A stretch of 63,968 bases of DNA, filler included, from Lenisia limosa (GCA_001655205.1; 11 parts of 11 records of this genome joined end to end with filler, not necessarily neighbours in it); one strand, 5' to 3'. Positions 1-63,968 are shown, counted from the whole stretch's first letter. Translations and numbers: made by a program. The notes: generated by a model from the sequence alone, not told the origin.

Positions 1-489
1 GCATTTCAAAAAAACTGGGCCCCTTCATATGCACTGGGCCCCTTCATATTCCCTGACCTAAAGGAAAAATAGAATAAAATTGAAAATATTACGGTAAAAA
101 ATTTTTTAAAATTTTTTTTTTGTAAGATTGGATAATATACATATGTAATAAAGTTGCACTTACCTGAGATAGGCCAACACCGTTGGCCTTTCCAGCATAA
201 GCAAACATTANNNNNNNNNNNNNNNNNNNNNNNNNNNNNNNNNNNNNNNNNNNNNNNNNNNNNNNNNNNNNNNNNNNNNNNNNNNNNNNNNNNNNNNNNN
301 NNNNNNNNNNNNNNNNNNNNNNNNNNNNNNNNNNNNNNNNNNNNNNNNNNNNNNNNNNNNNNNNNNNNNNNNNNNNNNNNNNNNNNNNNNNNNNNNNNNN
401 NNNNNNNNNNNNNNNNNNNNNNNNNNNNNNNNNNNNNNNNNNNNNNNNNNNNNNNNNNNNNNNNNNNNNNNNNNNNNNNGATTACCACC

Positions 490-2530
490 ACCCCTTACTG
501 GAAGACTCCAGAGGAGTAGTTCCTAGCTGAAGAAATGGACATTGAGGGGGTCGCAGTGGTGTCCTACGGGGAGCGGGGTTAAAACGAAGGAAATTTCGAT
601 GAAGAATATTGGTGTAAAGGTACTCATCACGAACCGAATTATTTAAAACACGAGCAGGGGGAGGGGGGGGGGGGGNNNNNNNNNNNNNNNNNNNNNNNNN
701 NNNNNNNNNNNNNNNNNNNNNNNNNNNNNNNNNNNNNNNNNNNNNNNNNNNNNNNNNNNNNNNNNNNNNNNNNNNNNNNNNNNNGCTTCACTTCGGTTTG
801 AATATTGACGGAATTTCTCGATAAATCCTCGAAAACTACCGCTATTTTCCCGAACCGAAGTGAGGAAGTCAGTATTCCTCACAAATAGAAGATTAAAGCC
901 AAAATTAACTTTCCAACAAATTTAAACATATGTAAAACCACACACACACAATGCTCTTACCCCCCTCCCCAGAGCTTTGATTTAACTACATAAATACCCC
1001 ACATATAGCTCGACTTCTTCCGCTGCAGTAGCCCAGGCTAAATTGCCGAACTGGTCCAAAACGGTCATATACACGTAGGTCTCGACCCCGGGTACAACAT
1101 AGTCCAGGCCGGGTCCGGTGAGGGTCGATCTAATTTCGTAAATTAGTTTCAGGATTCAGGTGACCTCAAAAGGCGAATTGATCTGGATTTTGGTGTTTGA
1201 GGTAAAAGGGAAAGTGGATGATTCTACTTCTATAGCTCACCCGGCATATTTTTGATTATTTTATAATAACACAATATTCCGCCATATTCCGCCACACGCA
1301 GAACTTGCCTTATCGGGATTATAATAGTATGCTGGGGAGGCATGCAGAAAGCTGTGTGCACAGAGTTGTAATGATTGGGTGAGTTGGTATTATACTAGAA
1401 CTAAATATCGCTTCAAAGCCTGAAGGTGTGGGCGGCTTCGGCCAGATTCCTTTTTTTTATATTTCTCATTGATATATCTATATAAAAACAAAATTACCCC
1501 CCCCTCCCATACGTAGAACTTGCCTTATCGGGAATGACAGAAACGTTGCAGTTTGACACGTGTTCAAAGGGGGTCGGAACATTCATAATTGTTCCGTCTG
1601 TGGGTGGGTGCGATAAGTGAAATCTGTTGACCCATTATTAACTAGTGGTATGATCATATGGCTGACTATCAAGTCGAAATGATGAACAAAGATAACATGA
1701 GTTTATCCCGAGTGTATCAGAGTATCATTGAGACTTGCCGGTCAATTATCATAGGAGTGGATATGAGGTATCATATCACTGTGTGGAAAAGGAAAGTTCA
1801 CACGTGTGAAAATGATCCAAAAAGTGATATGAAAATACATATCTAGGGAAACATAAAGACAACAGTGTGACCCTCCCCCACACATACATTATCACTTTAA
1901 ACATAGGGAGTTAAGTTGGATACAGTATGAAACAAAAAAAAAAGCCCAAAATCAACTCCATTGGCTGATATAACACACGAGGGACGAAGAGCAAAACAAA
2001 CAAAGCTTATTCCGGTCACTTCAGCAGGGGTCAAACAATCACACCCTCTCCCCATCTTACTCTTCACAGTTATCAATTGGTCAACTGGGAGGGTTTCATT
2101 AGAGAACCGTGGCTCAAAATGGGAGAAGTTTCCAGAGGAAGAAATAGGGACTAGATCCACTCCTGGCATCGCATAGAGAGACATCGTGTTCTATGGTGAT
2201 GATAATAATAATAATAATGATGATGTTGTTGTTGATGATGTTAATGATAATGATAATGTGTTCTTGTTGTTGATAATGATGATAGTGATGGTAATAGTGA
2301 TGATGATGATGTTTTTTGTTGTTGTTGTTGTTGTTGATGATGATGGTGGTGATGATGATAGCGATGATATAATGATGATGTTGGTATGATGATGTTATTA
2401 TAGAAAAGTGTATATGGGAATCCCAAGTTGATGCGCCATAGTATTTGTATAATGCCTACCACACAAGCCAAATTGACATCAAGGGTAATTTCGTAATAAT
2501 CCGAGCTTCGTTCCAATTGAAATACTCGTT
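490..2530 (-). CDS. Multi-exon filamin-type Ig-repeat protein (partial)
   Basis: Exon ~1000-1130 translates to RSTLTGPGLDYVVPGVETYVYMTVLDQFGNLAW, resembling the filamin/ABP-120 Ig repeat (S.L.GPGL...G...D.FGN). Further GT-AG bounded exons lie at ~490-563, 2080-2180 and 2460-2531. Confidence 0.45.
1328..1472 (+). repeat. Family B structured intronic repeat
   Basis: gctggggaggcatgcagaaagctgtgtgcacagagttg...ggcggcttcggccaga...tttctcattg; homologous copies throughout the window. Confidence 0.75.
2186..2400. repeat. (GAT)n/(GTT)n/(AAT)n trinucleotide microsatellite
   Basis: Degenerate gatgat/gttgtt/aataat arrays, intronic in the minus-strand gene. Confidence 0.85.
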
Positions 2531-2531
2531 T

Positions 2532-2665
2532 CTGGGGGGGGGGGGGTAATTGGAAAATTAATAAAGTAAAAACAACCCAAAATCAACTCTTTAGGCTAAC
2601 AACACACAATGGTTGATAACAACAAAACAAATAAAGCCCAGGCCAGTCGATTCTGCAGCACCGCG
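2532..2665 (-). mobile_element. Family C intronic repeat (introner-like) forming a 3' splice site
   Basis: The minus strand reads ...gttgattttgggttg...ttttccaattaccccccccccccccag, followed by the open exon KRVFQLERSSDYYEITLDVNLACV. Confidence 0.65.
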
Positions 2666-2929
2666 GGGGTAAACTTGAAACTATGAAACAAACAAACACG
2701 AAAAAGCGGTAATAACGGGGGTCTAAAGCATGAGGAAGATGTGAGTAAAATTTTGGGAAAGATGGAGTAAGAGTAAGATGATCTAAAGCGTGAGGAAGTT
2801 AGGAGTACAATGAAAAAATTATGAAAAAAAAAAGCGAAATTAACACTGTAAATAAATTAAGTTGAAAAAAACCAAAATAAATACANNNNNNNNNNNNNNN
2901 NNNNNNNNNNNNNNNNNNNNNNNNNNNNN

Positions 2930-2941
2930 TTAATTAATTAA
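2930..2941. other. Artificial scaffold linker TTAATTAATTAA flanked by Ns
   Basis: Identical linkers at 2930, 7031, 10381, 23283, 26571, 33916, 51794, 56462, 58955 and 62329. The linker places stops in all six frames. Confidence 0.95.
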
Positions 2942-3269
2942 NNNNNNNNNNNNNNNNNNNNNNNNNNNNNNNNNNNNNNNNNNNNAAAACAAACAAAGCC
3001 CAGGCCGGTCGCTTCTGCAGCACCGCATCCCATCACTCCAGCGTAGTAAAAGGGGGAAATTAAACGTAAAGGATTAGCTGGTGATGGAGGGGATTGTTGG
3101 ATGCATACTGTATATGCTACGTACAAAACAAACCTTTCAACAACAGACCAAAGTTATATATCCCTACGGTCCGAAAAAGACCAGTGTTATCTCGATTCGC
3201 GGATTTATCGAGAAATTCAGCATATTTTGGGACAGTAATAACACCAACCTTTCAACGACGGCGGTGACC

Positions 3270-6200
3270 TCATTGAGCATTTGCTGCATTCGTTGCAACT
3301 CTTCAGCGTGGTGGTCCTTCGCCTGGGTTGTTAGGGGGTGGGGAGATCTGAAGTTTTATTGTATCTGCAAAGCAAAGCCATCAGTGATGCCTTTTACGAA
3401 GCGCTTCACTTCGGTCCGACAAAGACCAAAAAATACAGATAGTTTTTGGGGATTTATCGATAAATTCAGTCTTTTTTGAACCGAAGTGAAACATTACCTG
3501 TGTGTCCACAGATTTGATGATTAACAAAGGTTGCAAATTACCTCATTGAGCATTTGTTGCATTCGTTGGACCTCTTCGGCGTGTTGTTCCCGAGTCTGAA
3601 TGGTCAGGGGGGGGGGGGNNNNNNNNNNNNNNNNNNNNNNNNNNNNNNNNNNNNNNNNNNNNNNNNNNNNNNNNNNNNNNNNNNNNNNNNNNNNNNNNNN
3701 NNNNNNNNNNNNNNNNNNNNNNNNNNNNNNNNNNNNNNNNNNNNNNNNNNNNNNNNNNNNNNNNNNNNNNNNNNNNNNNNNNNNNNNNNNNNNNNNNNNN
3801 NNNNNNNNNNNNNNNNNNTCGATAGTTTCAGAGGATTTATTGAGTAGTCCAGTCATTTTTCGAACAAAAATAAAGCCTTAGTGGTATTGCATCCCATAGT
3901 CTATTATTGTACCCCTTGTGTAGTATACGATGCCCATCCACCTCGTCTTTCCACCTGTCGATTTCGAGGTCCCTTCTCGAGAGTCGCTCGTCTATACAGT
4001 AAAAAACAATTATACTATACCATACAGTGACTGGGATAAGTCTTGACCTGCAATCACATAGCAAATCGGTCAAGACTTATCTGGGTCAGGATCGATATAG
4101 TTATGTACCTTTACGACAATATTCTTCATTGAAATGTCCTTTGAACACAACCCCCCCCCCCCACTGAATTCATTGACGTCAAAAGTCATCCTGTTGATTT
4201 CGGAGTTCTAATTTGGTGAAAGAAGGTAGGAAAAAAAGCTGTTTGGCGAAGTCGTCCACGCCATCATGCTTTTGAAAGANNNNNNNNNNNNNNNNNNNNN
4301 NNNNNNNNNNNNNNNNNNNNNNNNNNNNNNNNNNNNNNNNNNNNNNNNNNNNNNNNNNNNNNNNNNNNNNNNNNNNNNNNNNNNNNNNNNNNNNNNNNNN
4401 NNNNNNNNNNNNNNNNNNNNNNNNNNNNNNNNNNNNNNNNNNNNNATATGACTTCTGCATTTCAGAAAGCTGCACGTCCTTCACCTTCACAGTATCTGAA
4501 AGATTATGTTATTATTCACAGTGTCTGAAAGAATAATTTATTCACTATCATATGTTTGAAAGATGGTGTTATTCATTATGTTTGAAAGCACGATTTTTTT
4601 TCCTCATGAAATATCGTGCTTGATCAAAATATATCACGATATAAAGAAAAAAAAAAAAATCTTTTCTGATCAAAAAAACAAGAACCAAAAATTGAATATG
4701 GACAAACCTTGACATTCTTTGAGCTGCTGAGACAATTCCGCTATCTTAGCCTGAAGGGTGAAAAAAGGGCATTTGCTTTGAAAAAGATTAAGCATGTTGA
4801 TTAAGGAAATGATTGTGTAGCAGGGTGCTTCATATCTTGTTGGTTTAGAAGCAATATTAGGCTTAATAAAGGACGAGTGCCCCTTTAATTGATAAATCAC
4901 CTCCGTCTCTCCGGATCGTGTGATGGTTTTCCCATATTGAAATAAGTGTGCTGTCACCAGCGATTCACTCTGGTACGAAAATTACCGGTAAAGTATCAAT
5001 GTTTATCAAGAAATTCCATCATTTTTCGTACCGAAGTGAACCCTCTCTCACCTTGGCCTGCTCATTTGCCGTCTGCAGCTGCTGAACAGCCGACGTCGCC
5101 CTTTCAGCCAGAGAAGCGTAGGCCTCTTTGAGATGGTTGATCTTTTTGACACTCGTGCTTTCGGCCTTGGCTTGGTCCTTTTTAATGTCGCCCTGAAGGG
5201 CCTTGGCGTGTTGGCGGAGCTCGGTGGCGTCGTCACGTGCAACTTGCGCAATGTGATTCGCGTGTTTGAGGTCTCTTTTAATGCGGTGCGCGTTATCCCG
5301 CGCAATACTGGCGTTTTGATGCGCAGCCTCCAGCTCATGTCGGGTGGCGACCAATTCTAGCCGAAGCTTTTCCGCTTCCGCCTGCGCATTTTTGTCGTTC
5401 CGAACAGCGGCGTCGAAATCGGCTCTGAGGGCAGCAAGGTCAGCTCTATACTGCCGTTCACGTTGAGCAGCGTTTTCAAGATTGCTGTGGTGGGCAGCTT
5501 CGAGGTCCTGGAGGGTTGTGACGAGCTCGGCTTGGATTTTATCAGACTCGGTTTTAGCGGACCGGTCGACTCTAAGAGCGTGTTCCAGTTCGGCTCTGAC
5601 AGCCACCAGCTCAGCTTCTGCGTTCTTCTCGTTCCTAACGGATTTGTCCAACAAGGACTGTAGGCTGGCCAAGTCGGCTTTGGCGTTCTTTTCGGCTCGC
5701 AGCGCCGAATCAAGGTCAGCGCGAATGCCAGAAAGCTCGATTTGAGCACTTTTTTCTCTTCGATTCGCGTTACTAAGGTCAACACGATGGCTGTCTTCTA
5801 ACTCCTGACGGGCACCGAGCAGTTCCGACCGCGCAGTTTCCGCCTCCACACGAGCCGCCTTTTCTCGTCGGGCCACCGACTGAAGGGCCTCGACCTGCGC
5901 CTGAAGACTTTTTTCCCTCCGTGCCGCGCAGTCAAGGTCGTGATCGCGACTTGATTCGAGATCTCGGCGCGAGTTTGCCAGTTCCGCTTGTAAGCTGTCT
6001 GCTTCGGCTTGCGCGTTCTTTTCGCTCTGGCGCGCATTATCGAGGTCGGACTGGGTGGTTGAGAGTTTGGATCTTAGATCGTTGATCGCTGCGTCCGCTT
6101 TCTGGATGGTGGCGGACAGTTCGGTTCTTAAGTCGGAAGCTTCGGCTCGAGCTGCTTCCGCTTCCGAGACCACTTTCTGTGTCGCCACACGGGCTTCTTC

Positions 6201-6800
6201 AGCATTGTGGGAGAGAGTAACCAGTTCAGTTCGCAGGTCGGAAGCTTCAGTTCGCAACGCTTCCGACGCGGCTTCCGCCTTCTGCGCCGCCGTATGTGCC
6301 GCCATCATTTCGTCATGAGCCTCTTCGGCCTCTTTCTCGAAATCCTCGCTGTTTTTCTGGACTTCCTCAAGGAGAACAAGCAGAGCTTTGATATCAGCAG
6401 CGGAGGGGCCCGGGGGGACCTGGTTTTGGGAGGGTGGTCGGGGGGACACAGCGGCGTGATTAGGTGCGGTTTTGGGATTTGGAGTATTTGTGGGGGGTTC
6501 GGCTGAGTTTTTAATTTTATCTGGGGATGGGTAGGATGGATGGGTTGAAGGGGAGGTTGGAGGGTTGATCTCTACGAGAGCCTGCAAAGTGAGTGGAAAG
6601 AAGGGCAATTAGAAAAAAAAGAAAAAAAAAGGAAAAAAAAGACACCCAATTTCCTATCCTAACATTTTGAGGGATCATCATCGGGGACCTTGGAGGCTTA
6701 GAGGGTGACGTTGTCTGGAGGTGTTAGTTATTGGGTATTAACTAGCTATGACGCTCACCTTCGGGAGGTTGGAAGCGAGGTCATCAAAGGTATGGTTCTG
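3270..6800 (-). CDS. Long coiled-coil protein, multi-exon
   Basis: A ~1.55 kb heptad-rich exon (5030-6582; A/E/K/L rich) ends at a GTGAG donor. Small downstream exons read AKIAELSQQLKECQ, IDERLSRRDLEIDRWKDEV, TREQHAEEVQRMQQMLNE and AKDHHAEELQRMQQMLNEV. Confidence 0.65.
4025..4090. mobile_element. Tc1/mariner-like MITE (degenerate copy)
   Basis: TA|CAGTGACTGGGATAAGTCTTGACC...GGTCAAGACTTATCTGGGTCA; homologous to the copies at 29255, 53195 and 54066. Confidence 0.65.
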
Positions 6801-7348
6801 AAGAGTGAAATGAAAAATTTTGAGAGAACGAACAAAACGTACAATGACAGAGGTAAGTCTTGAAATGATTAACTAAAGATAAAGCTCAATATCCGTTTCA
6901 GGACTTGAATCCCCCCTTCCCCCAAGATGAAAAACCAGTCAATCAGATCAGATACCCCCCCCAACCGGCGCCCCATGATGGACTTGNNNNNNNNNNNNNN
7001 NNNNNNNNNNNNNNNNNNNNNNNNNNNNNNTTAATTAATTAANNNNNNNNNNNNNNNNNNNNNNNNNNNNNNNNNNNNNNNNNNNNTGATTTCCTCGCTT
7101 CAAAGGAGGTGGAGGTGGGAGAAAATGTGTAGCCCCAGCCTGGGTTTTATCCAATACAATTGATTGATGGGTAGGCGGCTTCGTCCAGATACTATAATCC
7201 AATATCTTTGATAAGTCGGCCAGATACTATAATCCAAGATCTTTGGTGTGGACGGCTTTGGTCAGTTACTCTCGATTCTTATTTTGGGTCGCTTACACTG
7301 ACTTCCATTCGTCCAGACACTATTGATAAATGATAAAGCTCAATATCT

Positions 7349-10150
7349 ATGTCAGGACTTATCGCGCTCAGTATAAAAAATCACCACCCCAGCAAAGCCA
7401 AGCGATACGATATTCTCGCCAAGATTATAGACAAAGTGCGTGAGAACAACGACGCTCAGCAAGCGGTCGAGTTTCTCTTAGCTGCCGCTTCGAAGGTTCC
7501 CGAGAGGCATCAGATCCGTTTGGAGTGCCAACAGGCTCTCGAGGCCATTTTTAAGAAGATGGAAGTAACTTTGGCATTCCAGCTAGCGTCGCAATTTCCC
7601 ATGTCCGAAATCCTACAGGACAGCCTTACGCCGTCTTTGGACTTTACTAGCGCCTCTCCTAGGGCTGAATTCGTCAAGAGTTTCTTAGAAAACAAATCTG
7701 CAAACCAGAAGTGGAGGGAGTACCTCACGTTTATGATTGTGAACTTCATCAACGGAACCAGTACTTCGTTAGAAGACGTTCTTAACAATCCCATAGTCGA
7801 TACGGTCATGTGCACTCCTATTAAGGCTCTATTGAAGCGGTTGGTGTCCTCATCATGGCTTTTTGGGCTATTAGGTGAATAACCGTACCTTTATTTTGTC
7901 TGACAATTTTCTCTGTTTAAGTTTTTAATTTTCTTTCATTTTAGCTTTCTTTGTCTTATCTCGCGTGTCCTTATTTTTTTTTTTTCAGTTTAGCTGTATT
8001 TATGTTTGAAACAATTTTGATATTTATTATTTATTTTTTTACCACTAAGATCAATCGCACCCGAGCGGAAGGTGGAACTCCAAAAAACAGCAACCCCCGT
8101 CCTCTCCTTTGTCACCAGCATTCACGAGAACAAAAATGCAATGCGACGCCTCAATGAAATACTTTACTGTGTTGGAATGAAAAAGATAGATTGGGAGGCT
8201 GTTCTCGGCCATTTTGACAGATACTCATCTCTGATTGCCGAATGGCGCGAGGCCGCTTTGGCGTTAAACGCATATATCACAACTATTTTACCCAATGCCA
8301 AGTTTATTCTTGAGGAGTTTGTTGAGTGTACCAATCCGCTTAGGGAACAGTCAATTGAAAAAGTGTGTGTCACTATTCAAACCGGAATCGAGCGCCTTAA
8401 TCACGGCAACGTTCTTCACTTTATCAATCTAAAAGATTCCACACTCTGGCCTAGTGAAGACATGAACCAAAGCGTTCGCCAGGTTCTTCTTCCGCATGAA
8501 AGCCACATTAATCTCGATGACGATATGGAGGAGGAAGAAGACAATAGCGGTGGCTCCATGTTTGACGGCGATGGTAATTCCGCCAAGATCAAGAAGATCT
8601 TAGAGAAGTCCATTACTACCTTCGAAGCAAATTGGCGGTTGTTGAATAAGGGCGAAATGGAGTATAATGTGGCTATCAAAGCGCTTTTGCACGAGGCTGA
8701 ACTTGATATTCTTGAGAAGTACAACCGTGGCCAGCGAAAGGCTTTTGAGAATAACTTCAATAAACTCAAGCACACCGCGATCGGCTACAACATGATGAGG
8801 ATCGCTCAAATGTGTTGTGATCGCTTGAGCTTCGAGAAGGCACAGCCGATCAATTTCGACCCCGATTCGAACATCTGCTTGTTGAAGTCTTCTGTGTCGG
8901 ATGCCTGTATTACTCTCGGTCAGTTCCCAATGCTGCACCCTCTTTTGGAGGAAATCGAGAGGTCCGTCACAATCGTCCCATTTTTACAGGTGAGGCTCTG
9001 GGAATTTAAAGTTAAAAACTAGTATAATAATGTCATATGTGATTGTATTCACATTTTGGGGGGGGGGGTATCATCAGTGAATGCTGGAGAGGCACACAGA
9101 AAGTTGTGTGTACACAAAGTTGTAAGGCAAATGAATTAATACTATGCAAAAATTCAATATCTCTTATCAGTATGATAGTGTGGACGGCTTCGGCCAGATA
9201 TTACAACCTTGTTTTTATTTTTCTCATTGCTATATCATATACATGTACATATGACTGATGCTGAAGGAAAACTATGAAAATCTTGTGAAGATTGACACAG
9301 TTGCTTCCACCTCGCATTACGACAGGCATATCCAAGGTTTGTGGCTGCTGAATGTATCACGCCCTACTTTTTCATCGAAATTTCCTTCATTTAGGTTTTT
9401 TTTGTTTCATCAATTTTCCAATTTTATAATCTGATTAGTACCTTTACGCCAATATTCTTCATCGAAATCTCCTTCGTTTTACCCCCCCNNNNNNNNNNNN
9501 NNNNNNNNNNNNNNNNNNNNNNNNNNNNNNNNNNNNNNNNNNNNNNNNNNNNNNNNNNNNNNNNNNNNNNNNNNNNNNNNNNNNNNNNNNNNNNNNNNNN
9601 NNNNNNNNNNNNNNNNNNNNNGACCAATTTGGCAGCTCAAAAAATGCTCTTCGTTCGACCAGTTTGTCACAGCTCTCCAACAGGTTTGAAAATAGGAACA
9701 GAACGCACCGTTCGATTTATACTCTTGAATATGCCCCTCTTCTCTCCAATAAATATGTTTGTAAATCTGAACTGGACGGATTGTTTCATAAAATTTCCNN
9801 NNNNNNNNNNNNNNNNNNNNNNNNNNNNNNNNNNNNNNNNNNNNNNNNNNNNNNNNNNNNNNNNNNNNNNNNNNNNNNNNNNNNNNNNNNNNNNNNNNNN
9901 NNNNNNNNNNNNATTTCATGAAATTTCCAATTTTATTCCCCTTAATATTGCCGTCATAATGCCCATTTTATTGTTTACTCAGGTTGCCCAAGACCGCGCA
10001 TTGAACGTCATGGAAGTTTGCCGAGCAATGAAGGAGGGAAATGGCTGCACTGATGTTGTGGCTCAACAGATGGACGAATTAGGAGTCAGAGGTACGCGGA
10101 TACAGTTTTTTTTTGGACAAGAGAAGTACATTGCATTTGAAATGTAGGCC
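7349..10150 (+). CDS. Large hypothetical protein(s), multi-exon
   Basis: ORFs of 177 aa and 316 aa, with a donor at ttacag|gtgagg (~8990). Further exons read MLKENYENLVKIDTVAS, AAQKMLFVRPVCHSSPTGLKIG and VAQDRALNVMEVCRAMKEG. No family recognised. Confidence 0.5.
9081..9230 (+). repeat. Family B structured intronic repeat
   Basis: gcacacagaaagttgtgtgt hairpin and ggcttcggcc hairpin, inside a predicted intron (~8990-9255). Confidence 0.75.
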
Positions 10151-12857
10151 AGTCCGTGAGAGAAAGCGACTGAATAGAGTTTGGCACTATACAATTCTCT
10201 TTGATACTTACTTTTGTGGACTTCTTTGGCCTTCAAGGATATTTTCTAATGTATCAGGCCGTGAAAACAAGCGGGTAAACGACACGAGAAACGGCAAAGA
10301 GATGCTTGACTCAACGTGGGTGTTGGGTGTGTTGTCNNNNNNNNNNNNNNNNNNNNNNNNNNNNNNNNNNNNNNNNNNNNTTAATTAATTAANNNNNNNN
10401 NNNNNNNNNNNNNNNNNNNNNNNNNNNNNNNNNNNNCCCAACCTTTTTACCCAGTTTAGAGAGAAAATGAATGGCAACTTCGATTTACAGACAGTCCAAT
10501 TTGCTTCTACTTCACAATTTTCAATAACTGGACCAATCCGATACCGAGCTGACACAGCGTTGCTAACAACTCCATGCAATTATCGAGCAAAGTCAACCGA
10601 TGTGGTCGAAAATCTTTTTTCTTATTTACGTGCTGTTTGTGGCACCCCTACCCTTCATGTTTTTTTAAAACACCTTCGCAACATCTTTAGAACATTTTAT
10701 ATTCGTATTCTCCCTGATAAAAAGTTGCATTGTGTTACCCAGGCTTAATATTTATAATCACAACGACCTTGACTCTTCACTTCTTGTACAAAAATATGAC
10801 CCCATAACAAAAGAAGCTTACACATCAGCAAAAGCAAAAACAGCTCAACAATCAGCCCCACTCCAAGCTTTTACAGCCCCAAAACCCACTTGGTAGCATG
10901 TCCTAGGATTTTTTCATTATATGTGTAGTATTTTTGATTATTTATTCTAGTTTAATTTAATTTGTACATTGTGTTCATATTTAATTTGTATTGTATTTTA
11001 TAGAATTTATTGGTATTTTATTCATTGTATCTGTACATTATATTTAACTGTACTATTATTTAAATTGTATATTATATTTAATTCCACTCTATTCAAATTG
11101 TGTATTGTATTTAATTGTACTTTATATTTATTATACATTGTTTGTGTATTTACGTTGTACTTTATCCATAGACTCTACCTTTCATCCTTTCAGCCTCTAA
11201 GTTGTTTGTTGTTTCATTAATACATGCCCTCTGTTTTATCCACATCCCCCAAAGGCGGCTCTCAAATTCCTTTGAATCAGACACTCACACAATAGAANNN
11301 NNNNNNNNNNNNNNNNNNNNNNNACGTTCAATGTTTTGTCTGTGTTTTAAGTGGATTAAAATAGCAAATACGGGTACCAAATTGTAAAAACCCATATTCC
11401 ATTGATGAAGATCGAAACAAACTTGGGTGAGGCGTGCGACAAAAGTGGGATTTCAACCTACATATTATCAACAAGACACCATAATCTGGAAAGAAAAATA
11501 AAGCCAAAAAACCCTATACAAACCTAAATTTTAGTTTCTAAAGGAAGAAGGCGCTTGAACACCGCAACAGACAGGAGCTTGGCATGATTATTTGTAAGAT
11601 CTTAAAGTGGTTTCTCATACTCATCTGTGTAACTGTTAAAGGATAAAATCTTCTGAAAAAAACAATATTTATCTGTATAAATACAATATTTCAGACATAG
11701 AAGAGATAGAAGAAGAGCTCAATGACGAGAAACCAGAAGAGAATCAAACTCTAAGAAGCCTTCTCACCTGTATACCTTCTAACATTGATAAATAAAACCA
11801 ATTTGGCTTGAATTGAAGCTTCCAACTGAACTTATTTTGTAGCATCGAAAATATCTTACGTGACTCTTCTGAGCAAATAGGTATTCCCTACTGTACCGAA
11901 GTACTTACTTACACATTCTCTTAGAATACAAATGTGAAAAGTGTTCGCAACGTGGGAAGCCGATAATATGCAGGTCCACAAAAATAAGGAAATTTGGAAT
12001 TGTAGTCAACAACCACCGAAATACCGCACTAGTAATCGTGTAAATTCTCTAATTATATAGAACATTCCACCATTATTTCAAATTGGTTCAACAACCTTCA
12101 CGGTCCGCGGGTTTAACCTTCATGGTCCCGTTCAGTAGCGCAAATTTAGGATGAATCGGGTGTGGATTCGGCACATTTGAGGGTCAACTGTCAGTTTTAC
12201 AATTACACATTTTTCTCCACTACTCCACACACTGCTTTAGCTTATTCGCTGCAAGGGGGCTCCAAAACCTTTCTCCTCTCCTTCACTCTCTTCTTATTAT
12301 CAGAACACTCACCCTCCCTTTTCTTGCCCTCCCTCCCCACATGATCCCTCCCTGATCTTCCCACATGAGTTTCGTGAGGCCAAAATCGAGCAGGTTAAAG
12401 CGACCTCGGAGACCGAATGGAAGAGTAAGGGATGATTTTTGGTAGAGATAACATCACATTGTAGCTTTTCAGGCCTGATGAAACCCCTTATCAACCTGAG
12501 TTTGATCATGATGGCGTTGATGGCCCACCACGGGTCTTGATGGCACCAATCCTATAGCATGTGCAGCTGCTCAGGTTGGTTTGTATTGTCATTGTTATTC
12601 TTCACTCTCAGAATTGGCATGCTGATTGGAGGGATGGGAGCATTCTGCAAGCCATGATACAGTACAAATATCTTTTTTCTTTGGCTTACCAATGAAGACA
12701 TCCTGTATCTTCGGTGTTGGAGTGCACCGTGAATGCATGTTAAATATGCTGAAACAATAAAGGGAATTGAAAACTCTGACTAAGAGAGCAGAATAAGCCA
12801 ATATCAAACTGAATCATAATGTTAACATTCAAAAGATCACGTATGAGTCAAAGGAAT

Positions 12858-12995
12858 CCCACCTGTATTGTCTTTCATATAGTATTAGTACTAGTATTAC
12901 ATAGAAACTTCAATACTGTGAGCCAATACTGTGAGCCACCTGTATTGTCTTTCATATAGTATTAGTACTAGTATTACATAGAAACTTTAATACTA
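12858..12995. repeat. Tandem duplication, ~77 bp x2
   Basis: ccacctgtattgtctttcatatagtattagtactagtattacatagaaact occurs twice in tandem. Confidence 0.85.
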
Positions 12996-14829
12996 AAAAC
13001 CAAAAGAAAAATAGTGAACGGGAAAGTGAAAATCACTGAACCAGGCAGTAAGTACCTATCCTACCCCGGCATTTACTCGGGTACTAACAATAGTACTGGT
13101 ATCGATATGATGGTACCATCTCTAAAAAAGGTTTTGGTACAGTACTTGGGTCTTTTTTAGAAGTAAGTACCGGTATACTGGTACCTCTACTAATAATGAA
13201 ACTTTAAGAGCCAACTCTCATTCTCCTCAACTTTCGTCGTATGATACTATTTGGTTAACGCTAACACGTCTAGTTAAATTTAATTGAGAATGCTAATAAA
13301 TCAAAAAGAAGTCGCATTATCTTCACTTTATTTGAAGGTATTCCCATAAATCATATGCAGTACGCCAACTAGCCAACGAGGAAGTCCGAATGAGAAGGTT
13401 GAGGTTTCATTCCAGGCACGGCATGCAGAGCGCCATTTCCTGAACACGGGTTTTGAATCAAGGATTGCGATTCCAAGGCGATATGAACATATGCCGGCCT
13501 GAACCGAAACAATCCTTGTTCATCACCAACAAATGGGACGGGTTCTTGGCAGTTCAAGCAGATACAATCAACGACTAGAAAAATGATATATTCACACATA
13601 AACTAGCAAAACAGTAGTAGTCTGAACTTGAATTGTCGGGTGAAAAGGCGCGCAAAAAGAAGTTTCCGGTGAATGCGTTTTATATGGGCCCTATTTGCAT
13701 TTGTAATGGTAAGATGTACATGAAAACGGGCAGTCTGGAGAGAGAAGAATTGAGGAGGACAAGATTCCTGAAAGAGTCCCATAAATATGAAGGTCTGACG
13801 CCGCTTACAAGAGTTTTTAAAGCAAACTAAAGTGTTTTTATCCCGGAATAGAACGGAACTCTTGAGGAGGTGAACCAAAGTGCGTTGATCTCGATTGGAT
13901 CTCGAGACTGTGATGGTAAATTGCCTACCGCTTACCGAATTTACAATAATAAATACACTGACTAACTAAAACCGATGATAGAGACTTTGAAACCGTAAAC
14001 GATAAAATTCTGTCACGAGTCCATAATTGTATAGTATTTTACCTTTAGGGCACCACCCCGTGGCGAGCTGACCCGATCATCTCTCTTTGATTTGCGGCTT
14101 GATTTGTGCTGGAGAAGCTGGGAGTTCGATTCACCGTTCTTCTATTTTTTTTTTCTCCTCCCCTCCTAAGGGGTTGTTGCATTATATTGACGATTGAAGA
14201 GATATTTCTCAACCCTCTGTATCCTTATTTCCCAAACTAATTCCTGATTCTAACTGTTTACTTGACACAAAATTGGGCGAATCTGGTGTCAAAGCTGATA
14301 TGACGGAAAAATTGGAAGATGCTTCCTTCAGCTGCAATTAAAGACCTAATCGACTCCATGCCACGTCGTTGCCAAAAATTCCATAGTCCACCACTTTTGT
14401 CTGGTGAAGTGCAATATTCCAGGAGCGGAGGCCCCCTGATATACATTTTATTTATTTTGACCAGAGGTTAAATAACCTGTTTATTATATAATCTATTATC
14501 ACATTTGAAAGTCGTGGACGTAAAATGTAAAACTTTTTTGTGCAAAATGCCGTCACTCAAAATGAATAATATTGCGAAAAGTTATAAAAAACTACTTAGT
14601 GCCATTACTTATCTCACGGTATATGTATATCATATATATTAGTACAATATAATATCTGATATGATATCATATAACTATCATATAGAGTTCAATGTGGGGA
14701 TTGGATTTGATCGATTTTTTTTTTGATCTGTTTTGATCTGGAGTTGATCTGGAGTTGATCTGCATGATCATCATAATCTCCAATATCTGCGGCCCCTTTT
14801 TGCATTCGAGTTAACATCAGCACGTCAAA

Positions 14830-17800
14830 ATGTTGGTAAGGTTGAAGACGTTGACAGGGGATCAGTACCTTTTGGAGGTTGACCCGCTGTCAGAAGTTGA
14901 AGTTCTTCTTAAGAAGGCTCAATCTGAGGTTTGTTGTATTTTTGTCAATCCCTTGACATGATGTAGCATGGGATGGCAGTTCCTTTTGGGAGACTGGTTT
15001 ATAGTGAGTTGGACCTTTTGATTGCTGTTCCATTGTTGACACTTTTCATGGATTACAGAAACAAAAGAGTTACAGATGAAGAAGAGTTTTCTTTCCCTTG
15101 GTGTTGAGCAATACTGTATTGGGGTGTGATATGTGATATTGATTGGGGTTTTTTAAAACCGACAACTGGTCAGCATTACCCTTTCAGCCGAAGTAGTCTT
15201 CATACCAAACCTACCTTCATGCTCGTTGACCTATCCAAGAGTGTAAGGAAACGGATTTCCTCCCTCCATTTTGACTGGTGTAGACACAGCATTCCACCCT
15301 TCAATGCTCAGCTTGCGGAGGCAGCTCGACATCCTCATCCCAAAATGGCCTGGTTAGAGAGAGTTTTTTTTCTTCTGATTGTAGAATAATGGCACCCTTA
15401 AAGCAGGGTTCCAAACTGGAATAAGACTCGGCAGCAACCAGATTTTTGTTCTTTGTTTCACAAAATTAACACAAGAGTAGAGTAATATAAATATAATTTT
15501 GATGTGTGATATTGAATTATGCAAGGAAAGACAAATGTAATCTACTCTTTTGTTAATTTCGTCACGTAAAAGACAAAAAGTCGACAGAGGCTCGGTTGCT
15601 GCCGAACCTTTTTCCGGTTTGGCACCCTGCTTTAATATCATATTTAGGGCAGTATCAACATATGTGGTGAGTGATAGATACCCCTTTACCCTTTTATCGT
15701 GCTTTCGAATCTCTTTTCATTTATTGACCACTTAGTAACATGGGACCAGTGTCCCGCGAAGAAGAGATTGCCTACTCCCATGCAGAGGTGTCCAAGCACA
15801 TACAAGACTTGATAAATTCTCTGGTCAATCTTGTGGAAGGCCAAAATGAGGTAGTGATGATTATTAATTGGTGTTAGTGATTTAGGTTTTTGAAATACCA
15901 GTAAGTGAAGATGGTGTTGAGAGTCTGATGCAAATGGGGTTTGCAAAAGAGGCTGCAGTCAAGGCTCTTCAACTCAATAAGTGGGTTGTCAAGACTGCGG
16001 ATGTTAACTGAGCACCATCAAAAATTTACAGTGTAGGAACAATGCTATCGAGGCTTCAAGATGGCTTTCGGACCGTATTGAAGAATCAGACCTGAACCAG
16101 CCTCTGAAAAAACACGAGGTATTTCCATGTCTTTTCTTTTGTCGTATTCTTCGTCTTATTTTGCAGTTGAGAGCTTTGGCACACGTGGAACAGGGCTTCG
16201 TTCCTAATAAACAAGTTTGTGATGTCCCGAGTGAATATGGGGAGGGGGTAGGAAGGGTTTGATTGCAGAGGGACGAACGAGGTCTTTAGCCTAGTTCATC
16301 CCCAATTCCCGATGGAGTCCTGAGGGAATATGGGATCATTGTGCCTGCAGGGATTTTGGTTGAGTCTTTTTTCCCAGTTTTTTTTTTATCATTTTCTGGC
16401 CTAGCTGAAAAATGACTTCTGCTTAACACAATTTGTGTTCACTTTAAAAGGGAGAAGGTGGCAGGAGGGGGCCTCAAACATGAGGCAGTGGCTGGCTTTT
16501 TTTGACATCTTTACAGATTGCTAACTTTTTTCTATGTGTCCTTTTGTGCTGAAATAATTCATTTATATTTTTGAAATATGGAGCATGGCTTGATCCTTAG
16601 AGGAATACTTTTCGATTTTCCAAATTTAATAATAAATTTTACTTGGGGATGTACTTATTCAAAAAAAAACCCAGGGAAAAATGATGAAAGGGCACTTGAT
16701 TGCAACTTTGCTACATTACACATAATATGCTTCTTTTGCTCTTCATTTCAGATGCTTGCATCCTCGATATTTTTTCTCTGATTACATTTGGAAAAGGTAA
16801 TCTCATAGGCATTGGACCGTTTACTTGATATGGGATTTTTGAGAGACGAATCTATCCAAGCTCTCAAATTGACAAACAATGACCCCTTGAGGGCGTCTCT
16901 GTATCTCACTGGAGATACTTCTGTTATCGAAAATCTTCCAGTAAGCTTTGCGCATCATTGTATAATATTTGCTTGATGCTTTCTCATATTTGTAGCCTCC
17001 CCAGCCAGTGCAACTGGAATTGAAGTATAATGAACCTGTTGTTCAGGAACTTCTCGCTGACAACTTCCTCATGAAAAGTTTTGCTCTTCATGAGAACTTG
17101 GATAGTGTGGTGGGGTCCCCATTCATTATTGTCCAATATTGAAAACATTATTTTAGAAAGGTAGAAACAGTATTATTTGAAGAACTCTCCTCTAGTGATA
17201 AAACCCAAAAATGTTATCCAAGGTCTACTATTTACTATAGGTTAGAATCAACATCAACCCCACCTCAAGATAAAAAGTGTAACTGCTACGAAAGTCATAA
17301 TTATAGCAACCACCACGCAGGTTTTGTTCAAAAAGGTTCCTTCACCACCCACACTTCACACTTGTATATGAGTGTGAGTGAGTATTTTTGTAAATTGCCG
17401 CTCGGACCTCCTGTCCGTTGCACTAAACGGGTTTAGGAGAGCCAACAAAGCTGTTTATACAGAGCTTATATCCTTATTATTTATGAATCTAATCCTTTTA
17501 GGTATGTTGGGGAGGCACGCAGAAAGCTGTGAGCACGGAGTTGTGTAAGGCCAATGATTGGGTGAATAATATGTATTGTATCCAATATGGTGTGGACAGC
17601 TTCGGTTAGAGACTCTCGTTATAATTTTTCAGTTTTCCAAAAGCTGATTGACAACCCTGAGTTTCTGCCAGACTACATTGAAGGTATAATATCTTAACTT
17701 TTCTTAAATTGTAGATCCAAATATTTCAACAACGTTGTCTCGCATTCATACCATCATCAACCGACATATTGTGGCTCGTGTCTCTGGTAAACCAATTCAA

Positions 17801-17839
17801 CTGAAGGGTGGTTCGCAGCTTCGTCTTCGCGCGGCCTGA
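14830..17839 (+). CDS. UBAC1: UBL-UBA-UBA protein, UBAC1/KPC2-like
   Basis: N-terminal ubiquitin-like MLVRLKTLTGDQYLLEVDP; UBA1 SLMQMGFAKEAAVKALQLN..NAIEASRWL; UBA2 ALDRLLDMGFLRDESIQALKLTNND; C-terminus LIDNP..DPNISTTLSRIHTII matches the UBAC1 architecture. Confidence 0.75.
17503..17610 (+). repeat. Family B structured intronic repeat (in UBAC1 intron)
   Basis: ggggaggcacgcagaaagctgtgagc...gtgtggacagcttcggttaga. Confidence 0.75.
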
Positions 17840-17889
17840 AGATCACTATGTTAAACAAGATACACTGAGCAACATGTATCAAAGAGGAA

Positions 17890-20026
17890 CTAAGCCTTAG
17901 AGAACTTGGGCTTCTTGTTAACGAAGGGGATGAATTCAATACCACCTATACAATCACAAGAGGAGAGGAGGGGGGGAGGGGTGAATAATAACAAGATGGA
18001 TTATTGGCTAGAAGTAACCTGTGGCAATAAAATATTAAACAAACCCATGAAAGGCTGAAGAGCAGTGGGGATTCTGAGTCCCTCAGAGGTCTGGTAGTTC
18101 TCAACAATGCAACACATGGTTCGCTCAGTTGCACACATTGTAGCGTTGAGCATATGAACATACTTTTTGTTGGCACCCTGGAATAGGTGTCAGTTTTCTG
18201 AGAGAAGATAAGAAAGAGAACCTTCTCCTTGCCACCTGAACGGAAACGTACTTCCATGTTGCGAGACTGGAAATCAGTGCAATTGGAGCATCTGGGATTG
18301 GTCAGCAAAGATGTTTATGAGATGTTACAACGCTTACGAGACGAGCTCTCTGTAAGTGCCGTATCCCGGGAACCAGGCCTCAAGATCATACTTCTTGGCC
18401 GCAGCGTTGTTCAATTCACCTGCGCAATAAATGATGATATAAAAAAAAAAAAAAAGCTTAGANNNNNNNNNNNNNNNNNNNNNNNNNNNNNNNNNNNNNN
18501 NNNNNNNNNNNNNNNNNNNNNNNNNNNNNNNNNNNNNNNNNNNNNNNNNNNNNNNNNGAGTGAAAAACATATCTTTGGATAGCAGGCAGAAATATATTTT
18601 TGTGACGAACCTTCTTGTAATACTCTTCAGCGGTAGTGATCATTTCGTCAAGCATCTCCCAAGACTTCTCATAATGAGTAATGCAGAACTGTTCAATCTT
18701 TTCAAACTGATGAATGCGGAAAATACCCCTACTGTGTCAGAACTCTTTAATATGACAAACAAAGCAAGATTCGAACATACCAGGTGTCACGACCATGAGA
18801 GCCGGCTTCCTTGCGGAAGCATGTTGAAAGACCAGCATAGCGGATAGGCAGTGACTGTGAAGATAAACAAAATGATCATGGGGATGATAATAACTACCTT
18901 CTCATCAATCCAGTCGCCACGATGATACGCTGAAATTGGTTGCTCGGAAGTAGCAATCATGTACTTGTCATCATCTTCAACAGAACCTGAAATCTAAAGA
19001 GTCAATTCTACAATACGCTACAACAACAGCATACGCAATACTATTTTTGAACAAATTTTGAAACTTATAACAAACCTTGTAAAGAGCCTCATCAAACTCA
19101 GAAAGCTGGGCAGTCTCACCCATGATGTCCTAAGGGATTAGTAATTCTTGAATATGGGCGAAGTACAATAGGTTGCACAAAGTTTACCTTTTTCATAAAG
19201 AACGGGGGCTGCAGCGGGGTATACTTCTTAGCCATTAGAGAGGCGAGACCGAACTGTATCAGTGCTTGATTGAGCATGACTCCGTAGCCCTGGATGTTAA
19301 TACGGGCCTTGCCAAACCTTCAAAAAGAATCCTCGATGGCCAGCAACCTTGACTCCACGGTCAAAGTCAACTATGTCCAGCATGACCATGAGTTCGTGAT
19401 GATGAAGGCCTGTGTTGGGGGCAAGAGAAACATCACCCCAGGTGCTAACAACCTCATTGTCATCCTACTGCATCAGAGAAGCACTTTGAAAAAAAAAAAA
19501 AATTGAATATTACAAACCTCATTCATAGAAACAGGGACAGACTCATGGCAAAGGTTTCCAAACTGTTTAAGTGTCTTTTCAAGCTCCTCCTTCCTGTAAG
19601 TTAGAAACGAAGTTCTCCAAGAGGAATTCCCAACTTTTCAATTTCAAGAGCTTTGCAAGAAGCAACCTTAACTTGTTTTTCCTTTACAACAGCGATTTCT
19701 TTAGTGGCGTCCTCCTTAGCCTTCAAGAATTACAATGAAAGACAATTTACCTTTTTCTTCACAGCGACAGCCTTGTTGGCAACAGAAACCTGTTTATTGG
19801 CATCATCAAGGTTGAAAATAGCTATATTGTGAACTAGAAACAAGGTCATCATACCCTTTCTCCATTCTATGTCCAATTCGACGCACTTGTCAACAAGAGC
19901 TGGTTCATCACCACGCTTGCTAGATAATAAGCGATCTAATTATCTCAAAAATACTTACGTTTGTGAAACACGAACTAACTCAGGATTGCCACCCTTATCC
20001 TCTCTAAACAGGTTGATATCTAACAT
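17890..20026 (-). CDS. SARS: Cytosolic seryl-tRNA synthetase
   Basis: Starts [19 protein letters not shown]; motifs [23 protein letters not shown] and [27 protein letters not shown]; ends [17 protein letters not shown]. Confidence 0.97.
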
Positions 20027-20278
20027 TTGAAGGGGTGGTTGAAATTCTACTGGCTTGACACTGGCTGGACACTCCACTGGCCAAGAAATAGATGGGATCC
20101 AGGGATCTGGTTAGGGTTCTGGCGGCGTTCGCCAAAAATCAACCCCCCTTTCTCCTTTTGGCGAAAAAAGAATTAAGTATTATTAAAAAGGAAGAAAACA
20201 GAAGAAAGGAGGAAAACCGCTGGAAAAACGAGAAGAAATAGATATCAGCTGACTTTTTATTAGTTCTTTGTTTTTAAC

Positions 20279-21110
20279 ATGGTAGAGACGGAGGTAGTAT
20301 TCACAGATGCTATATCAAAGGATATCATTCCTCATTTTATCGAATCCCACACTCCAGCCTATCTCCTAAGGACCCTGAGACATGAAGTCACACACAACTA
20401 TGTTGTCAATTTTTATTCGAAAGCCTCCGTTGACCTTCTTTCAGGCGATAACGGTGACCACAATGATGTTGGAAAGTAAGGAACCTTGATTTCTTTGATA
20501 ATTATAGCGCAGTAGCGGAGATCTAGAATATGATTGTTTCATGACATTTCATACTTTAGGCTTCTGTTTATCTTGTTGAGCTTTTGAAGGCCATACACGG
20601 GTGCGAGTTTGAGAGACATGACCCTCGAAGACATATTGGGCTCCGATCTCAACCTTCATCGAGCCCGCATCGCCGACACGGATTGGGAATGCCATCAGGC
20701 CAGGCAACTTGCTGCACAGGGTGCCAATGACCTGGTTGATACGTTGTGCCCCTTAAGAATTATATGTAGTTCCTTTCACGCAGAAAGCTGTGTGCACAGA
20801 GTTGTAAGCCAAATTATTGGGTGAAATCGTATTATTATACTATATTTCTTCTACGTGTAATGGGGTGGGCGGATTCGGCCAGATAAAACCTTGTTCTTTT
20901 TGTTCATTGCTTTACAAATCATATAAGATGTACATGCCATAATCTGCCCCAAAGTAGTGCCTCCTAATATAAACGTCTTATTTTATTGTAGAATCCTATA
21001 TCGATACCTTATTTCCTTGACATCAACCTTCTTTTTCTTGATTTCTTTCCTTCGGGTAAGGTCAAAACAAAGCTGTCTTCCTATTATGTGTTAAAGTGAC
21101 TCTGATTAAG
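20279..21110 (+). CDS. Hypothetical protein, multi-exon, divergent from SerRS
   Basis: ATG ORF MVETEVVFTDAISKDIIPHF with a gtaag donor, followed by exons ASVYLVELLKAIH and DILGSDLNLHRARIADTDWE. Confidence 0.4.
20776..20910 (+). repeat. Family B structured repeat
   Basis: cacgcagaaagctgtgtgcacagagttgtaagcc...ggcggattcggccagata. Confidence 0.75.
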
Positions 21111-21807
21111 AAGAGCGCGTGAAAAAGAGAGACGGTTGACATAAAATTATATAATGATATTATATTGTCATTATATATAATTATGCTATTTTTTATTCAT
21201 CATTTAGCAAGTCCCTGGCCTTTTTTATTGTCTCTAGCATATACTCTCAGCCGTCATCTTCTTGAATAAAGGTTGTGTTTTTATTTAGTGGTCTTTTTTT
21301 CAAAAAGGAATTATCTTTTTTCTTTAGTGATCACCGTCTCTCTGTTCTCTTCATTTAAGAGAACTCAATCGCTTAACACGTTTCCAAACAACACACTTAC
21401 AACTTGCACCATAAGCAAGCTGAAAGGTGCACTAGAATAATCGCTCTTCTCTCAGTTTTACAGGGTGACATTGGCCCGATATGGCCTCCTGCTTACTGCT
21501 GGTGAAACAACTTTGAGAAGAGTTCAGAAGACGGAAGAGTACTTGGGAGACGACTCCTCAAAGAAAAACACCACTTCTTAAAAAAACCACTAAACGTAAC
21601 TGCTTCAAGATTCACAATCGAAGACCTGTTTTGAAACGAAATACTTTGCCCCGCTGCAACTTTTGCCGACTCTGCAAAACGTTCATTAATATGGTTTGAA
21701 ACGTCAGGGCCCCGTAGTCTTTTTCCCACCTCTGTTTCACTATCAGCTTTTTTAATACGAGGAAGCAGGTTTCCCAAAGAGCCGCGAATTAGAAAGGTGT
21801 ATTGGAT

Positions 21808-22470
21808 CTAAAGAAGACGACGGTGGGCAGCAGCCTGACGGACGTTAAGGCGGAGCTTACGGGCGTTCTGAGGCTTGGCAACAACGTTGGCTCCCTCAGT
21901 AAGCATCACCTCGACATGGCAAGGAGAGCTCTGGAAGGCTACACTTATTAGAATTCTGATTTATAGACCTATCATCTCACCATTGATGCGACCATGGGCA
22001 CGGTAGGTACGACGGCGCATCTTAGGGGCAGCGTTGACTTGGATGTGGGAAACAATAAGGTTGTCCTTGTCAAGGTCCTTGGCCTGGAGATTGTCAGGTG
22101 ATTCTACAATCATAAACAAACCTCAGCATTGGAAACAGCGTTCTTAAGAAGGTCAATAATGAGCATTGCAGACTTGATAGGCCAGCGTCCCTGAGTGCAA
22201 AGGTGGTGGTTCTTGACCTGAGCCTTACGGGAAACACCCCCGTTGAACTTACGGAAAGGAACAATCTGCTTCTTCTCACAAACATCCTCAAGGTAAGCAA
22301 TAGCCTTCATGGCAGTCTTGCCTTGAACAGCACGGGCAGTTTCGTGGGTGTTCTATTTCAATAATAAAAAATTTCAACCTCTGACCAACTTTGAAGTGAG
22401 TACGGAGATGAGCACCACTGGCAAAAGCAGCCTTGGCGGGGTTCTCAGCCTTCTTAGAGTAGTTGGTCAT
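21808..22470 (-). CDS. RPL17: 60S ribosomal protein L17 (uL22)
   Basis: [27 protein letters not shown]..; [24 protein letters not shown]; [15 protein letters not shown]; three introns. Confidence 0.97.
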
Positions 22471-22914
22471 TTTCCACTACACGATAAGTCGGGTAACACT
22501 CCATATAATACAAACCCTGCGGCAATAAAAGGATATAAACTTCAAAAAAGATGATTCAAAAATATATAGGTGATACCAGTTCAGTTCAAATTACATAATT
22601 TCGTAAATACATATTGTACACAAAAACGTGGCTTTTCCCTGTGCCTGCCACACTTGCCACACATGGTCAGGTCTCTAAATGCTTTGTTGTGTAATCGCAT
22701 GCAGATGATGCAGCAACCAGTGTTGATGTGGTCGGTTACTATTTTGAATATCAAGTGACTAGTTTTGGAACTTGAAAGGAAACTTCGTGCGCTGCATCTT
22801 CTGGAACCATGAACGTTGGATTCCTCCAAATATCTGCGCTGCGCTCTGTGACAGTTTTCATCTTCTGTCTCATACACCTAGACGTATTCTGCCGCCGGGC
22901 GCGTTTCGCGTTTC

Positions 22915-23100
22915 AAATTTATTGAACTCCGCGGCACGGTGAAATGGACGTACCGATCTGTTCATAAAAGGGTAAAAGGAGAGGCTCATCACTTACGTCG
23001 ATGACCTCCTGGTATGGGCGAGGACTTTGACGCATTCCTTGACATGTGACGCTGTCAACATTCTGTGGGTGATCATTGAAAAGCGGAGGCTGGTAGATGG
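22915..23100 (+). pseudogene. Decayed reverse transcriptase fragment (LTR-retrotransposon-like)
   Basis: One frame reads NLLNSAAR*NGRTDLFIKG*KERLITYVDDLLVWART: a YxDD motif preceded by an LxNS(P)A-like motif, with two stops. Confidence 0.5.
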
Positions 23101-23722
23101 AGAACGCATTTTCAGGTTTGTGGTTGCATAGTTAAGGTTCTATCTTGTCAATATCCTGTCACAACTAAGAGGAGGTATAACCTTAAAAATATTGTATTGC
23201 AATACAGAACGTGTTCGAGAATTGGCTAACAGTATATANNNNNNNNNNNNNNNNNNNNNNNNNNNNNNNNNNNNNNNNNNNNTTAATTAATTAANNNNNN
23301 NNNNNNNNNNNNNNNNNNNNNNNNNNNNNNNNNNNNNNTTTGGTTAGAAAATAGACTGAATTTCTCGATAAATCCTCGAAAACTATCGATATTTTACCGT
23401 ATTTTTCGAACCGAAGTGGCCCTAGGTATTATTATCGATATTTATCGAGGATGGATTGCGAACTCAAAGTGAATCCCTAGTTTTTCATCTACTATTATCC
23501 CTTTTAATGTATTATATCCAATAATTTTAATAGTATTATGAAATATACAAAATATAATACTACTAATATAATAATTGTGTCTAATACCCATATCCGCAAA
23601 CACACCTCTTCNNNNNNNNNNNNNNNNNNNNNNNNNNNNNNNNNNNNNNNNNNNNNNNNNNNNNNNNNNNNNNNNNNNNNNNNNNNNNNNNNNNNNNNNN
23701 NNNNNNNNNNNNNNNNNNNNNN

Positions 23723-24050
23723 ACTCCCCAGACTTCAGTTTCAGTTCCACATCATTCTCACACAAGCTTGACAAAGCCGGGTCGGCCCGGAGGGAACTGG
23801 GCCGACATTTGGGGCCGCAAATGCCGTGTTATACCCTGGAAGCTTCGTTTTTCTGCGCCTCCACACCGGGTGGGTTGATGGAGGGATGTATTTTTCATAC
23901 ATTAATATTCTTACACGTCCTTCACACTTTTCCTGTTTAAGATCCCAGCGTTTTTACCTTCTTTTCCCTCAGGAGGCTCGGCGAGACCCATACCCTTCAC
24001 TCCTGCGTCCTACAACTCCCTTGGAAAAGCCCTTGGTCTGGCCATCTTGG
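23723..24050 (+). CDS. AGBL4: Cytosolic carboxypeptidase (CCP6/AGBL4-like), C-terminal exons
   Basis: DFSFSSTSFSHKLDKAGSARRELGRHLGPQMPCYTLEASFF and IPFTPASYNSLGKALGLAIL resemble the M14D CCP C-terminal region (DFSYSSTSF..KAGTGRR..CYTLEVSF). Confidence 0.75.
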
Positions 24051-25629
24051 TGGGGGTACACTGTTTTCTGAGGGTTGGAGGGTAGAGTAGAACTGTCAAG
24101 CTCAGATTACACCGAAATCATTCACATTGGAATTTTGCGGAGACTTATAATTTTTACTGGTCTTTTGGGGAGCATTAACCGACCACCCCAATAGCCAAAT
24201 GGCTTCATATTCATATTACCTGAACGTATCGATTTAATCCAAAAATAACCCATTTTTACGCTGATATTTATAGTTTTGTTTATATTTTTTTTGCTTCTTT
24301 TTTTTTACTTTTTCGTTTGGCTTCATCCCCATGAATTTTTTTCCCAAGATTTTTTTCAACTTCTGGAAAAAAAACGAAAATCAAAAGAAAACCAAAAACA
24401 ATCAATCCCCCCACCCCCTTGATTGCTTTTGTTTCATTTCAAAAAAAACAGTTTCAAAAACAAGTTTCATTATGATCCAGGACTACCTCAAAGCAGTGGC
24501 CAAGAAGTCAGTTTCATGAATTCATGACGTCATAAATACCTCTTTAGTTTTGATGGTGAGGGGTTTAGATGTTTGTAGGTGACTTGGAATTCTTATGGAA
24601 AAGTTGTGTCCCCCTTTTGTTGTTTTCAATCTCATATAAACGATGGTGGGCAGTTTTGGTATACTGTAATAAAAGCTAGATAATTTTGAATATACCCTCC
24701 CGTTTGTTGGTTACAACCCTTGTGTTTTTTCCTTGGGCCAACGGATATGGATTCGATTTCATATTGTCCAATTTTACTGTTTGTATTTTGTTGTTCTCAA
24801 TTATCATGTTGTGCCAACAGAGAACGTTGGGCTTTTTGTGTTTTACTAATTTTCCCATTTTACCCATTCTTATTAAATGTTCATGGTTTAGCTCCCGCGA
24901 AGGCGTTCTGAAGCCTTTGTCTCTTTCTATTTATTAATGTACCGTATATCCAAAGAAAAACACTTAAAACATACACAATACCTAGAAACACCAAAAGAGA
25001 AATACACGTTGTTCCCAACCCTCGTGTGTTGTCAGTCAACAGAGTTGATTTTGGTTTTATTTTTGTTTCCAATCCAAGTTTGCCCCCCCCCCCCATGAGG
25101 TGTAGTAAACGTACAGTATTACCCCCTTTGGCCTACTTTTTTCAGTTGTTTAAAACTGTGTTTCAGGAGTTATAAATGGAAAACATATTGTGTTGTCAAC
25201 TCGCTGACTTATATAACATATAGTGTGGTTGTAACCCCGTCTGACATAATTATCATTAGTTTAAATAGTGTTGGTGGACTAAATACAATGAGAAATAAAT
25301 AAACAAGGCCGTATCTGGCCGAAGCTTAGCCAATCAACTCTGTTGGCGGACAACATACAAGGGTTGATAACAACAAAACANNNNNNNNNNNNNNNNNNNN
25401 NNNNNNNNNNNNNNNNNNNNNNNNNNNNNNNNNNNNNNNNTCCCGTTATTTTGTGAACCGAAATGAAGCCCTACCTACTACCTTCATAAATTGCCCAGTA
25501 TTCTCCTAAGTTCCTGTTTAAATTCTTTCAATTCTATAATCCCCAGTTTTCCTATGCCCACTCCAGGAGTGGGGGGGTAAAAAAGCAAACATTCAAATTT
25601 GATTGAATGTGATCCCCATTTGTTACTCA

Positions 25630-25980
25630 GTGGACCTGAAAGAAACATAAATGCAAACAAACACAATTCTACACCACGGCAGCATATTGTGAAACGTCCA
25701 GGGCATTTTCCCTGCTGTCGTACTTGCGAATGATGGCTTCGAAATCGACCAGGGCCTGATTTACGGTTTCCTTGGGGGTTTCGGGGAGAGGAGTGGGGGG
25801 ACGGATGTCTGGGGAGGAGAGTAAAAAAATTGGAAAATGTATGAAAAAAAAAAGAGCCCAAAATCAACTCTGTTGTCTGAGACACAAGGGTTGTTATGCA
25901 ATCACACCCCATACTGTAGAAATGGGTGGGGTTGACAGCCTTGAGCTCAGAGCGGGGAATACCGCACATGTTGACTAGGA
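25630..25980 (-). CDS. Hypothetical protein exons (partial)
   Basis: Exons LVNMCGIPRSELKAVNPTHFY and ETPKETVNQALVDFEAIIRKYDSRENALDVSQYAAV, separated by a GT-AG intron at 25809-25914. Confidence 0.45.
25809..25914 (-). mobile_element. Family C copy constituting an entire 106-nt GT-AG intron
   Basis: gtatggggtgtg...acaacagagttgattttgggc...ttttccaatttttttactctcctccccag. Confidence 0.7.
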
Positions 25981-26671
25981 AGGCGGATTCTGGGAAGGTG
26001 AAAAGAGTAGGATCTTAGTTAGGAAATGTGTGAAGGCCGTGTTCTCACCCCTTTTTATAATGATAATAAATGTAACATACTCTCCTATAATAGAGACATC
26101 ACTATCAATAGTACTCTACAGCCATTCTTCAAATCCCTATCATTATCAATATAACTCCACCTACCCTGGGACCAGCCGTCATTGCGGCAGTTTCGACCCA
26201 AAAGACCGCGGATTGCTTCAGCCCTGGACGGTGAGTTTTACTAGGACTATACGGTCCTAAAAAAGACCGAATTTCCCCGATAAATCCTCTATAAATATCG
26301 ATATTTTGACGGTCTTTTTCGACCGTACGGAAGCACTAATTATGAGGGGATGGCCCTCTCTCACACAATTCCAACTACATAATAGACTGTATTATACCCC
26401 CATATTACACCCCCCCACCGCAAAGCTCCGGGCTCCGCATGGCTCATAACCCAGGCAGCCCAGGCCGGGAGCCCTGCCAGTTCAAGCTGTTCGGCGAAGG
26501 AGTAGTGCAGGAGCTCAATTTGGGAGNNNNNNNNNNNNNNNNNNNNNNNNNNNNNNNNNNNNNNNNNNNNTTAATTAATTAANNNNNNNNNNNNNNNNNN
26601 NNNNNNNNNNNNNNNNNNNNNNNNNNCCCCCCCCCCCCCCGAGTAATGCGAATAATGCGAGTAATGCGAGT

Positions 26672-26825
26672 AATGGGACATGGTGCTTACTGCATAAGCG
26701 ACTGACCTGGGCTTGGTTGTTTTTTGTTTCACCTGTTTCCCAAATGTAAGCCAATAAATCTGGGGTTTTTTTCTCATCAATTTCCAAATTCACCCAGTGA
26801 TGGGATGCGGTGCTACAGAAGCGAC
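26672..26825 (+). mobile_element. Two abutting family C copies
   Basis: gtaatgggacatggtgc...aattcacccag runs directly into gtgatgggatgcggtgctacagaagcgac. Confidence 0.65.
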
Positions 26826-27597
26826 NNNNNNNNNNNNNNNNNNNNNNNNNNNNNNNNNNNNNNNNNNNNNNNNNNNNNNNNNNNNNNNNNNNNNNNNNNN
26901 NNNNNNNNNNNNNNNNNNNNNNNNNNNNNNNNNNNNNNNNNNNNNNNNNNNNNNNNNNNNNNNNNNNNNNNNNNNNNNNNNNNNNNNNNNNNNNNNNNNN
27001 NNNNNNNNNCCGCAATCGCTACAAGTTGCTGGAAACAGGCAAGCCGCTTAGTGACGCAACAGACGGCGTTTCCACCGCCGAACTACTGGCTCGTCAGCGC
27101 CTTTCGGTCAACAGACTCTCAGCTCCCAGGGTGGGGGTTGGGGTGGTTCTTGTATTTTCATCCTCCCCTTTTTTCTCCTTTTTTTTGAGGTTTCAGATTC
27201 AAAACTTGATACCAAATAGAAACTTGTTAATTATATCATATATTTCAACTATTCACCCCTTGCTAGTCCGGAGAGGGAGAAACCAAGCCGCGGCCTGTCA
27301 CCACCCGTCCTCCTTCCACACCCGAACTGCGCGGGTCAACTCCGTCTCCTGTGCAAGGTATGGGGATCAACACCTTCCGTTGTGCAAGGTATTGGGATAG
27401 GATGCTGGCTCTGTTGTATGATTCTCCAACAACAGCGTAACTTCAGCTTGGCACGTCACATTTCTAACTTCTATCTATCACAAATGCACATTTACGTCTT
27501 AGAAATCGTTCAAGCAAAGCGGCCGGCTCCAAAGAAATGTGGGCTCCCTTCGCTTTTATCGGGCATTATCCCATGCTTCATCCCGGGGTGTTATCCT

Positions 27598-27698
27598 TAG
27601 GGCTTCACTTCGGTTCGAAAAATGACTGATGTTTCAATAAATCGTCGAAAACTATCTATATTTTCCCGATTTTTTTTCAGAACCGAAGTGAAGCCCTA
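27598..27698. mobile_element. Family A MITE, 19-bp perfect TIR
   Basis: tagggcttcacttcggttc...gaaccgaagtgaagcccta. Related copies at ~785, 3165, 3401, 3820, 4965, 23340, 25441, 26230, 29742, 50690, 55225 and 56050. Confidence 0.85.
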
Positions 27699-28339
27699 GC
27701 TATCCCCTCTTAACTCCCCCCCCCCCTCTCTAATATGATTTTCCTCTGAAGCACTTCACTAACAGTACTTCATCCCCCTATTCATGAATATCGCTTTGTA
27801 GCGTGATGTGGGAATGTTTTACTGGGCAATACTCTGACGTATCATATAGAATATCAAAAATCTTATTTACTATCATTAATCATAATATATCATATGTAGT
27901 ATGATATATTACATGTATTTACAATTTGAAGTAGCCCCCCCCCCCCTANNNNNNNNNNNNNNNNNNNNNNNNNNNNNNNNNNNNNNNNNNNNNNNNNNNN
28001 NNNNNNNNNNNNNNNNNNNNNNNNNNNNNNNNNNNNNNNNNNNNNNNNNNTTTGTATTTTTCTAGGCTGAACAGGTGGCTCTTCCCTGTTTTTTGTTGTA
28101 TTATTGATGTATTCTAGTTTGTACCTTTTTCACTGAGTGAAACTTTGTTATTTTTACCCCTCTCCCGTTTTTATGTTATCAAGTCACCCATTCCAAACTA
28201 GCCAAGTAATTTGAAATTTACCAGTCTTTAGGATCCATAAAATTTTTTAGAATCAATCTTCCTAAAGATCAATAGAATGGTTCCAAATTGCAGACTCACA
28301 CAGTCTACATTATCAAATAAATAACGGCAGCCTGGTGCT

Positions 28340-29000
28340 CAGGTGAGAGAGCAGAGAGCATTATCAAGCGTTGGGGGATGACGAGGGTTTTCTTCATACT
28401 GCAAATACTGCAGAACAGGAGCGACTTTAAAGACTTCGTGTTCATGGGGCTGGTCACCTGTAACCTGAAGATTTTCAGATGGAACTGATAAGTAAGAAGT
28501 CCATAACGCTCATACAAAACATTGGATAGTATAATAATACCAATTCACCAAAATATTTGCCATACAGCTCTGTTCAAACAGCATTCTATGCGAACAATGT
28601 TGAGAGAACTCTGTAATAGTGGACTATTTTGACCCCCTACCACCTCAAAAACAGGTACACTAGCTTTAGGCTCCTGGGTGAAGGCGTAATCTCGGACTTC
28701 CTCCAGCCCACTCGGCACGACTGAGCCTGAAATTGTTGGACACTATACTACACCCTCGACTTCCAACCAGATAAGTTGATCACTCCCCCCCATCAATATT
28801 ACGCCCTCATACCTCCTTCCTGATTGTCAAGATCTGCAGCAATAGCTGGCGGAAAGCTCACGTCATTGGATTGTGTATAAGGCGTGCCCTCGTCAGTGGG
28901 GATCGTAATGGGCGGCATGACAGCCTCCATCCCCTGTGGTGGCAGCAACGGGGGCACGGAGGGGGGCACGGAGGGAGGCATAGATTGCGGAGCTGATAGG
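28340..29000 (-). CDS. Hypothetical Pro-rich protein, multi-exon
   Basis: Exon-like open segments PPSVPPSVPPLLPPQ.., GSVVPSGLEEVRDYAFTQEPK and TGDQPHEHEVFKVAPVLQYLQYEENP..*. Confidence 0.35.
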
Positions 29001-29254
29001 TGTCTGAAGGAGTGAGGAGAGGGTCCGAATATATCTAAAAGTGTTGATTCGATATTTTTGAGATGCGTGGATTGTAAATAGCCCTCCTGTCAGCTTACGG
29101 AAGGGAACTGTCAGTCTTTTGTTTCGTAGATGTGGGTTGAGTGGTCCTGATAGTTTAAAAAACAAAATCGATTATGTCATTAAATGCAAAGATGTGTGAA
29201 TACTGTAAAAACAGCAACGTGGATTAATATTACGTATAGTTATACTATATAATA

Positions 29255-29332
29255 CAGTGTCTGGGATAAGTCTTGGCCTATTTTCCTTGGGAAATCATAG
29301 AGCAAATCGGTCAAGACTTATCCCTGTTACTG
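29255..29332. mobile_element. Tc1/mariner-like MITE with TA target duplication
   Basis: TA|CAGTGTCTGGGATAAGTCTTGGCC...GGTCAAGACTTATCCCTGTTACTG|TA. Confidence 0.8.
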
Positions 29333-29589
29333 TATATTACAGATTCATGCATACTTGGCCCTTTTAATTTCTCGCAGCCTTTCTTGGACCGTTTTAGACG
29401 TAGAGAAATCAATGAAATCCCGAGGAGGCAATGCTGAGGGGGAGGGGGTAAGCGAAGACTTTTAAAAGATACAAGCAGGGTAATCTGAAACTCAAAAAGA
29501 GAGATAAACAATTACAGTTAGTATTGGGGGGTGGGAGGTATCAGTATTTAAAAATGTTGATGTTTTATTCTTTCAGGAAATAATACGAA

Positions 29590-30390
29590 GGTTTTGTTTT
29601 ATCAGGTGGAAGTGCAACAACGGACGATAGAAATGGATGTAATCCAACAAATGTGAGTGTTGGAATTTGGAAGGATTGAAAACATCTACCTTTTAGTGTT
29701 TCTCAAAGCTACATCATTAAATAGTATGTTATCATATGTATGGCTTCCCTACGGTGTGAGCAAGAACTATAGAATATCGATGATTTATCGAGATAATCTT
29801 TTTTGGGACTGTAGGGAAGCCCTAATCATATGCTAGTATGTAGACATTAGCGCCTCAATTTTCAAACAAACCAGGAGCAGCGGGAAGCTCAGCAATACCG
29901 TCTTTTGGAGTGGCACTGGCCTGTCTGGTTAAAGTTTGTAATTTCAGGGGGCTTCTTTTCGCAGTTAAGCTCAGGTAATGAGTATTCGATATGATGTATT
30001 ATGCAATTCCAGGAATTGTTGGTGTGCATACTGAGGTACCTTCTGGAGTGGTATCCGTTTTAGGCGCCTCCGATCTACAGCGCATCACAAATATGGGGGA
30101 GGCTCTAACCACCATTGGAGATACAGTTGATGCAAAAGCAATTACATTGAGTGGTATCTATGCTTAATATTATGTACATACTAGTACTCCAATGCACCCC
30201 CGGAGACCCACTCATATCGGAACTTCCAACCGGCTTTCCATCCCAATTCCCAGCCTTGGCTGTAGTATTTATTGATTTGTGACTCGGTCAGTGCAAATGC
30301 AGCCATCCAGCCTTCCTTCCATGACGCTTGCCTATAACGGTCAGGGCTGGGCTACTGGGAGTGGAAGAATGCTGCTAAACCCGTTCGTAA
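29590..30390 (+). CDS. Hypothetical, possibly extracellular protein exons
   Basis: Exon-like segments GGSATTDDRNGCNPTN, CTPGDPLISELPTGFPSQFPALA and MTLAYNGQGWATGSGRMLLNPF with GT donors. Confidence 0.3.
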
Positions 30391-32614
30391 GCAAGAAAAT
30401 TATATTTGAATACGAATGAGCTGCCTGAAATTTATTTTAATACTACTTGGAAATGGGAAGCAGGTTTCAGCCAGGTGGCAGAAAGAGCCTTGTTGGGATG
30501 GGAGTCTTGCTTGAAAGCAGTCAAATTTATTATATCCATGGCGCATATGCACAACATTAGAAATAACCCCCAATTACTTTATGGACTCAATCTCAGCTTT
30601 GGAGAGGGCTGGTGGCGCAGGGGTGAAAGTAGCAAGAGTCTGGACAGGAAAAAAAAAACAAAAAAAAAACATCTTATAATAGAAGAAANNNNNNNNNNNN
30701 NNNNNNNNNNNNNNNNNNNNNNNNNNNNNNNNNNNNNNNNNNNNNNNNNNNNNNNNNNNNNNNNNNNNNNNNNNNNNNNNNNNNNNNNNNNNNNNNNNNN
30801 NNNNNNNNNNNNNNNNNNNNNNNNNNNNNNNNNNNNNNNNNNNNNNNNNNNNNNNNNNNNNNNNNNNNNNNNNNNNNNNNNNNNNNNNNNNNNNNNNNNN
30901 NNNNNNNNNNNNNGGCTCCAATTCTTCGAGCTTCTTACGTAACCGTTCGTTATCCTCTCGAATGATTGCCTGCAGGGAATAAGATTTCAGGATTAACAAT
31001 AATAACAGCCTTTAATACATATCAATTAATAGTATCTATCATATGATCTATTTTAATGGGCAAAAGACAAGAAAATTCTTAATATCCTCGTATAGCCACA
31101 CCGATGAAAAGCACATGAAGAGAAGGGGTCAATGAAGGTAAATAAAAATGATTAGTGATTAGGCACTCGCTCCCCCATACAAGAGACTTTTCCTTTTTTT
31201 GTCGAAATTTTTCTTGAGACTTTCTGTTTTGATGTCTTCTTTTCAGACATGATGCAGAAACTAAAAAGAGGGAGAATGGTGAGATTTGCACAACACGAAA
31301 CTGAAAAAGTACCACCGATTAGTCAAATACACAATTCACAATATTGTTAGCGATAAACTCATGAACTAGGCAAAAAAATAAAAATAAAAGCCTACCTTCT
31401 TGGGCCACCGGGGGGAGTGGAAAGGAGCCGCCAAGGGGAGGGAGAGCAGGGATAATATAAGGGGGAAGCCCTGGCAGATATGAGGGCAAGTGATATAAAA
31501 AAGCACATTAATAGCTGATAATAGCTAATATGTTTTTATTAGTAGTCTGTGCTGAAATGCACAATGAATAAATACTAATATCTAAGAATGCTAATTATTA
31601 TTAATAGATATTAACAAATACTAATAGGAAGGGACCCAGGAAAAGACTTGCCACAGTAGGCTTCCTCCAATGAGAGTACCCACAAACCAACAGATTCTGA
31701 CATCGCCTTCTTAACAGAAATACAACTGCAAAAAACTAAGCTACGATACAAAACACATGCTCGTACGTGCCTTTCTACAGAGATCAGGACAGACTGAGTG
31801 TAGTGAAGCGGTGAAAGGAAAATAGTAAAAGAACCATCTCTTTCACTTCTATAATTGTTTATTAGAAAAAATCGTCCACACCCATAGAGGAAGAGTGGTT
31901 GTAACACACTGGACACGAAATTATGGAAACCAGGGTCCCATCTTCTGCACTCTAACCTTCTTATTACTTCTTGTCATAACTATCCAGTAACTATTGACCG
32001 TACACATAAGGGATCATAACAGAAGGTGATGGGTGAAAACAACACAACTTTACCGCACAAATAATGTGATCATGGATCACCCCTCGACAATAGGCCGATC
32101 AGTCATGGGCTTGTATATAAAATTAACCATTTTATACAAGCCCATGGATCAGTGCCAAAAACTGCCAAAACTGCGAAAGAAATTTTGGAGAAATTCAGGA
32201 GAAATAGGTGCGCACAGGTCTGGCGCGTGCGCAGGTCCAGTATCTACACAAAACAACAAGACGGGGGACAGTCATACTTTATCTAGGAGGTGTTAGATTT
32301 TATTTTAACCTCCATCTCTTTGAAATTGCAATGAATGAATGAATATGTGGCGTCACGAATCGCAGAGTAGCACGAAATAGATCTGAAATAACAGCATCAG
32401 AACTCAAGGCCCTCACTTGAGAGAAAAAAAAACTGACTTGAGGTCTGATTGATCAAGGATCAATCTAATGTATCTTAACTGCATAGGGGTTTTGAGGGTC
32501 AATTGAGGGTATACTTATACTTTTGTTCATAATACATTGTGTTTTGTTATAGTATGTACATAAATTTAGAATATTTGAAGATTTAATCAAAAGAATATGC
32601 GAAACAAACTTACA

Positions 32615-33770
32615 ATGTTCTTCCCTCTTTTGCTTGTTATTCTTATTGGGATGTCAACTCCATTTGTTATCAAGGTTTGAGGGGACTTTTTCTTTGAGTA
32701 TATGATATGTTTTTTTATTGGTGTTAAATGCTTCTCTTATGATGAGTGGATGGAAATCTACTATCCTTCTCTCGCGGCACCCTCTGCGGCCAGATACAAC
32801 TTGTTTTTTTTATTTCTCATTGCGACATACCTTCTAATCATTTAGCCGACAGGGGAGGCGGAAATGAACCATTTGATTGTGGAAGACATAACTATCAAAT
32901 CAGTTTCGGGGGAAAACACGAGTGGGTTGATTCTGCAGCGGTCATCCTTATTTCACATTATTTTGGATATAATCAAAACCAATTCACTGTGGGGAAAATA
33001 ATATTTCAAAACATTCTAAATAGTGATTATGATCCTATAATGAGCTACGTTACGACCTAACCCTGCAGTCAGCGGATTGTTCCAACGCATTGACGAGATG
33101 GGGGCACGTTTGGAGGAAATGGCCACATATGGTGGGTACATGCGTTCCCGAGAAATAGAAGCCGCCCAGTTATTCGCAAATGCTCGAATATATACATATC
33201 ATATATGATATATCTATTGGGGTTTTTGGTCCTGAGAGAATCCCGCATATCAAAGATAAGAAAACGATCAGCATTCAAGATTTGATTATCGTTGACAAGT
33301 GTAATTAGAAAGATGTTTGTACTTTTCCATGTTTAGAGCTTTTAGAATCATGTGACTTAGTCCCTACTTCTCGTCTCGCCAGAATCCAGTTGACATCTGG
33401 TGAAGTTGTGACAGTGTATTGCGACAAGGTCTGCATATCGCTATGGTACCATTTTATTCACTTTATTCACAAAATTATTTCCGATCAACAGAATATGAAC
33501 TAAAATTCACTTTCGTTCCAAAAAGACAAGTAATATCTCAATGTATCAAGAAAACCGGAGTCTTTATTTTACCAAGGTGACTCACAGATATCATCAGATT
33601 TTATATCATATAATATGATATACTATATATTCATTTCTCAACGTTTGCACAGTACAAGATATGACCGGGATAGGAGCTCTTGGGAGGTAGCTGGATGGTG
33701 ATCGCCAACACCAACATCACTGATAGCCCCGTGATTCCCACCGACTTCCTTTATGAAAATATCAATTCTG
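32615..33770 (+). CDS. Secreted protein with fibrinogen-C-like N-terminal motif (partial)
   Basis: Signal-like MFFPLLLVILIGMSTPFVIK; later exons GEVVTVYCDK and GGSWMVIA resemble the FReD motif VYCDM..GGGWTVI. Confidence 0.4.
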
Positions 33771-34141
33771 TAGGGTTTTTGTTTGATTTGTTTGTGAGGT
33801 TTTTAATATGTTAGAGATAGAGATTGATGTTTCTGATAACTACTGGTGTACACATTCTGAAGTTTTTTTTTNNNNNNNNNNNNNNNNNNNNNNNNNNNNN
33901 NNNNNNNNNNNNNNNTTAATTAATTAANNNNNNNNNNNNNNNNNNNNNNNNNNNNNNNNNNNNNNNNNNNNCCTTCTGAAGATGGCAGGCCTTGAAGAAA
34001 TCTCTACTCAACTTCTCGTCTGAGGCTCAAGCTATACATATATGCATAATATATCAAGAGCATTATATAGTATTAAAATGTTACATTTTCATGAAGTTCT
34101 CTTGCACTTTTCTCATCTTGATATTTGAGGAGTCCAGGTAG

Positions 34142-37100
34142 AGTTTCACTGAACAGGTGAGAGTTTTATTCTCATACCTCGCGGAGTATGAGTCGAAGGT
34201 CTTGGCGCTTCGCGAAAATAACTTCTTGCTCTATCGGGTGGAAGATGCGAGGGTTTGACCAAGGCCATTATGTGCTGGAATCTTCTCCCACATTTAACAG
34301 TATATAGATGAAAGTGTTCAAACTTGACAATGAGAAAGAAAGCACGGAACCCAAACAAATTGACATCTGGGAGTACGGCAAAGTGGGTACTCATAAGAAA
34401 AACCCTCTTTCTCCTTTATCGATTTCCTTTTATTGCTTGCTTCCCATTTAGGTTCACGAGAATGTTGAGACCAAGGATACCAGCTTCATTGTCCACAAAC
34501 CAAACGGAGGAATGGAGGTTTCTCTTTTCCGACAGGTTTTAGAGCTTGGAAGGTGAGCCAATATTTGCATTTAGAATAAATTTTAGATTAGTTATCAAGA
34601 ATATGATTAAGATAAAGAGTGGTTGAAACAAATCCTCAATTCCCCAATTCCCACGTCTTTTCAGTGAACTGATTGCGCCGACTGTGCTGCGAAAGGTGAA
34701 AAGCCTTATTGCCGAATACAACGGAAAGGAAACGGAGCTTTACGACAAAATCAAGGAAGGTATGATGAAAACTTTTACAGTTTTCCAAAAGCTTAGTTTT
34801 TATTTGGCTTTTTACTGAACTGCTATGTTATTGATTTGTTTGTAGAAGTTGCAGTTCCTGTAATGGCTACCAACCCAGGACATCTCATCATCGTATGGTG
34901 GCTTGTCAGCTGTTCTGATGCTGCTGTTACTGTAATAGTCTATTATAATAGTATCCATACTTTCAATTTGATACCCTCAGATTATTACCTTTTGACATGT
35001 ATTGAAGTTGCTTTATTGCAAATCCCATTGTACATGTAGACTTGGTATACATTTTCCTATTGATACTGCAGAAAGGCATGGAAATAACATTCAGGATGCC
35101 AACAATGGACCTCCGCCATTTGTCCCCCCAGAGACAATGTACAACGGAATTGCACACCAGTGGGGATCGCCCACCTCACCCAAACAAATCAACTCAAGCT
35201 GGGGGGCCCTGGGTTCCCCTGAGAGCTCGCACAATGTCCTTAACAAGCCCACTCTCCCCAACATGTCCAATCCGGGTGGATGGGATCATCCCGGTTCTCC
35301 CGAGGATAGTGTCCACGGCTCGGTTAAGACCGCCAATCTTGCCATTTGGGCCACACCGTCCGACCCAGACCGGCCGTCGTCATGGTCACAAGCGCAGGTA
35401 GATCGGCGTGATTTGTTGACTTTATGCTCAGTCTTATTTCCTCCGCAGAACTAAACTGAATCACTGCTATATTTCTTTAGACTACTCCCGCGACACCACC
35501 CCCTTTCGTGAAGCCCACAACCCTGCCAGTTGGAGTCAATTTGGCGCAGACACGGACAGCCCAGTCCTATGCTGATAGCTCCCCCATCAAGCGGGTGGTA
35601 AATGGTGGGTTCTTGGGAATTACATCTTTCCTATTTGAACAGTTTTGAACAAAACAATATGGGAGTTGATAAATGGATTTGCGCTCTTTCACAAAACCTG
35701 CTCTGTTCTTTCTATTTTTCTTTGCATTCCTATTGTGGTAATATGCGCACCTTCATCGCCCCTCCCCCAGGTCTCCTGAACACGACCTCCACCGAAAACA
35801 GCTACAAAGAGGATACACTGGAGCCTCTGGATATTCTGTGTGGCCTTCTGAAGATGGCAGGCCTTGAAGAAATCTCTACTCAACTTCTCGTCTGAGGCTC
35901 AAGGAGCACTAATACATTTCGTATAATGTTCAATTGCTCAACTTTTGACTCGATTAGGAGTCGCACTACCCGTCTGATGAAGACAAACCGGAGATTGATG
36001 AATTTGGTGAAATCTTTGTAGGTTTATCACAGTTGTATTTTTGAGAGCTACACATCAGACTTTATGTATCACCAACATATCTCTTCCTCTTTTTTCCAAG
36101 CTCTACCATTGTTGCTAATCCAATAGCACTAAAAACTCCTTTTTAGGAAAGGAACCAGGGGGATGTTGGAGTCAGTGAGGTAGACACGTTTGTCAAAGAC
36201 ACCAAACTAGAGCCGCCAAACTGGGACACCTACGATCTGAAGGTATGATGAGCAATGGGTTTTTCTGAGGTTGAGGCTAATTTTTCTAGAGAGAGCAAAG
36301 GTGCTTTGGGCTCCTGTCTTCGAACCACGAGAGCACAGTCGAGATGAAGCCGTATAAGCTGAACTACTATAAGAAGTCCCTTGTTGGCGGCGACTTTTCC
36401 GAACTTCGACGCCGAGAGCCGCGGCAGAGGACATTTGATCTGGTAAGGGGGGGGGGGTGAGAGCAGTTCACTTCAGTCCCATAGAATCCNNNNNNNNNNN
36501 NNNNNNNNNNNNNNNNNNNNNNNNNNNNNNNNNNNNNNNNNNNNNNNNNNNNNNNNNNNNNNNNNNNNNNNNNNNNNNNNNNNGGGTGACTGACCCGGTT
36601 CTTGTGGGCACTGCGGCTGAAGGCACAACCCCCCACATTCCTGTGGTTGACGTGTCAGAACAGAAAATTGCCCTCCTGGCTGATGGTATGCCTTTATTAC
36701 TGCAGGTAGTACGAGTCATATAGATCTGGACTGTGTCATATCCATGGATGTTGACAGCATAAACATGATTTGTTTGGGCGTTTTTGTAGAGATTCAGTTG
36801 GATTGAACACTTCTTATATTTACATTACTTACACTGTAGCCTACATTACTGGTCTGGAGTTTGTTTGGCTCTACTACATTACCGGTCCTCCCGACTGGAA
36901 TTGGTTCTACCCTGGGCACAAGGCCCCTCTGCCATCCGGTGAGTGACTCCTTAGACAGTATTGTATTCTATCATATCGAAGCCTATGGCGTGTCTTTGTC
37001 ATCTTGGGAATTTCTCAAGTGATGCCATCATGATATTATCAATGTTTTGCTCAGTGCAGAAGATTGTCGCTCTTTTGATTTCTCTGAAAAGCCTTGGTAA

Positions 37101-40100
37101 CCCCCTAGATTTGATGAATGTTGCGTTCCCATCTTCGCAATCTTTCACCCCAAAATATGACGATATCTTCCAGCCGAACAAACCCCTTTTGGTATGTCTT
37201 AAAGGTATACAGTTTTTTCAGATGCTCTTAATTTTGGCTTTACTTAGCTTTATATTCCTTTTGGAACCGAACGGTCTGCTACTAGTTTAGTGAATTTTTT
37301 ATTTCTAGTTTAGTGTATTTTTTGGTAAATATACTAACTTACTAGCCTTTCTCGCAGCTCCTTTCAGTTCTTCCGCCGCTGTCAGCGCAATGTTTACCTA
37401 ATGAAGTTGCTGTGAGTTAAGGAGAAACATAAATAATGCTGTTATACAAGGTAAAAAAATTCACCATAAGGAACTGAGACAAAGCTGTGGTACTCACCTT
37501 GTTAGAAGCTCCTTACTGAGTCAACCCCTCTGAAGGAGTACTTTCCTGATTCGTTCAGAGTCATTGGTATGGCTAATTCTCGAAGTATAGCATTTAACAT
37601 ACCATATATATTTCGACATATTATGCTTTTCTCTGAAATTACAGTTTACCAGCCGATCTCCTCACAATACAATCAAGTATTATAAGAGGGCAGCAATATC
37701 CTAACGATGACCAGTATCTTCATGAACTGATCCAAAGTATTATTTTCTACCAACAACTACATATGATATTACTATGTATGTGTCATAGTATATTATATAA
37801 ATACCATATGATATATGCGTCAGTTCAATTTCCGGTTTTTTTGCAAGATCCGGTTTTTTTTTTTTAAGGTTTTTTTTTCTTCTATTTCTCATTTTGTTAA
37901 TTCTTTGTAGCACTCAAAGTCAAATTTTCAGCATTAAATTGCAAACCCAATCAAATTTCACTTGAAACAACCCCAACCTCAAGATTATAATCATAATTAT
38001 AATTATATTTTCCTTCATTCATCCTAACAAATATCAAGACATCATGGTGATAAACACGTCTCAATCTTGGCGAAGAAGAGCAGCACGAGTGTTTCTCTTG
38101 TGTTCTACATGAGATAAGCAGACTTGCTCAGATTTACATACTGATAACTGGGGCAGTTGGGAGTGCAATGGTTGGGCCTTCACTGAAATCAGATTCACTA
38201 GAGTCGGAGTCATCAAAGTCTAAAACTGTGATGCAGAAAATGGCAAACTACCATCTTTATCGGAATCGGATTCAATTGCAATGACAGCTTCTTCAGCCCC
38301 CTTTTCTTCTGTTTCTTCATTGCTTGAGAACACATTTGCTGAAGAGATAACACATCAAAAGTTTTTCATACTCAAAATGTCAAAGTCGGGATTACGAGCT
38401 GCTTCTCCTCTCCCTCTTCCTCTTCCCCGTCCTCTTCCACGGCCTCTTCCACGGCCTCTTCCTCTTCCTCGAGCGCCTCGTGTAGCACGCATTTCTGACA
38501 TCAACTAAGCAGTTATAAAGAATAAAATAACCCACAGAGAGTTGTTTCAAGAATATTTTCATCGCTGTCAGAGCTGCTGGCATTTGCTTCTATGTTTTCT
38601 AAGTTCGTAAGGGTGACAATATAAGACACACACACCTTTTTGAATTTCGGCCATTCCTGGACCTCTTCCATGGCGGCCATGGCCTCTTCCACGACCTCTT
38701 CCATGCCCATTTCCACGTTTAGTTCCTGGATAGTAGTGAATCAGCGCATACCCTGGGTCTGCTTTCTCAATACAGCAGGAGCGCCACCAGTGGCATGAAT
38801 CGCAGAGGATTAAGAACCACACCGTCCTTATTTTCCAGCTTGGCAGTCCGCATCTTCCTCTGCTTCAATTCCTCTTTCCAGACAACAATCTGTCCATCCA
38901 GCTTCTCGACCACAGGGACGCCAGGCGTTGCCCAAATACTGCTCTGGTCAAAACGTCCAGTGTCGGGCATTTCAAATATCTTGTCGCAGTGAAGAGATGG
39001 ACCAAAATGGACCTCAGAAACGAGTTCTCCTGCCTATTTTGCGCTTAAAATATCAACTTGAACCTTAGAATTGCTTAACTTTAAAAAAGGGTCTGGAAAA
39101 GTAAAAAGTTTCCACAAAGGCAAAATCCTGGGGTATAAGGTGAATTTTTTAAAAAAAACCGGATCTTGCAAAAAAAACCGGAATTGAACTGACATATGAT
39201 ATATATGATATATTATATCATATACATACCTAATACTATATGATCATATGTACTAGTAATAATACATACATATCATTATATTATATACTATGTGTAATAT
39301 ATGTCTTCTCAGTAGCTCAGTAGCTTGAATGTATTGATACCACAGCTGATCTCTTTGATCGGAGCTGGAGAGACATCCCTCTATTGCCTTTCGTCGACAC
39401 CAAGAAAGTGGCCCAGGCAGTCAATGACGTCATGCCTTTGGTGGGTCTCGCGATTTTCATCCCACCTTATATTTCTCGTCCCCCTCCCCCTCCTATGATA
39501 AGGTCTCATTTCTTAAATAGCTTGCCGAGCCGATTCAAAAGAGAAACTCCCATGGAACTAACAAAGTTGCCTTTTCCAGGTCGGTTGAGACCCTTCTCTT
39601 TAACAACAGAAATGTTGTCTTGTGCTCTTCACTCGCAGTGTTTCCTCCATGATCACAATTTAGCCACGCAATTGGACAAGAGGTGGCGTCGGTCGTGGAA
39701 ATGTGGAACCTTCCCCAAGCACAAGCACAGTACGAGGGCTCAGTAGAACCTAACCGTCACAGGTTTTTTGAGCTGAGCCTCCCAACATTCTCTGCAGAAT
39801 CTGAAGCCTCCAGATGCATCATCCCTCAAGCCTCAAGACCAGGCGCCTGGGGTGGGTGTTGCCATCTCGAATGGAATCAATCAGACTCGTCAAAATAATA
39901 AATGACAGAGGGAGGGAAATCCATTTGTTTTGGTGATCCGCCAAGGTTTCCCATCCTTCATGCCACTCCGGCATATTGGAGCCTTGACGAAAGTTGCTGG
40001 CATGGGAGAAGACTTCATTGACATGCTTGAGGTGTCCCCGGTTCCCGAGGTTGGTTGCCTACACCGGAGGGATTTCTGATAGAATACGTACCAGATTGTA

Positions 40101-43100
40101 ACTTGAATCATAACCTTCAATTATTCGGTGATACACGAGAAGTATTATATTCTTGCATTAACGTCTTAGTCAACAGTGACATTTGCTATGGCAATTGGCT
40201 GCCAAATTCCTCAGACATTCCCCGTCCTTGGCAGCGACAAAGCTTGTGGTGGCCGGTTGGCTCTGGGGTGAATGGTTTCTTTGGGCTGATGGTTTTAGTA
40301 TGTGTATTTTGTATTTTATCTTCAAGATTATGGAGACACTACAATAGAAAATACCAATATCAGGAGATAGCATCCCAGGGCATGAATATCCAGCATCTTG
40401 AAGTAGGTTACACTTATGATTGTCAGGATTGCTGCTCGTTTCTCACAAATTGCTCATTTCTCACGCATGCTGATACTGGTCCGTTTTGCTGACATAAAAG
40501 ATTGACCCCTCTGTTCTTCTCAATTACACGGATAGCACTTGGCCCCTTCAGAAGGAAGACGAAGTAGGTCTTCTTTCATAGTAGTATATTCTGAAAAGTA
40601 ATAACAAATAGTTAACCAGAAAAGTGTGGTTGAGCAATTACTTACCTCCTAGATTGACACCTTGTGGACAAATGACGCGACAATGGCGGCCCGTATGAGT
40701 GCCCCGGTCAGTTCCGGAGCACTTTGGTTTTGGCTGGATATTTTGGATATTATGGGGGTATTTGATGAGGGTGGTTTATGGATTTAAAATGTATCAACTA
40801 TGCTCTTAATGTGTAATGAAACAAACATCTGCTGCTTGAACCTTGCATTTACTCCTCCAAGGTACCGCATTGGACCCCCCAGCGTGCGTGCTGGTTTGGT
40901 TGGCCTTACTTTAGACCAGGTATCGTCTCAAAACCACCCATCAAGGTGGGCTGCTATCCGCTTCTCTCTTCGTCCTTCAATTATTGTTTCTTCTTTTCTT
41001 CGCCTCCCCCCCCCCCCCNNNNNNNNNNNNNNNNNNNNNNNNNNNNNNNNNNNNNNNNNNNNNNNNNNNNNNNNNNNNNNNNNNNNNNNNNNNNNNNNNN
41101 NNNNNNNNNNNNNNNNNNACTGGACTCTCTTTCCGAACAGAACGCCGACCTTATCAATACCCGGCAATTCAAGGTGTGTGGGAGGAATGTTCAACTCAAA
41201 TCAATTAGTTGTCATTATGAAAACGTCAGAGTGTTACAACTGAGTTATTTGGTGTAGGGTCATGCAATTTTATTTGGTACAGAGTCATGCGATAATTTTT
41301 TAAAAGTATGCGATTACGAACCAGTGCATGATTAGGGTTTTCAAAGGGGAAGCAATTCGATTGTTCGACTCAAATTTTCGATTATGATAGTATTCCTTAA
41401 GACTGTATTTCTTAAGCGAGGTTTCCTCTCACAATTTTAGGCACTGAAGAGGAAGAAGGCGGCAAATTCCAATTCACGACGATGCAGAGGTCCCTTCAGC
41501 TCAGTAAGCTACCCTTGGTGTTGCCGTTGATTTTGCCTTGGCTTTAATGGTCATTTGATCTTCGCAACTTTATGCTGATCTTTACTTTTAAGTTCAACCA
41601 AAAGGACGAGCTGGAGGACCCAACGCTTGCCTGGAAGAATGATATTTACCACAAGGGACGCAGAATGGGCATTCGGTATGATGACTCTAAAGGTGGGTTA
41701 ATCTTTGTCGGGCAACCATCAAAATTGCATGTTTGTTATCCGTGACATTTTAGGAGTTCTAAGTGCTCTTATGGGCATCAGTGAACTAATATCCATGTCA
41801 GCAGAAATGGACATTAATAACGAGAATACCTGTTTTTGTACTCAAGTCAAGCCGGTGGGAGTTTAAGTTATCTGTGAATTTGAGTTCAATTTTTGATTTT
41901 TGCATCATCATAACTCGATAAAACGACCGAAAACAGTGTTCACGCTCCAGGTTTACGGTAACAGCAATTGGGTCAGTGACCAAATGGTTGTGCCATTTTC
42001 ACTTTGCCCTGCACCCCTCACAGTACCAAGGTAAATCCTGACGATCTATATTGTATATATGATACTATATCGATATGTATAAGTAGTATTGTTTTATATT
42101 TCAGGAGTCTAAACTTCTCCATTCCCATTTCATCACAAGTCATTATCACTGCTGGCCAATATGCCGGATGCTCTGCAGTGATTAAATCGTTTTCCAAGAC
42201 TGGCCTTCTCAACCTCGAGGTTTCCGTCTTCAACCAAAACCAGGTAGACTTCTCGGGTTCAATTTCACAGGTATTTCAAAAAAGAATACAAAGGGACCAG
42301 AATTGGTCAAATTTGGGATGATTTCCTCTGTGTGCATTTTTCCTAAAAACAATTATTATTATACTGATAGTTTAAGGGATCTAAGGGGCTTCTTGACGCC
42401 TCTGCCAATGAAGCCATGATTATGACCAACAGAATAACGACTGAGCTTGGCACCCGGAACCTGTTTACTTATGGCGATGTGGGCAGCTCTTCCACAACCC
42501 TCATTTTGCTATCTTTGAGAGAAATACTGATGTATTCCTAAAGCAATAGTAAAATGATTGATATTGTTTTGTTTTGCGATTGTTTGATACTTACTACAGA
42601 GGGGTGAAGCATGTTTTTTTACTCCATGTATCTCACCTACTCTCTTCCAAATCACTCTTGTTTACTCTGTAGTTGCGTGGAATTCTGAAAATAAATCTCA
42701 ATATTCTCCGAAAACTAGCCGGGTTTGATGGCTTGAGACAGTGCTGCCATATCTTGGACAGAATATCAAATTTCCACACTACAGTGACTCATATAATTTC
42801 CATGAAAATAATTGTATCAACAGATCTGTTTTGTTTATCCCATAGATCGCTCTTCGTAGCCGTACCCCTGAGAGCCAGAAGAATCTTCCAAGAGCTTCCT
42901 TCGAAGGTATGGTACCGCAGTCAGCGGTCAGGTTCCAAAGACCCTGTAAATCTAATCATTTAGCTGGATATCGGACTCGGAATTTACTATTACTTCAAGG
43001 GTGTCTATGCTCCAGAATTTTGTGTTCTTCCCATCAAACTGGATCACAACCCCAAGTCTGACGAGGAAAAGGTGAGTACTCAAGCCCCGTTTTCCCATCG

Positions 43101-44638
43101 TTGTATAACTGTAATTATGTTCAGTTTATTATGTTTATAGATATTGAAATAATTATTATTACCTTTAAGCAATGTGTTAATTTTTTATATTTCACCTTCC
43201 AGTTGACCCGCTTTACTTTGGAAAGTTTCCGTTCCATCCAAAGACACTACCCTAGAATGTTCATTGAACTTGAACAACTGCCAAAGGACGAACGAGGCAG
43301 AATTGAGTTTGTAAGAGGGTTAGAGCCACTACCATCGATTAGTGGCATCATGTGTTCTGACAATTGTGAACTGTTTTCACCGAGCTTAGAAGGAACTGAC
43401 ATGGGAGAGGCTCTTTGGTTTGGATGGTAAGGACCTATCCGATCCACAGTATGTGGCCAAGGAAAAGGAGGTTTGCCGCATGCGTTGATGACACCCTTTC
43501 AGGATTTCAGGATTGAACTACTCCATGTCTTTTTATCGTTTTAGAACTTTGACATTCTCGTCAAGGCGCTGGAGGCGTTGCCACCACGACGACTTGTGCC
43601 GAAAAACACAACAACGCTTCCACTGCAGGCATGGAGGGGTGTCATGGGGTTATGGATGGTCCGTGAAAACATCAAAACTACCAATATGAAGGATTTATTG
43701 AGAAAAAGGTGTTCCTGATCCTCTTTGGTGAAGGCGGCACTGTAACTGGTTTAGACCATTAACTCCATTGAGAAGTCCGCTTGTCAACGGAGCAAGTTCT
43801 TGGTGTAGGTTTCTTTCTCTTCAGCTTGTGTTTGGTTGTTCAGCTGACTTTTCAGACCTTTCACTGTTCCCCGCAGAGAGGTACATATCTCTGAGGTATG
43901 AGCAATTTTGCTGGGTTTTTATCAGGATTCTATCATATTCGCGTGTTTATTTCTTCTTTTCTGAATCTGAGGCTGATCGAACAGGTTTATCGTCCAGCTG
44001 CGTCACCCAATAATGCCATGATCCAGGGGCCAAGAGGTGAGGTTTCTTCTCTTTGGTGCACCCTCTACATTGTTTATATTATATTGTTTCTATATTGTTT
44101 CTGTATTGTTTCTGTGTTACTGTATTGCTTCTGTATTGCTTCTATATTATTTATTGCTATGATGTTCCATCATTTGTTGACTTGATAGCCGCTGTGAGAG
44201 ACACAAGCCCCCTACTTGGCCAGTATGTCGCCCTTGCTATGCCGTATGGCCCCGCACCCCTTGGAGCAAGAGGTTTGCTAGGCATGCAAAACCAACAATA
44301 TTTAAAGAAGTTGGATTTTACTCTCAAGTTTTTTTGTAGAGGAGATTCACTCAGTGCATTGCTATTTTTCCTCATATTGTTATGATTTATGATGCTAGGA
44401 GTAGTGGTGGCGGAGTCCAGTCATGTGTTGGAAGTTATTCTCGACATCCCTGTTGCCGCCGGCTCCGACCTTCAGGTTGGGTTTTAAAAGTGGATGGTCT
44501 GTTGTCATTTCATTCACCCTTCAGGGAATCCTTCAGAGGCCGAGGGCTGTGCTGGTGCCGCGGAATTTCGTCGTCAACTTCAGTACCATTGAAAATAGTC
44601 CCATGATGAGAAGGGCAACGTATGTCAAGGCAAAATAA
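34142..44638 (+). CDS. XRN1: 5'-3' exoribonuclease XRN1-like (N-terminal catalytic part lies beyond the scaffold edge)
   Basis: AYITGLEFVWLYYITGPPDWNWFYPGHKAP, FSQLLSVLPP, KEYFPDSF, WRDIPLLPFVD, GFPSFMPLRH, GQYAGCSAVI, DIGLGIYY, LGQYVALAMPYGPAPLGARGLL and VLVPRNFVVNFS occur in XRN1 domain order (helical, D1-D3, SH3-like). Confidence 0.85.
37819..39193. mobile_element. TIR-bounded ~1.4 kb element inside an XRN1 intron
   Basis: Left gtcagttcaatttccggtttttttgcaagatccggtttttt is the reverse complement of right aaaaaaccggatcttgcaaaaaaaaccggaattgaactgac. It lies between the XRN exons KEYFPDSF and WRDIPLLPF. Confidence 0.8.
38057..38970 (-). CDS. Spliced ORF with RG/GR repeats and acidic C-terminus, within the TIR element
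   Basis: MPDTGRFDQSSIWATPGVPVVEKLDGQIVVWKEELK..; HYYPGTKRGNGHGRGRGRG; (GR)n; acidic DFDDSDSSESDFSEG; ends KRNTRAALLRQD*. Splice model inferred. Confidence 0.45.
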
Positions 44639-44912
44639 GATATCTTATCAGGACCTCTCATTATCAGGGGCGAGCTGGAGTTCAGCACACGACTCCCCCC
44701 AAGCCGACAGTACAGCCAAGGCAGGTGGCATGTTAATCGATCCCGGCAGCAAAGTGACAGGTTCAACCAATTCTCGGCCCTCTCAGACATGATGGAATGA
44801 AAGAGTGTAAACGTTTTAAGTTTTGCCCCCTTGTGTATACTAATATGGAATGAATGCTAGAATGAAATGTATTAGAACCAAGAAAATGAAACATTGGAGG
44901 CCGCAGACCCAA

Positions 44913-46059
44913 TCAATAGATATAAGAACACTCATGAGACTCAACTTGCCGTGAGAGGTAGTCTTTGGCGAAGGTTGAATACTGCTGGAATTGTTCTGCA
45001 AAAATGGTCAGCCAAGCTATCAACATATTCATCACAATCGCAATGTTGCTTCGAATGAAATGTTTAAACATTATTACTGGGCTGTTCTAAAAAAAGACAG
45101 AATTTCTTGATCAACTTGAAAAAAAAATGATATTTGGAGAGAATCCCTATTATTCAACCCCTCTGTAAATATCAGGCACTTCTGGGGTAAAATGAGAAAG
45201 TGATTCAAAAACTTGAATTATCAACTCGACATCATTTATCATATATTGTGATATTATTGGGTTTTCACTTGTTAAATTTAATCGGATTAATGCTCCGGGG
45301 GAGGAGGGACTCATGCACCCACCATCAAGTTGTCGTTGGAGCTCAGCTTGGAACTCTTCCTTCAGTTCGGCTTCTCGTTTCTGGATGGCAGCCTATGCCG
45401 TTATCGCTGCATTGCATTTTATTGAATGAATGTGGATACCGTGAATCAGCAGTAGATTACGTTGTTTACACAAGAGAGAACACAAATCAGCTATGATGTA
45501 TCAACCAATTAAGAGCAAATATTCAAGATTGCCGTTGGTTGGGCTGAACTGTAGTTTGAATCCGTTGAAACGAAAAAGACTGATTGGGCGAGTCACCAAC
45601 CTTGATTTCCTGATCCACCTGCTCCCTGGTGAACAGGTGTGATCTAAATTTCCTGAGTTCCTGGGTGGCGTTATCGATCTCAGCTTGACGGGTTTCTTGT
45701 TCTTGGTGCCGAGTCTGGATGCAATAAACTATAAAGAATGGACAAGATGATCATCTACTCAAAAAAATCACAACCATACCTCAAGCTGGTGCTTTAATGA
45801 GAGGAGATGGGCATGGGATGAGGCAGATGAGGGGAGGTTGGTTGCAAAGTCCATGATGGAAGGGCGGGAGGTGGCTGAAAAGGGTCATGTAAATCCAAAA
45901 TATAGTATAACTCTCTATTTCAGCAAGGGACATACCGGAGATAAGCCTAGTTGGCTTAACAGGTGAAGTATTGTTGATGAGAGCAGGCTTTGTTCGTTTT
46001 CTGAGATCAAATTCAGGTGAAGGACATAGATCCTCCATTGTGCGCTTTAAGGAGAGCAT
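44913..46059 (-). CDS. AKIRIN: Akirin-like nuclear protein
   Basis: N-terminus MLSLKRTMEDLCPSPEFDLRKRTKP; HLFTREQV; AAIQKREAELKEEFQAELQRQLDEQFQQYSTFAKDYLSRQVESHECSYIY* aligns by eye with the akirin C-terminus (LFTLRQV..EREEKVREEYE..LAEQYDAF..SYVS). Confidence 0.75.
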
Positions 46060-46316
46060 GGTAAAGACCGTTTTCGAAAATTATCCGTCTTTAGGTCAAA
46101 CTCCACAACTATAAGCGCTTATAACTTGGGCTAATAGTATAATACAGCACAATAGTGTGCAGCTAATCTGAATAAAAGGCTTGACAAGCTGAAATTTATT
46201 ATTTAAAAAGCCTGTTTGCATTATTTACACTGTAAGAAAAAGGAGTAGATCAAAAGATCGTTTGTAAATCCCGAAAGAAAAAAATAAGGTCTTTATTTCG
46301 CCTTAAATATTATAAT

Positions 46317-47900
46317 ATGGCGCAACCAGAAGCAATCCAGCTCTTTAAAGAGATGAAGAAGGACAAATGCAACCGGGTTTGTTATTCACTGAGCTCCATA
46401 AGAAGCTAATCGTTTAGTCCTGTCTTGAATGTGGTACAGCAAGCCCAGAATGGGCTTCAGTAAACCATGGAATCATGATGTGAGTGGAGTGTTTTCTTTG
46501 GTCCCCTTTCGTTTTCTCATTTCATTCTCTCCAGCTGTTTTGATTGCTCTGGAAAGCACAGAAACCTTGGAGTGCACCTCAGGTTAGTGGGGCTTTACTG
46601 TCTTCACTTCCTCGCCTTGTCTCACCCAACAGTTTTGTGCGATCTTTGTCAATGGATAAGTGGAACCCTGGTCAACTTGCGCTCATGAAGGTTTGGGATA
46701 AATATACACTAAATATATTACTGAGTATATAAATAATGTCTCCATTTCTCTCTGGAAAGTTCCAATATATTAGAACGGAGGCAACCAGAAAGCAAGAGAA
46801 TTCTTCCGCAGCCATAACGTCCCTGATGATGGGGGACTGAACTCAAAATACTCGTCTCATGGAGGTGGGTGGATAACTAAACGATGCTTAGGTCTTTTTT
46901 TGGACAGAAAGCCGTTCTGTGCGCTGGCTGTTGATATCCGTTTTTCTTCTCAATAATAGTTGGGTTTCAATTTATATTACCTTTCCTTGATTTTTATTAC
47001 GTTGTTCTTAATAAGCAACATTGAAATATATGTCATATTAGACACCGTGAATTGACAAATCCAGCGCGATTATACCGCCGCAAGCTTGCAGCCCTGGCCA
47101 ATGATAAGCCTTTTGACGAGTCCGTTGCGTCAAGGGAGGCTGAGGCCGAACGGGTGGCGCTCGAGCAAAAGTGGGCTACCGGGGGCATTCGATTCTCCAG
47201 CTGGAATATTATGGCTGTGTAGTTCTAATTCATTACTTCATTGAATTTACATATCATATGTATCTATTCATTTTGTTTTCGTTTGTTTTCAAAGAAGGCA
47301 CAGAGTTGCAAGGCAAATGATTGGGGTTATAATCCAATATCTTTGAATTGTGATGGTGTGTGGACGGCCTCGGCCCTACAACCTTGTTTTATTTCTCATC
47401 TCTATCTATTCTGTATACATACGTGTACATGTATAAATGAAAGAAGTATATCTGATGATTAGATTAGGTGAAGGGATGGGGTAGTATTTAGTTTCCCAAA
47501 AGGACGTGATCTTTGAACCATCAATTAATTTTGTATTGAATTTTATTCCGTTTGAATGAATGATTGAAATAATAACCCTTTTAATTTCTGACGAATCAGA
47601 CAACAGGAATACGAGCACCAGCGCCAAATACAAGCTCAAATGGCGGCTGCACAGCCTCCAGCATCACCAGCAAACCAGTGGAAAGACAGCGCAACCAAAG
47701 TTTCACAAAGTGGTTGCAGGGGACCATTGGTCTTATCATGTTATTTTCAAATTGCATCCTTCTTTTTTCCTATGCTGTAGTAAGCTACTACGGGTCTACT
47801 GCTATGCGTTTCTTCCTTCACCCTTAAGTGTCAAGTTGGATGACAAATACCTGGTCTACACTCAGTGAAAAGACCTCCCAAGGTTACGCGTCCATGCGTA
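46317..47900 (+). CDS. ARFGAP1: ADP-ribosylation factor GTPase-activating protein (ArfGAP1/Gcs1-like)
   Basis: [56 protein letters not shown] zinc-finger GAP domain; 3' end approximate. Confidence 0.88.
47297..47400 (+). repeat. Family B repeat (5' truncated) in an ArfGAP intron
   Basis: gcacagagttgcaaggcaaatgattggg...gtgtggacggcctcggcc...atttctcatc. Confidence 0.7.
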
Positions 47901-49099
47901 AAAGTGGGTTATTGGGTCTCAAGTTGTGCATTTTCTGTAAACACGGTTTCACAAACCATATAATCAAGAGCACACTTGTGGGATTTAAGAAGAGTCTTCT
48001 AGTTGTTTTAGCATTGAATCACAGTGTTAGTTTGCTAAGGGTGGTTGAAACATGAACATGATGTGAAACTCACGTAACCTTAGGTACCGCTTCCAACCCC
48101 ACCCCCACCCCCACACCTCCCTATTCAAATTCCTCAAAAGGTTTGTGGCAGAAAGCCGCTGTTTGAGCAGATTTGTTTTCTTTAAAATTTATCGCGCTTT
48201 CGTTTCATTGACGTTTTGGTGCTCAGTTCGGGGTTATGGTGCATTTTTGGAAAATTCAAAACTTGTGGATATTTGGATAATGATTCAGTTTCCACAACAC
48301 GAGAATCCCCCAAACCCAACCAAGACAGCCTCACAGTCTCAAAGGAGCCCGTTGCGCCGTCGGCGTCGGAAGGCAATGAAGCTTCCGAAGGCCCAGAGGC
48401 TTCGGCGAGGTGGGGGATTTGCCTTTTAGAGTCAATCTCTTGCTATACGTTCTTTTGTGAATGATATTGTATGTGGAGCCAGGTTGACTGTATTTAGCCC
48501 GTCGCCACCCCCGGTTATTACCCCGGTTTCCAGTCCTTCCCCCCCTCCCGTCCAGCCCCTTCGCGCCACCCCTTGTAGGATGGCACTGGTAAAACTTGAT
48601 GAAGTCGATATTCCACTTTTCGGCTGGGTCCTTTTGGTAGCTTTGATGTTGAATGCAAGCTGTGCAACAACTAATAATGAGCTCAAAGAGCACTCTTCTA
48701 ACTACCGAGCCATTCTCGCTTGTCCCATTAATACAGCAGCACGCACTTCATCACGGCCATCCTCGAGTCTCAACGGACGAAAGTCACAAGGACGGCGCCT
48801 CGGGGCCACACGCATGCCCTCTCCTGCTCCCTCCCTCTAAAGTGAATGAGTGGAAAGGGCCATAGTTATATCACAGCCTATTTTTCTGTTTGGGTTGAAT
48901 TGAATTGTTAATTTTTTTTTTTTTTTAATTTCTAATACCTTAGGCGTGCGAGTTGCTTTGTTTTCTGATTTCTTATTACAGTTTTGATTCTATGGTGGAA
49001 TGCACTAATGCATGTTTGTAACAATTACCAAGAGACAGTCATGTGCTTGATTTGATGATAGTATCCGCCTTGGATAACATCGCGATTAGTATCAGAAGA

Positions 49100-51420
49100 G
49101 GAGGCGAACCTCTTGTAACAAGCTTCAGGGGGGCTTTAAACCTGCTCTTTCATCTTCAGCAATTATCTGGCAGTTCACATGAAGCATTGAAGATCAGTTC
49201 ATAATACATTAGACATAGACGAAGAAAGACAAGAAAATTTGAGATAAATAGGTTAGAGGCCGAGCTCATTCATGACGTCATCGAAATTGGTGGTTTGCAG
49301 CATGGACTAAACGCATTAGTAGACCCACTGATTAAGATAAAAAAAAAGACAGACGCAAAAACAATACATCACCAGGTGCCTCCTACCGCATCATTGACAA
49401 CGGGCTGGGCTGCCATTGGGCCTAATGAATGTAAAAATGGGAAAAGTGTGTTATCGTTATTAGGCAGCCCCCCACCGGTCGGATACATGTTCATATTCTG
49501 CATAGCCATAGGAGGAGGCATTTGGTTTGGTGGGGGTGGCTGCGGCTAAGGGGGTGACGGCGAAAGCAAAAACCATGGGGGATCTGATGATTGTTTCAAA
49601 AAACAACTCAAAACACAGAAAAGGTGTTTGGTATTATTCCAAGGATTAACACGATGCTTTTGAGATTGAGAAACTGGTGACCTCCTCCTCCCCACAGTTC
49701 CGTAGAAGTTGGACTGCTGTTGTTTCATCTGCTCATCTGCCACTGCGTTTTTCAGGGCCTGTAAATTTAGAATCTGAAATTCAGAGTACTATTGGAAAGT
49801 TAAAAAGTGACCCAAAGACAAAAGCAAAGAAAAGATTACGCAAATAATTTGAACAGTGCATAAAATACCACATAAGGCTATGAGGGAATATGATGGAACA
49901 GGACCCACATCAGCAAAGTTGAAGCCGTCGCCGTCCATGTTCACGGTGTCTACTCCAATGGAGGCAAACTGGCCTTGGCCCATCATGTTGTTGGCGTTGG
50001 GCATGGCATCCGCTGCAAGGTGAGTCATGCTTTTTATTGCACAGCTTTAGTGCAACAAATCCAAGATATTAAACGGAGTATGATGATAAGATTGCGTATG
50101 ACTTAAACTTTCTGTATTGCATGATTCATAATAAGACATCACAGTTCATTTTACTGATATTCCATCAAAATGGGTGAGATTTGACTATTGGAAAAATCTT
50201 CAAGAGATTTCAACAACGACTCACCTCCAGTGTGCTGCGGGTGGGCTGCAGCTTCGCGCTGAATAGTCAAAATACGGGGAAACGGGACAGGTTTAATATG
50301 TTGTATAAGTCCAACACTTATCATGCTTAAAAGGATATCTGTGTTTAATGTAACTCAGTCATGATGACAACGCGATGTGTACCTGGAGACGTTCCATGTT
50401 CTCATACTGGTCCCACAGCTGTCGGATCTTCATTAGATTGTACTCTGACTCCTACACGACATAACGGGACGAAAAGAAAGAAAGAAAAGATGATTCTGTA
50501 TAGCCTGAAAAGCAAAAAATATCTCCATAGCTATGACTAAGACCCACTTGTTTGGTAACATACTCCTGCATCTGCTGCATACACATCTGTTGGAATTGCT
50601 CGTTGCCAGGTTGTTGCATCATTTCCTGAGGATATAAACCCCCAGTTCAAATGCAAAGATTTAACAAAAAAACCCACATATTTTGGGCTTTACATTGGTT
50701 CGAAATAGACCGGTAAAATATCGATGGTTTTCGACGATTTATTGAGAAATTCAGTCTTTTTTCAAACCGAAGTGAAGCCCTACATATGTATTGTATTCAT
50801 TCAACGAACTGTGGGGAAGGGTAAATAAACTGAAGAAGTACCCCTCCCCCCCGTACCTGCTGTTTGGATTGTCTGAATTGGTTTCTCTTTGCCATGCAAT
50901 CCTGCTCGAATTGGCCCAATTCTTGCTGATGTTGACTCACCAGTGCCTATATTGTCAGGAGGGAAGTAAACAAAATATGCGAGAGCTTAAAAAACAAAAC
51001 AAAAACAAAGCCTCCCGCAGATTCAGGATCTGACAAACGCAAAAGCATCATTCACCAATTCTTTGGGAACCAATGGAAGAAGCCCCTTGNNNNNNNNNNN
51101 NNNNNNNNNNNNNNNNNNNNNNNNNNNNNNNNNNNNNNNNNNNNNNNNNNNNNNNNNNNNNNNNNNNNNNNNNNNNNNNNNNNNNNNNNNNNNNNNNNNN
51201 NNNNNNNNNNNNNTCGGGAGGCTCACACTGAGCGCGCTGGGCTTGCTGGACAATGAGGACAAAGAAGCGGATTCTAAAGATGAGACCCGGGATAAGATAG
51301 GTTCAAAAGCCCCTCCCCCCACCGGGCCGGTGACACTCTCCATTTGGCCGACACGTTCCATCTTCTGTAGCATAGCCTGCTGCTTCTGCTCAGCTCGCCG
51401 CATGGCCTTAGGGGTCAAAA
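49100..51420 (-). CDS. Hypothetical Q/M-rich protein(s), multi-exon
   Basis: Exons PQEMMQQPGNEQFQQMCMQQMQEY, ESEYNLMKIRQLWDQYENMERLQ, RFPRILTIQREAAAHPQHTG and ALKNAVADEQMKQQQSNFYG with GT donors. Confidence 0.4.
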
Positions 51421-51849
51421 TGCAAGATCTCAGTACTATTGAGATACAACTATATCTTTGGATTTGGGCTTGGTTCAGGATTTGGGCTTGGTTCAATATA
51501 TGCTCCCGAACAAAAACTGTGACGGTTATGAAATATGCTCTGTTACTGTAGTTATTTGATCATAACTTAACGCAAACTATGTTTTATTCCTCCTAGTAAA
51601 CAGCAAATTATAGCCAGAGTAAATACGGAATTTCTTTTTTGAAAATTAAACACGGATTTTTGAACAGAACTGAACTGAACTTTTTTCTATGGACTTCCTC
51701 TTTACGCAACAAATCTTTGGGAGCGCTAGCCTAGTGGTTGTACACACTGNNNNNNNNNNNNNNNNNNNNNNNNNNNNNNNNNNNNNNNNNNNNTTAATTA
51801 ATTAANNNNNNNNNNNNNNNNNNNNNNNNNNNNNNNNNNNNNNNNNNNN

Positions 51850-54800
51850 CCTGCTGGCACTCCCAGGATCGGATTCTTCGCGTTGCTTCAAGACCGTCCA
51901 TAATCGGCATCTGGCAATCCTGGGAGGGGGGTGAAATTGGCACATTTATGAAACAACCTGGGGGGGTGAAAAGAGGGGATTTCGCAACACTCCGGAGGGA
52001 GAGGGGTAAAACAATTTCGATGTAATATTGGCGGAAAAAGGCAAAAATGATAAAAATAATAATAAAAAAATAATAATAATAAAAAAAAAANNNNNNNNNN
52101 NNNNNNNNNNNNNNNNNNNNNNNNNNNNNNNNNNNNNNNNNNNNNNNNNNNNNNNNNNNNNNNNNNNNNNNNNNNNNNNNNNNNNNNNNNNNNNNNNNNN
52201 NNNNNNNNNNNNNNNNNNNNNNNNNNNNNNNNNNNNNNNNNNAAAAATGACGTCGAAAGGACGTAACTGGGTAACGGCCGATTTGAACGTATTGAGAGCC
52301 TCCTGTCCATCGTCTAATTGGGGGGAAAGTGAATTTAGCGTGTGTGTTGGCTCGAATATTCCCAAGGACGTGTAAGAAACTCCGAAAACAGCAAGGAAAT
52401 AAGATCTCACCCCACTCATAAGGGACGAAATTTCCCAATAAATTCTCGAAAACTGTCGATATTATACCAGGCTTACTCGTGTATTATACCAATGAGAAAT
52501 AATAATAAAAAAAACAAGGTTGCATCTCGCCGAAGCCTTCCACACCATCGCGTTGATATAGATACTGAACGTATCTCGTGGATTGTACTCCCCCCCCCCC
52601 CNNNNNNNNNNNNNNNNNNNNNNNNNNNNNNNNNNNNNNNNNNNNNNNNNNNNNNNNNNNNNNNNNNNNNNNNNNNNNNNNNNNNNNNNNNNNNNNNNNN
52701 NNNNNNNNNNNNNNNNNNNTGACTATGTTGTCTTCGACAAGAAGTACGCGGGCAATGCTGCGTTGGATTCCAGCCTGAACACAGGTTAAGGGGAGATTTG
52801 ATAGAGATAAGAGGGTTATTTGACAAAGAGGGGAATTGAAATATCACATAATTTTTGCCCTTGAAACAAGTAGTATAGTAAGACATTGCACCGTCCGCCC
52901 ACTTTCCCCTTTGCGGTCTCGAGGCTTCCAGAGGATGTGCGGATGTGCTCGGGTTTCTCATTAATCCCTTCTAGCCTTCCACTTTTGCTCCGGATGCTAC
53001 AGGGCGTAAAGGTACTAATCAGGGGGGAGAGTGAAACGGAAATTTTATGGAAGGGAAAATTTATGAAACAAAACAGCCCAGAATCAACTCTGTTGGCTAA
53101 AAACACACGAGAGTTGAATACAACGAAACAAATCACTCCAAAGCACATTGATTGTTTTTGAATGGTAAAACAAAAGAGAGAAGCAAAACCCGTACAGTGA
53201 CCGGGATAAGTCTTGACCGATTTGCAATATGAAAATCGGCAATACTTTTCCCGGTCACTCTAAGATGTGGTAATATATCTATATATGTATCAATTTTTTT
53301 TTGAAACGAGAGAATTAAATGTATATATAGCTACATGTATATATAATTATATAAAATAATAAATTAGAAAAATAGGAAAACAAAAAAAAAATACATAGGG
53401 TTACCATAAACAAATCCGTCCCCTCAAGGGGGCATTGTATTGATATATAGTGGGGTGATTAGTTTTTGCGTTCATTTGTTTCCTCCCCCCTCCCCCTCTT
53501 GCGGTTCGTCGCAGTTTGATATACATATACATATACATCAATACAAAACCTCCCCCTCTAACCTTGAGGAACTGACAGACGGGCTCATGGGATTTCCAAA
53601 TATGGGTGTCGAGGGATATCGAGCTAGTGACACAGGGTGGCTTCGGGGGGTGCGCTGGGGAGGGGGGGATGAATATTTATGAAACAACAAAAAAGCCCAA
53701 AAACTCTGTTGGCTGATAACACACATGCAAATATGGTATACTATCTTATCAATATCATATAGAGTACCTTCTGGGGGGTCTGTACCAGCTGTAGGCACGA
53801 TTTAGCATCGGCAATGGTGGGGGGAGAGGCAACCACGTGGGTCAGGCCCGCAGAGCCGACTTTTCGCATCAAATTCTGGAGCTGGGGGAGCGTGATATAT
53901 TTGTCAAAAACAAAACAACAACAACAAAAAAAGAGCTGGGAGCTGAGGGGGTGAGATGTTAAGAGCTGGGGGAGGTTGGATTTCAGGAGGGAGTATGAGG
54001 ATGAGGGTGGCAGAGAAAAATTGTATTTTTTGTCTCCCTAATATTGATTTCATAGATTTGTTATACAGTGACTGGGATAAATCTTGACCGATTTACCTTG
54101 AGAAATCTCATAGCAAATCGGTCAAGACTTATCACGGTCAGTGTATACATATATCCTATGGTAGTAACCCCCCCCCACATCCATATAAGTTGTAAGGCAA
54201 ACGAAGGTCACTGAACGCAGCACCAATCGTTTCAAACACTCATCTTCCTCCGCCAGTTCGGGAGCTCTGGTGACTGCGGGAAGGAAGGTGAAATTAGCTT
54301 GTTGTTACGTGTAATGAGACTTCCTTTCTTTGTTCGGAGTTATGGTAATTTGTTTATGGTATCCTTATGTATTTATTTGTTTCCCAAGATTTTTAATGTA
54401 CATTATTTCTTTTGTTCAAAAAATAACAAAAAGGCCCAATTGTCAGTTACTACTGCACCCCCCCCCCACGNNNNNNNNNNNNNNNNNNNNNNNNNNNNNN
54501 NNNNNNNNNNNNNNNNNNNNNNNNNNNNNNNNNNNNNNNNNNNNNNNNNNNNNNNNNNNNNNNNNNNNNNNNNNNNNNNNNNNNNNNNNNNNNNNNNNTT
54601 TCTTTTATGTATGGAGGGTTCTGGCAGCCACTGTAGTGCGGGTGAGGTGGTCCACCAAACTCGGGTCTGGGGAGGTGGGTAAAATTGGACATATTTATGA
54701 AACAGAAAAGCCCAAAATCAACTCTATTGGCAGGCAAAATTAAGAGTATTGAAGGAACAATGCAAAGACATCAACAAAATAGGCACAGATATCAAGCGAA

Positions 54801-56330
54801 AACATGCATAGATATCAAGCGAACATGCCCACCACCCAACCTGGAGAGTAATTTCCTGTTCCGAGAGCCATTTTTCGAAGGCGATGGCAGTTGGAAATGC
54901 CAGGGGGCTGAAAAAAGTTACAGTGGGAAATGCAAGAGGGCGGAATAGAGTCAAAGTGGGAAGTACAGGGGGGCTGAATAGAGTCACATGTTACAGATGC
55001 GCGCGAATTATACTTCTATTAATCATGATTATTATAAGGAGATAAGAAATAAAACCAATATACTACCTACTCCAATATAATATGGTATACAGAGACAAAA
55101 AGATCATTATTTTTATTATCATTATTTCGATGAATTAGGTGAATTAACACAAACTCAGTATCTCTTATAACCATAATGGTGTGGACGGCTTCGGTCAGCA
55201 ACCTTATTTTGTATTGCTCATCTCTCGATATTTTACCAGTCTTTTTCGAACCGAAGTGAAGCCCTAAGTCTCACAGACACTTTTCCCCAATCCCCCACCA
55301 GACGCCAAGACGAACAAGTGTGTCAAATAACGAGGCCACCAGCAGAACGTTACTCCCGATTACGACATGACAGAGGTCCGTGTCAAATGACCTGGGTTAA
55401 TGAATTAATCATATCAGTTTTTGGACCATTTTTAACGTGTGAAAAATGAATTAAATTATCTCTCTCTCTCTCTGTGTGTATGTGTGTGTGTGCGTGATTA
55501 TAATATGTCTCTCTCTGTGTGTGATATTAATATGTCTCTCTGTGTGTATGTGTGATTACAATATGTCTGTGTATGTATGTGTGTATAGGGACACTAGGGG
55601 ATATGGGTTAACATACATGGGTGAATCTGGAAGAGAAAGCGCGGTCAAGCCATTTCGCAGTGAAGCCATATGTGAAGAATGCGTGGAGGATAAACTCGCT
55701 GGAGTGAGTGGCGAGATAGGGGTGACGGGAGTAATGGGATGAGGAGACGCTGAAGACGCTGAAGTGGCTGGTGTAAGACTTTGAGCGGCTACTGTCACGC
55801 GAACTGCGAATGTCGTGCCTTTGTTGGGGGTAGAGGCTACAGCTACGGAACCGCCCATAACTTCGGCCACTGTTCGGACTATCGCCAGGCCTGGGAGGGG
55901 GGGGGGGAGGTAAAATTGGAAAATTTATGAAACAGAAAAAATCCCAAAATCAACCCTGTTGGTTGACAACACATGATGGTTGATAAACACAAAACAAACA
56001 AAGTCCAGGTCAGTCGCTTCTGCAGCACCACATCCCATCACTCCAGATTTAGGGATTCCCCACGGTCCCCAAAAAGACTGAATTTCTCGATAAATCCACT
56101 TTAAATATCGATATTTTACCGGTCTTTTTCGGTCTTCAAGGAAGCTCTAGTAATTATGCATATTAAAATGAATACGAGTACCCCAAAAAGCGATATTTTC
56201 AGGTGAACCTACCATACTAGGAAGGTTTATCAAGAAACACAACAAAAAATAATGGTATTCATATCACCGCCCTACCTAATCCGGTTCCTCCATACTGCTG
56301 CGTGATTTCAGCGCCGCATTGCTCAAACTA
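51850..56330 (-). CDS. Hybrid histidine kinase (HATPase_c + receiver), partial
   Basis: ITQQYGGTGLG|LAIVRTVAEVMGGSVAVASTPNKGTTF (G2 box); receiver ARVLLVEDNIV..DDGQEALNTF..FDVIF..DCQMPIMDGLEATRRIRSWE. Confidence 0.9.
53195..53260. mobile_element. Tc1/mariner-like MITE
   Basis: TA|CAGTGACCGGGATAAGTCTTGACC...CCCGGTCACTC|TA. Confidence 0.7.
54066..54143. mobile_element. Tc1/mariner-like MITE
   Basis: TA|CAGTGACTGGGATAAATCTTGACC...GGTCAAGACTTATCACGGTCAGTG|TA. Confidence 0.75.
55891..56045 (-). mobile_element. Family C full-length copy supplying the 3' splice site of the HATPase exon
   Basis: gtgatgggatgtggtgctgcagaagcgact...ttttccaattttacctccccccccctcccag|GCCTGGCGATA (G-LAI). Confidence 0.75.
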
Positions 56331-58121
56331 AAAAGAATAAGAATTCTCTCAAATAATGTGAGAAATGCATGAAACATTTAATAATTTAAGAAATCAACTT
56401 GTTTTTTCCGTCTCGAANNNNNNNNNNNNNNNNNNNNNNNNNNNNNNNNNNNNNNNNNNNNTTAATTAATTAANNNNNNNNNNNNNNNNNNNNNNNNNNN
56501 NNNNNNNNNNNNNNNNNGTATATATCTATGTATTTATATAATATATATGACATTCCTATGACGTGTCACCCCATATCCCCCACTTCTTACCCCCTTTATC
56601 CCCTTTGTCCCGTAAATGACGTTTTATGCTTCTAAAAGTTCGATCAGAGCGACAAAATATTATTTTTCGCGAAAAAAAAAAAGACCCCAAACGGAAAATA
56701 TNNNNNNNNNNNNNNNNNNNNNNNNNNNNNNNNNNNNNNNNNNNNNNNNNNNNNNNNNNNNNNNNNNNNNNNNNNNNNNNNNNNNNNNNNNNNNNNNNNN
56801 NNNNNNNNNNNNNNNNNNNNNNNNNNNNNNNNNNNNNNNNNNNNNNNNNNNNNNNNNNNNNNNNNNNNNNNNNNNNNNNNNNNNNNNNNNNNNNNNNNNN
56901 NNNNNNNNNNNNNNNNNNNNNNNNNNNNNNNNNNNNNNNNNNNNNGATGCTCTTTTATAGAAATCCTTGTTCAAGGAATTTTGAAGGGTGATCATTCTGA
57001 AGACGAAAGTTTGTTTGAGCTGCTGACCTTCTATTTGACTTCATCAGGTTCTTTTAATGACAAAATAAAGAATTGCCAAGCTAACCTCGTGATGACGAGA
57101 GGTGTTCCCAACCCCCCTCTAAAGGGCCTCTTTGTCGATTTAATGGGAGAAGAACAAGTTTCAACGCAAGTTGAAGAAGATCAGTTTTCGAAGAAAACTT
57201 CTTGAGGTTGGTAACTAGTGTTCCTAACTTTTTAACTCAAATAGGTTGCTTACATCGACAAAAGACACCTCTAAGCGTCAGATTTCAAGAACTTTTTGTG
57301 ATCCTTGGCTACGCTCTCTCAAGTTGCAGGGTTTTTTTTTTTACTATTATTAGGTAAAAATAAATCAGCTGATCTTAAGATTTTGCTGAGCCAAATTTAT
57401 GCTTCCTTCAGCTCCTCTCTTCCTTCTTTTTGTTCATAAAATTTGGCTTAGATAAGATTTTGATGGAGAAATTAACCATTTCAAGATCTTCCCGTATGAT
57501 CTCTCTCAATGGCTGAACGATCTCCTTAGACCTGTCTGTTTTCTACTTTCTTAAGGAGCTTCTGGTTATTGATAAAATGTGTTTCAAATGATTAATTTTT
57601 GATTTGCTGTGTGGTGTCACGCTGTCTCCCAAATGCATTTCTGAACTCAAATTATTACGTATTTCCAATTATTGCTCATAATTCTTGCCAATAGTTCAAA
57701 ACTGTCATATTTGAGAGAAAACACAAGGGAAACGCTTATTTAGAGCAGAGAAAAATATGGCAAATGTCATATTTATATATGACAAATCTCATATTTTTTA
57801 TGAAATAATGCCATATTTCCGTCATATTTATATGACATTTGCCATTTTCGGGCGTCATATTAGTAATATTTTAACATTCCAATGACGTGTCACCAAAGTT
57901 TCCTTCCATTCCCCCTCNNNNNNNNNNNNNNNNNNNNNNNNNNNNNNNNNNNNNNNNNNNNNNNNNNNNNNNNNNNNNNNNNNNNNNNNNGGTCGAGACT
58001 TTTTTTTGAGACTTTTCCAAGAGATGACAAGGGAATCACGAGGAAGAGCCCAACAAAAAGTCGAGACCCATCCCGACGACGTTGCCAAGGGCGGTCCCGT
58101 GTGTACATGGGCGATCATATG

Positions 58122-58856
58122 CCCATGGAACTTTTTTCCAGCATCATTTTCCCAGGGACTTTTGTTAAAAGTATTACATACTTACTTTTCTGGAAAGGGT
58201 GGCAAAGGGGGACTTCCAACATGATGTCTACGTTCGACTTTCCCTCCCATGATCTCGTGAACCATCTTCCCGCTTTTCCATCCTGTTTTCCCTCTAGATT
58301 AATATAAAGTGTTGGTCACCAGTGTTTTCTGCACATTATTCTCAATTTGAAGACAATAAGCATGAATCACTAAAAAAAGACAATTTTATTGTTACGAAAT
58401 TAGATAAAAGTGAACTGAACCTGGTCACCCATTTATTCTACTATTTAAGCAGCAGCTTTTCTTTTTGAGCTCCTCTTTTCAAACTTTCGAAAATGTTACT
58501 TTTTCGAATGCTCTTTGGTCGTTTACAAAGCAACCTTACTTGGTAAATTCTTCTCAGGTGTGTTTGACTCTAGGCGCCATGAAGTTCGCTGACCGCAATA
58601 CAACGCAATACAACGCAACACAATGCTTTGGATGGCGCCTTCATTTTTCCTCTCGTCCTCTCTTAAAAATTCAATGTAACCATGTTCAAAATACTGCCAA
58701 AATGCGGTTTCACTCTCCTCCTCACCCTGATCTTCAATTTTAGCGATCAGCAATTTTGTTGTGATACGGTGATATTCTTCCCAGGGAAAAACATCATTTT
58801 TGGGCAAAAATGACAAAAGTCCCAGGGAAAATGATATCGAAAAAAATTCTCATGGG
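58122..58856. mobile_element. Non-autonomous TIR element (~735 bp)
   Basis: cccatggaacttttttccagcatcattttcccagggacttttgt versus the reverse complement of acaaaagtcccagggaaaatgatatcgaaaaaaattctcatggg: an imperfect ~44 bp inverted repeat. Confidence 0.55.
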
Positions 58857-61814
58857 TATATGATATCATATGATATGTGGGTATTGTTAAAGTGAAGTAC
58901 TGCTAGGTATNNNNNNNNNNNNNNNNNNNNNNNNNNNNNNNNNNNNNNNNNNNNTTAATTAATTAANNNNNNNNNNNNNNNNNNNNNNNNNNNNNNNNNN
59001 NNNNNNNNNNACTTTGAATTGGTTAAATTGAGTTACTTTTTCTAACAATTCAGGCTTCCATATTGACTACTTCCAAGAGCCCGAGCGCTGCAACGGAATT
59101 GTTTTCCTCCAGGTCAGGTATCTCTTCTTTTTGGGTTCTTTTTAAGTCTTTTAAGGTCTTCTTTCAAGTCTTTCTCTCTCCCTAGCCTTTTTTTTTGTTT
59201 TGACGTATTAACCCTCCAGGTCTACATGAGGGGCCATAAGGACGCCCCAGTTAATGAGGTTGTTCCGGTACGGGGGGGGGCGCATTTTAAGCCATTTATC
59301 GTTTGACATTGACATTGACTTGACCCTCTAGCCATTCTTTGAGGTTGACAAGGAGGTGACAGGACAGCACAACTTCTCCCTTCACTACTACGCTACCGCT
59401 CACCAAGTGAGCTAGATGTTTTGTTTCTGGTCTTACAATAAATCGTAGAATATATATTTTTCTGACTTCTTCTTCACGCGAGTGAGCAAGGATAAGGACC
59501 TATTAAAACAATGAAAATCACTTTTCGCCACCCCTGAGTGGCAGCCCCATTTAAGGCGAAACGAAATGCGTTGACTCCTGCTGAATTGGCAACAATTAGG
59601 CAAGGTGCTGAACCGTTTGACCTGCATGCCTGTTTCATCTAACATCCGCAGCCCCCCAACTCCCCCTCATGTGACGACCTCGCAATCCACTACGATCCTT
59701 AGATCACTATGTTTCTTATGTTCTTTCTTGTTTTAGGTTCTATCTATTCATCTTTGCTATTCCAATTTCATACAGAACTAGATATAATACCAGATACACA
59801 AAACAGAGATTCTATTCANNNNNNNNNNNNNNNNNNNNNNNNNNNNNNNNNNNNNNNNNNNNNNNNNNNNNNNNNNNNNNNNNNNNNNNNNNNNNNNNNN
59901 NNNNNNNNNNNNNNNNNNNNNNNNNNNNNNNNNNNNNNNNNNNNNNNNNNNNNNNNNNNNNNNNNNNNNNNNNNNNNNNNNNNNNNNNNNNNNNNNNNNN
60001 NNNNNNNNNNNNNNNNNNNNNNNNNNNNNNNNNNNNNNNNNNNNNNNNNNNNNNNNNNNNNNNNNNNGAAACTCCAAGCAATAACAAACAGAGGGGGAGA
60101 AGCACGATGATGAGACCTTCACAACCAAAACGCCAAAAAGCAGTAACCAACCATAGGATCATCATCGTGATGGGCTACCAGAATCTCTGACACGCCCGGG
60201 GCCACCTCAACTGTCACCTCAACTGCCTAATAATTATGGTAAGTCTGCCAAGGTAGGGAACAAGAAAATGCACCAAAAAAAAAAGGGCTCCACAGCTTCA
60301 AAAAACAATCCATACTGCCTCCCCACAGGTCCAGAAGGTGCCGCCGGGGGAGACATGGGCTGGGGTACCGACATTGCTCGCATTCGTCTGGGCTGTTAGT
60401 CTCTTCATTTGCGAACAAGATGGTAATTCAACCACCCCATCATAAGACTTTTTCAATCACACTTTTTCTGCCCCCCCCCTCACCTAAATTGGTCTGCCAG
60501 CTGGCCCGGCGGCGCGGATATTGAGAGCTGATCCGTTTCACGCCAATCTTCACTGGGGGGCGACAGCGGCTGTAGGGTATGAGAACAGAAAAGACTCGCT
60601 ACTACGCTTTATATATATATAGCAATGAGAAATAAAAAACAAGGTGGTATCTGGCCGACTACACTTTAGCACATAACAGATAAAAAAAAAAAAAAAAAAA
60701 GNNNNNNNNNNNNNNNNNNNNNNNNNNNNNNNNNNNNNNNNNNNNNNNNNNNNNNNNNNNNNNNNNNNNNNNNNNNNNNATAGATATCGCGAACCGAAGC
60801 TCCAACCGGGTATTTTCGAGGGGTTGACGTGCCACTTCCAACTGGATGGTTAACTCTGAGATCTTGAAAGAGGAGACTTCTTAGATATTTGAATTGAGAA
60901 ATTTCGACTATAAGATATCAAAATGCCTTTTAGAGAACTACGACCATAGAAGCCTCTCTGATATCCTCTTTTTAAGCCATATTGCCCAGCTCCAAGCCAT
61001 CATTTGGTACCCTTGAGAAACAAACATTGTGACCGCTTGTGGAGGCTTGCGGAGTTGAGGGGATCGGACAGTCGTGTGGGTATTGATCGCTGTGAAGAGG
61101 AGGACGTGGGCATCATGAACGTTGTGTTGCCGCTGCGAGGGTTAAATTTTGATTCGAGCTCAGACAATAATAACTAAGGCTTACATTGGTCCCAAAAAAA
61201 GATAAAATGATAAATTATCAACAGAGATATTTTCATCGTAGGAAAGCCCAAAACCAGGCTTTTGCCCTCAGACCGCGAAGACGCCGTGAGCAGAGAAGAG
61301 CTACTCCCGCTCCGAGCCTGGCTGACGACGGGCGGAATGCCGCTTTGAGAACTGCTGCTTCGTGGCGTCAGTGACACGGGTGAGAACTGGCTCATACTGC
61401 CAAGCGGAAACTCGGGCAGCGGTGAGATCGGCCTCGTGGGCGCTGTCGGGTCAGGAAATCACTGGGATGGAAGTGGCATTTATGGGGGAGCTGTGAAGTT
61501 TGCTACTCAACGTTGTTTTGATATTAGGTGGGCAACACTTTTGCGAAATGGTACAATCCAAGACAATAAAGAGTTCAGTTTTTCAAAGTTGCAGGAAATG
61601 TGTTTGTGTCTGCCAAGAAGCGAGTAGTGAAAGAGAGCCTACGCATTATTAACTGTCTCAGTCCTCTGATATTTTGGAACGCAACAACACTGTTACCTGC
61701 TATCAATCTAGTGGAGAAATGTGTTCTCTGACAAACAGTAGTTCCTGCACCTTGAGCTTTCAACACGACGGCAACTCTGTCATTTTGAACAGAACTCTGT
61801 CGGTTAAATAATAT

Positions 61815-61937
61815 TGGTGCAGAGGTAGACTTCCCATTTGTGATGCTAATAGATGGTGCAGAGGTAGACTTCCCATTTGTGATGCTAATAGATGGTGCAG
61901 AGGTAGATTTCCCATTTGTAATGCTAATAGATGGTGC
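61815..61937. repeat. 39-bp tandem repeat x3
   Basis: atggtgcagaggtagacttcccatttgtgatgctaatag repeated with no spacers. Confidence 0.9.
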
Positions 61938-62384
61938 GAGGGAATGCTATCGATTCTCCACCGATGCTATTATGTTTGGTTCGCCTCACTGGTACCGAGT
62001 TGATAAGATTGTCTCTACTTGTGCACAATGGACAGATCCACTTCTGCTTTGGGAAAGTTGAGTGGGAGCGAAAAGAAGGAGGTCCGAGAAAAAGGATAGC
62101 ATAAAGAGTAGGTGGCTGAATCCCTGCCATCCAATGACACAAATGAGCATTCAAAAAAAAACGAATAGACAAAATTGCTGGATAAATGGATAAAGTGAAC
62201 CCAACGCACATTTTCCAGGTGATGAGAACGCGGCAATGCTGGACCGACGGCCGCCCTTAATAAGCCTTGCGTAGTGGGGGGTGCNNNNNNNNNNNNNNNN
62301 NNNNNNNNNNNNNNNNNNNNNNNNNNNNTTAATTAATTAANNNNNNNNNNNNNNNNNNNNNNNNNNNNNNNNNNNNNNNNNNNN

Positions 62385-63968
62385 GAGGAAGCATCCAAGG
62401 CTATTGGCCACATGCCCCTCATCATGTTCTTCCCCCTTGGTAGGTGGGGGGAGCGGTTGCTCACCCACAAAAAGAAGCAAATTATTTGTGCGTGAGCAGC
62501 CACAGCCGGTGGCTGATATCATTTGCAATTCGCTCTTCTTACAAAGTTGTCTCTCCCCCTGTTCCAGTACTTGTTAATTGCTGTATTGTATTGTATTATT
62601 CTTGTTTTTTTTATATTCTTTCTTCGGATTGAAGAGCGTATTATTGGCAACTTTTGTTTTTGCTTTTGTTCATGCGTTGCGTGTGGAAGTACCGGCATCA
62701 CCCCCGCTACAGAAACGACTGTCCTGGGTTTTGTTTGTTTTATTATAACTCTCGTGTGTTGTCAGCCAACAGAGTTGATTTTAGGCTTTTTTTTGTTTCA
62801 TAAATTTTCTAATTTACNNNNNNNNNNNNNNNNNNNNNNNNNNNNNNNNNNNNNNNNNNNNNNNNNNNNNNNNNNNNNNNNNNNNNNNNNNNNNNNNNNN
62901 NNNNNNNNNNNNNNNNATTTTCATTTGCATTTAGTGATCTTTGTTCTGCAAATCACCTTCTTCATCTACTGGATCTTCATTGCAATGTATCTTGTCACGT
63001 CGTCTGAGCCTACCTACTCCAAGGTCTGCGGGAAGACAAGAGGGCTGCCAAAAAACTAATATTATTGTAATAAACCTGTATTCTATTGTTTGTTTTGAAA
63101 TGAGCCAAGTATTCGATTTGGACCAATCCACAGTTCTGCTTTTTTTTTATTATTCTGCAGATCCCTGGAAGAGAAGATCAATTTGAGAGCTATGAGACCG
63201 GTGGGAGGAGGTGGTGACAAGTCTTCTTCTTTTTGCCACTATTCTCTTTCAGATTGAACTCTTTCATATTTGCAATCTCAATTCACACATGTGTAGTAGA
63301 TTTTGTTATTATATCAATACCCTTCCCCTTTATTAACACTGCGCGAATCTCACACGTGTTAGGAGACCACCTGAGACGCATGCAGATCTACCACTTCTTC
63401 GGTCTTCTTTGGACCAACCAGGTGCGTGTTTGTCAGCTTCGTTACTATGTGATGTTTGTTGCCTTCGGTACTATGCTGCATGGATTGGTGTTTGCTGTCT
63501 TTTTTTTTGTTTTGCTTGTTTTTCCTATGCTAGGGAGACACGATGCTGCTGAAGCGACTGGCCTGGGCTTTTTTTTTGTTGTTATTATCAACCCTCGTGN
63601 NNNNNNNNNNNNNNNNNNNNNNNNNNNNNNNNNNNNNNNNNNNNNNNNNNNNNNNNNNNNNNNNNNNNNNNNNNNNNNNNNNNNNNNNNNNNNNNNNNNN
63701 NNNNNNNNNNNNNNNNNNNNNNNNNNNNNNNNNNNNNNNNNNNNNNNNNNNNNNNNNNNNNNNNNNNNNNNNNNNNNNNNNNNNNNNNNNNNNNNNNNNN
63801 NATTGGTGTAGAGGTCCTAATCACCAACCAAATAATCTGAAACTCCAAACAAACAGAAACAACTGTATAGACTTGAAACTGACTCTCCGCAGGTACCACC
63901 TCGGTTCCATTGCCTTCGGTTCCCTCATCATCGCCATTGTTCAGTTCATCCGTGCCGTGATCAAGTGG
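62385..63968 (+). CDS. SLC44: Choline transporter-like protein (CTL/SLC44 family), partial
   Basis: EEASKAIGHMPLIMFFPL; VIFVLQITFFIYWIFIAMYLVTS; MQIYHFFGLLWTNQ; YHLGSIAFGSLIIAIVQFIR. Confidence 0.88.

Follow-up and report, generated by a model that had tools for sequence, protein, structure and literature searches.

The window analysed here, a stretch of DNA of 63,968 nucleotides, carries a real, abundant and decayed introner-like repeat, family C, which includes one whole intron confirmed by RNA and shows a significant tie to splice acceptors. Our preferred reading, to which we give a probability of roughly 0.45, is that family C is a probably mobile, intron-shaped repeat that forms one whole intron, probably supplies five acceptors, and has probably spread by a route coupled to splicing or transcription. 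The proposed capture of acceptors is a more distinctive feature of this family than the introner headline under which the sequence-only reading had presented it.

The Repeat Family

The window consists of 11 pieces joined by artificial linker, has many internal gaps and contains 59,633 called bases (59.6 kb). It is intron-rich and eukaryotic; the best matches of an RPL17 exon are 58–67% identical, and PDB and Atlas searches gave no placement of the lineage. Transcript and DNA evidence came from two public runs of one study, the RNA run X1 and the run X2, which behaves as DNA, and each of them covers part of the window.

The sequence-only reading had described about 15 copies of a repeat of 100–150 nt in about 64 kb. 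The family is borne out, with 18 copies in the 59.6 kb of called bases, comprising 17 iterated-profile matches at E<0.01 and a 29-nt 5' piece at 26797; the same profile search of the reversed window gave no match at E<0.01. The full-length consensus is about 143 nt (~145) and starts with GT, and its 3' end is a TTTYAC-like motif, TTT(T/C)AC, followed by a C-run and then AG. The repeat itself, this GT start, this ending and the exact splicing of one whole copy are direct observations. Aligned copies are 53–93% identical to the best copy, the one at 55891, mostly 53–82%, and family C is therefore mostly old.

Copies of family C occur in 7 of the 11 pieces, with five in one 4.5-kb gene piece and five in one 3.2-kb piece; the two longest pieces (30 kb) are free of them. 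The long pieces have short introns in which faint remnants were considered; these were rejected, as weak matches were just as numerous in the reversed control (10 against 9). Among the 18 copies, one is a whole intron, five are the 3' part of a longer intron, two stop about 26–27 nt short of an AG and one ends about 117 places before an AG; two fall beyond the RNA coverage, and another four are missing an end at a gap or where a piece stops.

A 2,057-base stretch (24470–26526), which contains five family C copies and two pieces of family A, is aligned by 4554 DNA records of X2, and loose-end consensus lines of X2 at this stretch carry on into family C sequence. These look-alikes point to a copy number of roughly thousands in the genome. 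Summed X2 depth is 148,264 on one copy versus about 28 on unique DNA, an order-of-magnitude hint at most, as summed depth is not copy number. The RNA run gives 13 records on this stretch versus the 4554 of DNA, and the contigs cannot show absence of the repeat from mature RNA.

A Copy That Is an Entire Intron

The clearest case lies in a gene resembling Nup96:

25668–26526, minus strand: Nup96-like gene (Pfam Nup96, E=3.8e-5, on an upstream exon)
25809–25914, minus strand: whole-intron copy of 106 nt, GT..AG, with an internal deletion of about 36 nt, in the Nup96-like gene; RNA contig

RNA contig 4 of X1 has four blocks, 25680–25808, 25915–25989, 26165–26222 and 26418–26526. This contig joins 25808 to 25915, and therefore 25809–25914 is an intron that is a family C copy from end to end, with splicing falling exactly on the ends of the repeat. 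The earlier claim that the repeat is the entire GT-AG intron at this position is thus confirmed, and the comparison of RNA junctions with copy ends, which had been proposed as a check, shows the ends to coincide with splice sites here, at the one of six acceptors with RNA.

At the 5' end of this intron, 17 of 21 aligned bases match the 5' end of family C. Its donor scores 17 against the family 5' end, versus at most 11 for 13 other donors, and shuffles scored as high in 8 of 2000 cases; on this alignment, the two 5' ends are homologous. The same three bases, ACA, stand on either side of the intron as a direct repeat, for which the chance is about 1/64 at a fixed register, and this is one case: the check for target-site duplications found nothing else, with no matching duplication on inspection of the flanks of the 55891 copy and the other flanks lost or eroded. 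A duplication of AG at 25914 was rejected, as the reading frame would shift by one base.

Copies at the Ends of Longer Introns

Several further copies occur in one gene for a hybrid histidine kinase:

51850–56327, minus strand: hybrid histidine-kinase gene (Pfam HATPase_c, Response_reg)
55891–56041, minus strand: best full-length copy, the last 151 nt of a 385-nt intron running from 56275 to 55891, in whose AG it ends; its own GT is internal; placed by reading frame
54667–54739, minus strand: 3' half copy that closes a 174-nt intron (54840 to 54667); open reading frame only
53655–53727, minus strand: 3' half copy that closes a 113-nt intron (53767 to 53655); open reading frame only
53024–53143, minus strand: 5'-truncated copy that stops about 27 nt short of the probable AG (52997), with a fragment of family E coming next; open reading frame only
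51920–51956, minus strand: 37-nt 3' fragment ending in AG before a receiver-domain exon, the last of three stacked acceptor-like modules

Across the intron from 56275 to 55891, the joined frame reads ..QYGGTGLG/LAIVRTV.., and the downstream exon matches HATPase_c (E=3.2e-5). The GT at 56041 is 234 nt inside the intron from the donor at 56275, and upstream of it there are about 115 nt of unique sequence in addition to a MITE. A long intron at 55891–56272 had been proposed here; by reading frame the copy is its 3' part, and the donor is at 56275, not 56272. A stwintron at 55891 was ruled out, as a Gly codon needs the base following the AG. In the intron from 53767 to 53655, the first 40 nt are unrelated to family C. 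The exon after 51920 matches Response_reg (E=0.0029), and the match begins at exon residue 1. Joining the frames at 55891 and at 51920 restores a kinase or receiver motif, and the joined frames are open at five acceptors, 2532, 51920, 53655, 54667 and 55891. By this placement, made from reading frames and not RNA, five copies probably supply the acceptor of longer introns, four of them in the histidine-kinase gene. The AGs originally named at 2532, 25809, 51920, 53655, 54667 and 55891 are correct at all six positions. The description of their hosts as unrelated genes was overstated, as the six acceptors fall in three genes, four of them in the histidine-kinase gene.

One alternative for this crowding is local copying, in which acceptor regions would have been duplicated or homogenised within genes by slippage, tandem duplication or gene conversion, so that one old insertion spread among neighbouring introns. 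The uneven distribution of copies, five in the 4.5-kb piece, five in the 3.2-kb piece and none in the two longest, speaks for it, and so do duplications, at 2700–2800 and 54908–54960, of acceptor-like sequence that is not related to the family. However, copies in the kinase gene are no closer to one another than to copies elsewhere, being 58–67% identical to the 55891 copy, compared with 93% (5' piece at 3036), 81% (copy at 2532) and 79% (copy at 62707). Furthermore, the 4554 DNA records on the 2-kb stretch point to dispersal across the genome. We regard local copying as improbable, and as the least likely of the explanations considered.

The remaining copies lie at other loci:

1906–2060, minus strand: copy occupying the 5' part of an intron, with a likely donor GT at 2060; profile match
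2532–2664, minus strand: 5'-truncated copy whose AG end adjoins an open exon; open reading frame only
2986–3036, minus strand: consensus-like 5' part (29/29 bases) that follows pyrimidine-rich acceptor-like sequence and is cut by the piece end
9392–9424, plus strand: 33-nt 3' fragment with a family E piece on each side, inside an intron of a dynein-heavy-chain-like gene
near 8021–9019: the dynein-heavy-chain-like gene (Atlas lead, 59–66% of cluster members carry the family)
24704–24865, plus strand: two tandem 5'-truncated copies, sense, inside the RNA-confirmed intron 24556–24891, with an AG 26 nt past the second copy
25008–25094, plus strand: partial copy with a C-run end without AG, between two converging genes, outside the RNA-covered parts
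25332–25380, minus strand: central fragment next to a piece of family B, lying between the two converging genes that also enclose 25008–25094
26670–26825, plus strand: head-to-tail pair, with an older copy at 26670–26797 and a younger one at 26797–26825, followed by a gap
62385–63968, plus strand: choline-transporter-like gene (Pfam Choline_transpo)
62707–62817, plus strand: near full-length copy inside the intron from 62440 to 62934 of the choline-transporter-like gene; joined frame FFPL/VIFVL
63535–63599, plus strand: 5' half copy, in an intron further along the choline-transporter-like gene; 3' end lost in a gap

X1 RNA contig 1 joins 24554 to 24891 with a one-base ambiguity, and the intron that holds the two tandem copies falls after the stop codon of the plus-strand gene. 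The copy at 62707–62817 does not provide the acceptor of its intron, whose AG comes about 117 places later, on the far side of a gap. Compared with the family 5' end, the likely donor at 2060 scores 6, which is in line with the scores of other donors. The 1906 copy would be a second whole intron if it were followed by a 7-nt micro-exon, which the frame permits. Immediately upstream of the 2532 copy, positions 2665–2694 resemble a weak, older remnant of a 3' end (E=1.4). In the head-to-tail pair, the final AG of the older copy shares its G with the GT of the younger copy at 26797, at a spacing of 127; the younger copy has 28 of 29 consensus bases, and the older copy there is 65% identical.

The association with acceptors can be put in numbers. 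The visible 3' end is an AG directly after the pyrimidine run in 7 of 13 copies and lacks AG in the other 6, compared with 10.6–15% for such pyrimidine runs in the window (P from 1.5e-4 to 1.3e-3). C-rich acceptors are also present in introns that have no family C copy.

The 5' ends behave differently from the 3' ends. None of the three most consensus-like (56041, 3036 and 26797, with 28–29 of 29 bases) coincides with a placed donor, and acceptor-like sequence precedes all three. GT starts had been placed at 26672, 26799 and about 56045; these GTs exist, and their true positions are 26670, 26797 and 56041. The base before GT is A in 5 of 5 family 5' ends, versus 12 G, 1 T and no A in 13 other donors, and two family C copies have CTGGA in common upstream of the GT. 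The A could mean that the element begins upstream of its GT, or that it prefers such targets.

These 5' ends bear on the idea of an old, ordinary burst of introners, in which whole copies inserted in exons made every family C intron, before further insertions and deletions made these introns longer and put other sequence in place of their 5' parts. The one whole-intron copy, the wide divergence of copies (53–93%) and the other repeats upstream of copies in the same introns accord with such a history, and fungal elements are described as degenerating in sequence and length (PMC3609843). However, an intron made by the element should retain the element's GT as its donor, and the best-kept 5' ends lie away from placed donors; likewise, the introns that end at 53655, 54667 and 55891 have donors unlike the family 5' end (scores of -4, 4 and 4). 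We therefore consider an old burst improbable as well. The suggestion that copies inserted into existing introns and captured the acceptor, made in the sequence-only reading alongside its introner headline, fits better than the headline itself, with five terminal and two near-terminal copies versus one whole intron.

Strand Orientation and Structural Hallmarks

All 16 gene-assigned copies of family C, in 8 of 8 genes, are sense to the host (P=3e-5 by copy and 0.008 by gene), as had been claimed for nearly all copies. RNA gave the host strand for three copies; for the others it was read from Pfam, Atlas or open frame. Control family B, with host strands judged by eye from frames, has 9 of 11 assignable copies (14 in total) on one relative strand, the sense side being T-rich, and the skew of family C does not differ significantly from it (Fisher P=0.16). 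Because family B is skewed too, the sense bias of family C carries less weight: it fits a transcription-coupled route and does not show it. A bias towards the T-rich strand, or selection, could give the same pattern. Family E, which has the same 3' end as family C (motif and C-run), is yet found on both strands. Families A and D, abundant in the same introns, have clear, long terminal inverted repeats and are MITE-like.

Hallmarks of known classes of mobile elements were looked for in family C. Tests on the ends of four full-length regions revealed no terminal inverted repeat of at least 7 nt, and only about 5 G/C pairs are predicted between the family C ends. The tail is a C-run and not poly-A, so that the earlier statement that neither terminal inverted repeats nor a poly-A tail are visible holds. 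Predicted RNA folds were no more stable than those of shuffles in any of five copies (z between -0.46 and +0.88). SINEs and other non-LTR retroposons are marked by a head derived from tRNA, 5S or 7SL RNA and by an A-rich tail. These features are not seen in family C, which ends in a C-run, and the window gave no Rfam match at the gathering score. No transposase or reverse transcriptase was found among the 100 stop-free frames of at least 88 aa in the window, a test weakened by the short exons.

Beyond the window, the exact 23-nt motif had no hit in JGI metagenome contigs. An 18-nt motif was present in 51 metagenome and 6 viral stretches; this was rejected as chance, since none of these 57 reached an E-value under 0.15 with the family profile once the motif was masked. 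The family motifs were unmatched in full-text literature and in supplement files (12 of 14 of PMC12130899 and 1 of PMC9860276), a search that did not cover the surveys' introner sequence sets.

These observations can be set against the idea that family C is a non-autonomous element mobilised as DNA, which inserts widely and whose copies are kept by selection at intron ends, where the 3' end is co-opted; a whole intron would then be an occasional by-product. Sense copies in mid-intron would hijack splicing, and so the survivors would be those at intron ends. The ACA direct repeat around 25809–25914, the A before GT in 5 of 5 cases and the shared CTGGA all argue for this idea. It is further favoured by the abundance, within the same introns, of the MITE-like families A and D, the similar skew of family B, the concentration of copies in repeat-rich pieces, the two copies outside the RNA-covered parts and the copy some 117 places from its acceptor. 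However, no terminal inverted repeat was found, and the flanks of the 55891 copy carry no matching duplication. Moreover, antisense copies in introns should not harm splicing, yet there are 0 among 16, and the search of the 100 frames, a weak test, gave no transposase match. We consider this DNA-based explanation a serious, if tentative, competitor.

Proposed Route of Spread

From these results we infer mobility, acceptor takeover and a route of spread for family C. An excised copy would reverse-splice into the pre-mRNA of a transcribed gene or into its displaced DNA strand (R-loop), and would then be copied into DNA. This route would explain the sense orientation, the ends at splice sites and the lack of inverted ends. 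Landing in an exon would create a new intron, as may have happened at 25809–25914. More often, the copy would land at or beside an existing acceptor, where the element's branch region and AG would take over. The element's GT would then be idle and its 5' half would erode, leaving 3' half copies and stacked ends such as those at 26797, 2532 and 51920. At 26797, where a near-consensus copy sits exactly on the AG of an older copy, insertion fits better than tandem duplication.

Several features count against our preferred reading. They include the single whole intron among 18 copies, the strand skew of family B, the C-rich acceptors of introns that lack family C, the presence on both strands of the similarly ending family E, and the lack of a stable fold. 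The ACA flank repeat suits DNA transposition better than reverse splicing, a weak point as it concerns one case. In addition, the A before GT and the CTGGA may mean that the element extends beyond its GT, and such an element would not come from clean reverse splicing.

A stronger form of the reverse-splicing scheme would have the intron-shaped element home to resident 3' splice sites, its own older copies included, and replace branch regions and acceptors throughout the genome, with new introns as a minor outcome. We consider this form unlikely. If it were true, family C would be a mobile replacer of splice acceptors with thousands of copies, and it would provide a large natural test set for reverse splicing. 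Should family C be no more than a filtered DNA element, it would be one ordinary example of repeats recruited as splice sites.

Comparison With Known Systems

The origin of new introns, and whether any introner moves via RNA, is an open question. The authors of one survey hold that most introners move as DNA (PMC9860276), and about 72% of introner families are given as unclassifiable in PMC12130899. Family C, with roughly thousands of copies, both whole-intron and acceptor-end insertions, and matching DNA and RNA runs, would allow the RNA and DNA routes to be compared by ends, strands and duplications.

As set out in PMC12130899, introners are recognised by at least four introns in non-paralogous genes with similarity extending to both boundaries, and secondary insertions are filtered out. 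Family C has similar sequences in introns at many loci (18 copies, 16 of them in 8 genes). Its similarity reaches both exon-intron boundaries in 1 of 18 copies and the 3' boundary only in 5, and precise splicing out is seen for one copy, at junction 25808/25915. Against the at least four such introns sought genome-wide, there is one in this 64-kb window. The label introner-like is apt as to the shape of the element and its one RNA-confirmed whole intron. The pipeline described there would discard the remaining family C copies as secondary insertions. Should acceptor capture prove to be the main outcome, surveys as now designed overlook such elements, and whole intron ends can be exchanged while intron positions stay the same.

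The introner elements of Micromonas pusilla (IE-A and others) resemble family C in being repeated, intron-shaped and on the sense strand, with nested or merged copies, and reverse splicing has been proposed for them. PMC3879977 describes sense-only elements with nested or merged copies and remnants in older introns, and PMC4540971 an R-loop route. In these accounts, degenerate remnants lie inside older introns and near UTRs. However, most Micromonas copies are described there as whole introns at unique positions, compared with 1 of 18 in family C, a comparison made by description and not by sequence. Moreover, the Micromonas remnants so described are without both splice sites, whereas partial copies of family C keep, and probably supply, the acceptor.

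Fungal introner-like elements are similar to family C in their many copies, their decay in length and sequence and their lack of a terminal inverted repeat (PMC3609843); PMC9860276 likewise describes them as lacking both terminal inverted repeats and target-site duplications. In PMC3609843, they appear as near-identical whole introns with stable predicted folds, whereas family C has one whole intron and no fold beyond shuffles. The MITE-type introners of Symbiodinium, Chrysochromulina and Aureococcus carry splice sites, and their short duplication may add a codon, which may be compared with the ACA at 25809–25914 (PMC9860276). They have terminal inverted repeats and target-site duplications by that account; family C, in contrast, has no terminal inverted repeat, a duplication at one copy and none at 55891.

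Finally, secondary insertion of repeats into existing introns, as treated in PMC12130899 and PMC3609843, resembles family C in that most of its copies lie inside longer introns. Unlike plain secondary insertions, however, copies of family C are concentrated at the acceptor, end in AG far above chance and, in one case, make up the entire intron.

Introns and acceptor ends

The intron at 24556-24891 (+), which is RNA-confirmed and encloses two copies of family C, the intron-shaped repeat of about 145 nt under study, lies past a stop codon whichever of the three frames is read and is therefore a 3'-UTR intron. If the family C copy that forms a whole GT-AG intron in the Nup96-like gene were retained, 176 codons would be open at 25487-26014 (-), running beyond the normal stop; this open frame is probably due to chance, and a Pfam search of it returned no match.

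Stacked or duplicated acceptor-like modules were observed at intron 3' ends, some of them unrelated to family C. By eye, G-run starts and C-run ends are frequent in the longer introns of the window, and these runs are the starting points of many assembly gaps; the short introns of the long pieces have mostly T-rich acceptors, again by eye.

Features at intron ends
51920-52030 (-), acceptor-like modules
2665-2860 (-), acceptor-like modules
54908-54960 (-), acceptor-like modules
26418, example of a longer-intron donor
55298, example of a longer-intron donor
62440, example of a longer-intron donor

Other repeats of the window

The strand control for the sense bias of family C was family B, an intronic, non-palindromic repeat of about 160 nt found at 14 places, the T-rich strand of which is host sense in 9 of the 11 assignable copies. 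Family E, a repeat of about 60 nt, has in common with family C its ending, a TTTTAC-like motif and a C-run. Its copies are carried on both strands; at 9424 and at 53024 they adjoin a copy of family C, and a likely acceptor is located 5 nt beyond the end of the one at 570. Families E and C may have one mobilising system in common.

Examples of family B and places of family E
1341-1487, family B
9093-9250, family B
20777-20935, family B
570-629, family E
4100-4157, family E
9432-9488, family E
63802-63823, family E
near 53012, family E fragment
near 52030, family E fragment

Direct duplications of 59-60 nt, exact or near-exact, are possibly assembly artefacts; one of them opens a piece. In addition, two stretches of about 105 nt form an inverted pair (82% identity, 1.3 kb between them) that could be the termini of an inserted element, and the intervening stretch can be read as a low-complexity minus-strand frame within a longer plus-strand gene.

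33972-34031 and 35844-35903, direct duplication
12859-12917 and 12936-12994, direct duplication
37758-37861 and 39151-39252, inverted pair

Two further families are palindromic, MITE-like and flanked by TA. Family A (about 100 nt, 15 places), the coverage of which is likewise very deep in the DNA run, has GGGC termini, and family D (about 85 nt) has CAGTG termini.

27597-27699, family A (example)
50683-50783, family A (example)
56049-56149, family A (example)
4016-4089, family D
29246-29341, family D
53191-53269, family D
54061-54147, family D

From these termini and flanks, we take family A to be Harbinger-like, and family D is presumably Tc1/mariner-like.
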